Assembly (NCBI GenBank): GCA_047495785.1
Contig: JBLDXI010000012.1
Span: forward strand, 372,001-436,000
Origin: Lepidodermella squamata
Taxonomy: Eukaryota > Animalia > Gastrotricha
Reading direction: 5' to 3'
DNA length: 64,000 nucleotides
Positions within the stretch are counted from its first letter, which is position 1; each line of letters starts with the position of its first letter. The notes beneath the pieces were generated by a model that worked only from the letters and a program-made list of their open reading frames with translations, did no database searches and was not told the origin of the DNA. Made by a program: the position numbers and the translations under genes. This document shows, piece after piece, positions 1 through 64,000 of this stretch.

Positions 1-1250
1 GGTTTCATCCTCATCAGCAGGATGGCTGGCTTCCAAGGAAAACCCGTTATCATCCTCTACGACCTCGACCTTCGACATGACACCCGTTCGTTCCCGCACA
101 TCCTCAGCGCCCTTTCTACGCCCTTCATTGGCTTGAGCGATCAAAGTCGAGTAAATGTTGGAAAAGTGAGAGTGGTCCATGTTGCTACGCATTTTGTTGG
201 AGGCTGATGGAGGGTTCACGTCAGGTTGCCCTTCGCAGCTCCAATATAGCGGATTTTCGGCACTTTTTTCAGTGTTTTTGCATCCCTGTCCATTGTTCTC
301 CAGATACATCATTAGGGTGTGCCAGCGGCGGTGGGTCCAAGCAGCCATTTCGTTCATGCCTCCAGCAAAAAAGTCTGAAAGGCAAAAAATCATGATTCAG
401 TAAAATATTCGGCAGTCACTTACCTCTGAATTGGTTTGATCCGAGAAACGGGCTCTCCTCCACGATTTTTTGGTAACGCAAGTGGAACACATTTCGCTCA
501 AAGTCAGCACCAACTTGCATGAATAGAACCGCACATCGCTTGATCATTGTCTCATTAGCGGCGACGTTCATCTTCTTGTAGATATTCAACATGTCTTGAG
601 ATGGAACGTACCACTTCAGAAGTTCGATCGTATGACCGGTTTTGTTTATGTGAATTTGCTTATCGCCTTTGAAGTAGTTCATCTCGTACAGGTTGACTAC
701 GTCACCTCCGGGGTCAGCTACGTTATGAGCGTCGCCAAAGGAACCTTTGAAATTCAGCTTGCCCATGGTATCAATGAAACCTTGATCAATTCCCAAGCTG
801 ATTGAAGCAATTTTATGATAATAAATTGGTTGAGCCGAAAATATACCTGTGCCAGATTGTATCAGCAGCGTCGTGGGCCATGATGCCTAGAAGGAAGACG
901 AGCAGTTTCTCCCCAGCTTTGTCAATATCCTTATCGGCGTATTTATCGTTGAAATAATCCAAAGCATTCAGCATGAAGGGCATCCAGTGCGATGTTTCAG
1001 CCGTGTCTCCGAATTTCCCTTTGAAGCAGATGCCAGGGTAGAATGAGTCTGGGTAGACGGTTCCAGCTCGTAGGGCGTCGGCGTGTTTCAAGGCAATTTT
1101 TCGAATGTCGAGTCCGCGGAATGTTCGGCTGAAATTTTCTAGCGCACGTAGCGCGACCTCCATGTGGGTCATCATCCCGCAAGAATCAGCCGCTCGAAAC
1201 GCGGCCAATGCCACAATTGTGGCACTAACTAGCAAGTGAAAATACTTCAT
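1..1250 (-). CDS. GPLD1: GPI-specific phospholipase D, paralog 1 (5' part; runs off the left edge)
   Basis: Signal peptide, then CGMMTHMEV, SHW, AHDAADTIWH, GIDQGFIDTM and AHNVADPGGD motifs of the Zn-dependent PLC-like catalytic domain. GT-AG introns at about 799-847 and 375-423; the frame stays open to position 1. Confidence 0.9.
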
Positions 1251-1726
1251 TTTTTTGCAGGTTTGAGAACAAGAGCCAGTTTTTTGCTTTATTTATATAC
1301 ATGGGCGGGTCGAACTAGCGTGACCCCTGTCGTCACGACAGCCGGCGTGGCAACTTTTTATCACCAGACATTATAGCTATCAAGAGTGCAACTATCAGCT
1401 ATATGAGTTTCGAACGTCATAGCTCCGTGGGAATTTCGCCTGGTGCCTGATACATGGTTTCCGAGGCCGAGATTTACCTGCCTCAGAGCCGAATCAGGCC
1501 ACCATCATAATTTTGACTTACTGGTCTTATTTCCGACAACAACATGTTTTTTGTTTTGCTTTTCAAGGTAAATGACTTGTATCGAAATGACTGTCCTTTA
1601 TACCCAAATTCCAATATTTCACCGCCCAAATTTTCGAGGCCCGAAACCACGCTACAGTATAATGAGAGACTTGCGGAAATCACATAATTTATTTGCTCAA
1701 TCATAAAATCAAAAGTTTCATAAGTT

Positions 1727-4700
1727 TCAACAGCTATCATACAGCAACATTTTTCCGGATTGTTTGCCGTAGTCATCGCTTCGAGGAGCAGAAATTATTG
1801 TTTGACTCTGAAAAGGTTAATTAAATAAGGAATTTAATTATATTTTTATTTAATATGCATTACCTTGCCATTGGCAAAGTGAAGAAGAGCCGCATTTGTA
1901 CCGAATTGCTCCTTGTTGGAACCCAGCGAGTAGGCTCTATCGGCCTGATCACTAGGGCACGGGTTAAGATCGCCACCACATGGTCGCAGCAAAATATTCG
2001 ACGGGAACGAATCCGAGCCGTAATACGCGTAAAACTCGCCAACAGCCTCGCCTTTGCCTAAATCGGTCAAATGCGGCTGTCTGACAGGCGCTCCGACGAG
2101 TAAATCGTCATAAGCGTCCCCGTTAACGTCGATAAATTGCAGGAATTGCCCGAATCTACCGTAGTGCCTGTCGCCCTTCATTTGAGCGTAAGACCCACCG
2201 CCCGGCTGGTTTCCGTTGAAGAAATAAACCGACCCGGACTGGTTCAGAGTGATCGGCACAATGCCGTAGATTTTGCCCTGGTTGTTATCCTGAGCAGCGG
2301 CGATTGCTACAACCGGAGGCTGGATTCGGCTGTTCGGGAAACCGATAGATATGCCAGAGCCGAAATTTGCGAAATTATTAGAGCCATTCGCGAAGTAATG
2401 AGTCATTTTAATAGCTAGGTCATAGCAAAATGCAGCACCGGCCATTTGCAAAACATTCGAACCCCTGAAAATGCAAAATTTGTGTCAATATTTTAGAGAA
2501 AAAAAATTAATTTACGATTTTTGGTTAGTGGCTGGCGCTCCTATCAAAATGTTACAGACGTAATTGCCCGCAGCTGAGCGAACTGGAGCGACATTAGGAG
2601 CCATAACTGGGACAGCAATAGAATAGCCAAACCAAGAATAAGGCTTAAAATTTAAAAAAAAGTCAATTTAATTCGTTATTTTGAAAAAAATGTGGCCAAC
2701 TGTTGATCCGTAAATTTGTAAATCCGAGTCTTTGAAAGGTGATAGCATGAGCCCTGATGATCGCTTTTTGCCGTAGAAAACCGAGACAAAGCCGTTTTGC
2801 CGCATTGACGACAGGGAGGATGAGTAAAACGGCGATCCGATGACCAGATCTTTTAGTCCATCGCCATTCACGTCACCAACGGTCAACGTTGTACCGAGAT
2901 TACAGTAGCGCTAGATTTAAATTGTATTTTTATTCATTATTATTTATATTTATTATTTATTATTAAAATTTTACATTTTCTGATTTTTTGCGATTTAAAA
3001 TGTTCCTCAATTGATCTTTATGATGAATCCTATAACCATAGTTCAATTCATTTTAACAACCTGGTACCTTTCAGATAGAATGTGTAATGTTTTCGAAATG
3101 TAGGATTCCAATAGGCTGACGTCATCGGAAAAAATCACTGCTTTGTAAAATCGATACCGCGAAATCTATCGGTATTTGGTTCGATAATAAAAAATTGAGA
3201 CTCGAAAAGCCGCTTTTGGTTTAATTTAGTGCTGAAACCCTAAAATAAAATAAAACACTTACCATTGCACAATCAATTGTGACATCAGGTTTGCTGCCAA
3301 ATTTACTCCTGCTGCCGTAGTAGACAAAAACCTGGAAAAAATATTATTAAAACTAGAATTTCTGGTGATTTCTCGGTTGAAATACCTGGCCTGAATAGTA
3401 GTTGCTAACAGGATCCGACGATCGAGCTGGCGCTGATACGACAAGATCGGGCTGGCCATCGGCATTAAAATCTACAACAGCCGTAGCGTAACCAAAGCGA
3501 CCACGGCCTTCAAAAGGCGCAGAAATGACAAAATCGGCGGTTTCAAGGTCGTATAATTTAAGCGGCAAGCCGGCGGCGGCGCCGAGAACAACAAAAACGC
3601 GGCCCTCTTCGAAGCGGTTGTCAAGGCTGTAACCAGGCACGCCTACGATCAGGTCGTCATACTTGTCTAGATTTACATCAGCAGACACGAGAGACTGGCC
3701 GATTGATGAGTAGGTCTTCTCAACGAAATATGTGTAAGAGTTGCATTGAGCTGGCTTTTCAGGTGATTTAGGCTGTTTCGCAGGCTTTTTATCAGCAATT
3801 TTCGGCTTCAAATAAACGGCTCCACTTTGCGGTACCTCAACGACCTCGATTTCAGTCGCTGGTTTATTTTTGATTCGCCGACTTTCCTCGGCGGTTCTAC
3901 GTAGTTTTTGCATGACCAGCCGCTTGTTTTCCACATGCGAGTGCAAATTGTGGCCCGGGAGTTCGAATGACGGCGGCTTGACCGGCGTCTGGTTGCCGCA
4001 TACCCAATAAATCGGGTTGTTTGAACCACCAATAACCGTGCAATTTTTACCCGCATTTTCGAGGTACATAAAAGCAGTCAACCACCGATTCAAAACCCAG
4101 TTAGCCATATCGTTCAAGCCGCCAATGAAAAAATCTAAGAAGAAAATGTTAAATGAGTCTTTTGATTTTATACTTTCTAATCACCTCTAAGTTGTGCTGT
4201 GAGGAAAGGACTTTCCGCTGCGGTTTTCGGGTACAGAAGGTCGAAAGTGTCCCGCTCGGCATCGGCGCCAATCTGCATGAGATCGACCGCGCAAGTTTGG
4301 ACAATAGTCTTGTTGAAAGGGATTCCAAGGTTAGTATAGATGTTCAATACGTCCTGAATCGGGACGTACCACCTGTAAAAAAATTGTTGAAAATATCAGG
4401 GAAAATTGCAGGTCGTACCGAAGATTTCCGACACTTTGATAAGTTGTAGGATAGAAAAGTTCGTAAAGATTGACCACGTCACCTCCAGGGTCGGCAACTG
4501 AATGAGCTGAACCGCCGTTGCCTAAGAAATTAACGTTTCCCATGGTATCGATGAAACCCTGGTCGATGCCCAGGCTGTGCCACGGGATATCGGCGACATC
4601 GTGCGCGATATTGCCCATAAGAAAAGTCAGCAGTTTTTCCCCGTCGTCATCAATCGGCGTGTTGTTGTACTTTTTATTGAAGTAATCCAGCGCCGGGCCA

Positions 4701-5085
4701 ATATAGTCCATCCAATGCGTTGTTTCGCTCACCTGATGATAAGCTCCTGATTGATATTGAAATTCAGATCTCATATTCGTAGCTCTCTATTAACCTTTAT
4801 AACATTCGTTATCGTAGTACGAATCGGGATAGACAGCTCCTGTATGAAGGGCGTCGGTGTGGCGGTTAGCCATCGCTCGAATGTCGATCCCTCGATAGGT
4901 TACGTTCAAATTTTCCAGTGCTCGAAAAGCTGTCGGTTAAAAAATTTGGCAAAAATTATTCATCCATCGGATTTGTTGTAAAACCTACCGATTTCCATGT
5001 GGGTCATCATCCCGCAGCCAGAGATTGGCCCCACATGGTTCGCGAAACAAACGAGCCCTAATATTAGGCCCAACGAAAATTGCAT
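1727..5085 (-). CDS. GPLD1: GPI-specific phospholipase D, paralog 2 (multi-exon, complete)
   Basis: ATG at 5085 (MQFSLGLILGLVCF...CGMMTHMEI). Catalytic His motifs THW, AHDVADIPWH and AHSVAD are followed by FG-GAP/integrin-alpha repeats (DVNLDKYDDLIVG, DFNADGQPDLVVS, DVNGDGLKDLVIG, DVNGDAYDDLLVG). The last exon QTIISAPRSDDYGK...DSC ends at TGA 1727-1729. Confidence 0.9.
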
Positions 5086-5305
5086 ATTTTGTGCCACCCA
5101 GAAATATTATAAATAAAGCAGCGGACCCACCGGAAAATCCTGCTCAGTGTTATCTTATCCATTTTATTTCCAGGATCCATATCTCGCGAGAATTAAACCG
5201 ATATACGAACCGTTGTGTTTATTTAAACGATATCAAAAGAGCAACTGCAACAGTAAAGCGGATGGCCAAAAAGATGGCCTGAAAAATGGAGATCAGAATT
5301 TTGAG

Positions 5306-8300
5306 TCAATTGTCAACAGATGAAACCATCAATGAAAAAGGCGGGGAATATTCGAAAATAGAAACGAGTCCAGCTTGCCGACCGAACCGATCAGCACGCT
5401 CAGCAGAAACAACGATTAAGGCGTAATTTTCAAATGTCAAACAAGCAACGTTTGAGCCGAATTGGGCTTTGTTCAATCCGATTGAAAACACGGAATCAGC
5501 TTGGTCTTCTGGGCATGGTTCAACTGAACCATAGCAGCGTTTCCGAAGTGATGATTTAGGGAAATCTTGTCTGCTACTGCCGTAGAATAGAAATAGCTCG
5601 CCAACTGCTTGAGCGTCATCATTCGGGTAAGTCAAATCCGGCTGACGTACAGGTGCGCCAACAAATAGATCATCGAATCCATCTTGATTCAAATCAGTAA
5701 ACTGAAAATCGATAAGATAAATCGGGGAAAATTAGTTAAAATAATGTCAACCTTAACAAATCGACCAAATGCACTAAAATGGCGATCGCCGGCGAAGTTT
5801 CCAACAAGAACTCCGTTTGATTCGAACACATAAACAGATCCGGATTGCTTCAAGTTCAACGGAATCGTTCGAAAATGAGTTCCGTTGTTACCTTTCGGGA
5901 TGAATCTTTAAAATCTTTACATTTCATTTCAATCTCATACTTTCGTCAGGTGCCGAAATAGCGATTAGAGGTGCTGAATTTCGGCCGTTTGGGAACCCGA
6001 AACTTAGAGATTCGCCGAAATTACCAAACTCTTGAGATCCATTTGCAAATATTTTCAACGAGAGATTTTTTAATTTGAAACAATAAACAGCGCCAGCCAT
6101 TTGCAGCTTAATATTGCTGTATAAAATTTCAAAATTGATTCTATCATTTTTTCGATTTTTGCTCACTTCGCAACAATATTTTGAGCTGGAGCGCCAATTA
6201 ATAAGTTGCACTCGAGGGTTGAAATAGCCGAGTATCCAAACCATGAATAAGGCTGTAGAATAATAAACCAAATTAATGCAAAATGCATGGTTATCCGCTA
6301 ACTTTTGGCCCCCATACAACAATATCCGGCCGTTTACTGCGTTCCGGCCCGCTGAAGAACACATGAACCAGGCCGTTTTGGCGTTTCGCGTCATCGTCAA
6401 ACGACTGCGTGGCATACGGAGAGCCGACAATTAGATCTGCGAGGCCGTCGCCATTAACATCGCCAGTCGATAGCGAAGAGCCATAATTGCAGTAGCGCTG
6501 ATGTATTCGAGAAACAACAACGCAGGATTAGCATACAATTATCGCGCGAAGCGACAACCCGCATTACAAATTGTATTACAAATATAGTAACGAACCAATT
6601 TGCAATCGATCGCCAAGTCTGGCTGGTCGGCGAAACGATGAGCGCCGTAATAAACAAATACTTTGCCGGAATAAATCGCATTTGTCGCATCTTCAGTGTA
6701 AAGTGGAGCCGATATTGCGAAATCCAGTAGCGTGTCGTTGTTCAAATCCAAAATAGCGACTGATTCGCCGAAGCGTGACGACATGAAAGTGCCGCGGGGC
6801 GGCTCGAAGGTTATATTCGCGATTTTCGTCAAATCTTGATCGCCTCGAGGCAGGCCGCTTTTCGAGCCGAAAACCACAAAAACACGACCCTCTTGAAATC
6901 GATTATCCAGGCTGAAACCTGGCGAGCCGATAATTAGATCAGGGAAACCATCGTGATTCACATCGGCTTCAATTAAAACGTGGCCAGTCATTGAATAAGG
7001 CCTTGGTACAGCATAATTTCCCCAAGTTTCATTCACAATATTTCTTCTGAGATCATCAACGCTTAAATCACGAAATGAAGTCTTGTTAGCGGAAAATCGA
7101 TTGGAGAATTTCAATTTTAGCTTCCGAAATTCCGTGAGGGTCATTGGTGAATATTTAGGTGGTGTTATTGGCGGCTCGTTACCACATATCCAGTAAATAG
7201 GGTTTATTCCGCTTTTTTCGGTATTAGTGCAATTAGTTTCACCCGCGAGGTACTTGAAAGCTGTAGTCCAGCGGCGCATGGTCCATGCGGACATTTCATT
7301 AACACCGCCGAGAAAGTAATCTGAGAAAAATTGACAGAGTAGAGAATAACAAGTTTTTCATAATTATTTTCTACCGGTGAAACGCGGCGAGCTGAGGAAA
7401 ACACTGCGAGCCGCAAACACGGGGTACAAACTCTGGAAAATTTCCAGTTCACCAGCCGACTCAAGCTGCATCAAGTCGACGGCGCATGTTTGAATTACAG
7501 TTTCGCTCAAATTAATGCCCATTTTTCGATAAATTGCTAAGAGACTGTCAACAGGAACAAACCACTTCTGAGGCATTTCATCGCTATACAGACCATTTTC
7601 GAGCTCATACAAGCTAACTGAATCGCCTCCTTACGAAATAAATACGCGAAAATAAATAAGGCGGACGTTGAATAGGAGAAAATACCTGGGTCCGCGACGG
7701 AATGGGCCACTTGATAATTTCCGTGAAAATTCATGTTAGCCATAGTGTCAATAAAGCCTTGATCGATATCAAGACTGTGCCAAAGAACGTCAGCGACATC
7801 GTGGGATATAATGCCAAGAGTAAAGACCAACAATTTCCGCCCAGCCTGAATTGTTCTTATAACTTTCTGCGCATTTGGCCTCAACTTCATCAAACCTCAT
7901 CAATAGCTTCTGCGGCGTATTTTTCTTTGATGAAATCTAGCGCGGCCAATATGAAATTCATCCAATGAGTGGTTTCTGAGTTATCGTGATATTTTCCTGA
8001 AATTTCAACTTAGTATAAAAAATAGTGTTTGAAATTTTTTCGAAACCGAAATAGCATTCATCGCTGTAAAAGGAGTCTGGAAACACAGAGCCTGCCCTCA
8101 GGGCCTCCGGGTATTGCCGGATAGCCTGTCGCACATCGACGCCCTTGTACGTCACGTTGAAATACTCAGCAGCCCGATATGCTGAGTTGATATCATGGGA
8201 TGCGAATGAATTTAGCTAATTAGCATACAAAAATACCAATCTCATTATGCGTCAAAGAGCCGCAATTCCAGCTGTTTTTCGTGAAAATTATCAGCGTGAC

Positions 8301-8336
8301 CACGCTGACTGTTGATATTGCATTCGCCAGGTGCAT
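5306..8336 (-). CDS. GPLD1: GPI-specific phospholipase D, paralog 3 (multi-exon, complete)
   Basis: ATG at 8336 (MHLANAISTVSVVTLIIF...CGSLTHNEI). SHDVADVLWH and AHSVAD motifs, and FG-GAP repeats (DVNHDGFPDLIIG, DLNNDTLLDFAIS, DVNGDGLADLIVG, DLNQDGFDDLFVG). Stop at 5306. Confidence 0.88.
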
Positions 8337-9940
8337 TTCATACAGGTAACAGTCTACATTCGAACAAAATGAATGTATGACTAACTGCTACGTTTTCGTT
8401 CTTCCGCAGCGCGCTAAACATTTATTTTCGTTGCTATTTACTGAACATAATTGGAGCGATTATTGTTCGAAACAAAAACAACAACGCGAACTTTGATTTA
8501 TCGATCGGTTTCATATAGTTTTAATTAACAAGCACGCACCCATTACATTTAGCATATGTCATCATAGACCCACAATTACTATCTGAAATAATATTTAATA
8601 ATTTCATAATTACAATAATTGATATAGATTTTTTCAGCAATTATTTGATGAGACACAGCGGAGACGTTATTTCATATACATTCATATACCCCATAAAGAA
8701 GAAGAAGCGAACACAATTTACATGATTATAATCATTTCCTTGAACTGATACGATGAAACACACACGCACAAAGGGAACACGGCAGCCACCTTAATAACTT
8801 TCAAGTGCGGTTGTGTGCCTTTCCTGTTAGAGCGGCAAGACACAAAAGTGCAATCCTATTATTCGTTTTGTTTCGGTAGTAGAAGAATCGTGGCAATTTT
8901 TCAAGCGGTTCAGCTCAAAGTTCAGACGCACAAAACTATGCTTTACATATAGCATATCACTATTTGTCTGCATAACATAAAGATAATTCGATGGAACGCT
9001 TCTGTGGCAACAAAGATAACATATAGCGTGTCAAAGCAAGATAAGCGATGATTTTTGCATGCAAGTGTTTTTCTACACTTCAGAAAGAGAGAGAAAGCAT
9101 CTGATGGAAACTCAAGAAGAAAGATAGTCTACAAAGAATCGTGTAAATTCGATTTGTTTTACTTTGCGTAACCGGTATATTGGGAAGAAGAGATGACTTC
9201 TACTGTAAAGAAGAAGAAGCTTACTCATTCATTAGAATTGCATGTTGTAACAAGTCACAGCATCATAAACTATTTTATTTGTTCTTTCAAAATCATTTGT
9301 ATCCAACATAAATACATCAACTAGCCGTTGTTTGGTAGTGTCAGAAGAGCTAAAAGCTAGGTAGTGCAGTAATAGCATGCTCGGCAAATTTCGCGCGCAG
9401 AAATAATCATCTTCTACACGTACACAATTTTATCCATAAGTATTGTATAACAAAATTACGCACAAACTCAAAGACCGTGAAAGCCATAGCACTTTTTAAC
9501 AAGAGCAACATCACTGGGCATTTTCTGCCTGCCACACGAGAAAACGAACGCTAGACTTTTAAAGAAGAAGAAAAATAATAATAACGAAACACTGGTTGCA
9601 TAGAAATTCTGCTCTGCTATAGTGTTATTTGCTCATTTTGAATGATGGTTTCTACAGGATTTAAATGTGCTGGATATCAAATGTGTGCTGCTTCTTGGCA
9701 TTTGATTCTTCAGTGTTTTATGCTTAGCATGCAATATGGGAGGACAGAGTCTACAACACTTAGGAGGAAGAGAAATCTAGAGATGAGAAGAAACTGATCG
9801 ATGATGAAAGGCTCTGCCGAATCGTTGAATAGCTGATTTTTCATGTTTCAAGTTATGGCGATGAGTAGCTAAGCGGTTAACGATGGCGTTAAAGTTTAAC
9901 AGTTCTTTTACAGCTGGAAAACGACAACACAACTCCTTGT

Positions 9941-10439
9941 TTAATAGCCGTTGCTTTGCAAGTAGTCGCACAGCTTAGCGACGGAGTCAGAGCAGCCACC
10001 GCCTTGATCCTTCTCGCCGTAGATACCAACGACGACGGTTTGCTTCGATTTGGCGAATGTCGCTCCGCCGGTGCTGCCTGTTAACAGTTGTTAATCTTGT
10101 TATTGATTGATGGCTTCACTATTTATGAATTAATCACCTTTCCTGAGCTGGATCATCCAGCCGAAGGGATATTCATCCTTGCGAACGAAGACATATTTCT
10201 CGTTGGCCAGCTTGAACCCTTGGTGCAACTTATCATCGCTGCTGTTGAGAACGTATTGAATTTCGGCAGGTTGGATCTTAAGCAAACGAAAACCATACAA
10301 ACCGCCATCCAAATGTAGCTTAACTACTTACCTTGACTTCGGGAGACGCAGCCCAGACGTTGCCATCTAGACCATGAATTGAACCGTAGGAGACGTTGCC
10401 GTAGCCCTTCAAAGTGTCGATATAAGCGTTCCAAGACAT
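9941..10439 (-). CDS. PFN: Profilin (3 exons)
   Basis: Spliced translation MSWNAYIDTLKGYGNVSYGSIHGLDGNVWAAS...GFKLANEKYVFVR...GGATFAKSKQTVVVGIY...VAKLCDYLQSNGY* has the classic profilin N- and C-termini. Confidence 0.93.
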
Positions 10440-13400
10440 GATGATAGAGTGAATAAAAAACGGAGCCTTAACTCACAACTATAAAAATAAATGGGCAATC
10501 AAATAATATTTATTATTCGTGGGTAAAAAAGGTAGTATTTATGGCAAGGGATCGGGCCTCTGACGATACAGCGCTGAGCGATACCTTAGTACTTATATGC
10601 ATGCGCGCACTGATGCCGTAAAGATGACCATAACAACATGAGAATCGTTAGGCAAAGAAGCGAGCGAAAAGGGCAATGCAAGATAAACAAATCGATTATT
10701 ATATGCTATACCTATAAGCAAAAGCTAAGATCGTTTTGGAGCCGCATGGCTGTTGAAATGCGAGTTAGCGATCATACACGACTCATAGACTTGATTTTTC
10801 AAAGAACTAGCCGCTATTGAACCAATCTTTGCAGCATCGAGCGCCGTGCTCAAAACTCTGCTATGCTACATGATTCGGGAGTAGCATGAGAATTTATTGA
10901 GAAAATCTACTTGCCATGCATCAGTCTCTTACTAAGTAAAATTAGCTTGAGACAATAACGTTTTTAATCACTTGTATTAGGTATATTATAACGTTGTCGA
11001 GGCCTGAAGTTAACCTGAAGAGGCAAAAAATATTTATACGCGACTTCGCTAACAGTACAGCGGAGTGTAACACCTGGCCAGGATATACGATGACGACATG
11101 AAAGAAATAATTCGTACACCCCAAGATTTACTTTTGCAAATTTTTGACCGCTCAACTTCTCATTGAAACGAAATCCTCAGAAGCGATGATAGGTATGACA
11201 TGTAACAGTTCAGAATCCAACGCAACGATTATCGCTCTGGAAGAACAAAAATTACATAGCGTTATTGCTTAAGAATAGCGAAAAAACACGGACTTCACAC
11301 GTCACACTAAGCATGCAGGATGCCATCTATAAAATCCGAATCTAACATAGCCGGGTTCGCAAATACATTGATGATCGGAGATCAAGTCCAAACACCTCAA
11401 CTTGAGAGGAGAGACTCGAAGAGGACAATTAAAATCGAATTCAGGCATTTATAGGAGCCTGTAAAATTCTGGTGTCAACATGTTTCAAGCTCAGTTCAAT
11501 CTCGTAATAAGAAAAGAAAATTCCCCACGAATCTGAGTTTGATACATTTATAAACCTGTACGATGGACGAATTCGAAACAGAGCTTTACCTTGGATGCCT
11601 GTGAATTACTCGCAGATGGCTGTGTGATAAGATGTCTACAATAGCCAATAGCGTAATTCTGAACGAATGCTGAACGTAAGGCCAATCAAGAGAAGGCAGA
11701 ATTCAAGCATTGATTGACGCGACACACGAAATCTCGCCATTGAAAGATGGTATGAGCAGTATGCCAGGTGATTTCACTCGAATACATGAATAAAAAAGGA
11801 ACACGCCGAGCAGATTAGTTTCCTCTAAAAGCGGGATTTCCAGCGTGCAGTGGGGTTGGAACTACAACGCTGAAATATTCTAGACTCCTTACTCCTTGGC
11901 TTGTTTGGCTCAGGGAGAACAGAGAAAATTCTGAATCCGCAAGAAGCTTCAGGTAACAGTCAACAGCGAAACGACGCCGACAAACAGCAAACAAAAACCA
12001 TTTCGGCCGACCAACGCGCGGGAACATAAATTTGCAACCTCGACATGCATATTTTTTATTTCACAATTTCGTTATTCAAAATTAAAAGACAAACTTTCAA
12101 ATAAATTATGCTACCATGACAACAACGACGCTTATCAGCTGCGCATCGACTAGGAACGCTGCAGGAAGAAACCGATTAGGGGTGTTTCCTCAATGCTCAA
12201 GTATTACATCGGCAAACTGGCTACTGAGCTTTTATATCCATCCATTCATCTAGTGCTGCATACAACGAAAACATGTTGCCTTGTCGGATAAAATCCCTTA
12301 TATGCCATTCCTTTTGCATGGCATAGTTTTCACTTTGGTCTCTCTTTAATGGCAGCCGAAGGTAGCTTCTTCTGGCTAAAATGGGAGGAAAAAACTTATA
12401 ACAACTGCAACTTACAATAGTTGAAAACGATGATAATAAAGAGCTGCATTTTTATGAAACTCTTCGTGTCATATCGGTGATTCACAGTAAATGTCTCGGT
12501 TTTAAATGATATTTACCATGTTTCATCCAGCTATTACTGTCTATTACTGCCACTCTTTATCAAAATCATACCCTCAGATTAATTAATTTTCATTAAGCTA
12601 GGAAAATAATATTGAATCATGGATAGAGTGGGTTGCTCTCCCCACTCGTCAACCTACCTCAACATGTTTGAATTTTAAGATGATGTGATTTGAGGCGGAA
12701 GATCATTTCATTCATAAATCGCGGCGTTCTACTTGAAGACCACTTTGTAACCCACCAGTGTCATATTTATCTTGCGCTATCATCGTCGCCCATATGAGAC
12801 CGTCCACAAGAAGAGGGATTTTTTAATGTTTGTCTTTAAGTGTCCGAGCATAGTTCTTGCTTTGAATTTGGCTCATCTCACAATTGTGCAGGTTTTGTTC
12901 CCTTTCCTAGCGTACAGTTTCAAGTGGTGGCAGACCGCTCTGATTATTCAACTCCGTGCAAATATAAGGCGCCGCGTGCAGTACTATAGGACGCCGCGTC
13001 TTCCGGAATATCAGATAAAAATTGAATTTTTTAATGAGGTGGAAAGACTTACCTACTTGATGTTTCGCTAAATAACGTAGAACGGAGAATATTCACACTT
13101 TTTCCTCATTATTTAGGTATAGCCAGCGTATAAATGGCGTAACAGTCAATTGATATTTTTTTTACATTCGGTCGCAATGCTTGGACAAAATGTCTATCTT
13201 GATACGGGCGCGCGACAGGTGGCCGTAGTGGGGCCTACAGAATACAGCTAAAGTGAGGCACAGCTAGCTAGAATATAGCTCAAAACCTTTCATGTGTTGC
13301 TCATTTTTTGTCGAAGATAATTCTAAAGCTCCGAATGTTGCAAATTTTGGGGTTGTCCTCGAGTAGGATTTTTATATTTATATCATTATTCTTCGGACTT

Positions 13401-13607
13401 GGCGAAGCAAATTAGCTATATCACACTTAACTTTTCAAACAAATAACAAATTAAGGCATTTAAATTTGGTTCCTCGAAAAACTCTCATAAATATATTCCC
13501 CTGCGTTAAGTCAATAAGTTAATCCCAAGTTTATCAATACATGAATATTAAATGTCTAGCGCCTAGTTAATTGAAATAAAGCGCTAAACGCTCCAGATAA
13601 CTGCATT

Positions 13608-15266
13608 ATGGCCGAGGAAGAGGAAGAAGATTTCAATGACGAGCCTGTTGAAGGTAATTTCCACACGCTTGAAATTCATTTAATTAATCAATTCCAATCA
13701 TTAGATGACGCTGCAGGCGATGGCGACGAAGACGATCTCGACAAGGCAGCTGATGATAAGCCAGAGGGAGATGAGGTATGACTGAAGTCTGCTGTTTGAA
13801 CCCTGCAAAGCTATTTCAATCCAATTGTAGGAAGAAAAAGAGCACGGAGAGGAGGGTAAGGAGAATTCAAATAAATAAACTCCGACATTGCAATTGTTTT
13901 GAACTTTCGCAGAAGAAGAGGAAAAAGAAAAGGACGAAGAAGAGGTGAGTCCCATAGTCAGAGACGAGAGCCACTAAGACTTATTCTTTCGGATTAGAAA
14001 TTTATGCCAGTTCCTCTAACCGAACAATTAGCGGGAAGTTCCTTATCATTACTTTGCAAAATTGGCGATGGATTGGCCCATGCATACGTTAAAATGGAAC
14101 TGCCCAGCAGGTTTGTTGCCAAGGAAGGTGTGAGTTACCAGGCTAATAAAATATATTTCTCGCAGGAATTTGACGGACATCTCCCTGATGCGCAACTTCA
14201 TCCATGTTAGATATGTCAATATTTCAAAGAATAAATTAAAGGACATATCTGCTCTCGGTGGCTTAACACATTTGCTGACTCTGAATGCGTCAGACAATCT
14301 CCTTACGACATGCGCGCTCCCAGACATGCCTTACCTGCAAGTCGCTCAATTCTCCGGAAATCGCATCAGATTTATTGATGGGGTGAATCATCCAATGTTG
14401 GAGCATCTAAATTTGAATGGTACGTGATATTTCTTATGCAATTTCGTCATATTTATTCTTTACTGATGTCACCTCAAGACAACGAAATCACACGGTTTTC
14501 TGGCTTGGATCCCGATAAACTTTTGCGTCTGCACACATTGGAATTACGCGGAAACAAAATCAAGTCTCTAGAGGGCCTCAATCTTCCCAACCTCAGGAAT
14601 TTATGGATTGTAAATTTTATATTTCCTTACGTGGCTTCAACAAACAATTTTCTTCTACTATAGGCGAAAAATAAGCTGGAAAACTTCAAAGGAGTGGACA
14701 AACTTGCCAGTCTTATGACCCTTCATGTCAGAGATAATGAAATCGTGGATTTGGTTGGTTTCACGGAACGCAATGCATCTCTTCAGTATCTGAACTTGCG
14801 AGGAAACAAAGTAAAAGCTAATTGGATAATTATTATAATTTTCATCGAACTCCTGACTACTTGATAAAGGTTCCGGACATGGCTGAAATTAAGAAATTAG
14901 CGCTTCTGCAGTCGCTTAAGGCAATCGTTATGATCGAAAATCCCATAACTGAAGACACTGACTACAGACTGGAAATGTTGGTGCAACTTCGCCGACTAGA
15001 AAGACTCGACAAAGATGAATACACTGAAGATGAACGAGGCGAAGCTGAGGAGGTAAAACAATATAAGCTACGTCATCATATCAATATTTTTAATTGTTAC
15101 TCTTTTGAAGACTGCTGAGACTAGGCGTCAAGAAGAGCTTGAGAAACAGCGGCAAGAAGAAGAAATCAGAGCTATTCGAGAAGCAGCGCTTAGAGAAGCG
15201 GAGGAGGCCCAACAAGGTGGCGGTGTTGCCGACGGCGAAGTTGTGGATGATCCTGCAGCTGAGTAA
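13608..15266 (+). CDS. LRRC23: Leucine-rich repeat protein 23 (radial-spoke-associated LRR protein)
   Basis: Acidic N-terminus on micro-exons, then SLSLLCKIGDGLAHAYVK, LTDISL..FIHVRYVNISKN, SDS22-like LRRs and YRLEMLVQLRRLERLDKDEYTEDER. Confidence 0.85.
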
Positions 15267-16420
15267 CTTCGGAGCTTCTTGTATTACTGAATAATTATAT
15301 TGCTATGTCAATTAACTGTGATAAGTTATAGCATAAAACCAGTAAAATAATATCGCACTGTATTCATAGCGGGAATTCTCGTTACCAACCGAGCTGTGAA
15401 TTCAACTTTCAAAATCAAACGCACAAGGTTTTCGAAGTTAGCGATTTACCGTGAAACTTCACATTTCCAATTCATTTGCGAGACAGTCCTTACTCATCAG
15501 GCGCCTCAGGCCATATATAAACTCAGATCTGCGTTAATCTAATGGTTCCGCAATAGAAGGAGCTCGGCCAAGTCCAAGATCGCTTCTTCAGAGTCACAGG
15601 GAAAAAACACAGCCTCTTGCACAGCGCAAGTTTGTTGGATTTATGTGCCACGTCTACAAAATCTGCTCGACGCGATTCAGATTAACTCCGGGCGAGTAAG
15701 AGTGGCGAAAAGACCAATGCGAAATGGGAAATGTGAAAATATAAAATATCGATCTTCTCTCGCCGAGCTCCTATTGAGAAATTGAGCCGTTTATGATAGA
15801 CAACTGCAACACACTTTCGCGGAAAGTGTTTCCTCTCCTACATAAATAAATATGAGCAGAATAAGAGCGTGAGCTGGAGTTTTTTATGTTGGTTTTTATG
15901 TTGGCGATTTTGGCTCATATTAAATCATCCTGCTTTATCCATCAGTTTTGTCATAAATTGTCATCAGTTTTGCTTGGCATTTAGACTTCAGTATGCCTGC
16001 GATCTTTAGAAGCATGTAAAAATCAGATGTCTAGAGTCTAGGGGCAAAAATTGTCGCGTATGATTGGTTGATTGGGCCTGTCTTTGTCCAGAATCCATAA
16101 AATGAAAAATTACTGCGGTTAAATTAGCTCCAGAAATGACCCCAATGTTATTCATAAATAAAGGTACATGTAATTTAATACTGAATTTGCAGTGTATTTA
16201 TTTTGTTGTTTGCCTTCAACTTTAGCGCCAAAAATTGGGGCAGCGTTTTATTTTTGACGCTTATTGTTGGCGCGCGCTTGAAGTTTTGAGCGCGTTCCTA
16301 CGCATTCGGTGAATGACAGACTACATAGGAAACTGCGCGTGCTCTTGATACCGGAAGTATGTTGTGAATGTATGCTTTTATCCTGAGTTTTTGTCTTTTG
16401 CTAGGAGCTATTGTTACATT

Positions 16421-17273
16421 ATGACCTCCATAGCTACTTCTTTGACGAGGTTTTTTCGGCTGAAACCGGTCTGCTATTCTGTGGTTAACATGAACATCGC
16501 GAAAAGAACTTTTCATAAATCCCAGCCGCGTTACGACTTGGTTGAGTTTTTTGATAATGAGAAAAACTGGGGCGAAGTAGAGGTTAAAACAGGTAGTAAA
16601 TTTGACGATTGTAATTTGGGTATTGTTACATAATTTGCTTAGGTCGGCCTTGGCGGCATGATGAATTGCGCTTGAAAAGCAATACAGATATCCACAAGCT
16701 TTGGTACGTATTGCTCAAAGAAAGAAACATGTTGCTCACCATGGAGCATGAATACAAGAGACGTCTAGAGTTGTTTCCCAGTCCTGAACGCATTTGGAAA
16801 GTGGAAGAAAGCATGCGAAATATTATGGATATTGTTAGCGAACGTAATCGGGCATACCATCTACTTGAATCGGGCAAAACTGGCGAACCGGAGAAAGAAC
16901 TAGTTCAGAATGAGCTGGGCTTGTTGGTTTGGCGCAGACAGCAGGAGTGGCATGTACCTCAAGCTCTTAACCGGAGTTTTTCGAAAACTGTACGTTTATT
17001 TACCACTTCGCAATATTTAGAAGTTTAAGGTTGCAATTATTTGTTTGCTAGGCCTGGTATGTTCCCATACATAAAGAAATATCTGCCATGCATCGTCTTA
17101 TCCGCGAGAAAGAGCTCGCTAAAAAACGTCGCATGGAGAAGCAGATTACTGCCAGAGCTGCTTTGTTGAAACGTAACTTCCCTGATGCTAGTAATGAGGC
17201 GTGTTTGCAAGCTGCTGAGCGTCAAATCGGGGAACGATATAAACGCGTGTGGGAGGTTGAGCCACCGTTTTGA
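16421..17273 (+). CDS. MRPL47: Mitochondrial ribosomal protein L47 (uL29m), 3 exons
   Basis: Basic presequence, LVEFFD..KNWGE..VKTGRPW..DELRLKSNTDIHKLWYVLLKERNMLLT, PSPERIWKVEESM. Confidence 0.95.
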
Positions 17274-17430
17274 ATTCCATCCACACACCGCACATAAAGG
17301 GCAAACCTTTTTCATGCTGTGCCGTCAATAAATAGCTTCCTGTTTTTCATTTCAGCTTCTAATATTTACGTTCTACCATTATCTTCGATAGATTTATTAA
17401 ACAAGCTGACTGCCTCCCGACTTTATTTAA

Positions 17431-19001
17431 ATGCTTACTGAATTGTACCTATCATGGTCACTGGTGTTCCTGTATTTGCCTACTATCATCGCGTTTATTT
17501 TTGTCGTTACCTACTGCATTGTCTGGGTTCAGTTCCTGCTTTCGCTGCTCACCAGTATTTTCTATCTCTACCGTAAACCTAATATCACAAATGCGAATGC
17601 TGCGAAACTGCCAGGTGTGTCAATTGTGAAACCACTTATGGGCGTGGACTCTTGTCTCGAAGAAAACCTCGAGAGTCATTTCAAGCTCAAATACGAAGGA
17701 CCTTACGAACTGCTTTTTTGCGTCGAAGACCCGACGGATTCTTCTCTAGATGTTGTTGATCGTCTTCTCAAGAAGTATCCTCACGTGGACTGCCGTATTT
17801 TCAAAGGCCCCACTCAACCTATAGTTAATCCGATGGTTCGCAATATGGTTCAAGGTTACGATGCGGCCAAGTATGATCTCATTTGGATTTGCACTAGTCG
17901 AGTCAAAGGTAAACCCTTATTAGCTTTTTCTAGCCGTCCAGCTTATTTTCTTTTTTTTGTAGTTAACGATGACATTATGAACGATTTGGTGCTAAAACTG
18001 ACTGCTTCGCCTAATATGGAACTGGTTCATCAAATGCCCTACTTTCTTGACACTCCGCCGAGCTGTATGCCCCAGGAGCCTGCTACTCCCCCGCGGCGTT
18101 CTTCGCCGAATCTGGCTCAGAGCCCCCAGCAAACACCTTTCCTTCAGGGTTATCCACTTGCAACATCACTACCAACGTCACCTGTGTCAACAGCTTCGGT
18201 CTTCAGTCATAAAAATGACACTGCCAAACAGCTTTCGGCTTCTAAATCTTGTTCAGTGGGAGCTGCATTGGAGAAGATTTATTTTGGCACGGCTGTTCCT
18301 AGGTCTTACTTTTTCCTGTGGGTGATTGGCCAGAGGTGTTTTACTGGCATGTCTTACGTTTTCCGCAAGTCATCCCTCGATCGTACGGGCGGTCTGGCGT
18401 TCTATGGTCGTTATCTCGCCGAAGATTTCTACATTTGCCAAGCGCTGTGCAAAATTGGTAAGCAGACCATCTCGACATATCCTGCGCTACAAAATGTTGG
18501 CGATACGAGCCTGGTTGCTCTCAAAGATCGTCTCGTAAGGTGGATGCGTCTGCGCATAAGCACTGTTCCAAGCATCAGCATGTACCTTGAGGTTGGTTTT
18601 ATTACTAATAAATGAGTCTCTGTTAAAAAATCTTTTTTTTTCAGCCCATGCAAGAATGCATTCCGTGTGGATTAGCGGTTTCTTGGGCTATCGTTGTGCA
18701 TTTCCAGATGTTGCCATATTTTTCATTTGTTTCTTTCCTACTTCTGCATACCGTTGCTTGGTTCGTGCTCGAGGCGTTTTTGTTCCATTCAATTGCACGC
18801 TGCCGCACTTCGCTCGGCTTCTCCTTCGGCTACATTTTCGCCTGGGCTCTACGCCAGCTTCTGTCTTTATACGTGTATTTCGAGTCCTATCTCAACCCGT
18901 TCACCATCAGGTGGGGGCCGCGAGTTTATCGTATGACCTTTTCTACGGGCGAAGCGACGCTAGTCAGCCGCGATCGCCCTTCAACGCCCGATCAAATTTG
19001 A
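17431..19001 (+). CDS. UGCG: Ceramide glucosyltransferase-like GT21 enzyme (divergent motifs)
   Basis: N-terminal TM, PGVSIVKPLMGVD..LEENLESHF, YELLFCVED, LEKIYFGT, TGMS, YLAEDF, RLVRW and C-terminal hydrophobic segments. Introns at about 17909-17962 and 18593-18645. Confidence 0.85.
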
Positions 19002-19451
19002 TCAAAACCGCGCTATTTTGTTAGTTGTTTTGCAAGCTTTGTGATGTTTGTGAAAATCTCATCGTCTTGTCATTCTCACTGCATGTTGTTTTCCTTTCCT
19101 CTCACTCCGATTCGCATTAATGGCTAACAATTGCACGATTTGATTCTTTTTTCTTAATTAAATTGTGCAATTCGAAGGCCAAATATTGTCACCAAATCGC
19201 GTCTCAATTTTATTCTATCTTTTCGGTTTTTATTAAAAAAATGATACTCAGTCGACTTACTCGATTGAGTTTGGAACAACCTATAACTCTGTTCGTGGTC
19301 CAAAATATTTGACTATTACCTCTTTTACCGGCAATAAGTGACAAGATCTACGTAATTTGCTTTCAGCTGTGCATTTTTCTCAAACTATTATGACGCAATT
19401 GACTTAAGATGACCAATGCAGCTATGCAGCCCTGACCAAGGTATTTTTATT

Positions 19452-19581
19452 ACTGATCTTAACCCAGTGAATCTAATCGTATTTTCATACGCAAAGTAAT
19501 GACCTATCTAGAATCAGTGCGATATAAAACTTTTAATAAATCTAATGGCACAATAACTCATATTTTATTACTCTCACATTT
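19452..19581 (+). ncRNA. Candidate intronic box H/ACA snoRNA
   Basis: Begins 11 nt after an AG|GTATTT donor (19441). Hairpin closed by ACTGAT/ATCAGT, H-box-like ATATAA (19522-19527), second hairpin TAATAAA/TTTATTA, then ACA (19576-19578) plus 3 nt; about 130 nt in total. No target identified. Confidence 0.3.
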
Positions 19582-20092
19582 AAAGATGAATCTTGGAGCA
19601 ATGCGTGATTTTCTGGCTTTGTTTTAACGGACTGTGATTGTCTTCCTTAATATTCCTTAAAATGTCGCCGATAAAATAGATAGAGCATTTATCATTTGAT
19701 CTATTCTTTTTAAAACTGAATCAAATCTATATTTCCGTTTTACAGCCGAAACATACCAAAATCACACCTGAAGACGTGTTTCGGGGTGTTTGTGATCACT
19801 CTAGTTGTGGTTTTTTCTACATGTTGTGATCAAATTTTTCGACTCACTTATTATATTATTGGCCACTTGCAGCAGTCAGATTTATTCTTTTTTCTCGGTA
19901 TAAATTATTATCAAATTATTACTATCATTATTATAGTGCATTTGTCTCGTCAAATAATTATTAAATACAGAAATATATGACAGAATGACAGCTATAGATG
20001 TACATGTCTTAATATGAAAAGTAATAAAACGGATTGTTGTTTAAGAACAATTTTGTAAAAAAAATGGGTGTTCTTTTGTGATTTTTTAGGTA

Positions 20093-21542
20093 ATGGCAGG
20101 CTTGCCACCTGTCTCGTGTAGTATATGCACTGAATTATTCCTGTTTTCAAACCAACATGAAGCGACGCAGCTGATAGGCGCAGCGCCCTGTGGACACACC
20201 TTCCACCTTAATTGTCTGAACCAATGGCTGGCGGGTGCGTCAACGTGTCCCCAGTGCCGGTAATTATTGCGCTTTTGAATAGCTCGGCTGAAATTACGGT
20301 TACTTGATCTAGAACAGCTACGCGTAAAAAGCAGGCGATTCGACTGTTTTTCGATATTGCGTCGATCGACAGCGATTCCGCAAGTCAAGTTTCTTCGCTG
20401 GCAGATGGAACGATAAATCGGCTGAATGCGAGAGTCAACGAGTTGAACGACCAGCTGCAATCGAAAATTAGTGCGTTGGAAAAAGCTCGCAGTGAAGCTG
20501 GCCGGCTAGCCGAACATCTAGCGTCCTCGAAAGACCTATGCTCGAAGGCGAAATCAGCCCTGGATGAGGAGAAATCGAAAAATAAAATTTTAAGGCACCG
20601 CTTCGAGGAATTGACAGCCAAGTCGGATAAAGTTGACGAGTTGATCAAGCGGAACGAATCAATGGCTCGTAAAATTTCGATGTTGGACGTGCTTCAAAAA
20701 GCGGCGTTAGATGGTAACAATTCGTAAAAAATTTAAAATTTGATAAAAAATCGTTTTTCTCAGAATGTGAAGCTGAAATCGAGAAATTGCTGAATCCTCA
20801 AAGCGGTCATCCAGACATGAAAGAAGTTCTGACGTGGCTTGCTGTAACCAGTCGCGAACTTCGGTCATCTCAAGGCAAGGTTAAGGCCGTAACTGAAGAG
20901 ATGAAAAAACTGCGCGATCGCTTGGCTGCCGAAAAAGTGCGCTGTTCCAACTTATCTGACGAGTTGCGAAAACGCAACGAGGATTTGACTCGGTGTGAGA
21001 ATGAGCTGAAATCAGCCGAGGAGAAGCTGAAAAAGCAGCAGGCAGAGCTTGCTAAGTACCGAAGTGGCGTTGTTGACGACCAAACGCCGTCGAATAGACC
21101 CGTTAAGTCAGCGTCCTCGGCCTGCCGGGACATTTTCGAAAGCCCGGCTGTTCAGAAAATAACGCCCATGTCCAAGCAGGTTGTTGTTGATGAAAATAAT
21201 GACGATGAGTGTTTGATTGTTGAAACTCTGCCGAAGAAAAGCCGGGTGAATGTGTTGGCCGCGGCTAACGTTAAGGAGGCGTCGCCTGTCACGCCCAATT
21301 CCGTTACTGAATTTCGGAAATTGGCTACCAAAGCGTTGCGAGGCGCGACTGAAGCTCCTATGGCGCCGAATTTCGGGGCTAGCGCCTCAGCTGCCCCAGT
21401 TCAGCCAGTCCAGCCACCGCCGACGCGGAAGGGCTACAACGGTTTGGGTGGGCATTCGATGACTTTCACGTTCCCGGTGCCGAGTCAGAAGCCGAAATCC
21501 TTTCTTACTTTTCCCAGCCAACCAACGAAGAGGAAGTTGTGA
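20093..21542 (+). CDS. TRAIP: TRAF-interacting protein / NOPO-like RING E3 ligase
   Basis: RING CSIC...APCGHTFH..CLNQWL...TCPQCR, long coiled coil, and C-terminal KGYNGLGGH motif; 3 exons. Confidence 0.85.
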
Positions 21543-22265
21543 AGATGATGTGCTCAAATTTTTATTGTAGCATGCTTTTTGAAACTTTTATACGCTTGTG
21601 TAATACCGAATTTTTTATCATGGAAATCGGAAATCGGAAATGGAAAATAAATGATTGTAAAATCGAAGGATTCCTGAACTTCAATTGTTTAAGGTTTCGA
21701 ACAATTTCTCAGATTTTGATGGGTCTATCTACATGCTGCAAGAAGGAGGATTTCTAGAGCTTCGACAATCATTAAATTAACTTAAATATAATTTAATTTG
21801 GATGCATCAGTTGGTAAATACATTCCCGGTTTTTCAAGGTTTGGTAGGTTTCTGTTGTCAATGAATCAGTCTTTTTTTGGTTAAACGGTCGACCTCTCGC
21901 GAACGGTCGACCGATTTATAACCAGCCTCAGCTGTCTTGTCCCGAGGCAATTCGTCCCAGGTCAAAATTTTGTCCCATAAACACGAAGATATCTCTACCT
22001 TCTCGAAACCTCCTGTAGTCGCTTTACTTTCATTCGAAGATTGCGATTTGACTAGGATTAAGTGGTTGGTAAACAGGAAAAACCACGCCTCATTCATGTA
22101 AGGTTACACCAGTTTTGTGTGTCAAACGCGTAGTCAAACGCGACATCACACCTCCGTGAGCACATATTTACAGCTAGACAGATAGACGGTATAAAAAGAG
22201 GCGCAATCTCTTTGAAAGATGAAATCATCAATATCATAACTATATCATCTTATTCAAAATTCAAC

Positions 22266-23008
22266 ATGTTATCCTTTGTTGCTATCGCAATTTTTGGCGT
22301 ACTTGGGGCGTCGGCTCATGGAGGCAAAGGCGGATTCGGCGGTGGTAGCTGGTCATCAGAGGAGAGCGGTTACTACAGCGTTCTAACCAGCACGGTGCAA
22401 ACGTGCCTCGCCACCAAGGTGCAAACCCAGTCGATCGACATTATCATCGACCTGCCTGCCACCAGCCCGTACGGTAAACACGTTGGCCAGTTCATCGAAG
22501 CCGTTAGCACGTCGTTGCCTGCCAACAACGTTTACGTCATTTTCACGAATGGCAATTACCAGACACAGTCACCAGTCCCTGTGTCGAGCTTGTCGACATA
22601 TGCTCCGATGATTACCTCATACTCGAAGCGCCGAACCGTGACGTATAAGCCGACTACGACCGGCACTATGGTTCAAGCCATTCTTAACAACCGCCCGGCT
22701 CGTGAGTTTCAGTTTTGGAATCGAGTGATAAATATTATATCTTCCTGATTTCAGAGCTTCCAACGGCCAAGCCAGCTGGATCAGCAGCCACCCTCTTCAC
22801 AATCATCCTGACCGATTACTCGCAAATGACTCCGATTACTGCCTACCCGACGGGTGATAATGTTGTCATCTACGACCTGAGTGGCAACTTGGCTAATGCT
22901 GCTAAGGGCTACCGCACCCGAAACCTGATCATCCCACAGTCTCTGTACGGTATCGCTCTTACGACGCGTTACCAGATCTGCCAAGCCGCTGGCGGCATTA
23001 CAGCATAA
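22266..23008 (+). CDS. Secreted degenerate vWA-like protein, family member A
   Basis: Signal peptide; TCL...SIDIIIDL, VYVIFTNG, LPTAKP...FTIILTD, VVIYDLSG, TRYQICQAAGG; one intron. TATAAAA at about 22190. Confidence 0.75.
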
Positions 23009-23086
23009 AAATATCGATTCAATAATGTTTCACCAAATCTACTGCTGGCATTAGAATGACGATTCAAACTCTAATAATTATTTATT

Positions 23087-24096
23087 TTATCTCGGAAAAA
23101 TGCTTTGAAGAGTGCTCTTGTTGTAATTGAGAAGCCGGCTTCCTATTTCGTCTGTAACTTTGCCGCTTTCTTCCCGCTCGTCATCGGCATGGCAGCACAG
23201 CCATAAAGCGAATGATAGAGCACATGCCTGTATTGAGAAATAATTATTGAAATAATATAGACATTTTTCAAAAAAATCAAAAATTATTCTTTTACCCACC
23301 TGTGTGATCGAAATCATAATGAGAAGTGCAAGGGTTGTCGTTAGATGAGGTGACATATACTTGTTCCAAATTTCATCCAAGCACCCCTAATAAAATAAAA
23401 CCTGATTTTTTTCAGAAATCAGAAAATGTTATTCACCTTTGAGCAGCCTGTGGAACCCTCGTTGCATTTCTCGATCGGAGGGTACTGCCTGTCACATGCC
23501 GGCAAATCGTGGATGCCGCAGCAATCGAACTGAATACACCGGAATCAGTTGAATTTCGGCTTGAAAATTTACCGAAGTTTACCTGCTGATAGGCAAATAC
23601 CAAAACGCCTTGATATGTAACCGGCTGCTCCATTTCGGCTTCCATGTAATTTCTCAAAACCTCGATAATCTGTAAATATTGTTAACATAATAATGTAAAA
23701 GAAGCTCGAGTTTCGTGTACTTTGTATTGGCCGAATAAGCCGAAAGCAGTGACTGATGTCGAAACAGTGAAGACTATCAAAGTGAATATGAGAAAAATGG
23801 TCAGGCAGTAGAAACTGGAAAACGCAGCGCCGCAACATCCTATAACTATTGTTAAGCAAAATATTGAACCAAGTGCAATCGAGACAGTTCCGATTGCGTG
23901 GACGATTGTCGCAGCTTCCTTTAGGTAGGCTTGCTTGTTCGCCGACATCCATGAGCCGTAAATCACAAGTAACCCACTCAAAAGCTGCAAATTATAGAAA
24001 CTCTGAATTGATGTTTGAACCATGTTGAACACTCACGAAGCAAAAAATGTTGGTGAATAACATCACATTTCTGATGTGGCAATGGAATGACTTCAT
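23087..24096 (-). CDS. Tetraspanin (paralog 1)
   Basis: MKSFHCHIRNVMLFTNIFCF, four TM segments, IGCCGA after TM2, EC2 FDCCG with six Cys and GC before TM4. Confidence 0.85.
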
Positions 24097-24656
24097 CGGA
24101 ACTAGCCAGCTGGCATTATTTTAGGTGTGGAAAAATGGGGTAGGGAAATGGAAGATTTCGATTTTTTTTCATCTTAATTTATATGGAATTTATGCGAAAC
24201 CTAGGGCAATATCATGGGAATAATTTTGAGCAGATGTGGCACGTGTTCTGAGAATCAGCGCTGACCGCAATATTGCGCTCTTCACGATAATAAAAAAATC
24301 GAAGAAAATATAATTTCGACACAACCTTCAGACGGCGTCTATTTTATATATTTTTCCTATTATTTCACGTCATCACAATTAATTAAGGATGAAACCTATT
24401 GAAGAAATGCTCAATAATGATTGGGATCATTTTATTATGAAAAACTGAGCGAAAATAATGGCGACACGGCATCTTTCTCGAAAGTTTTCTGAAAACAATC
24501 AATGCCTTTGATTCTAACGACTAAAAAAGAGTCCTGCTGTAACTGCTTATTTTTTACCGCCAATATGCTGGCGGAAATGGTAAATGACGATAACATGAGC
24601 TTCGAATAAATGCGATATAAAAGAACAGATGATGTTGCGATTGTACGAGTTCTGCA

Positions 24657-25624
24657 TCATGCGCTCCTCTGGGCCACTATGCTGTAGCCTTCTTTACTGC
24701 CTCCTATTTCGCAGCATAGACAAAATGAAAAGCCGATAGCGCACATCTATAGGGGTGAGAAAACTGTTATAGGCATTGTTGTTTTTGGGACTAGAAAATC
24801 TTACGATGACAGCTGAAAGAACCATGAGTATTCCGATGGAACCGTGAATTGTCGGCGCAATGACCTTGTCCCACACCGGTTGGAAACAGCCTGTTAAACA
24901 CCTATTCGAGCCAGATTTGCATATATCGGCCGGTGGGTAATCTGTGTCGCAAGTGGCCATTGGTTCTATTCCACAGCAATTGAACTAAAATTTGGTAAAA
25001 AATTAAGAATTTTTGGGGTTGACGAGTTTCATTAGTTAATCACTCTATTATGAGCTGCTACCATCAGTCCGTCGTAGTCGACTGGCTTTTCGAGTTCTGT
25101 TCTCATGGTCAAGAGGAGAAGTTGTTTGAGCTGTAGGAAATAACAATATTAATCCAACTTTTTCGAAGTTCAGGATAAAAATAGTCTTACAAAGTCTTGC
25201 CAGATCGCTCCCAGCAGTCCAGCGAAGATCGCCGTACATAGCAAGATGACCATAATAAGCATGAACTAATTATCGTAAAAAATGTAATGTCCCATTAATT
25301 GATTGTTGGAAATGTTTTACCGCGAGCAATGCGCCTCGACTTTGGCGAAGCGCGCCGCAGCAGCCAAGGAAAGACGTGATTGAAGTCAGAATGCCGATGC
25401 AAATGAGTGAAGCTCCAACGCCGTGAACTATCATTTTCGCATCTTCCACGATGATATTTGGCTTGCTTATTATGATCCAGGATCCGAAACCAATCAGACC
25501 TATGCCTATCACCTGTTTTCATGCATTCGAATGAAAAAACGAACGAATTTCAATGGCAGTAGTTTACCACGAAGATGATATTAGCCACAATCATCGAGTA
25601 TCTGATGAAGCACTGAGTGAACAT
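24657..25624 (-). CDS. Tetraspanin (paralog 2) with C-terminal GYSIV (YxxPhi) motif
   Basis: MFTQCFIRYSMIVANIIFV, FLGCCGALRQS, EC2 FNCCG...TGC with six Cys, and tail ...KEGYSIVAQRSA*. Confidence 0.87.
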
Positions 25625-26086
25625 CTTCGAAAAATTCGGTTTATCAATAAAATAAACCTAGAGATAATTTCGGACTGTTATATCTCATGCCCAGCAATTT
25701 TTAAGGATTTTATTCGGAGCTTTTGGTGGGGTGATCGTGAAGTGAGCTGGTCGCTCAGCACTTTACTGCCATGTGTTTATTACCTCGGAACATTAATGCA
25801 GGTTGGGTAATTGATTGTGTTTCACACTCAAGATAAACGTCAACTGCATCGTATTATCCACCGACGCATATAGTCCTATATAGCAGATAACGTGAAAGAT
25901 AAAACCGTTCCCGCCACGGTCTACGGGCCCTGATTTTCGCGGCCAGATTTCTCAAAGATAAAACATTTCAGGAGCTAGCACTGAACCAAAATATTATTCA
26001 TTTACGGTCACAACATGTCTCGCTATTAATAACTTCAAGCGTTTTATGAAAAAACAATTTCAAAGCGATCCTAGTGTTACAATCAA

Positions 26087-27028
26087 TTAGTACAAAAGGT
26101 TTATGCCTCGAATACCGCCGACAGATTGGCACATCATATAGCGCACTATATTCACAAAGTAGTTGAGTTGCTGAGGCTCGTCGACGATTATAACGTTTTT
26201 TTGAATGTAGGACCGAGCCACGGATGACGCCGACCATCCACCGCCGATGTCTAGAATTAGGGCAGAGTTCGGGGATGGGAACAGTTCAGGTCTAGTTGCC
26301 TGAGTACCATCTGTTAAAACGACGGTAAATGCCGTCACGAGTTCCGCCGGTTTCGAAGTTGGCAAGCGAATAGGAATGCCGGCAGCTCGGGCCTTCAAAG
26401 TTCGCGATGTAATCTTAGGCAGCTGAGAACCTCGAGGGTCAAAATCTTCAGCCTCCATTCCAGAAACTGCCGAGCCTGATGAAGTGTGGAAAAAGCTCTG
26501 AATCGAAGCTCCTATCCCTTGGAAAAAACTGACAAATGCATTCGGCTGTTGCGTCGTAGTAATCGGCTGAGTTTCATCGTATGTCACAGTACTTTCGTTC
26601 AGGTAAAATTTTGTCTTGCCATCCAGAATTACCGAGTATAACTAGCGTAAAATAAAAATTATTCAGTCTTTTCGGTTATCAGATTTTCAAACCTTGAGGG
26701 CGTCCATATCCATTTGAACTTCCCTAATGAAGTCTCGAAGATAGTCGATAAAAATCGGGCCGAACCAACGGCCGAAAAATCTGCCGATAGCCGTAGTATG
26801 TTGAGTATTTTGAACATGCTCGTTTTCTTGAGGATTCGGCGCAATGTCGATTAAAATGTCGAAGCTAGTTGTTTGATTTGCTCCGAGAATGCAACTACGA
26901 ACTAAATTGTTAATGGCCAAGTTTCCTGAGCCATCATTGGATAGAAACGCCCGTGTTGTTGTAGGCCCAGCTTCAATCAGACCAACAATAACGAGAAGCA
27001 CTGAAAACAAACATACAATATATTTCAT
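26087..27028 (-). CDS. Secreted degenerate vWA-like protein, family member B
   Basis: Signal peptide; SCI...SFDILIDI, LYSVILDG..FYLN, LPTSKP...FTVVLTDG, LILDIGGG, VRYMMCQSVGG; one intron. Confidence 0.8.
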
Positions 27029-27348
27029 CTCGAAGTCTTTCAGGGCGACTCATTGTTAAAAAAGCTTTTCGCTCGTTCAAGACAAAAGCTGGGTGACTCA
27101 CTGCTTTATCGTTTTCTATGGAATGTGTTTTTGTGTAACGTGGGGGCGAATTTCATTATAAAGTATTTCATATTATGGCAAACTGTGTAGTCAACTGCTT
27201 TGAAGTTTTTGAAAGTTACACTCAGTACTCATTATTTTCTGACCTTGAGTAAGTATAACTATATCAATTGCAAGGGGATTTATTGGAAATTTCGAAGGAC
27301 AATTGTTTCATTAGGGGAATCCAAGGATGTTACATTTGAATGAACCTA

Positions 27349-28361
27349 TTACAGATCTTGCTGTTTGGTTTGAAGTCCTTTCAATGCTTGGCACATCATA
27401 AATCGAGTGATCTGCAAAAACCGCGCCAGATCTTGAGGATATTCGACAATCAGTACATTGTGAGCCGTGTAGCCCGGATTCGCCATCGACCAGAACCCGC
27501 CCAGGTCAAGAATTACGCTAGAATTCGACTGCGGGTACCAACCTGGAGTCGTTCCTTGACTACCGTCGGTAATAACCACGGTAAAGTCCGACGTGACATC
27601 CTTGCTCGTTGGCAAATTGATCGGATAGCCTTGCAATCGGCCCTCTAACAACTTTCGAGTCAACTTGGCTAAACGTGTCGACGACTTCAAATCAGGCCAG
27701 GTGTCATCCTCGAGAGGTGAAGCAGACTGAACGGTGTTAGTAAGAGCGTCCGCGAACATTCCCGCAACTTCATTGCCAAAATTGAAGAAAGCATGCAACA
27801 GGCCAAGATGCAGCTGGGCTGGTCGAGTTGTTGTCGTCGTAGTTGTAGTCGTAGTCGTAGTTCGATCTAAAACAGCCTGAGATGAAGCATTTAGGTAATA
27901 GATTCGCTCATCGTCGAGGATCCCTATGAAAAGCTGTAAAATAAACAGAAAATTAGGTCTTAATTTTATTTTTATTCGATTATTTTTGCCTTCTCGGGGC
28001 TACTCAAGTGATTTTCGATTTCTGCGACAAACAGCGCGATGTATTCGTGGGTGAATAAAGGATCCGCGTTGAAGACTCGACCGGCCGGCGTCGCTGGGAA
28101 AGTAGGTCGAACGTATTGCCGGTTCGATCCAGGGTAGTAAGGGCTCTTCAGCGGATTCCTCGCCACGTCAATAAGGATGTCAAATGAAGTGCCGTTAGCA
28201 GCGGTGGACAAGCACGTCTTAATTACATCGCGAATCGAAGTCGCTGCCGGCTCGTTGTGGCCACCTTTGGCCGAGGCGGTATTGTTTTCACTGGCAGCAG
28301 TAACCGCTGTACCGGCTAATACGAACACTAAAATCGAGACCTGTAAAGCCGCCGATCGCAT
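27349..28361 (-). CDS. Secreted degenerate vWA-like protein, family member C (GC-AG intron)
   Basis: Signal peptide; TCL...SFDILIDV, YYLN, Thr run, FTVVITDG, VILDLGG, TRFMMCQ. Intron 27934-27989 begins with GC at the position of the GT introns in paralogs B and D. Confidence 0.78.
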
Positions 28362-28629
28362 ATTATTAGGAGGAGGAGGAAAATAATAACCCTGACAATA
28401 GGATGAACACCTGCTTCAGGCTTTATTAATAAGTAACATCAGCAAAGACAAAAAACCATAAGAACTCGGGTTGGAAAAAAGAATATATAGGTATAATCCA
28501 TTGTTGGTCTAGACTGCTGTGTTTGCGAGGCTGTCATTCAAGCGAAACCAGGGGCTGTAACGTTATACGTGGGCAAAAAGTAACCTGTCCAGCTATTTGA
28601 CATAAGCGGGAGATTTGAAAATAAAAAAC

Positions 28630-29572
28630 CTAGGCCGCATTGATGCCGCCTAGAGATTGGCACATCATGTAGTGAACTGTGCCGACGAAATCATCTAAAT
28701 CCTGCGGCTGATCTACGAGCAAGACGTTTCGATAAGTGTAGCTTTTAGCAGCTGCCGATCCCGACCAGCCGCCGCCGATGTCAAGGATAACTGAAGACTC
28801 CTTAGCAGGGTACAAACTAAGAGGAGAATTTTGAGTGCCATCGGTGATCACAACCGTGAAGGGGGTGACGAAATCTGCCGGTTTTTTGTTCGGCAGGAAT
28901 AGAGCTTTACTGGCAGCTCTAGCTTTCAGAGCTCTTGCGGTGATTTTAGGAAGATTCGCTCCCTTTGGATCGATCTCATCCGGATCTGGTCCAGCCAATT
29001 GTTGGCCGGATGGCTGACGGGGTATCAATCTACCGATCGCAGATCCGATACCGCTGAAGAAGCTTGAAATCTTGCTTGGCTTTTCAGTCGTTGTAGTCGA
29101 TGAGCCGTCGAGTGACTGGACAGAATCAAATGATGTCGTAGATTCATTCAAGTAGTAATATGAAGATCCGTCAAGAATAACAGAGTAGACCTAAACCAGA
29201 TAGTTCTGTGGAAGTTCTCGATAGAAATGATTGAAAATCTACCTTAACGAGTGAATCCTCGTTCTTTTGAACATTTGCAACAAATTTCTTGACGTAGTCG
29301 ATGAAAATCGGGCCGAAGTACTTGCCAAAAAAGCGGCCGATCGAAGTGGAATGCTGAACACTCTGAACTTGCTCGTTGGTTTGCGGGTTCTGAGCTATGT
29401 CTATCAAAATGTCAAAGGAGACGGAACTGTTAGCTGCCATTAGGCAGTCGTGAATTAAATCATCGGTCTGTGGGCTTGGCGTAGTCGTTGTAGTAGGGCT
29501 TTTTGTCGTCGCATCCCTTGCGCTAGCGGCAAAACCAGTGAAGCACAGCACTGCTAAACTTAATCGCAACAT
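28630..29572 (-). CDS. Secreted degenerate vWA-like protein, family member D (closest to B)
   Basis: MLRLSLAVLCFTGFAASA; DCL...SFDILIDI, IGRFFGKYFGPIFIDY, FTVVITDG, VILDIGGGW, VHYMMCQSLGG. Confidence 0.8.
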
Positions 29573-29966
29573 AACTTTTCTTGGAGGGAACCAGAATTTT
29601 CCGTGAGTTAAATGCTGAATGTTGTTGAAAAACACTACTAAAACTACTTCTTGGCTTTGAAACAAAAATGCAGTGACGCATTCACCCAGATTACAGCGAG
29701 CACGTTTTATTTGTCTGTACAAGATGAAAAACTAGTCAACACGACGAGGTTAACAATAGGACGAGGGTGTTTTCATATTTTGAACGACAGGTGACAGAGT
29801 TGTTGAAAAAATACAGTTTAAACATTCAACATTCAATCTGCGTGTTTAGTTCTTTTTCAAGAAACAATGCACATTCCGATATACCGGCACGTGAATTGAA
29901 GGAATTATGTTTGATTGAAGGAAAACGTCAGTTTCTCGAGGGCTTAGAGATCCTCCTGTAGGCACT

Positions 29967-30574
29967 TCAAAGGCGACCAGCAGCAAAGGCGGAGTCCATA
30001 TCGAAGGTCTGGCTTGGCTGCTGCTGAGGGCGAGGCCGCATGAGGTATTGTTGCTGGGCGCGGGCAGCCTGGCTGGCATCGGCAGATCCGGATTGCTGGC
30101 GCAGAGCTGCGGCTTGCTGCTGCTGATAATACTGAGCGTACTGCTGTTGCTGGGCACGAGACGGTGATGGCGCTTCGCCGGCCTGCTGCTGCTGCTGAAG
30201 TTGGCGGTAGGCGGCCGCGTACTGCGGTTGCTGCTGCTGACGAGCTGCTGAGCCGCTGGCCAAGTAGTACTGCTGGGCAGCCGCTTGGGCTGATTGACGT
30301 TGTGGTGCCTGTTGTTGCTGTTGTTGCTGCTGCTGCTGAGCGTGAACCCAAGCTGGTTGCGAGTTTAGGTTGAAGGTTGGCTGTTCAGAAGGTCTCGGGC
30401 GGCGCTGAGGTGGTTGCTGAGCGTTGATCGCGGCAGCGGCAACTTCATCGGCGTCCTGGCTGAAAGCTGATTAAAATTCAAAATGTTGGATATATTAATA
30501 TGAGTGAGAGGTCAAAATTGTGTCATACCTGGGGCAACCAACTGAATGGCGAAAATGACAACGGCGAATTTCAT
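29967..30574 (-). CDS. Secreted Gln/Ala/Tyr-rich low-complexity protein (2 exons)
   Basis: MKFAVVIFAIQLVAP|AFSQ signal peptide split by a phase-1 intron; poly-Q tracts with QYY/QYAQYY; ends TFDMDSAFAAGRL*. Confidence 0.78.
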
Positions 30575-31236
30575 GATGGCGAGGTCTCAGATGTTTCTTC
30601 CCTAATATTTTAAGAAGCTAAAGCAGTGTGCCGCACGGTGGCAATTGCCAGGGCTTAAATAGCCATGACCGGCCCGTATTATTAGACCCCCGGCTATCGC
30701 GCAGCATCTCTTCTCCACTTCAAGACAAACAAAATATTGACACAGGTCTACTTTCAAGCATCGTAATATCCGCCAACAAAAAACACACCGGATAAATATT
30801 TATCATACATCACCCGAGAAAAAAATGGCCTTGCCGTGTGTTAAGAGGTCACGCCGGTGCTTGGAAAAAACTAGTTTGGTCTGGAAAGAGATTAACCCAA
30901 CATGCATTAAATTGCCTTAATTAATTCAAAGCAGTTCGAAAATTGACATAAAAAATCTCGGCAAAAGGTTATTTGGCCAGAATTCCTCCTTTTACAATGA
31001 GATCTCCATAATAATTGATCACTTAAATTTGATTCAGCTTCATCTTTTCGCGATAGCTCATTACGAGACTTCATAGCCTATAACGCTTCATTGTTCCTCG
31101 AATCGTTTTATTAAATCAAAGACAAAAGAATTGCGAAAGAATGAAGATTTGTTTTGTGGGCAGGTAGAGGTACAAGAATTAGGAAAAATGACGAAAAATT
31201 GCTTGAGAACTTGGAAATAATTGAAACCATGCGATG

Positions 31237-31974
31237 TTAATTCGATTTCACGGCAGCAACTTTGGTATCAGCAGCAGCAGCCGAACGGGGCCTGTTGTAG
31301 TACGAGTTGTAGTAGCCGTTCGAGAAACTTCCTCCCGGGCCGAACAACTGCTGGTTGATGATGTTACGCCAGTAAGCCTGGTATGCCGGATCGTTGTAGT
31401 TGCTGTTAACCGGGTATTGGCCGCTTGAAGGATACGACCCTGATGTAGGGTACGTGTTAGGATATGTGTTCGGGTATGTGTTCGGGTACGTGTTCGGGTA
31501 ATTGTTCGGGTACGTGTTTGGGTAGTTATTCGGATAGGTATTCGGATAGGTGTTCGGATAGGTGTTCGCATTGGTGTTCGGGTAAGTGTTCGGATAGTTG
31601 TTCGGGTACGTGTTGGGATACGAGTTCGGATAACTGTTGGGGTAGTTATTGGTTGGGTAATTGTTGGGGTAGTATTGCTGCTGTCCCATGTTGTTCGGAT
31701 AAGTCTGAGCAGACGGATTGCCAGGTTGGACGCCTGGCGGAAATAGATTCGCCGGGATGTTACTGGGAGCAAAACCGCCTGGCCCGTTGAAAATCGTCGA
31801 TGGCTGCTGATTGTTGTTCGGGTATGTATTCGGTTGCCCGTTGTAAGTGTATTCTGTATTACGAATTAATTATGAACGAAATTAAAGTGATGATGGCCTT
31901 GATGATTACTCACGTCCGAGAGCTTGAGCTGTGAACACAGCCATGGTGAAGGCGCAAGTTGCAACGAGATGCAT
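31237..31974 (-). CDS. Secreted Tyr-Pro-Asn repeat protein (2 exons)
   Basis: MHLVATCAFTMAVFTAQALG signal peptide, intron, then QYTYNGQPNTYPNN..., tandem YPN[T/N/S] and a Tyr/Asn-rich tail. Confidence 0.82.
31453..31671 (-). repeat. Coding 12-bp tandem repeat (16 YPN[T/N/S] units with two variant units)
   Basis: Units such as TACCCGAACACG/TATCCGAACACC vary mainly at synonymous positions. Confidence 0.9.
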
Positions 31975-33011
31975 TTTCTCTCCGCAAGTCAGCAAGAATA
32001 CAAGACTTATTATTGTTATGCACCGACTGGTAAAAATGTCGCTATTTTTCAAGACAGATCTTTGTTTTTATACGGTGACACCACCTCCTCAATTTTAGCT
32101 TTTGTCAATAACGCTTTTGCCGAGCATTACCGTATATATAGGGCGCGTGTCTTGTACATGTTTTTAGGCATCGTGACTTGTGGATTCGGTCATCTTTGAC
32201 ATCGTACATCGCAGTTTTTGCTATACGAGTGCAGGCCTGTGAGAAACAGACTGAAGTAACGCTACTTCATTATTACCCTCCTTTATTCAAGAGTATAGTG
32301 TCTAGTATTTTATTTAAACACTAGCCACGGTTCTCGTGCTATCTCTTTTTACAGTCGAGAAAATCCTACATGAGCATGGCGTAATATTTGCTCAAGTACT
32401 TGTATTTTGTTATAGAAATCCTCTGCAGCGACAACCGGCGGCGTCATTGCCGCTATATTAAGACGTTAACGCGCAAAGAATCGCGCCATGATACACGGGC
32501 GCGCGGTGACTTTTTTCGTGGTTACATCTGCTCGTTAACTTGGTCGTGTCTATTTACGCTCGGAATCTATGACAAGAGCGGTGTAGGCGGAACAAGCGAT
32601 CAATGGAGCGTGACGAAGGCGGAAGGCGCAACTCATCATCGTAGGCGTCCGGCAAAAAACAGCCGTATACCATTTCACCGCCTCGCCGCTCTGCCGATGA
32701 AGAACAAAGCATTTGCACCTAATTTCAGCTTAACTATAACGCGCCAGTGCCCCCTTAATGCCCTGAACGAAAATCTAATTGCTCGGTGCGTTCGGTGCGG
32801 AGCTTGTCCCTCATATCGCTTAGGACAGCCCAAGACAGCCGTTATACATATAGGCATGTGTTATATGGAATTTATTCATATTTTCAGGCGGAAAAGGATA
32901 CACCGAGAGATGGATAGTTTTTATGGATTGTCAGATAATTCAAGGTTCAAGTTGGCGATCGGTAGCTACCTTGATCGAATTGAGAGGGATGTCCTGCGTT
33001 TTCACTACCGG

Positions 33012-35196
33012 CTACCAAAAGCCCCTGGAACCTTGCTGCTGCGGCGGCGGATTTGGATAGACCATATTGTCTTGCCCATTTGCCTTGATAATAGTAACAG
33101 TTATAATTATTATTGAATTTAAATTTGCAAAGCAATCGAAAAAGGTCATACAGTCAATTGAGGTTGTGGTCCTGTTATACATATTCAAATAATTAAAAAA
33201 AATGCGATGGTCGACTCGGTAAAACACAAACTCTGAGGGCGGCTGGTGCTGTTCGAGTTTCCATTCTTACCATTGCCTTTAAATCATTTGCAAGTCGTTG
33301 AGAAGTCAATAATAATGTCAATTTCTACGAACCTGGCGGACGTCCATTGAAATTGTCCATGCCACCGAAGGAATTGCCTGAAGAACCAGAGTTGCCTGAG
33401 AATTGCGGGGGTTGATCTTCTCAGCAACATTTCAAATGAAGTAAAATTCAATTTACGAAGGGACTCTTAGTTTACTTGGTCTGCCGGATTGAGATGAACT
33501 TGGTCCACCCATGCCCATACCGCCTAGGCGACTCGGAATGTATTTTGGCATAGAGATTCTTGCGCAATTTTAGTACCTGACATTGGTGGGCCGCCTGGAA
33601 AAGCATTGATGTTGAAAATTATATATATTAGTCTTAGTAATGGTAATTTTACCTTGCGGGCGTTGATCGTTGGTAATCCTGCCACTGCCTGTATATGAGA
33701 AATTCCTTTTCAGATTTAGAATTGTATCAGTTATTGCGTTTATAACCTTGTGGAGGATTTTGCTGATTATTTTGTGGAGGACCTGAGAATACAAAATAAA
33801 TAATAAATGCGTATGAGTACTTCTTTGATTGAGTCCTTACCAGGACGAGACTGCGGGGCGCTGCTGCCTTGCATATTCCCCCCAAACTGAGAAGGTCTGT
33901 CGCTATTGCCGTTAAAATTGCCGCCTTGTGGAAGACGTTGTTGTTGGCTGGCACCTTCAAAATAAAATTGGAGAAAAATTAGCACCTGAGGCGGGCTTGT
34001 GGAGATCAGCAAAAAACGACAGCCCATAAATCCCTCTTGAATGATCATCAAATTCATCAAATCGTCCAAGAAGATTTGTAAATTAGAAAAATAATGCCGG
34101 CTATAAGCTGCTCGAGACAATACCATTGCTGTTTATATGCATCAGATATACTAGATATCACGTCAGGGCCATAATTTTCTGCATATTCCGAATAATATTC
34201 ATGATATTATATTTGAAATTGATATCAAGCCTGGCGAATTAAACATCCAAAAAGTGAATGAAATGTACCTGGTGTGCGAAATTGCTGGTTGTTGCTAAAT
34301 CCGAAGCCCTGTGCACCACCGGGCTGCTTTTGGTTGAAACTCCACGGCTCTTCACCTAAAATACAAACATTAGTTGCCTTGAAAATGGCGAGAAATCATC
34401 ACAATCCAATACCCATTGGAGGAAAGCCACCGTCGCCTTCCATATCTTGTCGAAAAAGAGAGGATATAATATGTTGTCGCTGAAGCTTGAAATGTTTCAT
34501 ACCATTCATACCATTTGGCGGAGGGGGAGGATTGCCACCTTTGTTGAAGGCGAATAAATGAAATTAATAAACTTTAGCGAAGAACTTCATCACTGCATAC
34601 CACCGCTTCCCATGCCGCTTCCGGTTCCAACGCTTCCCCTGCTGGATTGGGGAGGGCCACCAGCACCCCCGGGGCCCCACTGCATCCCATTATTACCTAA
34701 ATTTCACGCATTAGCGGCCTAAAATATGGCGATGAAGAACCATTCAATACCACCCGTTGAAGAAAAGCTATCGCCACCGTTGTTAGGAACACGGCTAGCC
34801 GTTTGCGTCGGCCGACCCTGAGGTGGGCCACCAGACCCTGCCATGCCACTGCTGGATTGAGCACGACCTGGTCAGAATGAACAATTTTAGTTTTAGTTTC
34901 TTACTTTAATAAATCTGAATATTATATATGATGTATGAAGGATTATTCGGCTGAGTCCGATAACCTATATTTTCTAATGTTTTTCAAGTTGAAAAGTCAG
35001 AAATCCTCACCATTGCCGCCATTATTAGGCGGGGATTGTTGCGGAGGCTGGAACGACTGGTAGTTTGCCGGTGCTATAATATTAGTTGCGGTAACCGTAA
35101 GTTAAAATGAGTTAACTTGATGTCTTCAAACAACATACCTGCGCTGGCGGCCCATGCGCAGGCCCCTATCACCAAAATCAACTTCAACGAAATCAT
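33012..35196 (-). CDS. Secreted Gly/Pro/Asn/Gln/Ser-rich micro-exon protein (~16 exons)
   Basis: Exon 1 MISLKLILVIGACAWAASA. Exons 2-14 (18 to ~120 nt) are all phase 1-1 with GT-AG boundaries, e.g. GGPPMS, GPPQNNQQNPPQ, GGNPPPPPNGMN. The last exon is ANGQDNMVYPNPPPQQQGSRGFW*. Confidence 0.75.
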
Positions 35197-35760
35197 CAAT
35201 AATATAATCTATTAGTGAAAGGCAAAATTGTTCTAATACATCTTGGTCTTCAACGCACACGAGAATGAGCGAAATCGAAGACTGACTACCCTCCTCCCTG
35301 TTTTCAAACAAAGCCGTTCCGCATCATCAGTTACTTAATTACGGCACGAGGTGCGACTTCAAGATGATCACGCGTGACTGCCGTGGTCCAATCAAAGTGC
35401 GCAATTTTTTCTCTAAATAATGACTGAAGTGTTAAGGTGGAGATGTGACTTCGCCGACATTATTTACCCTGGCATTGAATCTGTATTCACTCTTAATTGA
35501 TCTCATTAGTCTAAGATATAGAGTTACGTGAGGTACATACACCTACGTGTATATAAAATAAACAGCACGACGTACTACTTCATCTCTGAATGGCCTTTAA
35601 CCTAAATGGCAGACGACAATGAAAATATTGATGACTCTTCTTCCAAGAAAAAGACGGGCATATATTTATTTACAAGACCGGGTAAATCAGTAGAAATTCT
35701 GAAACTCTCATGTCATAATATAGATTGTGAGAATTAATTAATGGTCGAATTTAGGTATTT

Positions 35761-36963
35761 CTAAATATGTTGCTGTCGATTGGTTGTTGGGTAGAAGGAC
35801 GAAGTAGCGTTTTTCGATGTTTGCCCGTCATCAGAAACACCACCCAAATGTTGGCAAACCATGTAGCGAGCTGTCGTCATTAGAGGGAACAGCATCTCAG
35901 GCGGGTGGGCGATGATCAGATTCGATTTCGTGTAGCCATTGGTCACATTAGCGTAGCCACCGCAAATATCGAAAATGACACTTGGTTCCGGTAGTTGGCT
36001 CGGAGTAGTCCGTTGGAACCCATCTGTTATCACTACTGTGAATAGAGTAGTCATCTTGTTTGGTCTCGTTGTCGGTAATTCTGCGAAAAAATCGAAGAAA
36101 ATTTAGATGAAAGGTTCAACCTAAGGTCTTACTAAGATCTCGACCGTTGAAAAAGTCAGCAGTAGCCAGCTTAACTTTTTGAGCCAACGCATTGATTTGG
36201 TATTGGCCATCCATGTGATGGAGCTTGTTCGCGGTTGCGTTGGCATGAACCTCCTGGGCTGCTTCATCAATTGCTATATAATGGCGATCAGTTCCGTTCC
36301 AAATGATCACTTGAACCCGCTGTAGGACAACATTCTCAGTTAAAACGTCAACGACTTCAGCCAGGTGCTTCGCAATAGTTATCGGAAGAAGTTCAGGCCG
36401 TTTCGGGTTACCTCCAAGCAGCTCAATCAACTCGCGTGATAAATTTTTCAGCTCATTAGGCGAAATATCTATCAGAACGTCAACTGTCTTGTCGGACGGT
36501 ATTTTCTCGAGGCATCTCGCTAGCTTGAGATCTACGTTGGAGGGTATGTCGTCTTCTTCCTCTTCAAGCTCATCCCAGTTGTTGCTAATCGCGTCAGTTT
36601 CGTTGTGAAGTATTTTTTCATCGGCTGCTGATCGTTTTCTTCTCGTCTGCTCGTCATCATCGTCATCCTCATCGGAGCTATCGTCATCATCATCATCGTC
36701 ATCATCTGTTACAAAGAAATGCAATATCAATGATCGATGGATTTAGTAATCTTACCATAATCCTCATCATCATCGTCATCTTCTTCGTAATCATTGGCGG
36801 ATCGGCGTTTCCTGTCTGACAGGCAGTCGGGTCCTACGTCGACATCTAGAGGCGAGAAATCGAGCGGAAATGCGCCCGGCTCCTCGATCGGGAAATCTTG
36901 CGCCCCAACTTTGTAGCCACTAAGGGCTAAGACCACCAGGCTGGCTAGTAGATACGAACGCAT
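35761..36963 (-). CDS. Secreted degenerate vWA-like protein, member E, with poly-Asp pro-region and two furin-type sites
   Basis: MRSYLLASLVVLALSG; RKRR|SA, poly-D, RRKR|SA; RCL...TVDVLIDISP, VQVIIWNG, LPTTRP...FTVVITDG, VIFDICGG, ARYMVCQHLGG. Confidence 0.8.
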
Positions 36964-37487
36964 CTCACCTATAATGTTTAGAGAAGAAACGAGAAGGCAC
37001 ACTGAGTCCAAAGATTATTTTGCAATGCCCGACAGGTTATTTACTCAGGGAGGACAATGGAGCTTGAAAGATTAAGAGCTCTTCAGAGGGTTCTTTCGGT
37101 TACATGTAGGTATATATTCTATCTGTAGCGGATTGTATTATGGATATGGTTCAAAAGTGAGATGCCTGGGATGCTGGCTATCACTCAATTCCATTCCTGG
37201 ATCTATCGGATTTTTGGAATTCGGTGCGAGTTTACTATAGCTATCTGGTACACTTCAGCTCTTCTTGAAATCGGCGATTATATTGATTCTTCTGTCCTAT
37301 ATGGCAGAGAGGGTCTGTGTGTTTCTTGTTTCTTGCCAAATTATGCGCCCTTTATTATCTCTTCATAAAAACGGACCACTTAGCATAATAATGCATGCAT
37401 TTCAGCCTTCTGGGTATGGTGTTTTTAAATAAAACCCAAGTCATCGGTAACTTTATAAAAAAAATGAGCACATTTTATTGGCAATAT

Positions 37488-39371
37488 TCAGTGATTGATT
37501 GAACATGAGTGGAAAATCCAGTCGTGACTTCGCGCCTGGTTGATATCGTTGATGGGTCACATTTTTGTTAACATCAAATTTACTTTTTTTAACATCAAAT
37601 TACTTTTTCTACCATCAAACTCTTTTTTCAACAACAAATTTCGATATGTTAATTTTTGCGATCCACACTCATTAAAACCCTTGATGGTGACCAGTCCTGA
37701 AAAATTACAGTAAATTCGGACGAACAATGTAGTTTGTTGCTGTCGAACCCGTTTGAGAAATAATAGAAAATTGAGTTAGCTGCAATTTTTCAAGTTACGG
37801 ACAAATATTTGATTTTTGGCCAACAAAAATTGAATTTTTAAATATTTGTCCGAATAATTTTACGATTCTCATTTTTGCGATGACAATGGTTCAAATGAGT
37901 GAAATTAGTCAGGGCCCTTCAAGGTTAAGCCGCCGGAACGTTTTACGCCGTCTTCGCCCCGGATGCCATCAGCACCCATGTCTCGCCGTTGAGAAGCAAC
38001 TTTGCCCGGCTGACATCGTTCGTAGCCGGACTTTCGCATGTAGCGACAATGACAATAGGTGATGTCGTCACCGTTTGCGAGGTCTCTTTATAATTCAAAA
38101 TGTCTTTCAAATACTATGAATCGCCAAAAAATCCAATAATCGATTAGCGCAGACCCCTGATTGTTGATAATAGCTTCCTTTCATGAGCTTTCATGAGCTA
38201 CTCAGAACTTTTGCTCATTTGTCTAGGACGAGTCTGGGCCCCGCTATCATCACCCGAGGTGATAGGCACTTAAAATCCACAACTTCATCATGAAAGTATA
38301 TCCTTCCCCATGAAATACTAATTTCTGAATTTTGCTGTTGAAGAAAGAGTTTGATGATAGAAAAAGTAATTTGATGTTGAAAAAAGTAAATTTGATGTTA
38401 AAAAAAATATTTTCCTCGTTGATGAAAAATCGAAGACGAGTCGAAACTCGATTGTTCGCAACCAAATCGATTAGCTTTTCGAAGCAGCTGTTCCACCTGT
38501 GCAGTATTGCCGCTTGATTGGGCACAAGAGACGTCGCTAGCTCAGAGTCCATTTTAAGACCCGAGCTTGCAAGCAAAACACAAAGACTTTCGATCAGCAG
38601 GTCATCGGGCGCCTCCAAAGAGGCACCGTTTGTAGCGAGGCGAAACGCGGCATCTCCAACAGCTCGCACGGATACATCATTGGAGCGAAAAAGCTCGCAA
38701 AACAATCTATTTCATGGAACAATTAAGGTGTTTTTCCATAAAATAAAACTCACAAAATATTGGCGATAAATCGCTTTTTGATCACGTATTTCAGCTCTTC
38801 GAGTTCGATGTACGCCGCTTTTCGTTCAGAAATTGAAATGGCACTTGCAAACCGTTCTTCGAGCAGCCGCTGCTCCTGAGAGATCCCGCTCAAGCGTGAA
38901 TCAAAATGAGCCTGCCACATTTCAAGTAAGCAGGCTTTGAAGAAACTTTGACCAGGTTCATGAGTCACTTCGGCTTGTATTTCGAACTAGGGAGAAGGAA
39001 CGAATTAAATTACAGACTGAAAAACGGGCATAATACCGTTATCAATGCCGAACAAAGTTTCCCGAATATTTTCACCAAATTCTTTTCAAGTATCGCCTGA
39101 AAAGCAATGATAAACTCGCAATTGATCAATCAAATTTATAATTTACGTTTTGATGAATGATTGCGACGAGCTTTCTGAAACTTGGTGAGAGACCCCGCGA
39201 ATGATCAGTTGGTAGGTATTTCATCAGCAGGTCCATAAGATTAGAAGCAACTGAATCAAAGCTGGCTGGGACAAGCCTGTTCAAGGAAGCTTGAACAATT
39301 CGTAAGGTATCCTCATCCAAACCACCAATGTCGTGCGCAACACTTGAGGTTGGAAAACTAGCTCCCCTCAT
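37488..39371 (-). pseudogene. MIF4G-only eIF4G-like gene whose last exon is interrupted by a transposon
   Basis: VQASLNRL, AILEK, KRFIANI..LFCELF, IESLCVLL..SG..MD, RVSTRLRFFIN. The native end INDINQARSHDW...* (stop 37488, AATAAA 37474-37479) lies on the far side of the insertion. The start codon is uncertain. Confidence 0.7.
37555..38415. mobile_element. Non-autonomous Mutator-like (MULE/foldback) element, 861 bp
   Basis: 9-bp TSD TCGTTGATG (37546-37554 and 38416-38424); GG...CC termini; ~85-bp imperfect TIRs built of AACATCAAATTACTTTTT subrepeats. Confidence 0.88.
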
Positions 39372-39969
39372 AGTACTTAACACAATTTAAAGTTGATAGC
39401 TAGCTGTTGTTCTCAGCTTTCCATGTTTCGAACAAATTTAGCGCAATGACGTAATTGGAAGAAGACAAATTTTCGCCATTGATTATTCTCGTGCAACGGC
39501 ACGCGCTTTTTTCCGTTGAATAACCGAGCTTTTTTATAATTACTTGAACAAAAATCTGTTAAGGTGGAGTTTTTTATTTTCATCAATCGAAGCGTCATGA
39601 TTTTTGCTTCTACTGATTTTACTATACGTACAATTATAGTGCGTACTAATGGCTGAATCGATTTTGCGTTATTTTACGCCGAGCATCAACGCAGTTTCCT
39701 GTGTATGCTTGTGTGTGACCGAGTAGTAATAAAAATTACAACTCAAACTGATGAATATAATATGCGCCGACGGTCCATTAATATTATTACACTGCAATGA
39801 GTATACGAGCGGTATTAGAGGATAGACGAGCGAACGAACGACTTCGACAAATAAAACTCACGCTAGCCGGCTGAATATTAGACAGCTGATCCTCATTCCA
39901 TCAAAAAGCGCCAGCTTTTCTGTTAAAAAACCTCATTTTTAGTTACAGATTTTATGTATTTTTAACAAC

Positions 39970-42623
39970 ATGGAAGCTTTCGAACAAATCCGAGAGCTTG
40001 GAGCCGGCAGTTATGGCCGCGCGATATTGGTTCGACGGCGTGGTACAGATCAGCCTTTTCTGGTAATAAAACAGATGCGCCTTCCCTACCTCATGTCGGC
40101 AGCTCAGCCGGAGGGTGCCGCTTGGAGTGACGCCAAAATTGTCGAACTTGCCTATCAAGAAGCAAAATTACTTACTACTCTGAGCCATCCTAATATTGTT
40201 AAAGCTCACGAAGCATTCGAAGGTTGGTATTATTTGCTTTTGGAAATAATTTTCCATGGATTTTTTCCCCTCAGATTCCGCAAATAATTTGAATTTGGTG
40301 ATGGAGTTTTGCGACGGAGGTGATTTGAACATGGCCATCACTCAACAGCAACAACTGGGCGGCGTTTTCTTCCCTGAATCGCAACTTCGTGCTTGGTTCT
40401 CGCAACTTGTCTTCGCAGTTAAATACCTCCACGACCGTCACATTTTGCACCGCGACATCAAGGCGGCGAATATTTTTCTCACCGTCGATCGCCGCGTTGT
40501 CAAACTGGGTGATTTCGGCATTGCGAAATGCCTCGATCGAACTGGTGGTCTGACGTTTACCCAAATTGGAACACCGACTAATATCGCCCCAGAGCTCTGC
40601 GATGGTCTGCCGTATGGTACAAAAGCCGAAGTTTGGTCGCTTGGAGTTGTTTTGTATCAAATGGCTACTCTAAATTATCCGGTAAAATTACTTGAAAATT
40701 CGGGAATAAATCTATTAAAATTTTGCAGTTTATGGAAAGTACTTTTCCAGCTTTGATGAATGCGATAAAAACAAAATCACCCGCGCCAATTTCGGAAAAT
40801 TTCTCCCCCGAACTGCGGCAGATCGTCGATCAAATGCTTGCAAAGAACGCAGATGACCGGCCGTCAGTTGACCAGTTGATTTCGTCCGATTTCATGTTAT
40901 CCGCTGTCGCCGAGTTGGTGACGAAGGGCGTTACTGTCGGCGCTGTTGCCGAGGTTCAGGCCACGATGGCAACAAGTAAATCTTCCTCGGAAAATTTGGC
41001 AGATTCAGCATTGACCAGCTGCTGTTCATCCTCGTCGGCGTACTCGAACGCATCCGCGCCTACTGCGACGGTGTCACTTCGTTCGACGGCCAGCGATGAG
41101 ATAAAAGCGGTAATTAGCGATGGCGATTTAGCTAGTCGCATCCGATCGACAGTCGAGCCGATTTTCCGCGAACCTCTGATTGCACTGCTCAACGAACAAA
41201 TGTTGACAGCTGAGACCCTGGTGACCTTGGACGATGGCGAGTTACGTGAGCTGTGTCCCAATAAGAAAGGTTCGTGTTAACCATTTTAGTGTTATCAATC
41301 CTAATTAATCCTCTTTTTAGGTCTACAATTGGCTCTAATAAAATTCGTCCAGCAATTACGCGAGGAATCGGGTGAAAATGTTGCAAAATCATTGCGTGAA
41401 TCGCTGGACAAAAGCGATATCGATTCTTTGAAGCGTTTATCTAAAAATAATAGCGAAATCGGTGATATAGTTGTCGACCCTGAAACTCGTAATACTTCCC
41501 TTCACTACGCGTGTAAGCTCGGCAATAGCGAGGCTATCAAGTTGTTGCTATCTCTCGGCGCCGATGTTTTGGCCCGAAATCGTTACGACGATCAACCGCT
41601 CCACGTTGCGGCATTCAATGGCCGGTTGCTGGCTGTCGATGTTCTTTTGCGAAGTGGCAAATGTGACGTCAATGCTGTGGGTCAATTGGGTCGAACTCCG
41701 TTGCACATGGCGGCGGCTTCTGGCTATCAAAACGTCGCGTCGATGTTAATTGAAAAAGGCGCGACGATTGACCCGATTTCTGGCCAGGAGGACCTGCAGC
41801 AAACACCACTTCTAGTTGCAACTTTTTACGGCCACGGTATAGTGTTTTTTAATTTCTATCTACCACAATGTCATCTTCGAACATCTTTCAGCTGGAATTG
41901 TTCGGTTGCTCTTGGAAAAAAACGCTAAGCTGACCTCGACGAACGCGCATGGCGACTCGGCGTTGCAAATCGCTACAGTTCAGAACAAGTTGGAAATCGT
42001 CAAAGCTTTGCTGGATAAAAACGGCCCTGGTATCGCCGAGTTGTTGGAACTGCGTGGCTTTCGAGGCCGAATGCCTCTTCATGCCGCCGCGGCTTGGGGC
42101 CGAGCTGATGTCGCGCGAATTCTGCTGTCGAAAGGTGCTAATCTGCGCGCGAAAAGTGGCCGCGATGAGTGCGGCGATTCTCCTCTCCACCTGGCTGCTT
42201 ACTACGGCCACACGGATGTAGCAAAGGTAAGCGGGACTCGATTTTTTTCGAAGTTTGTTCAAACTAGGCCGTTCATCTCAGGTCCTTGTCGACGCGGATC
42301 CAGCTGCAATGGAATTAAGTATGTTACTTATTTTATTTTATTTTTAATTTTATCTGTTCATTATTCCAGCCAACGATAACGGCGAGACACCTCTGAGTCG
42401 AGCTTGTTTTAATGGCCAGCTTGCCGTAGCGCGGCTGCTGCTTAACCGTGGAGCTTCGGTTACAGTTCGAGACAAAAGCAGTCACACGCCGTTGTATTAC
42501 GCCAAGCTGAAGTCACAGCAGATCGTTGAAGCATCGGGCGCCGGTTCGGGCAGTGCAATAGAAAATCCTGCCGCAGCTATTGTGCAGCTCCTGATGCAAA
42601 ATCGGCAAAATTTAGAAGACTAA
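39970..42623 (+). CDS. NIMA-related (NEK) kinase fused to a SAM-like domain and ankyrin repeats
   Basis: GAGSYG, VIK, HPNIV, HRDIKAANIFL, KLGDFG, IGTP..APE. SAM-like LNEQMLTAETLVTLDDGELREL.P..G...AL. Multiple ankyrin repeats (TSLHYAC, QPLHVAA, RTPLHMAA, QTPLLVA, DSALQIA, MPLHAAA, DSPLHLAA, ETPLSRA, HTPLYYA). Confidence 0.85.
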
Positions 42624-44371
42624 ATGTTCCTTTTATTCCTTGCAATTATTCCGTTAACAACAATATTTTTCAAAATTAATTTTTTTGAAGATATGAGATC
42701 CGATAATAAACTTGAAGTTGTTCGAAAAAGCGTGCACATTGCCATACAATTTTGAGTTGAAATTATTTTTATTACAAAGTACAACAAAGGTTTCGATTTT
42801 CCTGTTCAATCAATAAATAAAAATATGTAACATCTACGAGTCTTTTAATGTACAGAGAAAAATAATTTTTCCCGATGCTGAGAGTTTCAGCAAACTGGAA
42901 TGTCGTCTTGAAGTAAAATTAGTGTCAAAGTGTTGTTATGGGCAGTTATAACTAAAAGGGTGAACAGATCGATTTAGCTCCAGCTTTGAAATCCGTCGAA
43001 CTCCACATACAATCCTGCGAAACGGTATCCGTACCAATTTCGCCTCGAACCAGGGTACAGGATCAGCCCCCGCTATCCGGGGCATCATTTGTCGCCTGTG
43101 GCCAGCCTTAAGGCCAATAATATGTGATATCCCTCGTGATATCCACCTACGATATCCGATATAATAACGATCAAACTATTTTCGAGGCCATGAATTCAGG
43201 TTAAAAGCTTCACATTTTACTTATTTTTGGGACGCAGAAAATCAGGGCACAGGACTAGGCAACGTTTTGCGGTTGTCCAACATATAACTATATCGTTCGT
43301 CTTCTTTGCCGATGAATAGCTCAAAAACAGCTCGCGACAGGCACGCGCTGATTGGCCCATCAAATTTCGAGATGTTATCAATCAAGGTTAAATTCGTGGT
43401 TTTTTATTTTTAGCGCAATTAGATTAGCTAACACTATTAGGGCTTTTACCCGCTAATCGGCGCACGCTTGTCTTCAATTAGGCTTTCACAATAAAAATTT
43501 AATTTTAAACTAGAATTGCGGACAGCTAATACCATCCTTGACATAAAGTCGTGCTTTTGAATGATATTTTATCACTTTAGGAAATTGGCTTGTTGTCTGA
43601 AATGTTTGTCCTACAATATCATCCTACCACTTCCATGCCATTTTCATTGCGCGATATGATGCCAGCGGAGAAAATATCCTATAACACCACTGCTCTTGAT
43701 TTTTGTTCGGAATAGGTCATTGTCATTGAGGGTACCTAGCCAGGTGGTTGGTTAGCCAGGTCATTTGTCTTTTTGCTATTTTTGGGATTGCCGAATAAAG
43801 GTCAATTCTTGATCAGACTTAGGCACGTATTAATGCCTCAAATGCGCCTCAGATGAATATCTATCGAGATGTTCGCCTCATGATCCTTTCCAGATATTCT
43901 ATGGACCCCCAATCCTAATAATTATGCGCGGTAATTAATCTATTTTATTTGAAAGCTTCAACAACGAGCTTGAAGCGACACATTCTTTGCACATTCTTGA
44001 GGTTCAGAATTTGGGGCGGAAATAAAACATTCGCTCACCCCTACAATATTCTAAAATATTATCCGAATATCCATCCAGACATTGAGGTTATCCGGCAGGA
44101 ATAAGGTCAAATCAGGATAAAGAGACAAAAAACCAGACATCGTTCTAAATTTTTATAGCCTGATGTCGTGCGTAATGTTCACCTCGCTTTCGTTCTAGAT
44201 GTGGAAATACATTGAACAAGTTAACCATAGTTAGCCTTTGTTAGACTTTGCAGCTCGGGCTTTTCCCCCTATTTTTTATCGGACTAAGGGGTATTATATG
44301 CTTTCATAACTGACAAGTACCTATTGGATTGGTTACAGGATTAACTTTTGAAATTATATATCTCACAATAG

Positions 44372-45439
44372 ATGTTCGTACTTGAGTTTTCGCTTTTGTT
44401 ATTCTCGTTCAATCTCCTCTCGGTGATTGCAGTCAACGACAATGGTCCTTCGCCTGTTGCCGGCAAATTGCTTCTGAAAGGTCCCAGCTTTGTTTGGGGA
44501 TACGGCGCCGATAACGGCCCAGCCGTCTGGCCTCAATACTACCCTGTAGCTCTAGGCAAGCGTCAATCCCCGATAAACATCGATTTCGACGGAGCCAAGT
44601 CAGACGAGAACCACTCACTACCCCCTATTAAAACTAAGTACAATACGAAAGGCACCGCCCAAACTCTATCAACATTCGGTTACACCTTCACGATTAAATT
44701 TGCTGCCAACAAATCAAACGGTAATTTTAAAATTGGAGCTATGATGCGTGGCTCTCTTTATAAACGGAATTATTATTAGAGCTATCGGGCGCGGCTTTGA
44801 AAGGTGTATATCAACTGGCCAATATCCACTTGCACTGGGGAGCAAACGGCCGTGTTGGCTCGGAGCACACGTTCAACGGGAAGCACTTTCCTGCCGAACT
44901 GCACATCGTTCACTTCAAAAAATCCTACGGCAATCTGACGACGGCTTTGAATTACGGTGACGGTCTTGCTGTTCTCGGAATATTTGTCAAGGTCTCAAAT
45001 GAATGAACTCTATCTTGGATTGCTTTCTATGCTTTATTCAGGTTGGTGAGAAAAATCGTGAAATTCAAAAGATTATCGACAAAATTGCCAATGCTGTGCC
45101 GCCGGCTAACAAAAATGGAAGTGATATCATCCAAAATCAGCGCCTGGACGTCTCGAAACTCCTGCCTGATGATACCGACTGCTTCTTCACCTACCTCGGT
45201 TTGGGCTTGATACATGATTCTCTCCCTTATATTTTACTTCATTTATTTAAGGATCTCTGACCGCTCCGCCACTCAAGGAAAGTGTAATTTGGACCGTGCT
45301 GCATGAACACATCGAAATGTCGGCCAAGCAGTTGCGCACTCTTCGCAAGTACTTTCCAACAAATTACCGCCCAGTTCAGCCTCTTAATGGCCGGGTCGTT
45401 CGCCGTTCGGGCACCTGCTTGGGTGACTTCTCCGACTAA
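44372..45439 (+). CDS. Secreted alpha-carbonic anhydrase, copy 1 (4 exons)
   Basis: Signal peptide; WGY, GP..W, RQSPINI, zinc ligands IHLHWG and ELHIVH, GSEH, GLAVLG, YLGSLTAPP..ESVIW, NYRPVQPLNGR. Confidence 0.93.
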
Positions 45440-46643
45440 TAGCTGGTCTTTCTAGAGACTTTAATTTGTGAGCTAGTTCAATGCTACACCGAGTAATTAT
45501 TGATATCATAAAGTGATATAATCTCAAAAGAAACACTTATTTGCGAATGATCATCATATTTTGTTTTCCTGCTAACGAAGTATCGAATGAATCAATAAAA
45601 GAAATCTTTTATTTCCGCCAACAGCGTGTGTCATGGGCTTTAAAATCAAATCGTCATAAAAATATGCTGGTTTTGCTGGTAACCTCGAAGTTTTTATTTT
45701 GAATTTAAGCCGATTCAATTGGCATACGACACCTATCCATACCAGTCTTAATGTTCCCCGGAAAAACGGTTTTTTGAAACTTCTCGGTGACAATTCAACT
45801 TGAAATATACAGTACCAATAAAAAGAACTGCACAGTGGAGCTGATTCGTTTTTTGTCAGAATTAGGATCTCATGCGAGATGATGCTTCATTTTCGTACAA
45901 AAACGGACCATGGTGATGCACCTTTCCAAGAGTTCAAAAAATAACTCGGATGAAAGTAGAATATAGTTTGAGAAATATACACATATTCATGAGGTGTCTC
46001 CTTGTCCCGGATATAAAATGACCGAGATATAGAGCGAGTTATGAGACCAAGATACCAGGATAAATAAGATAAAACGACTTTTTTGGGTCAAGGGAAGAGA
46101 TTATGGTGCCATTTGCAAATTATTCTTCACACGCGATATCTTCAATCACGCGAGCTACTGGGTCCCTAATATCAAGATGCGGCTAAAATTAAGGTTAAAA
46201 ATAATTTTCCTCATTTTGCAGCTAACGCGCGCGCATGCGCCAATAAATACCCCGATGCCGCCAATCAGGCTCGGTCACTGTATCAATTATTTATTTTATA
46301 CAGGAATTCCGCAATTGAGCCAAGGCAGCTGACACGATACTCGGCAATATCTCGCAGATTTTTGGTTGTTATTTTATCACATCGCTCATCGGTGGGATAT
46401 TTCGCTAATACTACCAACCATTTATATGCCCTTTTTGCATATCCTACGCAACCTGACCTGCGGACTAAGGGAGTAGCACATTTTAAAACCACCAGACACC
46501 AGAGGGTATTAGCTTCCCAATTCATTTAAGAAGATGGCGGGACGGGTACAGACTTTAGGTGAGGAATGAAACTTTCAAACCCAATCTTTAGCTACGCGCA
46601 CGAAAATGATGAGCCAACGGTTAACGCATTGTACGTTATATAG

Positions 46644-47707
46644 ATGTTCGCGCTAAAGCTTTCGCTCTTGTTATTTTCCTTTGATCTCCTCTCCGTTGTA
46701 GCAGTCAACGACAACGATGAGCTGTCACCTATACGTAAGCCTTTATTATTGCAAAACACTGGATTTGTTTGGGGATACGGTGCCGATAACGGCCCAGCCG
46801 TCTGGCCTCAATACTACCCTGTTGCCCTTGGAAATCGCCAGTCTCCAATCAACATCGATTTCGACGCAACGAAGCCTGGCAAGAGACACCAGCTACGTCC
46901 AATCGAAACTAAGTACAGAACAAAAGGCACCGCTCAGACCTTATCAACGACTGGTTACACCTTTACAATCAGGTTTGCTGCCAACAAATCAAACGGTAAC
47001 TATAAAATTTGAAGCTCCCCTTGATCTTATTTACAAAAGAATTTTGCAGAGCTATCGGGCGCGGCTTTGAAAGGTGTATATCAATTGGCCAATATCCACT
47101 TGCACTGGGGAGCAAACGGCCGTGTTGGCTCGGAGCATACGTTCAACGGGAAGCACTTTCCTGCCGAACTGCACATCGTCCACTTCAAAAAATCCTACGG
47201 CAATCTGACGACGGCTTTGAATTACGGCGACGGTCTTGCTGTTCTTGGAATATTTGTCAAGGTCCGAAATCATTGATTGAACTTTTTCCTGGAAAAATTT
47301 ATTTGCCTTGTTCAGGTTGGTGAGAAAAATCGTGAAATTCAAAAGATTATCGACAACATTGCGAATGCTCTGCCGCCGGCTAACAAAAATGGAAGTGATA
47401 TCATCCAAAATCAGCGCCTGGACGTCTCGAAACTCCTGCCTGATGATACCGACTGCTTCTTCACCTACCTTGGTTTTAGTTTGATACCTAATTTATCTTT
47501 TCTTTAATTTCATTTATTTAAGGATCTCTGACCGCTCCGCCACTCAAGGAAAGTGTTATTTGGACCGTGCTGCATGAACACATCGAAATTTCGGCCAAGC
47601 AGTTGCGCACTCTTCGCAAGTACTTTCCAACAAATTACCGCCCAGTTCAGCCGCTAAATGGCAGGGTCGTTCGCCGTTCGGGCACCTGCTTGGGTGACTT
47701 CGACTAG
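46644..47707 (+). CDS. Secreted alpha-carbonic anhydrase, copy 2 (4 exons)
   Basis: Same motifs and intron positions as copy 1; exons 2-4 are nearly identical to copy 1. Confidence 0.93.
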
Positions 47708-49082
47708 TAGCCTGTCACTGAGAGACCATCGAGGCACCTGAATCAGAGATTCATTGACAACGAAATTGAAGTAAAATGTGATAAATCGCTGCTCAACTAA
47801 CAACTAACAATAATGATCATCATGAGATATCTGATATTTTCCTGCTATCAAAGTTCGAAATATCGACCAAATCAATAAAATATATCTGTCATTCTAACTA
47901 ATATCGGGTGTGACTTTTTTCATTTGGTTTTTTCATTGATTCGGCATTTGGTTAGGGAGTATTTTTAAGCTGAAAAAACCGTTCGAAGTCAGGCTTTCGA
48001 ACCGTATTGAACCTTTTTTACGTCAAAGGACGTAATTTTGAAGTCTTGATTCCGCCAATTGATGGATTCCTCGAAAGAATTCTGGTTCTGGAATTGATTA
48101 GAGCCTCGGATCGATTATAAAGAACTGAGTTTTTAGGTTCCTGGGCTTGACGATTGGTCAATGATTAACGGTAATTTTAATTTCGACAAATTTAATGTCG
48201 GTTATTTAAAGTCATATTTCAGGTTGTCTGATGAAATATGTTTTTTCCTTAATACCCCTGTAGTTGTTTCTTTATTAACATTTCTCAACTTCCCTATTAC
48301 ATTCTCAACTTCCCATTTAAGTGTATATCTTGCTCTACGGACTTGGGAATCTCGATGCTTTCTTTTTAAAATTTCGTGCTTAATTCGAAATACAATACCA
48401 ATATCCTTATCTCCCTCGCGCGGACTGTTACCACGCGCCTGTCATCAACATGAAAGAAATTTCATGAAAGAAAACCGAAATTCCACACCTCTATGTCATT
48501 TATTAATCCAATATCAGTGCGGGTCTTGATTATTTTCAATAATTTTTCAAAGCACAAGAAAATAACAGGAAAGAGCTCTCGACCTCGCAGGTCTCGTAAA
48601 TTAATTACATTTTTTATGTCTCAACATAAGGCCATTGGTCGCTTAGCACAACAAAAACACAACAAATGTTGAATCATCACGAAGAGAAATTATTCAATTT
48701 ATGTTTATAAAATTTCAAGTATTTTTTTCATGTTTAATTAGCATTAAAGGAACATCAAATTATTGTCATTTTTTCACTGTAGATGCAGTCTTTTTTCTTG
48801 CAGAAATATTCCAAATTTTTAAGCCGCGATTGACGACCGATCGTCTGTTTTTCTGTTTATCGGCCGGTGGCACGTCGCGTTGTTCTCAGCTTGAATAGAA
48901 GATACCATTAAAGAATATTTTTTATAACCAAGACGTAATTTTTTCAAAATGGCGACAACTTGAAGATGATGGTTCTGTACAGGACGAAAATAAAACGTTC
49001 TGCCGCCATTTTTATAAACAGTTTTTTTGCAAAAAATAATTCCAATCCAATTTTTTTGTTTCAGCAATATTTCCGCGTGTAT

Positions 49083-52000
49083 TTAGGATTTGACCGTAAA
49101 ATCCCAATCATTCTAGAAAAAATAAATGTTAGAAAAATGAAGAAAAAAAATTAAAAACGGTAAAATACCTCTCGAGCTTTAAGAACATCATGGATGAAAA
49201 ATCGGATCCGGGATGACTGCGACTTGTCTTTCGAAAATTTGTGAAGGCTTCCGAGACATTCCTGGCGCCACCATTGGTTAAGGTTTTTGCCCGAGCCTTC
49301 CTGCTTTTTACTACTAATTTCATCCTCCATTTGCTTGCCGACATCGCGCAACAGTTTGCAAAGACTCTCCAGGGTGTCCTCATTCGGGTCGGAGAGCAGC
49401 CGCTTAACACAGCCGACGATGATTGAAAGATTGATTTGGTAGTTTCGGTAAAGTTCGCTGATAAAGCGGATGTTACCGAGATATTTAGCTTTCCGCACGT
49501 TTTTAAACTCCTCGAGATTCTCAGACGCGTCTTTCTTCTCAGCATCGGTCTTCGCTTTTTCCAACTCGCGCTCAAGTTCCTCCAACCTCGCCGCGCCATG
49601 ATCGTGCTCCTCAAATTCGCGCTGGCAAAATGTGAGCATAACACGGCGGAATGACACTTTTTCACCGCTTTCATTCGCGATAAATTCGATCTAAAAAAAT
49701 TTAAATAAAAAAATAGTTGAAAAAATTGCAATAATTTACCTGGCTGAGATGAATGAATAATTGAGCGTAGATGTCGGCAAGTTTCGGCTCGGAAATCGCC
49801 TTGGCAAATATGATGCCAACAAAGTCGGTGAACAGCTTCATTTTGTCGTCAACCTTCTGCATGCGCTCTTCATTTTCATTGCTCAACTGCTCGTAAATGC
49901 GGCGGGTCATGACCTCGTAATTTTCAATCGTCATCTTATTCAACGTTCCTCGCAATTCACGGAAAATCTCCTCCGCCGGCGAGCGTTGCTTCATCATTCG
50001 TTTCATGGGCGAAACTTCGACGGCGATATCGCGAGGAATCGACGCGTTTCTCGGCAACGAAGGACTTCCGTTGCCTTTCAGCTCCAATAACGCCAATCTA
50101 CTGTAGCTTCGTTTAATATTAGATGATGAATCATTACGTGGAATTGCGGTTTCGTCGTTTTCATTTTCAATCGTTCGTGGGGGCGGCGGCGAGGGGGACG
50201 CTGGTGGCCGGCGAAGTGGCGCTAATACAGCGTTGAAGAACGAGTTGATCTCAGTCGCCGGTTTCGTTTCGGGCAATTTTGCTTCCTCTGGCGCGGTTTT
50301 GGCAATGAACTCGATTGGTGAATCAGACGATGAATCATCGTCCACATCGGCCGCATCTGTCTTAATTGTACTCACAGCCGCGTCGTCATTTTGCAGTACT
50401 GACACGTCATCGCATTGCGGGTTAGGCGGGTCCGATGAAAGCTGTGCGGTAGATGATTCAACTTGCGAAACAGGTTTTTCAGCAATAACAACGTCATTCA
50501 CTTGGCTCTAAAAATTATGATAATAAATTGTAAATTTATGTAAATGCGTGAAAATTTTTCTAAAAATCCCTCCTTAAAAAAATCAAGAAAATAAATTGAC
50601 AAGTGAAAAGTGGGGTTCAGCGAAATGTTTCACATCGTGAGATTTCGATGCTGCTTTCAAGATCAATGAACGAGAAGTTGAATGATATCAAAAAGAGGTT
50701 GATAGTCATCAGGGTTGCTGAGAAAATTGGCTGCAAAGTTTATGGGTGAAAATTGCCAGTTTGCTGACGAGAAAAGCGCGCTCAGTTTTTTATTGCATCA
50801 ATAATAACTTGTCGCGCAATAAATTATGATGTTATTTTCTTATGCGCAGTAGAGATTTTTGGGGTAATTAAGCCTTTTCGGCGACACCTTGGGGTCTCCC
50901 GTCTTTTGAGGTGCATGGTAGCCTTCTAGTGGTCTGAATTCTGACAATTCAAAATCCTCAAGAAAAACTGAGTAAGAACTCCCTCTTCCCTCTTCAAGTC
51001 AACACACTTTATGCCATTTGCAGGAAAATTCAGAAAATACTGTAACGTGGTCTTATTTCGGACAAAAACCTGTTTTTCGGGCTTAATTTTTTGAGGTGAA
51101 CGAATTTTTTGACGTACTTTGCGCCAAAAGATGCACCTTGAAAAACTGCATATCCTAGTGTTAATCGCGGTTAAAATATACCTTCTCCAGCACAGGTATT
51201 CACGGGTATTCACGGATAACTGACTCGGCTAATTTCGGACACAACTGGGGTAATTTCGGACAGCTGAGTGTGAATATTTAGATTAGGGCCGAAGTTCACA
51301 TTAAAGCGAGATAAAATTTGTGAGCAGATTTAAAAATAAAAAATAAATTGCATGTTGAGGGATTTGAACCCCCGATAGCGAATTGGTGCTCTCAAGCCAG
51401 TTCAGTGCTATTCTCACTAAAATATTAAAGTTTAAAAACTGTCAAGGTCGATTGAATTCTCTGTAGTTGGAGGCTGTCCGAAATTAGACGGGGGATATCG
51501 GTTTTTCTGGCGGAATTTCAGGTAAAATGTCTCGTATAAATTTGTTCCAAACATGCCAGCCTAACTAAATTCGATGCGCTCTTTCTTTTGCGCTTCTATC
51601 CGGCAAAAAATACTGCCATTTGAGAAAGTTGGCAATTTTTTACCTCGGCGCTCACCTGCGAAGAAGTGCAACCATTCTTCGTAAACAAATCCGTTTGTAA
51701 TGTTTCAGGTGTCATTTGAAAGACAAGACTCTGGGCTATCTCCTGCATTTTGAACAGTATTTCTATCTACCAGGGTTGTGGAGAAACTCACGCTAAAAGC
51801 CAAAAGTGTCCGAAATTACCCTGTCCGAAAAAGGACTGCGTTACAGTACGCCACTTTTCACTTTGTAACGGTAAATTAGCAAAATAAGACAAACAAACCG
51901 TGGGTGATGCTGATGAAAGAGGCGTTTGATTCACGGGGGTCGATTGCTCCGAGATTTTAGAAGCCGCAGCTTCAACGGGTGCCGCGTCAATAACAAGGGT

Positions 52001-52714
52001 AGTTGGCTCGCGGGCAGATCCTAACAACTGCATGGCGTCATTCACCGGGGTCGAAGCCTCTGATGGGTAGCCGGAATCATCCGGGGCCGGTACTACGACT
52101 TGTTTCTCCGTTTTCGGATTAATAATCGGTATCGGATTCCTTTTGCGTTTGAAAATCACCGGGGCTGAAGGAGGCTCGACTGCCGGGGTTTCGAATGGGT
52201 AGCCACCACCCGACTGCTGGATGATTAAATTGATACCGCTTGGTAATTCTGAGGTGGGCAAGAATTGCGGCCCGCCAATTGAAATCGCATTGGTGTCAAG
52301 CGTCATGTAAGCGCCATTCGGTTGTTGGGGGTAAATGTACTGCTGCTGCTGCTGCATACGAGGGGGTCGATTCGAAGGTAAACCTGCTCGAGCTTGCTGA
52401 TCATTGAAATTACTGCTGCTCAACCGGCTGTTACTCCGAGTAACCGCAGCTTGGTCGGGAATGAAATTTGGCGGCATCGGAGCAGTTGCTGGCTGCACTG
52501 CGGGTGCATTTTGGGCCCACGACGGCACAAAATTAGGCACAGCGGCTTGAGCTGGCACAAAACCAGTCGGTTGTTGAGGAGCCGCGTAATATTGGCCTAT
52601 GTTTGCTGATTAGTAAATTTTACCGCATTTCCGTATAATTTTACCTGTAAAAGCTGGGTTTTGTAGCTGCTGTTGTTGCTGCCAATAAAAATCGTTGTAG
52701 TTTGGTGCAAACAT
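49083..52714 (-). CDS. EIF4G: eIF4G-like protein with PABP motif, eIF4E motif and MIF4G, but no MA3/W2
   Basis: Q/P-rich N-terminus; KRKRNPIPIINP (PABP-binding-like); KRSYSRLALLEL (YxxxxLPhi). MIF4G motifs RGTLNKMT, FAKAISEP, FRRVMLTFCQREFE, LGNIRFISEL, ESLCKLL, RIRFFIHDVLKARE|NDW, then stop at 49083. Confidence 0.82.
51040..51846. mobile_element. Tc1/mariner(pogo)-type MITE in the eIF4G intron, 807 bp
   Basis: TA flanks (51038-51039, 51847-51848). TIRs CTGTAACGTGGTCTTATTTCGGACA versus the reverse complement CTGTAACGCAGTCCTTTTTCGGACA. Internal TAATTTCGGACA motifs in both orientations. Confidence 0.8.
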
Positions 52715-53834
52715 TTGTAAAATATAATAAAAAATAAAATTCTAGTGAAGCAAAAATTAAATTGCGGTCAAAAAGTGCAAGGTCGAATTTAGGGTATAAC
52801 TTCGTCTGAGAACAGGAAACGCAATCGAGCCCCGTCTATTCTTTGCCCTTTCAGTGAAAAATAGATCAAAACATCACTTCATCGAAAATCGCTAACACGT
52901 GTGCTCCTGTCTGGAAAGTAATAAGCTTTCGGCGCAGTCGTGCAATAAACGTGTGTAGATAGGTAATGCATGGCAAAAAAACACAACATGTGCCTATCGC
53001 TTTTTTTGCCGGGTATATAGAAAAAAACGTTGGCACATTAATAATAATAATAAAAATGCGACGCACAGCGTGTTCTTTCATGCCAAGCTGTTTTTTTCGT
53101 ATAAGATGATTCATCACATGGGCGGGAGCGCGATGACTAATTCTACGCGACATGAATGCGCGTCATCATTGTATTAATATTATCTACTTTTAACGTATAA
53201 TAATAATAATAGTAATGTGTATTCGCAGTGGTAACACAACTATGCATCCGAACATTTAGTCCTATTATTGTCGCCGCCGCCGAGCGAGAAGGTGTAGTAT
53301 TTCCAATAGTATTATCATCGCTGTTTCTGGCTGCGAAAAAATGCCGTGCGTTGCTTCGCGATAAAAAATACGCGCGCACTACTCATATCGTGGCTTATCC
53401 CGCCGCATCAAATTACTGTCGCGAGTATTTCCTGTATTTCTACTACGAATAAGGGAACCACGCTATTTGAAACAAAAAATCATTCATAAAATTATTTTTT
53501 ACGCATTTCACACGAATCGCTGCGTAGTATTTTTGCTTTCCCTATGGATGATGGATGGTAAAGTACGCGGCGCCGAGGCTGATTCTAGCAATTACGCGCT
53601 GCTGATAGCTGTGCCCACTCGCGCCTCCTCCCCCACTCGATACACAGCGTGATAAGATTGATTTTGCGCGTATAATAAGAAACGTTTTTTGACCTTTTAA
53701 ATCATCTAATTTCCGATTACAAAGCTTACGATGTTTGAGCTAGAAAAATACAATTCTACGAAGTTTTTACTGGTCATTTGTCAACAAGCCAAAAACAAAA
53801 TCAAGATGAAACGAGATCAAAAAATGTTCGGTGC

Positions 53835-55271
53835 TTAATTGCCCATTTGCGTCGGTCCCCCACGTTTCTTGGTCAGTTTGGCATCACGTGCTGCAATGGA
53901 GTTCGATACAAATTCGATCGTTGCTTCGTTTGAGGGGGCTGGAAAAAATTGAGAAATGAAACACTAAAATTAAGACAAAAATCAACTCAATTTACTTGCA
54001 TTTTCGTTTTGCTCGGAAGTTGTTTCAGAGTCGGAAATATCGGAAATGTTGCCTCGAAATTCGTCAGTTTCGTCGTTGGCGGTCGTCCCCGTCGCTTCCG
54101 CTTCGTCACCACCTAAAGCGATTTTCAAGCTCTCAAACTGACCGAGGACGTGCTGCTCGAGGCATTCGTCGAACAACACGTCAGCAGCACTCGGTCGGTT
54201 TGACATTCGGAACTGCAACATCCGGCTCGTGAGGCTGCGATAATTCTCAGAAAATTGACCCGGAATTTTTTTGGCAGGTCTGAGGATAGAAACCTTGAAA
54301 ATTAAGACATTTAAATTAAATTTCTTCTCACGGTTTCGCCATTTGCGTGACCATTTCAGTTTGATTGAAGCCGTGGAATGGCAGGTCGAAAACAGCGAGT
54401 TCGAAAAGCAACACGCCCATTGACCAAATATCGGTTTTGAAATCGATTTGATTCTTGAAAACCTCAGGGGCTCGATAGCACCAAGCAGCCAGCGGGTCTT
54501 CGCTAGACTCTACAGGAATTTTACATCTAAAAAAGCGCAAAATTTTGAGTCTTGTAGACATTTTGATTTAGGTATAGACTAACGTTTCGCGGAACCTTGC
54601 TAGACCGTAATCACTAACTTTAACCAAGGAGCAAGAGGCGTCTTCGAAAAGAATGTTCTGTAAAGGAAATTGTTGAAGATTATATTGAAAGATTCAATTC
54701 ACTTGCCTGGCAGTTCAAAGATCCGTGCATTAGTTTGTTGCTATGAAGATAATGAATAGCTGTTGCGATCGAGAAAAACCATTCAAGAATCTTGAATTTT
54801 GGTCAGTGAAAATAGAGTATTTCGAAGTTTGAAGATCTACCTGTTTCTCAGAGAATCGGGAGTTTTTCGAATGATATTCCGAGATTTTCTGTCTCATTGA
54901 CCCACCGCTGCAAACTTCCATTACAAACACCCATTTTTTCTTTATCAAGTCTGCAAAATTAATTTTCAATTTCCTTTGATGGATCGAACGTGAAAAACTA
55001 ACCGCCTTTAACAACGTCGATTATTCTTACCAGCTCAGAGCACGGAAGTCTCAACAAAGCTTTAGCCTGAAAATTCTGTGAAATTAACTGAAATTTAGAG
55101 GATCAATTGTCTCACCTCAACAATGGCTTTCTTTAGCTGATCGGAATTTTTGAGATCATCGGTCGAGAATTCCTTCAACACGACAACTTCATTGTCAGCT
55201 ATGCGTCGAGCTTTGGAAGTGGTACAAAATCGACCCCGGCGCAGGATAGAGTCAACTCTGAACCGGCTCAT
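53835..55271 (-). CDS. NEK-like pseudokinase (multi-exon)
   Basis: MSRFRVDSILRRGRF..., VVLKE, FVMEVCSGGS, ILEWF..IATAIHYLH, catalytic loop HGSLNCQN, DYG, YRAPE, KTDIWSMG, NRPSA. One GC-AG intron (54658-54706). Confidence 0.78.
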
Positions 55272-55629
55272 CCAATCGAGATAGAAAAATTTCTAAAGCG
55301 AATGGAAATAAAAAGTTATCATTTGATGTTATTCAGATTTTAGGGTTATATTCAGGAAAACCCGGGATATTTCACTTTGAAACTTGATATTTCAACCCAA
55401 AAAACAGGCACAAATTTTCGGCAGAATAGTTTTATTCACAACACAGTTTGAATGCTTGGAATGTATCCGATAGAAATTTTATACTAGAAAAAGCGGAGAA
55501 ACGAAAGAAGATGCTCACTCGATCGATCATATAGGTGAGATCAAACTATTCTGCCGCAGGGGCAAAACCGGGGTCTAGGTCAGCAGGTTTGAAGAAATGT
55601 TTAACACAGGTGTCGCGCCATGTCCCGAT

Positions 55630-56406
55630 TTACAAGGCTCCGCCCATAGCTTGGCAAAGGTGCAGGCGAACGGTTTCATTCAGGCCCTTCATTCCGTGCA
55701 GGCTCAGGAATTGGCCGCGGAAGGTCGGGTTAGCCAGGGTGAAATTTCCGCTCAGATCAATGACAACGTTTGGCGTGGGGTAAGTCGAGACGGCGGCTTT
55801 CTTCGCTGCGTCGGTGATAACCAGGGTGAGAGCGGTGGCTGAGGCTCCCTCTGGGCGGCTGGTGGGCTGTTCGGCCAACAGGGCGTCGCTGCTAAGCACG
55901 TGGGCGAGATGCATGGCGCCAGGGCTGGGGCCTCGAGGACCATGGCCGGGCTTGGGCTTACCGAAGAGGGGCTCAGGCGCAGCGGCGGTTTGGTTCAGGT
56001 AGAACTTGGTCTCGTTGGCGAAAATTATCACAACGCTCTGCGGAAATTAAGCAAATAAACTTCAGATCTTCATTTCGTTTCTTTAACTTACGTTTCCCTT
56101 GGTGAAAGACCGGCTGATCGAATCTACGAACTCAGCAATGTCTCCAATCATCGGGCTAGGCTTCGGGGGAGGGGGTGGCGGTGGGTTCCTACCGGGCTTG
56201 CCGCCCATTGGTGGTTTCGGAGCAGCAACTGGTTTCTTCGGCTGGGCAACGTCGATAAATACATCGAGGGACTTGCCGCTAATACCCGACAAGCACTTAT
56301 CTAGGGCTGCAAAGGAAGGTGGTGCGAAGAAGTGCTCGTGGGAGCCGCTTTTGTCGAAAGCTGAGGCATAGGCCACAGCGACTAAAACCAGGGTAAACTT
56401 ATACAT
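55630..56406 (-). CDS. Secreted degenerate vWA-like protein, member F (Pro-rich inserts)
   Basis: MYKFTLVLVAVAYASA; KCL...SLDVFIDV, VIIFANETKFYLN, PTSRP...LTLVITD, VVIDLSG, VRLHLCQAMGG. Confidence 0.78.
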
Positions 56407-56852
56407 GCTTCAAGTTCAGGGAGATCCGATACTTTTCGGTAAAAATGGAATGTATGCCGATATGCTATGCTGGCTAAGTCTTTAAATAGTGAGACATCAA
56501 CGTGCTGTCGTGGTTTGGCCTTATTACAGCAATATTTACACAGCGTTACGGAACACAATAGAAGGCGATGAAAAAAGAAGCGCGGCGTGTCGTAAACAAC
56601 CTTAATTAGCCGACAGAAACACCTTAAAAAAGTGCACGAATTTTTTACCGATGCGACATGGTGTTTTTTACTATTATAACCGAGATAGCAAAAAAAGACA
56701 AGAAACACGTCATTTATCATGGACCAATTTCTGGCTACATAGTATACTAATTTAACAGGTCACTGGCGCTAAAGGACGCGTGATAAACTGTAATAATTAG
56801 CAAGCAGAATTCAAGCAAGAATCAAACAAGAGCCAAAGTATGAAAGTCATAT

Positions 56853-57974
56853 TTAATAGGCATTTTCGATTTTTCCAATAGACATCTCATTCGATTCGTC
56901 CGCTTGGCCGGTATTACCCCCAATCGCCTAATAAAAAAATATTAAATTAACATCCGATTTGTTCAAATTTTATACCTGGCAAATCATGAATTGAACAGTT
57001 TGAACGAATCGGTCCAGTGAACTTGAGGTCGGAACGATGAAAAGATTGCGCTTCAAGTAGTTGCGGGTGTTAGCGGCAACTTTTCCGCCGATATCTAGCA
57101 CAATCACATTGTCGCTCCTCGGGGCAAGGCTTGAAATGGGATTTTTCTGCTCCGAATCGGTTATTACAACAGTGAAGAATGTCGGCTTGGCGCTCTCGTT
57201 CTTCTCAGTCGGAAATTCTGAGAATAAGAATAATTCATCAGTCATCCTGAATTTTGAATCTCAAAACTCACCAATAGGCTCGTTGTAGGCCTGAGCGTTG
57301 AAGAGCTGCATCATGAGTTGCCTAAGGCTAGGCAGTGGTTTTTCAACGGGACCCGAAAACGAGTGTTGGTACCACCATTGAACCATGCTACCGCCTTTGA
57401 AATTCGTTTGGGTGAACCCAGTGACCGGGGCAGGGGTGGTCGTGGTCACAACCTCAACCGGCTCCGGTGCATTCAAGTAATATCTGGTCTGGTTACCCGG
57501 CTCGCCATCAACAATCACGGCGTACAACTAAAAAAATCGATTTTAAACTGATTTTTCGTAATTTTTTTCTCATACGTTTTTCTTCGGAATCGCCCTGCTC
57601 AGTTCGTCAACAAAACCGGCAACGTCATACTGGTTAATGGGCGACTGGCGGGTCATCATCATGGGCGGCCACCAGAGACTGTCTTCCTGATCCGCGTTTC
57701 GCCACGATTTAATGTCGACCACAACATCGACCGCGCCATTCACCGATGCGAGGCACTTTTCTAGAAAGTCGTCAACATCGTTGCGCCGCGTCTCGAACGG
57801 ATTCATCATCATCATTTGCGACATCATGCGATGCGGTGACATCACCGTCGCTCCCTTGTGGCGGCCTGTTTTAAAATCGTAGGGATTAAAGCCGTGCGGT
57901 TAGGAAATAAACTTACGCGCCCAAGACGTGCCGACTAAACACAGCGCAATCAGCAGAAAATATCGAAAATTCAT
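56853..57974 (-). CDS. Secreted degenerate vWA-like protein, member G (Met-rich inserts, 5 exons)
   Basis: MNFRYFLLIALCLVGTSWA; KCL...AVDVVVDI, LYAVIVDG...YYLN, FPT...FFTVVITD, VIVLDIGG, VQFMICQ|AIGG; stop at 56853. Confidence 0.78.
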
Positions 57975-58690
57975 CGTATTTTCAAACTGGGTTACAGTTG
58001 AACTAGTAACAGTAAGCAGTGTTTACAGAGATGTGGTTTCGTTGCAAGTACTATAATTCAGTTTGTATGAGACAGAAGGCGGCTATTTATAAGCGACATG
58101 GAAGCCTCTCGAAACATGTTACGCTGGCAATGCACTATTGTTTACACGGTAATCCTATATGCTAAAAGCTGCCGCTGTGCTTTTCCTGACACGTCAGAGG
58201 CGAGGCGCTGGTGCGAAACAAAGCGTTTCAAATCGCGTGCCATTTAGTCACGTTCATTATGTCGTCGCGCCACAGCTGAATAATTATGAGGCGCAAAAAT
58301 TCGAGAAAAGTTCAGCCAATTTATAACAATAATCGCAAAAAAATTTGGCAGAAACTTGAACACGAAAAACGCTTAACCTAATTTCTGATTTTTTTGACCA
58401 ACTAAAACAGCTGAATAATTACAGCCTCTCGACCACAATTAAAAATGCATCGTGAGCTCATGAACAGATTAACCCTTACTTCATGTTACTCATGCATATA
58501 TTCGAAGAAAACAAAATCAACAGGAATAATCATATAATTTCGTTTTTATTAAATTAGAAGTCAGTTAGAAATTCAGTTAGAAAAAGCAAAAAAGTGAGCA
58601 AAAAGTGAGGCGTTTGTGAAAAGGGTACAAAAGTGCTTGCTTTCGTTCAGAGTGAGCATGAAAGCTTGAACAGTGGCAACAACAATATCA

Positions 58691-60847
58691 CTATTTAGCC
58701 ATGCCGGTTAATTGGGTGAGAATTTTTTCAGAAGCGGCAGTAAGTGCGCTCAATTGGGTAGAGAGTGCGGCTTCAAGAGACCGCGCTTCTTGCGCGCTAT
58801 GCCGCTCCCACTCGGAGAGAATAGATTGAGGTAGATATACTGAATAGTCCCTGGCAGATTTTTCTGTCTCCGCAACGGTGATTTGAGAATTGTTCGACCT
58901 GGGGCGATGATCTTCGTTCGACGCTAAACTTGGCGTAGATGCTGATAGATGAGCGTTTTCTGCTAATACATTTCTCGCGGCATTTTTGGTCGGGTGCGCC
59001 GATTCGAGAGGTATTTGCCTGAAAGCCGGAGAAACCATGGTAGTTTGGCCTACCGAGCCTGTTTCCATCTGGTGATTTTGCATTGAAGACGGCGGTTGAG
59101 CGACGAAAGTCGGCGATTCGGCGGACAAGAGTGAAACCATTTGATTAGGCATATTTTGTTGGTTCGTGTTGAAAATCGGCGATATTGTCGTGGCAGGAGA
59201 AGCAGTCATAGCAGCTCTAAGCTTATCGTCGGCTTTTTTACGAGCTCGAAGCTCAGCAGAAAGCTAAAAATACCAATAATCAAATTGTTTCGACGTAATA
59301 CCAAGACTTACTCTTTTATATTGTTTTGCTTCTTCGGCGGATTCTTCCACCCTCCGCTGAGCTTGCTCAAGTTCGAATCTTAGCCGGCCATTTTCAGCTA
59401 GTTGATCGAATAAGGAAGCTCTCTCTTGAGCTAACGAATCGATTCGCTGTCGGGCCTCACTGAGCTCAACTCGAAGACGATTGCTTTCAGACCGGGCTGA
59501 TTCGAGTTGTTGCTGAATATTGATATCTTGGCTGATTCCTTGATGAAGCTGATTCTTCAGATGCGCCTCTTGTGCCGTCGACTTTTTCAGCATGGATTCA
59601 AGTTGCGAAATTTGCATTTTCAAATCGCTGACTTCGAAGTCGCGTTCCCGAGCTAGGCGAGCTATTTCAGCCTTCAGCGACTCGCTTGTTTCTCGCCAAC
59701 GTGACGCAGCCGCGTCGGCTTCCGCGACTTTGCATTCGAGATCGTTTCGCTCTGATCGCAGAGTTTCCAATTTAGAGCCCATTTGAGCTACTTGCCGACG
59801 GAGCTCTGATATTTGAGACTTCTGTTCAGCAGCTTTCTCCGTAAAACTGTTCCCTAATTGGGAGCCATTGGCTGAAACCTTCAGGGAATTTATGGCTTTT
59901 TGGAGGTCGGCAATGCGGCAGGAACACGCGGAGTGTTCACTAGTTAATCGGGCTAAAGCGAGTTTGGTCCCGTCGAGTTCAGCCGTTAGCCGCTTTACTT
60001 CGTAATCTTTTTTAGCAAAATCTTCCTCCAGTTTCCGTTTCTCCTCAACCGTTTGTTTTTGAACTTGCCGAGCCAGAATAAGAGCTTTCTGAAGGCCTTC
60101 GATGCGATTGACGTGTTCTGCGAGTAATCGCTCGTATTCAGCATTCCGCTTCTCGACTTCGGCCATTCTCGCTTGAAAACGATCTTCGACTTCACGCACG
60201 TTACCAGCTTTGTTCAAAGATGCGGACTGAATGGACTCGATTTCACGCTGCAACTCCTTAAATTTAACTTGCAGAGTTTCTTTCTGCATTCTCGTTTCCC
60301 GTAGCTCTCCTGTTAACTTGACTCTTTCAGACTCCAGCACCCCTATGGTTCTGCCACTTTCTGCAAGTCTCGTTTTCGCTTTCGCCAAATCATGATCGCG
60401 TTGTGCAACTTCTCGGGTTAAATCTTGGTGTAATTTTGAAGAACGTTGCTGCTCTTCTTTAATGCGGGATTCGCACTGCATTCGAAAAGTCTTCACTTGC
60501 TCGTCCAAATCTTTCAAGCGATCTTCCAGCTTCCGCTTACTCTCTTCCATTTCCTTTTTGAGCTATCAAAGCAAAAGTCACAAGAAGCAAGAATTAGTCG
60601 AATATGACAAAAAGATCAACCAAACCTGGTCCTCGCGTGACTGACGGTCGGCTAATACAGTTTGCAGCTCCTTATTTTTAGCTTCGATTTGTGCCTCGAG
60701 CTCCCTTTTTTGCGCAGTCCAGATGCGCATTTTATGACCGACAGCTCCATCGATAGCTGTCAATAAGCTAACGTCGTTAGAAGCTATCGCAGCTCTCCGA
60801 TTTCCGAGAGTTCCACAGCTGTGACACGTAGGACAACGATCCTCCAT
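58691..60847 (-). CDS. CEP63: CEP63/DEUP1-family centrosomal coiled-coil protein (3 exons)
   Basis: The N-terminus LLTAIDGAVGHKMRIW..QKRELE resembles CEP63 LMKQIDIMVAHKKSEWE. Long coiled coil. The C-terminal LEAALSTQLSALTAASEKILTQL resembles the CEP63 terminal helix. Confidence 0.65.
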
Positions 60848-60997
60848 AAATCAAATGAATTTTTAACCGTTCTAGTTAATGAAATGCGTGTACTTATTAA
60901 AGTACCAAAGAAGCCTGAGTTCCGAGGACAGAATGTCATCAACCCCCAACCCCCAGCTTTCTATTAGCCGGTCTTTCAGCAGTAGGTCTCTAGTGAT

Positions 60998-61639
60998 GCC
61001 GTAAGGTATTCCGGGATAGCCCCAATGTATAGTATACATCGTGTATAGCGCGCACTTGTATACTATACAACCGTATACTATACAGCGTGTATACTATACA
61101 TGTATACTATGCAACCATGGAGTGCGCACTAGGTGCTTGTATACCATGCATGTATACTATACAAGTCGCAACTTCTTGAGCGCGCTTCTATGCAATCTAC
61201 GCGCACTCTACACAAGAAACAGCTTTTTAAAGCTCCTGTAATCAACTATTTTCGAGCCAATCAAATTATTACTCTTCTAGACATGTCCCTCATTCCACAG
61301 TCTGGCCACAATTCAATTTGACTGTAAAATTCATACCTAATTTTCCCGAAGCTGAATGCTAAACGTTTGTTCATAGAGCCTAGAGCAACTACCGATTTAT
61401 CTAAATTCGAATGTTAAGCAGGGGGTCATGCTTCTACCAACTTGATTTGCATTTTAGGTTTGAAAATGGCCGTAATTTTGCCGTACTTGTATGGTATACA
61501 AGTGCGCGCGCGCATCCGCAGCTTGTATAGTATACATGTATAGTATACACGCTGTATAGTATACGGTTGTATAGTATACAAGTGCGCGCTATACACGATG
61601 TATACTATACATTGGGGCTATCCCGGAATACCTTACGGC
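60998..61639. mobile_element. Young MITE with ~115-bp near-perfect TIRs and an 8-bp TSD, 642 bp
   Basis: TSD CTAGTGAT (60990-60997 and 61640-61647); termini GCCGTAAGGTATTCCGGGATAGCCCCAATG / reverse complement; TGTATACTATACA subrepeats. Superfamily not assigned. Confidence 0.92.
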
Positions 61640-61785
61640 CTAGTGATCGTCAGGTTTGTAAGTTTTGGTTTTGGGTCAAGTTGTAGATTCAAAATTCAAA
61701 ATTCGCGTAAAATCTCGACAAAAAAATATGCAGCAATTCAAAAATATTTATTCAAATAATTTGATACCTAATTTCACAATTCTTA

Positions 61786-61824
61786 GTGCCCTAGCAACAG
61801 CGTTCCCGCGCGTTGCTAGGGCGG
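61786..61824. promoter_or_regulatory. Inverted pair of RFX X-box-like motifs in the divergent CEP63 / CIMIP1-NME7 promoter
   Basis: GCCCTAGCAAC-N13-GTTGCTAGGGC; GTTGCTAGG resembles the RFX core, and the flanking genes are centriolar or ciliary. Confidence 0.55.
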
Positions 61825-62036
61825 GCGTGCAAATGCCGCTTTTAGTTGGCGTGGGTAATTTTATATGCGCCCTGAAGTCGATGGATCCGCCTTTTTCGTC
61901 CGATGAAGACTCATCTTGTCTTAATGCCTTCTTCATATGTTCAATCTCCCATATGCTCAGGCTAAAGGCTAAAGTGAATTGCTGAATGTCGCATTTTAAA
62001 AATTAGGGTGTTGAATTGATCGGTTACTAACATAAA

Positions 62037-62405
62037 ATGTCCAAGCCGGCTGCTGCCCCCGGTAAAGAGCTACCCGTAAAAGACTTTGTTTCCTTGGACA
62101 AATTGTGGCGCAATCGCTGTTATCACGAAGATGATGCTGCCCGAACATGGAATGCGAAATGGGGATTTCTAGTCGACAATTTTGAAGAGATCGCTCGTCA
62201 TGGTATTCGCGTGAAAAAACCTGTTCCCCGACCCACTGCCGTTGAAGTGGAGCCATCTCCCAAACCCCACCCGCAAACTGTTGCTAGAGACATCGGCTGG
62301 CGTTCTTCAGTCCCGGCTCTTAACCTTGAGAGATATGGCGGCTCTAAACCAAAGCCCTTATCTATACTTAAGCAGCTCAATTGGCCGACCGAAGCTTGCC
62401 CATGA
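62037..62405 (+). CDS. CIMIP1: Ciliary microtubule inner protein 1 (C20orf85/LLC1 family)
   Basis: DFV..D.LW......E..AA..W...WGFL, P.T....IGWRS.....LERYG, ILKQLNWP.E pattern. Confidence 0.75.
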   Translation: MSKPAAAPGKELPVKDFVSLDKLWRNRCYHEDDAARTWNAKWGFLVDNFEEIARHGIRVKKPVPRPTAVEVEPSPKPHPQTVARDIGWRSSVPALNLERYGGSKPKPLSILKQLNWPTEACP

Positions 62406-62719
62406 GACACAATATTATTAACAGATTCGGAGACTTCAATCAATTGGCTAGCTTAAACTTTTTAATGCAACATTTTTATTTCAGTTTTTTAATCAATATC
62501 CACCATTTCTAGGTGCCTGTCTGTTCTTCGCCTGTGATCTTCCTGATTGTGCCGTTTTTACCTAATATTTAATACTTCACCTCGGTGTCGACTCACTGCA
62601 GATGTCATCCAGTATCCTATCACCACTTCCTTATCAATAAACTTTTTTGTTCAAACCAATAATTAATTCTTTATTAGGCTTTCAAAAATCAGATAAATTT
62701 GCTCATCTTACAAGCAAAT

Positions 62720-64000
62720 ATGGTAAGTTCAAAATATATCTTCTGATACGTTCGCAAAGCTCTCTTTCACTAGGCCGAGGAACGGTTCGCTTTTATTGTT
62801 GAATGGTACGATGGATCTGCAGCATTGATTCGCCGATACGAATTACTTTTCTACAACCGTGATAATTCCGTGGAAATGGTATATGCGCGTCATAACAATA
62901 TATGTTGATAAATTTATGAAATCTTTTAGATCGACATCAAAAATCGGAAAATTTTCTTGCGAAGAACAAAGATAGAGTCTCTCAACTTGAAGGATCTGTA
63001 TATCGGTAGCACGGTTATGGTTTTTGGACGCCAGTTGAATATTATAGAGTACTCCGACGATTTTACAAGGCGCATATTTTCGTCCCAGAAAGAGAAGTGA
63101 GTTTTGGATAATGATTAATTCACTAGTATTAATTCACTGGATTATATTGTAGGACGTTTGCAATGATCAAACCTGATGGTCTCCCATACATCGGGCAAAT
63201 CTTGACTCTAATTAGCGAAAATGGCCTGATGATTACAAAACTGAAGATGACTCAGTTTTCAACTGAAGATGTTTACAGGCTGTATAACGATCACGTGCAC
63301 AAACCCTTCTTCAAGTGAGTTTTGTGTTTATATCAACTTGACTGGTGACAAAACTGATGTCCCAAACTAGAGACTTAATGCAACACTCGTTGAGTGGTGG
63401 TGTGGTTGGTATGGAACTTGTTGGCGAGCAGGCAATAGACAGATGGCGTCGAGTTCTCGGCCCAACAGATCCATCCGTTGCTCGCTCGGAGGCGCCAAAC
63501 AGTGTACGAGCTCGGTTTGCCATAGGTATGTACTGATAAAAGTTTTTTGTTAATAACGAATAACCCACCATTTGATATCTCCAGACGCCATCTCTATTAT
63601 TTTTACGGAGAAGATCTCGTGCCTTTTGTCTTGCTTTGTTATAAAGTTTTATTGTTTACTAATAGATACCATTCGCAACACGGCGCATGGCTCCGACTCA
63701 GTGGAAGCCGCCAAACGAGAGCTTGATTCATTTTTCATGTCAGGAGTTCAACAACGCCGCAATACAGCTGTTTTTCGTGACTGCACTTGCGCAGTCATCA
63801 AGCCGCATGCGGTGAAAGCCGGTAAATGATGAGAAAAAATCTCGATTGAAATCATCAATTAAAATGTTGTTGAAAAAATAACAGGCATTGCCGGTCGTAT
63901 CCTGGATAAAATAGTTGAGGCCAATTTTGAAATATCGGCCTTGGAGATGTTCACTCTGCAAAAGGGCCAAGCTGAAGAATTCTTTGAAGTAAGCCTCTGA
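62720..64000 (+). CDS. NME7: Nucleoside diphosphate kinase 7 (DM10 plus two NDK domains), runs off the right edge
   Basis: ATG-only first coding exon, then ERFAFIVEWYD..AALIRRYELLFY..DNSVEM (DM10), TFAMIKPD, WRRVLGP.DP..AR..APNSVRARF, RNTAHGSDS, TCAVIKPHAV. Confidence 0.93.

What the first reader, a model, noticed from the sequence alone, without database searches (positions are those of the whole stretch)
22266..57974. Seven-member family of secreted, MIDAS-less vWA-fold-like proteins that I cannot name
Seen: genes at 22266, 27028, 28361, 29572, 36963, 56406 and 57974 all have a signal peptide and the same ordered blocks: C-L/I-x6-8-D[IV]x[IV]D, a helix, VI..[DN]G..[FY]YLN, a variable insert, [LF]PT.[KR]P..FT[VI]V[IL]TD(G), V[IL].D[IL][GS]G, N[LV].I and [RQH][YF]M.CQ..GG. 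Two intron positions are shared among subsets. Established: the D..F..D strand, VVITDG strand and flanking Cys pair are hallmarks of vWA domains, where DxSxS forms the MIDAS. Here the full DxSxS is absent in all seven. Each member has its own low-complexity inserts (Gly, Thr, Pro, Met or Asp). Inference: a lineage-specific, metal-independent vWA scaffold family decorated with variable loops.
Basis: partly seen in the sequence, partly recalled or inferred. Interest (0 to 1): 0.78.

Follow-up and report, generated by a model that had tools for sequence, protein, structure and literature searches.

The report
Orphan secreted vWA-fold protein family
Seven neighbouring genes, out of about 23 in this small invertebrate's genome, encode small secreted proteins that no sequence database recognises; their predicted structure is the well-known von Willebrand A adhesion fold with its usual metal site largely taken apart, and what they do is untested.

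Summary
Seven spliced genes at 22266-57974 encode paralogous proteins of about 250-330 residues with signal peptides. They share the same ordered blocks, two shared intron positions and private low-complexity inserts.

Sequence methods see nothing: Pfam, PDB HMM search and hhalign against this genome's own canonical vWA domains all fail. DxSxS is absent, and only the two MIDAS aspartates remain.

Three corrections:
- The family has about 23 genes here, in two deep clades, not seven.
- "Metal-independent" is unproven. An invariant third Asp at the end of beta5 makes an acidic patch on the old MIDAS face.
- The family is not private to this genome. Nineteen relatives exist among 1.84 billion representative proteins, all from unnamed environmental sequence.

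Function is inferred only; the likeliest is an extracellular binding or matrix module.

The parts
22266..23008 (+). g1: secreted vWA-fold paralogue, 2 exons (22266-22701, 22755-23008); Gly-rich N-terminal insert; intron B only
   Evidence: ORFs; splice junction read; aligned in A1/A2 and A8/A10
26087..27028 (-). g2: paralogue, 2 exons (27028-26693, 26641-26087); Thr-rich linker; intron A, phase 0
   Evidence: 51-64% identical to the environmental protein P0002, which lies next to a g3-like gene on L007/L008
27349..28361 (-). g3: paralogue, 2 exons (28361-28004, 27923-27349); run of 12 Thr; intron A shifted to phase 1
   Evidence: pairs with environmental P0007 in the tree (99/95)
28630..29572 (-). 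g4: paralogue, 2 exons (29572-29243, 29190-28630); Thr-rich linker; intron A, phase 0
   Evidence: its second exon was the query
35761..36963 (-). g5: paralogue, 3 exons (36963-36756, 36705-36133, 36080-35761); long poly-Asp/Glu N-terminal region; intron B
   Evidence: pairs with environmental P0004 in the tree (98/90)
55630..56406 (-). g6: paralogue, 2 exons (56406-56092, 56037-55630); Pro-rich beta1-alpha1 loop; intron A
   Evidence: aligned in A1/A2/A8
56853..57974 (-). g7: paralogue, 5 exons (57974-57917, 57865-57576, 57527-57272, 57217-56976, 56927-56853); Met-rich inserts; introns A and B plus an intron right after C-Q
   Evidence: 35-39% identical to P0006, the protein modelled

Best explanation
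The seven genes belong to an old family of about 23 genes, with few relatives elsewhere. Each encodes a small secreted protein consisting of one very divergent von Willebrand A (vWA) fold domain.

The core is a six-stranded sheet between helices, with a betaB-betaC hairpin. It is probably clamped by a disulfide between a Cys just before beta1 and a Cys at the end of the last helix, as in VWF A domains.

The classical metal site (MIDAS: DxSxS, T, D) is dismantled. Both serines are gone, and the beta1-alpha1 loop that normally carries them has become a long, disordered, paralogue-specific low-complexity loop. A second, Thr/Pro-rich mucin-like linker follows betaC. The two MIDAS aspartates and an invariant third Asp at the end of beta5 remain on that face.

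Most likely mode of action (inferred, not shown): an extracellular binding or matrix module. The rigid vWA core would present variable, probably glycosylated loops and an acidic patch to other extracellular components (matrix, mucus, adhesive or coat material). Paralogues would differ in partner or material property through their loops.

Shown here: the genes, splicing, paralogy, rarity, predicted fold and loss of DxSxS. Inferred: secretion, the disulfide, glycosylation, partner binding and the role of the Asp patch.
For: - Genes and blocks. Splice sites.
- Family size and two clades.
- Spliced junctions are matched by uninterrupted environmental sequences, P0003 from a metatranscriptome catalogue and P0006 on a 971-nt contig.
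- The paralogues are older than the split from the other species, so they have been kept for a long time: g5+P0004, g3+P0007 and L001+P0001 pair with support of 98-99, and a g2-like gene lies next to a g3-like gene in a relative.
- Fold: AF2 models with pLDDT 82.9 / pTM 0.76 and 81.9 / 0.77, core blocks above 90.
- Invariants: C66, D81, T/S228-D229-G230, D250 (34/34) and C292.
- N-x-S/T sequons recur before beta1 and at YYLN-x-S/T.
- The low-pLDDT loops coincide with the variable inserts.
Against: - No sequence-level link to vWA: Pfam is silent even at E<5 for all 34 members; hhalign against this genome's canonical vWA domains gives probability 0.2%; PDB HMM searches give only noise.
- The fold rests on predicted models only. 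ESMFold's single-sequence model of P0004 is unfolded (pTM 0.24).
- None of the seven window proteins was folded itself, because joined exons were not assembled. The fold is transferred through alignments at 33-40% identity.
- There are no expression data for these seven genes, no localisation and no partner. The matrix or adhesion role is an analogy to the structural neighbours.
Confidence: 0.62

Rival explanations
1. Same fold, different job: a diversified recognition repertoire (immune-type or mate/food recognition). The hypervariable beta1-alpha1 loop on the former ligand-binding face would be the specificity determinant, and the Asp triad a cation-dependent binding site.
For: - The most variable insert sits exactly in the loop that carries the ligand-binding MIDAS residues in canonical vWA domains.
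- The family has expanded by tandem duplication into about 23 copies.
- Asp is invariant at the ends of beta1, beta4 and beta5.
Against: - The loops are low-complexity (poly-Pro, Met, Asp, Thr), not structured variable loops.
- The paralogues are old, with conserved orthologue pairs, not fast-turning-over copies.
- There are no population or expression data.
Confidence: 0.18
2. The vWA assignment is an artefact. The proteins would have some other three-layer alpha/beta (flavodoxin/Rossmann-like) fold, or a small-molecule or enzymatic function using the conserved Asp residues, and AlphaFold drifted to the commonest similar template class.
For: - No sequence method links the family to vWA.
- The alignments used for folding were shallow (34 and 41 rows, many of them partial).
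- ESMFold fails.
Against: - Two models, from the two deep clades and with different alignments, give the same order of elements, including the antiparallel hairpin that sets vWA apart from plain Rossmann or flavodoxin folds.
- Nearly all of the first 40 structural neighbours or so are vWA, in both searches.
- The hhhhTDG strand, the glycine turn after beta5 and the terminal Cys pair are vWA-like.
- HAD-type or other Asp-enzyme folds are not among the hits.
Confidence: 0.1
3. Structural material proper, for example an egg-shell, cuticle/integument or glue component. The low-complexity inserts would do the work (cross-linking, coacervation, hydration) and the vWA core would only be a folding and secretion handle.
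For: - The inserts have the composition typical of structural or adhesive proteins.
- The best structural neighbour is the mussel byssus matrix protein PTMP1.
Against: - The L001-type clade has very strongly conserved core motifs and short inserts, which suggests the core itself is the functional part.
- The inserts are short (20-50 residues) compared with true structural proteins.
Confidence: 0.1

Closest known systems
VWF A1/A3 domains (von Willebrand factor)
   Same: - The Cys pair just before beta1 and at the end of the last helix falls where the A1 C1272-C1458 disulfide lies. That is judged from the aligned ranges, model 61-299 against 1268-1464; the disulfide itself is established knowledge.
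- These domains also work without a functional MIDAS metal.
   Different: - About 10% identity and no profile-level similarity.
- Single-domain proteins of 250-330 residues, not modules of a giant multidomain protein.
- 20-40-residue disordered insert in the beta1-alpha1 loop and a mucin-like linker after betaC.
- Invariant Asp at the end of beta5.
PTMP1, proximal thread matrix protein 1 of the mussel byssus (PDB 4cn8/4cn9)
   Same: - A small secreted invertebrate matrix protein built only of vWA domains.
   Different: - PTMP1 has two tandem vWA domains and an occupied MIDAS (stated in the entry title). The family here has one domain and no DxSxS.
- No sequence similarity. Binding to collagen or any other partner is untested here.
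Collagen VI / matrilin-type vWA domains
   Different: Those are recognised by Pfam PF00092 and occur in multidomain chains. This genome has at least 40 such canonical vWA hits, and none is related in sequence to the family.
Integrin I domains, ANTXR2/CMG2, TRAP (MIDAS-dependent vWA)
   Different: Both MIDAS serines are lost (DxAx[N/S/P/W]). The loop that carries them is replaced by a long variable insert, so ligand binding through a classical MIDAS metal is unlikely.

Membership tests
vWA fold (structural superfamily) | Three-layer alpha/beta domain: central sheet with betaA-alpha-betaB-betaC(hairpin, antiparallel)-alpha-betaD-alpha-betaE-alpha-betaF-alpha | tested here: met
   [not shown]
Pfam VWA families (PF00092, PF13519, PF13768 and kin) | Significant match to the family profile | tested here: not met
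   No VWA family hit for any of 34 members even at E<5. hhalign against an alignment of this genome's own PF00092 domains gives probability 0.2%.
MIDAS-type vWA (integrin I domain, ANTXR, TRAP, PTMP1) | Metal-ion-dependent adhesion site: DxSxS after betaA, Thr in the alpha3-alpha4 loop, Asp after betaD | tested here: not met
   The Asp at the end of beta1 (20/21) and T/S-D-G at the end of beta4 (32/34) are kept. The first Ser is Ala in most members, and the second is N/S/P/T/W. The Thr position could not be mapped without a residue-level superposition.
VWF A-domain type | Disulfide linking the N- and C-terminal ends of the domain | tested here: inconclusive
   The Cys before beta1 is conserved in 18/20 and the Cys in the last helix in 30/34. 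Their positions fit C1272/C1458 of VWF A1 by aligned ranges.
Any metal-binding vWA | Bound divalent cation | not testable with these tools
   An Asp triad (ends of beta1, beta4 and beta5) leaves a cation site possible. No test for a bound metal could be run here.
PTMP1-like byssal matrix proteins | Two tandem vWA domains | tested here: not met
   The proteins here have a single domain of about 190-230 core residues. There is no sequence similarity.

The most novel reading that the evidence does not exclude
The family is a new kind of vWA module. The classical MIDAS would have been replaced by a different acidic site (Asp at the ends of beta1, beta4 and beta5) that binds a cation or a basic ligand. 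The expanded, paralogue-specific beta1-alpha1 loops would give about 23 variants distinct specificities, making a diversified extracellular recognition or adhesion repertoire confined to a little-studied invertebrate lineage.
Probability: 0.15. Interest if true: 0.7.

Novelty: new variant of a known kind. Interest (0 to 1): 0.42.

Why it matters
The work turns an orphan family, with no Pfam, PDB or named relative, into a testable structural hypothesis. It also defines a new sequence family, with two clades and clear invariants, that could seed a profile for annotating environmental and invertebrate data.

It shows how far a vWA domain can drift. Both MIDAS serines are lost, a disordered insert sits in the MIDAS loop, and a new invariant Asp has appeared, yet the fold is kept. 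For the biology of the animal, it flags about 23 secreted proteins as candidates for matrix, mucus, adhesive or recognition functions.

It is not a new principle. Divergent and MIDAS-less vWA domains are already well known.

Tried and rejected
- **Word-index protein search** with the second exon of g4 found nothing. With a profile it found only P0001.
- **ESM Atlas.** By features, only sub-threshold hits (0.76-0.79). Two of these were short bacterial clusters partly annotated VWA, too weak to count. The Atlas's own model of P0004 is unfolded.
- **Sequence family searches.** Pfam on exons, on full-length relatives and on all alignment members, and PDB HMM searches, gave only noise.
- **hhalign** against the genome's canonical vWA domains showed no similarity.
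- **Internal duplication idea.** MAFFT kept laying the N-terminal exon over the C-terminal half (A3 and A7). hhalign of the N-half against the C-half gives probability 0.2%, so this is rejected.
- **Taxon.**
  - No nematode SL1 RNA or leader, no nematode cuticle-collagen N domain and no arthropod R&R cuticle domain. The controls for the family searches were silent, so these are weak negatives.
  - Other agents' guess of 'rotifer' was not confirmed. A conserved window gene, ceramide glucosyltransferase, has its best named relatives in molluscs, flatworms and an annelid at 35-44% identity, with no rotifer in the top 120. The organism stays 'small spiralian-like metazoan, unnamed'.
- **Literature searches** for the sample and run accessions and for rotifer/vWA/adhesive found nothing relevant.
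- **dN/dS** against the nearest relative was not attempted, because at 51-64% protein identity synonymous sites are saturated.
- **Joined spliced models** of the seven genes were neither assembled nor searched. Exons were used by reference only.
Full report
**What is in the sequence.** The window is eukaryotic: a 121-Mb genome with GT-AG introns of about 50 nt and metazoan neighbour genes. At the seven stated places there are seven genes whose exon translations align block for block (A1 and A2).

I derived the exon boundaries from the reading frames and splice signals; they are listed under 'parts'. Intron A lies just before the 'xYxVIxDG' strand and is shared by g2, g4, g6 and g7 in phase 0, and by g3 in a shifted phase-1 form. 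Intron B lies just before LPT, in phase 1, and is shared by g1, g5 and g7. g7 has an extra 48-nt intron directly after C-Q, so its CQxxGG block is intact.

All seven begin with a Met and a hydrophobic leader. N-x-S/T sequons recur before the first strand and at YYLN-x-S/T. Each gene has its own low-complexity insert: Gly, Thr, Asp, Pro or Met.

Exons were searched and aligned one by one by reference. Full-length evidence comes from an intron-free paralogue in the same genome and from full-length relatives returned by the searches.

**Family size.** A profile of the seven C-terminal exons finds five more places in the genome. After adding relatives, the broader profile A8 finds 36 exon matches, which I count as about 23 genes:
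- the seven in the window;
- three more on the same contig (C12:170199, 286766 and 289153);
- six on C42;
- three in tandem on C20;
- one each on C7, C13, C24 and C33.

A tree of the C-terminal block splits them into two clades with 100/100 support. The window type ends in CQxxGG. The 'L001 type' has very conserved motifs: DFVIDIAPSPS, NNLGRMTKLALWNRDNGLP, KPIYTIVITDGASG, VIDIGNRRF, ending AC[KR]. One L001-type gene, L001:2179-3087, has no intron.

**Relatives elsewhere.** A word-index search with g4's second exon found nothing, and a profile found one protein. The exhaustive HMMER scan of 1.84 billion representatives found 19 proteins at E<=1e-3, 16 of them at E<=1e-10.

At the 90%-cluster level all of them come from environmental data, and none from NCBI or UniRef:
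- ENA metagenome contigs of 8-47 kb;
- contigs of about 0.9-1.7 kb from Logan and JGI/IMG, named 'hypothetical protein' at most;
- one entry from a marine metatranscriptome catalogue.

One caveat: the library holds one representative per 50% cluster, so named members could be hidden.

The ENA contigs are animal-like, carrying myosin heavy chain, a ligand-gated channel, XRN1 and ACE. One carries a g2-like gene next to a g3-like gene. P0003 and P0006 read straight through the positions of introns A and B, which supports my splice junctions.

In the tree g5 pairs with P0004, g3 with P0007 and L001 with P0001 (support 98-99). The paralogues therefore predate the split from those other organisms and have been kept since.

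**No sequence-level family.**
- Pfam gives nothing for exons, for L001, or for any of the 34 members of A8, even at E<5.
- HMM searches of PDB sequences give only noise.
- This genome has at least 40 canonical PF00092 vWA matches. An alignment of nine of them compared with A8 by hhalign gives probability 0.2%.
- The ESM Atlas gives only sub-threshold hits, and its own single-sequence model of P0004 is unfolded.

**Predicted structure.** With alignment A8 (34 rows), AlphaFold2 folds P0006, which is g7-like and 33-40% identical to the window exons, at mean pLDDT 82.9 and pTM 0.76. With A10 (41 rows) it folds the genome's own L001 protein at 81.9 and 0.77.

Both models give helix - beta1 - long low-confidence loop - helix - beta2/beta3 hairpin - low-confidence linker - helix - beta4 - beta5 - short helix - beta6 - long C-terminal helix.

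Foldseek against the PDB lists only vWA domains at the top: PTMP1 at E 5.7e-4, then VWF A1, integrin I domains and TRAP, with probability 0.97-1.0.

VIA-align, which does not depend on Foldseek, compared each model with 48,161 representatives.
- For L001 the order is nearly the same: PTMP1 10.8, VWF A1 10.3, ANTXR2 10.0.

**The metal site and the invariants.** The strand-ending Asp of beta1 (L001 D81, 20/21) and the T/S-D-G at the end of beta4 (D229, 32/34) occupy the positions of the two MIDAS aspartates. The two serines of DxSxS are gone: DxAxN, DxAxS, DxPxT, DxSxN, DxAxP and DxKxW are seen.

The loop that should carry the serines is expanded to 20-40 residues. It is the most variable and least confidently modelled part. 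The second variable stretch, after beta3, is Thr/Pro-rich with one invariant Pro (27/27).

The most conserved residue of the whole family is an Asp at the end of beta5 (D250, 34/34), followed by a Gly turn; canonical vWA has GxG there without an acid. By the fold's topology, beta1, beta4 and beta5 are neighbours, so three Asp should cluster on the former MIDAS face. This is inference, since I had no access to coordinates. It means 'MIDAS-less' is right but 'metal-independent' is not established.

The Cys before beta1 (18/20) and the Cys in the last helix (30/34) map, by aligned ranges, to within a few residues of the VWF A1 disulfide C1272-C1458. The existence of that disulfide is established knowledge.

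**How it probably works.**
- Shown: a secretory-type leader, sequons, a Cys pair, a compact predicted vWA core, variable disordered loops, and long-term retention of paralogues.
- Inferred: the proteins are secreted and disulfide-clamped, and act as extracellular binding or matrix modules. Their specificity or material properties would lie in the loops and the acidic patch.

The structural neighbours are matrix and adhesion proteins (PTMP1, collagen VI, VWF A1/A3). This makes a matrix, mucus or adhesive role the best guess, at about 0.45 within the accepted fold reading. A recognition repertoire and a purely structural material are the main alternatives.

**Context and organism.** The seven genes lie in three groups (22-30 kb, 36-37 kb and 55.6-58 kb). 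Between them are ordinary genes: integrin alpha, ceramide glucosyltransferase, two tetraspanins, a kinase, an ankyrin protein, carbonic anhydrase and a coiled-coil protein. This is therefore not an operon-like system.

There is no nematode SL1 or cuticle collagen and no arthropod cuticle domain. Other agents guessed a rotifer. The one conserved gene I tested has its best named relatives in molluscs, flatworms and an annelid at 35-44% identity, with no rotifer among 120 hits. I leave it as a small, probably spiralian, invertebrate. Nothing in the window looked human.

**Verdict.** The finding is real and the interpretation essentially right.

Noticed in passing
window:37561-38408: An 82-nt inverted repeat, 93% complementary (arms 37561-37642 and 38327-38408, 684 nt apart). 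It may be a small terminal-inverted-repeat or foldback element just upstream of g5.
   Followed up: partly
window:23682-25512 (-): Tetraspanin exons (PF00335; E 1e-10 for ORF 23682-24032, E 2.5e-8 for ORF 25270-25512), read as two genes, lie between g1 and g2. Together with the vWA-fold genes they make this stretch rich in surface and secreted proteins, as finding s1-402117 noted.
   Followed up: partly
window:17431-18615 (+): Single-exon ceramide glucosyltransferase (GT21). Its best named relatives are molluscs, flatworms and an annelid at 35-44% identity, with no rotifer among the top 120 hits. This does not back the 'rotifer' guess made by other agents for this genome.
   Followed up: partly
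window:3353-7294 (-): FG-GAP repeat exons of an integrin alpha-like gene. Kinase (40256-40756) and ankyrin (41329-41928) exons and a carbonic anhydrase exon (44372-44779) also lie in the window.
   Followed up: no
window:29944-30373: A GC-rich stretch (GC 0.48, GC skew +0.19 at 30-32 kb) with overlapping Gln/Ala-rich low-complexity open frames on both strands, directly upstream of g4. Its coding status is unclear.
   Followed up: no
L007/L008:10001-11005 (protein P0002): This database protein is the g2 orthologue from a metagenome. It still contains the unspliced, in-frame intron A (about 20 extra residues) because a prokaryotic gene finder called it. Environmental eukaryote proteins in these collections can carry such read-through introns.
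   Followed up: yes
L003 (G000:C20:1200000-1209999), 3440-8012: Three further tandem family members, very divergent (branch lengths 1.7-2.2), lie next to a CUB-domain gene and a formin FH2 gene. One of them ends in FCSLFT instead of CQxxGG.
   Followed up: partly

Follow-up and report, generated by a model that had tools for sequence, protein, structure and literature searches.

A tandem array of candidate vWA-fold genes interspersed with tetraspanin and secreted low-complexity genes in the gastrotrich Lepidodermella squamata

Gene content and layout of the locus

In a 64,000-nt window of Lepidodermella squamata contig JBLDXI010000012.1, we found ten genes at positions 22266–36963, nine of which are encoded on the minus strand (Table 1). 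The locus begins at the ATG of gene A and ends at the ATG of the minus-strand gene E; it contains five paralogs (A–E) of one family to which we assign a vWA fold, two tetraspanin genes and three single-copy genes for secreted low-complexity proteins, separated by short gaps of ~270–670 bp. The initial annotation had described ten consecutive genes for secreted or surface proteins, nine of them co-oriented, and all ten were recovered. Its division into five vWA-like, three low-complexity and two tetraspanin genes was also correct: both tetraspanins exceeded the Pfam threshold, and the low-complexity genes have signal-peptide exons. Two secreted carbonic anhydrases and two further paralogs (F and G), which it had counted as neighbours, are present, but two genes for intracellular proteins, an eIF4G-like one and one for a NEK-like kinase that carries ankyrin repeats, lie between them and the cluster.

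Genes A–E share one architecture, match one another at E values of 1e-10 to 1e-49 and each encode an N-terminal hydrophobic, signal-like segment; gene A can be aligned with the family over its C-terminal half. The model of gene C is less certain than the others owing to the weak donor of its intron. We compared one exon of each tetraspanin gene with PF00335 (gathering cut-off 32.1 bits) and the first exon of each carbonic anhydrase gene with PF00194 (cut-off 27 bits), and all four scored above these values.

The three low-complexity genes are embedded in the array, flanked by D and E, and in each the signal peptide occupies its own exon. The Q/A-rich protein (Q 31%, A 21%, Y 5%) had no match in Pfam. 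The YPN-repeat protein (N 21%, P 16%, Y 15%) is encoded by ~15 copies of a 12-nt unit specifying Y-P-N-T/N/S. Differences among these units fall mostly at third positions of codons, which indicates that the YPN frame is the coding frame. A genome search revealed no second copy of the Q/A-rich gene and no detectable relatives of any of the three, making them single-copy orphans.

Because seven of the ten genes stem from two tandem duplications (five from one family, two from another), the locus amounts to only ~5–7 independent units. By our estimate, which is not a computed test, a run of this many secreted or membrane units is not very improbable genome-wide.

Table 1. Genes of the cluster and nearby genes, with positions numbered within the window
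Feature	Position	Strand	Details
Gene A (vWA-fold family)	22266–23008	+	Exons 22266–22701, 22755–23008; 53-nt GT..AG intron
Tetraspanin 1	23087–24032 (bounds approximate)	-	PF00335-positive exon 23682–24032, 41.9 bits
Tetraspanin 2	24694–25512 (bounds approximate)	-	PF00335-positive exon 25270–25512, 34.3 bits
Gene B (vWA-fold family)	26087–27028	-	Exons 27028–26693, 26641–26087; 51-nt intron
Gene C (vWA-fold family)	27349–28361	-	12-Thr run in internal loop; likely intron 28003–27924
Gene D (vWA-fold family)	28630–29572	-	Exons 29572–29243, 29190–28630; 52-nt intron
Secreted Q/A-rich gene	29967–30574	-	Signal-peptide exon ATG 30574; main exon 30470–29970
Secreted YPN-repeat gene	31237–31974	-	Signal-peptide exon ATG 31974; main exon 31869–31240
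Secreted G/P/N/Q/S-rich gene	33015–35196 (3' bound approximate)	-	Signal-peptide exon ATG 35196; ~ten short exons
Gene E (vWA-fold family)	35761–36963	-	Three exons; poly-Asp/Glu tract ahead of domain
Secreted alpha-carbonic anhydrase 1, first exon	44372–44779	+	PF00194, 36.6 bits; signal-like N-terminus; outside cluster
Secreted alpha-carbonic anhydrase 2, first exon (tandem copy)	46644–47012	+	PF00194, 34.2 bits
Gene F (vWA-fold family)	55630–56406	-	Pro-rich loop after strand 1; outside cluster
Gene G (vWA-fold family)	56970–57974	-	Signal-peptide exon (ATG 57974) and three more coding exons; outside cluster

Fold assignment and domain architecture of the family

The Pfam VWA models (PF00092, PF13519 and PF13768) did not match the window exons, a full-length paralog or ten full-length relatives, even at E ≤ 10. 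A profile of the C-terminal half of the family found only 28 matches among 1.84 billion representatives. About 15–17 of these are unnamed proteins that share the family's architecture and seem to belong to it, among them 14 of the 15 matches at E ≤ 1e-10. Five others were genuine proteins with multiple VWA domains (E values from 3e-6 to 7e-4), and these aligned with the family in register, over the C-terminal half of the VWA domains that Pfam recognises in them. Comparison of the family with these five vWA domains by hhalign gave probabilities of 92.5–92.8% over 167–174 columns, a result that is partly circular, the templates having been chosen by the family's own profile. Sequence comparison with the PDB yielded weak matches to collagen VI (E ~1).

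AlphaFold models were obtained for one paralog and one ortholog, rather than for spliced proteins of the window: an intronless paralog (pLDDT 80.8, pTM 0.77) and the gene C ortholog P0016 (pLDDT 74.5, pTM 0.70). Both matched PTMP1, the VWF A1, A2 and A3 domains, collagen VI and integrin I domains with Z scores of 9–11, and superposed on solved vWA domains over 140–166 residues at 3.2–4.4 Å. For PTMP1, VWF A1, collagen VI and the integrin I domains, the scores spanned 9.3–10.9. In a Foldseek-independent scan of 48,161 PDB representative chains, the top 27 matches all had the vWA fold. From rank 28 on, unrelated alpha/beta folds reached Z scores of ~7–8, not far below the ~10 of the family, and Foldseek itself returned weak E values (best 8.5e-4) and low TM-scores.

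One reading of these scores is that the resemblance reflects only a generic Rossmann-like alpha/beta fold, in which case the proteins would form a new fold family without relation to vWA, or be enzymes. The failure of the Pfam VWA models, the weak Foldseek E values and the Z scores attained by non-vWA folds would fit such a view, which we nevertheless consider very improbable: true VWA proteins align with the family in register, the T-D-G strand, the helix Thr and the strand-1 Asp fall at MIDAS-equivalent places, the leading structural matches are without exception vWA domains, and the C-terminal Cys aligns with a Cys of the vWA templates by hhalign. Profile matches, profile–profile comparison and the two predicted structures thus bear out the 'vWA-like' designation given earlier to the five (with F and G, seven) paralogs, and support assigning the family members to very divergent vWA domains.

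Family proteins are ~270–340 amino acids long and consist of a single domain. A signal peptide and a Cys precede strand 1, which has an invariant Asp at its end (D-x-A-x-S/N-P). A helix and a beta hairpin come next, and then a loop that is disordered and rich in Thr, Ser and Pro, a helix with a conserved Thr and a 'V-I-T-D-G' strand. The domain closes with an 'I-D-I-G' strand, the last strand and a C-terminal helix that carries a Cys. The strand-1 Asp is present in all 26 sequences compared at that position and the Asp of T-D-G in 31 of 32; the helix Thr (20 of 27), the N-terminal Cys (24 of 26) and the C-terminal Cys (28 of 32) are also conserved. By contrast with the canonical MIDAS (D-x-S-x-S...T...D), which is not intact, the family has a degenerate form, D-x-A-x-S/N...T...D, with positions assigned by motif order and hhalign rather than by side-chain superposition. 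Ala occupies the first Ser position in 20 of 26 sequences, and the second is Ser in 16 and Asn in 5 of 26 (Asn in genes B, C and D). Many true vWA domains, including VWF A1 and A3, likewise lack a working MIDAS, so this degeneracy, although it counts against the assignment, is compatible with membership of the fold. The metal site would be weakened or altered, and the Thr-rich loop is probably O-glycosylated.

The vWA domains of VWF (A1 and A3) and collagen VI (PF00092 clan) resemble the family in fold, order of strands and helices, secretion and the T-D-G strand, and match the models with Z scores of 9.1–10.6 over 150–166 residues. VWF A1 and A3 also have a Cys near each domain end, and by analogy the two conserved cysteines of the family would clamp its N and C termini. 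Unlike these proteins, the family is invisible to Pfam, mostly carries Ala for the first MIDAS Ser, has the disordered loop in place of the helix 2 region and has an extra invariant Asp in the 'I-D-I-G' strand; whereas its members are single-domain proteins of ~300 amino acids, the VWF and collagen VI domains lie within large multidomain proteins. The best structural match was PTMP1 from mussel byssus (PDB 4cn8, 4cn9 and 4cnb; Z 10.4–10.9, with only 11–13% identity). PTMP1 is, like the family, a secreted vWA protein, and it belongs to an extracellular material, but it has two vWA domains and, according to the title of entry 4cn9, a metal-occupied MIDAS. Its lead over VWF A1 is less than 1 Z unit, effectively a tie, and so implies no special kinship or shared function.

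Within the vWA superfamily, these proteins form a very divergent branch that is unannotated and unseen by Pfam; its domain contains an unusual disordered Thr-rich loop, and its metal site is altered. It illustrates how far vWA sequences can drift while the fold is retained.

Distribution and age of the array

The genome contains 22 family loci, of which seven lie in the window, and tandem arrays with several copies are spread over at least seven contigs. Separate orthologs of genes B, C and E are present in a relative: P0008 (64% identical to gene B over exon 2), P0016 (38% identical to gene C) and P0013 (57% identical to gene E over the last exon). The array is therefore old. The longest contigs that carry the B and C orthologs (46,864 and 30,241 nt) are the same for both, and the E ortholog is absent from the 46.9-kb one. 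B and C therefore appear to be adjacent in the relative as well; the E ortholog lies on another contig. At family loci on two other L. squamata contigs (C20 and C33), the neighbours are CUB-like, formin-like and other apparently intracellular genes, and pairing of a family gene with a secreted low-complexity gene did not recur there.

Our preferred reading, which we hold to be probable though well short of certain, is that an old tandem array forms the core of the locus and encodes lineage-restricted, small, secreted, single-domain and divergent vWA proteins that bind or bridge extracellular partners. By analogy with the vWA domains of collagen VI, matrilins and PTMP1, the family proteins most likely bind and bridge other extracellular proteins, and different paralogs may have been retained for different partners.

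A fast-evolving secreted repertoire for recognition or defence, directed at microbes, food or environmental ligands, would leave the low-complexity and tetraspanin genes as unrelated passengers. Such a repertoire would fit the lineage restriction (~15 relatives among the representatives searched), the repeated tandem arrays, the low identity of the paralogs (20–58%) and their variable, mucin-like loops. We think it unlikely, however: the orthologs are old and one-to-one, unlike the rapid birth-and-death turnover of immune repertoires, the core motifs are strongly conserved, and domains of immune type, such as lectin, TIR or death domains, are absent.

A possible common extracellular product

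vWA proteins, together with disordered proteins rich in Tyr, Gln, Gly or Asp and with carbonic anhydrase, recur in invertebrate adhesives, cuticles, egg capsules and biomineral matrices. In addition to the array of bridging vWA proteins that we favour, the orphan low-complexity genes and the tetraspanins, nested within it and co-oriented, may be candidates for the same secretory product. A stronger version would make all ten genes one co-regulated secretory module of a single gland or cell type, yielding one material, which could be glue, cuticle or scales, or the egg shell; in it, disordered proteins rich in Tyr, Gln and Gly would be cross-linked by those with the vWA fold. The compact run of co-oriented secreted and membrane genes, the position of the low-complexity genes between D and E and the continued adjacency of the B and C orthologs are in keeping with such a module, as is the composition of the YPN protein, since a high Tyr content suits oxidative cross-linking. 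The closest structural match is also a byssus matrix protein, although VWF A1 scores within 1 Z unit of it. Against this, the family loci on C20 and C33 have different neighbours, the low-complexity genes are orphans with one copy each, the E ortholog is not on the 46.9-kb contig with those of B and C, and the two tandem duplications weaken the statistical argument. On balance, we regard a single ten-gene module as doubtful.

We give similarly limited credence to a more specific proposal, that the locus would be a dedicated toolkit, its genes expressed together, for an extracellular material found only in gastrotrichs, such as cuticular scales, the resting-egg shell or adhesive-tube glue. There, the private vWA family with its modified metal site would bridge Tyr/Gln/Gly-rich disordered proteins that the same cells secrete, and the tetraspanins would organise the secretory membrane. 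At present, the gene-family annotation is solid and the idea of a common material is a hypothesis. Gastrotrichs are a barely studied phylum, and our literature search found no paper on their cuticle, egg-shell or glue proteins and no such proteome; the locus supplies concrete candidate genes for their extracellular matrix. If the orphan neighbours proved to be co-expressed with the array, it would offer a compact model for the assembly of lineage-specific material toolkits, and a true toolkit would give one of the first molecular entry points to any structural secretion of gastrotrichs.

Close parallels also exist in the biomineral and adhesive matrices of invertebrates, Pif and BMSP of mollusc shells being examples, in which secreted vWA modules occur alongside carbonic anhydrase and disordered proteins that are acidic or rich in Tyr, Gly or Gln. 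Those proteins are multidomain, with chitin-binding and other modules, and were found by proteomics of the material, whereas the present locus is known from genes alone; we know of no mineralised parts in gastrotrichs. The carbonic anhydrase genes of L. squamata lie 7–10 kb from the locus, past the intracellular genes.

Gene content of the cluster and its flanks

The initial annotation had listed ten consecutive genes for secreted or surface proteins at 22266-36963. We found all ten, nine of them on the minus strand, and the two end genes have their start codons exactly at these bounds. Five are paralogs (A-E) of a private secreted family with a von Willebrand A (vWA)-like fold, which has two further members (F and G) in the window; the others are two tetraspanin genes and three low-complexity genes. 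The stretch (C12:372001-436000) belongs to an assembly of 121.2 Mb in 151 contigs, has a G+C content of ~43% and contains short GT..AG introns of 50-80 nt. Directly upstream of the cluster start codons, we saw no consistent splice-acceptor or operon signature.

The earlier statement that no housekeeping gene lies among these genes held for 22.2-37.0 kb only. The carbonic anhydrases and the two additional paralogs placed nearby are present, but a kinase gene (NEK-like and intracellular) and an eIF4G-like gene sit between the cluster and the carbonic anhydrases, F and G. At the other end of the window, at 400-7900 on the minus strand, at least three tandem copies contain ORFs whose translations resemble GPI-specific phospholipase D, with a putative N-terminal part of the zinc-dependent phospholipase type and, after it, FG-GAP-like repeats. 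A plus-strand ORF of 242 codons at 32388-33116, between two of the low-complexity genes (YPN and G/P/N/Q), was rejected as a gene: it has no ATG start, no Pfam match and a single copy in the genome, and is probably not a gene.

Features of the cluster and its flanks, in window coordinates, with the nearest database protein by BLASTP
Feature	Position	Strand	Detail	Nearest protein (identity)
Gene A, family paralog	22266-23008	+		P0014 (weaker)
Tetraspanin exon	23682-24032		Pfam 41.9 bits, cut-off 32.1
Tetraspanin exon	25270-25512		Pfam 34.3 bits, cut-off 32.1
Gene B, family paralog	26087-27028	-		P0008 (64%)
Gene C, family paralog	27349-28361	-		P0016 (38%)
Gene D, family paralog	28630-29572	-		P0008 (51%)
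Three low-complexity genes	ATG at 30574, 31974, 35196		separate signal-peptide-like exon each
Gene E, family paralog	35761-36963	-		P0013 (57%, last exon)
Kinase gene	40256-42379	+	NEK-type Ser/Thr kinase domain, then ankyrin repeats
Two secreted alpha-carbonic anhydrases, tandem, closely similar	44372-47012 (starts 44372, 46644)	+	first exons
eIF4G-like gene	49-52.5 kb		intracellular
Gene F, family paralog	55630-56406			P0014 (weaker)
Gene G, family paralog	56970-57974			P0014 (weaker)

A divergent family with the vWA fold

Spliced window genes were searched exon by exon, and an intronless paralog elsewhere in the genome (L001:1679-2584, contig C7) and database orthologs stood in for full-length proteins. 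Pfam assigned no family to any exon piece, to the full-length paralog or to ten relatives scanned at full length. In a word-index protein search, neither the gene D exon nor a tetraspanin exon had a match, and the full-length intronless paralog retrieved one ortholog, 59% identical. Gene B exon 2 had no match in a metagenome locus scan, and an ESM Atlas search returned no usable match. The family occupies 22 loci on seven contigs, and the window holds the largest array, with seven of these loci. A second tandem array, with three members of the window subtype, lies at ~2940-7512 on the minus strand of C20:1200500-1210499.

For profiles and structure models we used alignments A5, A7 and A8, checked by eye. 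MAFFT alignments A1-A4 were discarded, as they misplaced exon fragments, setting the strand of the first hairpin against that of 'I-D-I-G'. This hairpin ('S-V-I-x-D-x-G, K-Y-Y-I') does resemble the later 'T-V-I-D-I-G, R-R-F' strand, and MAFFT repeatedly aligned the two (A2-A4); the likeness may reflect either an internal duplication or a mere common strand-turn pattern. A full HMMER scan of 1.84 billion representatives with a clean profile of 22 rows covering the C-terminal half (A5) matched only 28 proteins. About 17 of these are family members, mostly of 267-378 amino acids and the same architecture, annotated as nothing beyond 'hypothetical protein'. Among the remaining matches, five (P0020, P0021, P0025, P0029 and P0030; E from 3e-6 to 7e-4) are true multi-VWA proteins, in which the profile covers the C-terminal half of Pfam VWA domains. 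When the family (A7) was compared, profile to profile, with the VWA domains of those five, the probability was 92.5-92.8% over 167-174 columns; the test is in part circular, since the family profile had itself picked the templates. The comparison matched helix 1, the helix bearing Thr, the T-D-G, I-D-I-G and last strands and the C-terminal Cys to their vWA counterparts. Against the PDB, a single protein sequence found nothing meaningful; the family profile found artefactual summed matches to designer 'Pizza' propellers, and collagen VI at only E ~1.

Predicted structures point to the same fold. The model of the intronless paralog (A7, 40 rows) had a mean pLDDT of 80.8, with a core above 90, and a pTM of 0.77; that of P0016, the gene C ortholog (A8, 44 rows), had a mean pLDDT of 74.5 and a pTM of 0.70. 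Foldseek matches were almost all vWA-fold or I-domain proteins, with weak scores (best E 8.5e-4; TM-scores 0.25-0.45). VIA-align gave Z of 10.8-10.9 against the mussel byssus protein PTMP1 and 9.1-10.6 against VWF A1, collagen VI, integrin I domains and VWF A3. The alignments of both models spanned whole target domains, with 140-166 residues at 3.2-4.4 A. In a Foldseek-independent scan of 48,161 PDB representatives, ranks 1-27 were all vWA-fold proteins and the first other fold came at rank 28 (Z 8.0). On these predicted models and profile comparisons, we regard a vWA fold and remote homology to vWA domains as established for the family. Alignment would extend the fold to A-G, whose aligned exons are 25-64% identical to a modelled protein or an ortholog. 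Profile matches, profile-profile comparison and two predicted structures thus back the initial 'vWA-like' call and make it more precise.

The family departs from canonical vWA domains at the metal site (MIDAS; D-x-S-x-S ... T ... D). The Asp ending strand 1 is invariant (26/26), as is an extra Asp in the I-D-I-G strand (32/32), and the Asp of T-D-G is present in 31/32. The first MIDAS Ser position is Ala in 20/26; the second is Ser in 16/26 and Asn in 5/26, including B, C and D, and is followed by Pro in 25/26. The helix Thr is found in 20/27. Canonical vWA domains have helix 2 after the first beta hairpin, whereas the family models are disordered there; the loop sequences are Thr/Ser/Pro-rich, with 12 consecutive Thr in gene C, and may be mucin-like. 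Conserved cysteines precede strand 1 (24/26) and lie in the last helix (28/32), suggesting a disulfide between the two ends of the domain, as in VWF A1 and A3. Gene E encodes a run of ~25 Asp/Glu ahead of its vWA-fold domain (36116-36730, minus strand), and its ortholog P0013 has an N-terminal Asp/Tyr-rich tract in the same place. In the intronless paralog, a short poly-Asp stretch is inserted behind strand 1. These acidic tracts could bind cations. As far as databases show, this is a lineage-restricted, divergent, single-domain vWA family with a degenerate MIDAS and loop insertions. The vWA domain family is very well known, the gastrotrich phylum little studied.

Orthologs and age of the array

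In a FastTree phylogeny of the C-terminal half, gene B grouped with P0008 (with D outside the pair), C with P0016 and E with P0013. Because each of B, C and E groups with its own ortholog, the duplications would predate the split from the relative, with distinct paralogs retained. The longest contigs of P0008 are also those of P0016 (46,864 and 30,241 nt), so the adjacency of B and C appears conserved in the relative; P0013 lies on a different contig (34,963 nt). P0008 has 21 extra in-frame residues (~132-152) exactly at the position of the gene B intron (26642-26692), most likely because gene calling by ORF left the intron unspliced. If this reading holds, both species share the position of this intron. 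Several relatives derive from ~1-kb contigs in the Logan/JGI collections that look like transcripts.

Low-complexity genes and a possible shared material

The main exon of the Q/A-rich gene encodes 31% Q and 21% A, that of the YPN gene 21% N, 16% P and 15% Y, and the third gene, rich in G/P/N/Q/S, has about ten short exons. The YPN gene contains ~15 copies of a 12-nt unit that vary mostly at third codon positions and retain Y-P-N-(T/N/S), which argues that its frame is under protein-level constraint.

By analogy, the best-supported mechanism is that the diversified paralogs would bind or bridge extracellular proteins. A literature search turned up no gastrotrich work on the proteins of glue, cuticle or egg shell in which vWA is mentioned. 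That the cluster forms a single co-regulated secreted-material system, as first proposed, appears rather unlikely. Its genes are tightly packed and co-oriented, D and E enclose the three secreted orphan low-complexity genes, and the YPN protein is Tyr-rich, all consistent with such a system. However, the low-complexity genes have no paralogs found anywhere in the genome, and other family loci have unrelated neighbours: a CUB-like ORF and a formin-like gene on C20 and, from reading of ORFs, a large, apparently intracellular gene on C33. Moreover, seven of the ten cluster genes stem from two tandem duplications, so the independent 'secreted' events number only about five to seven.
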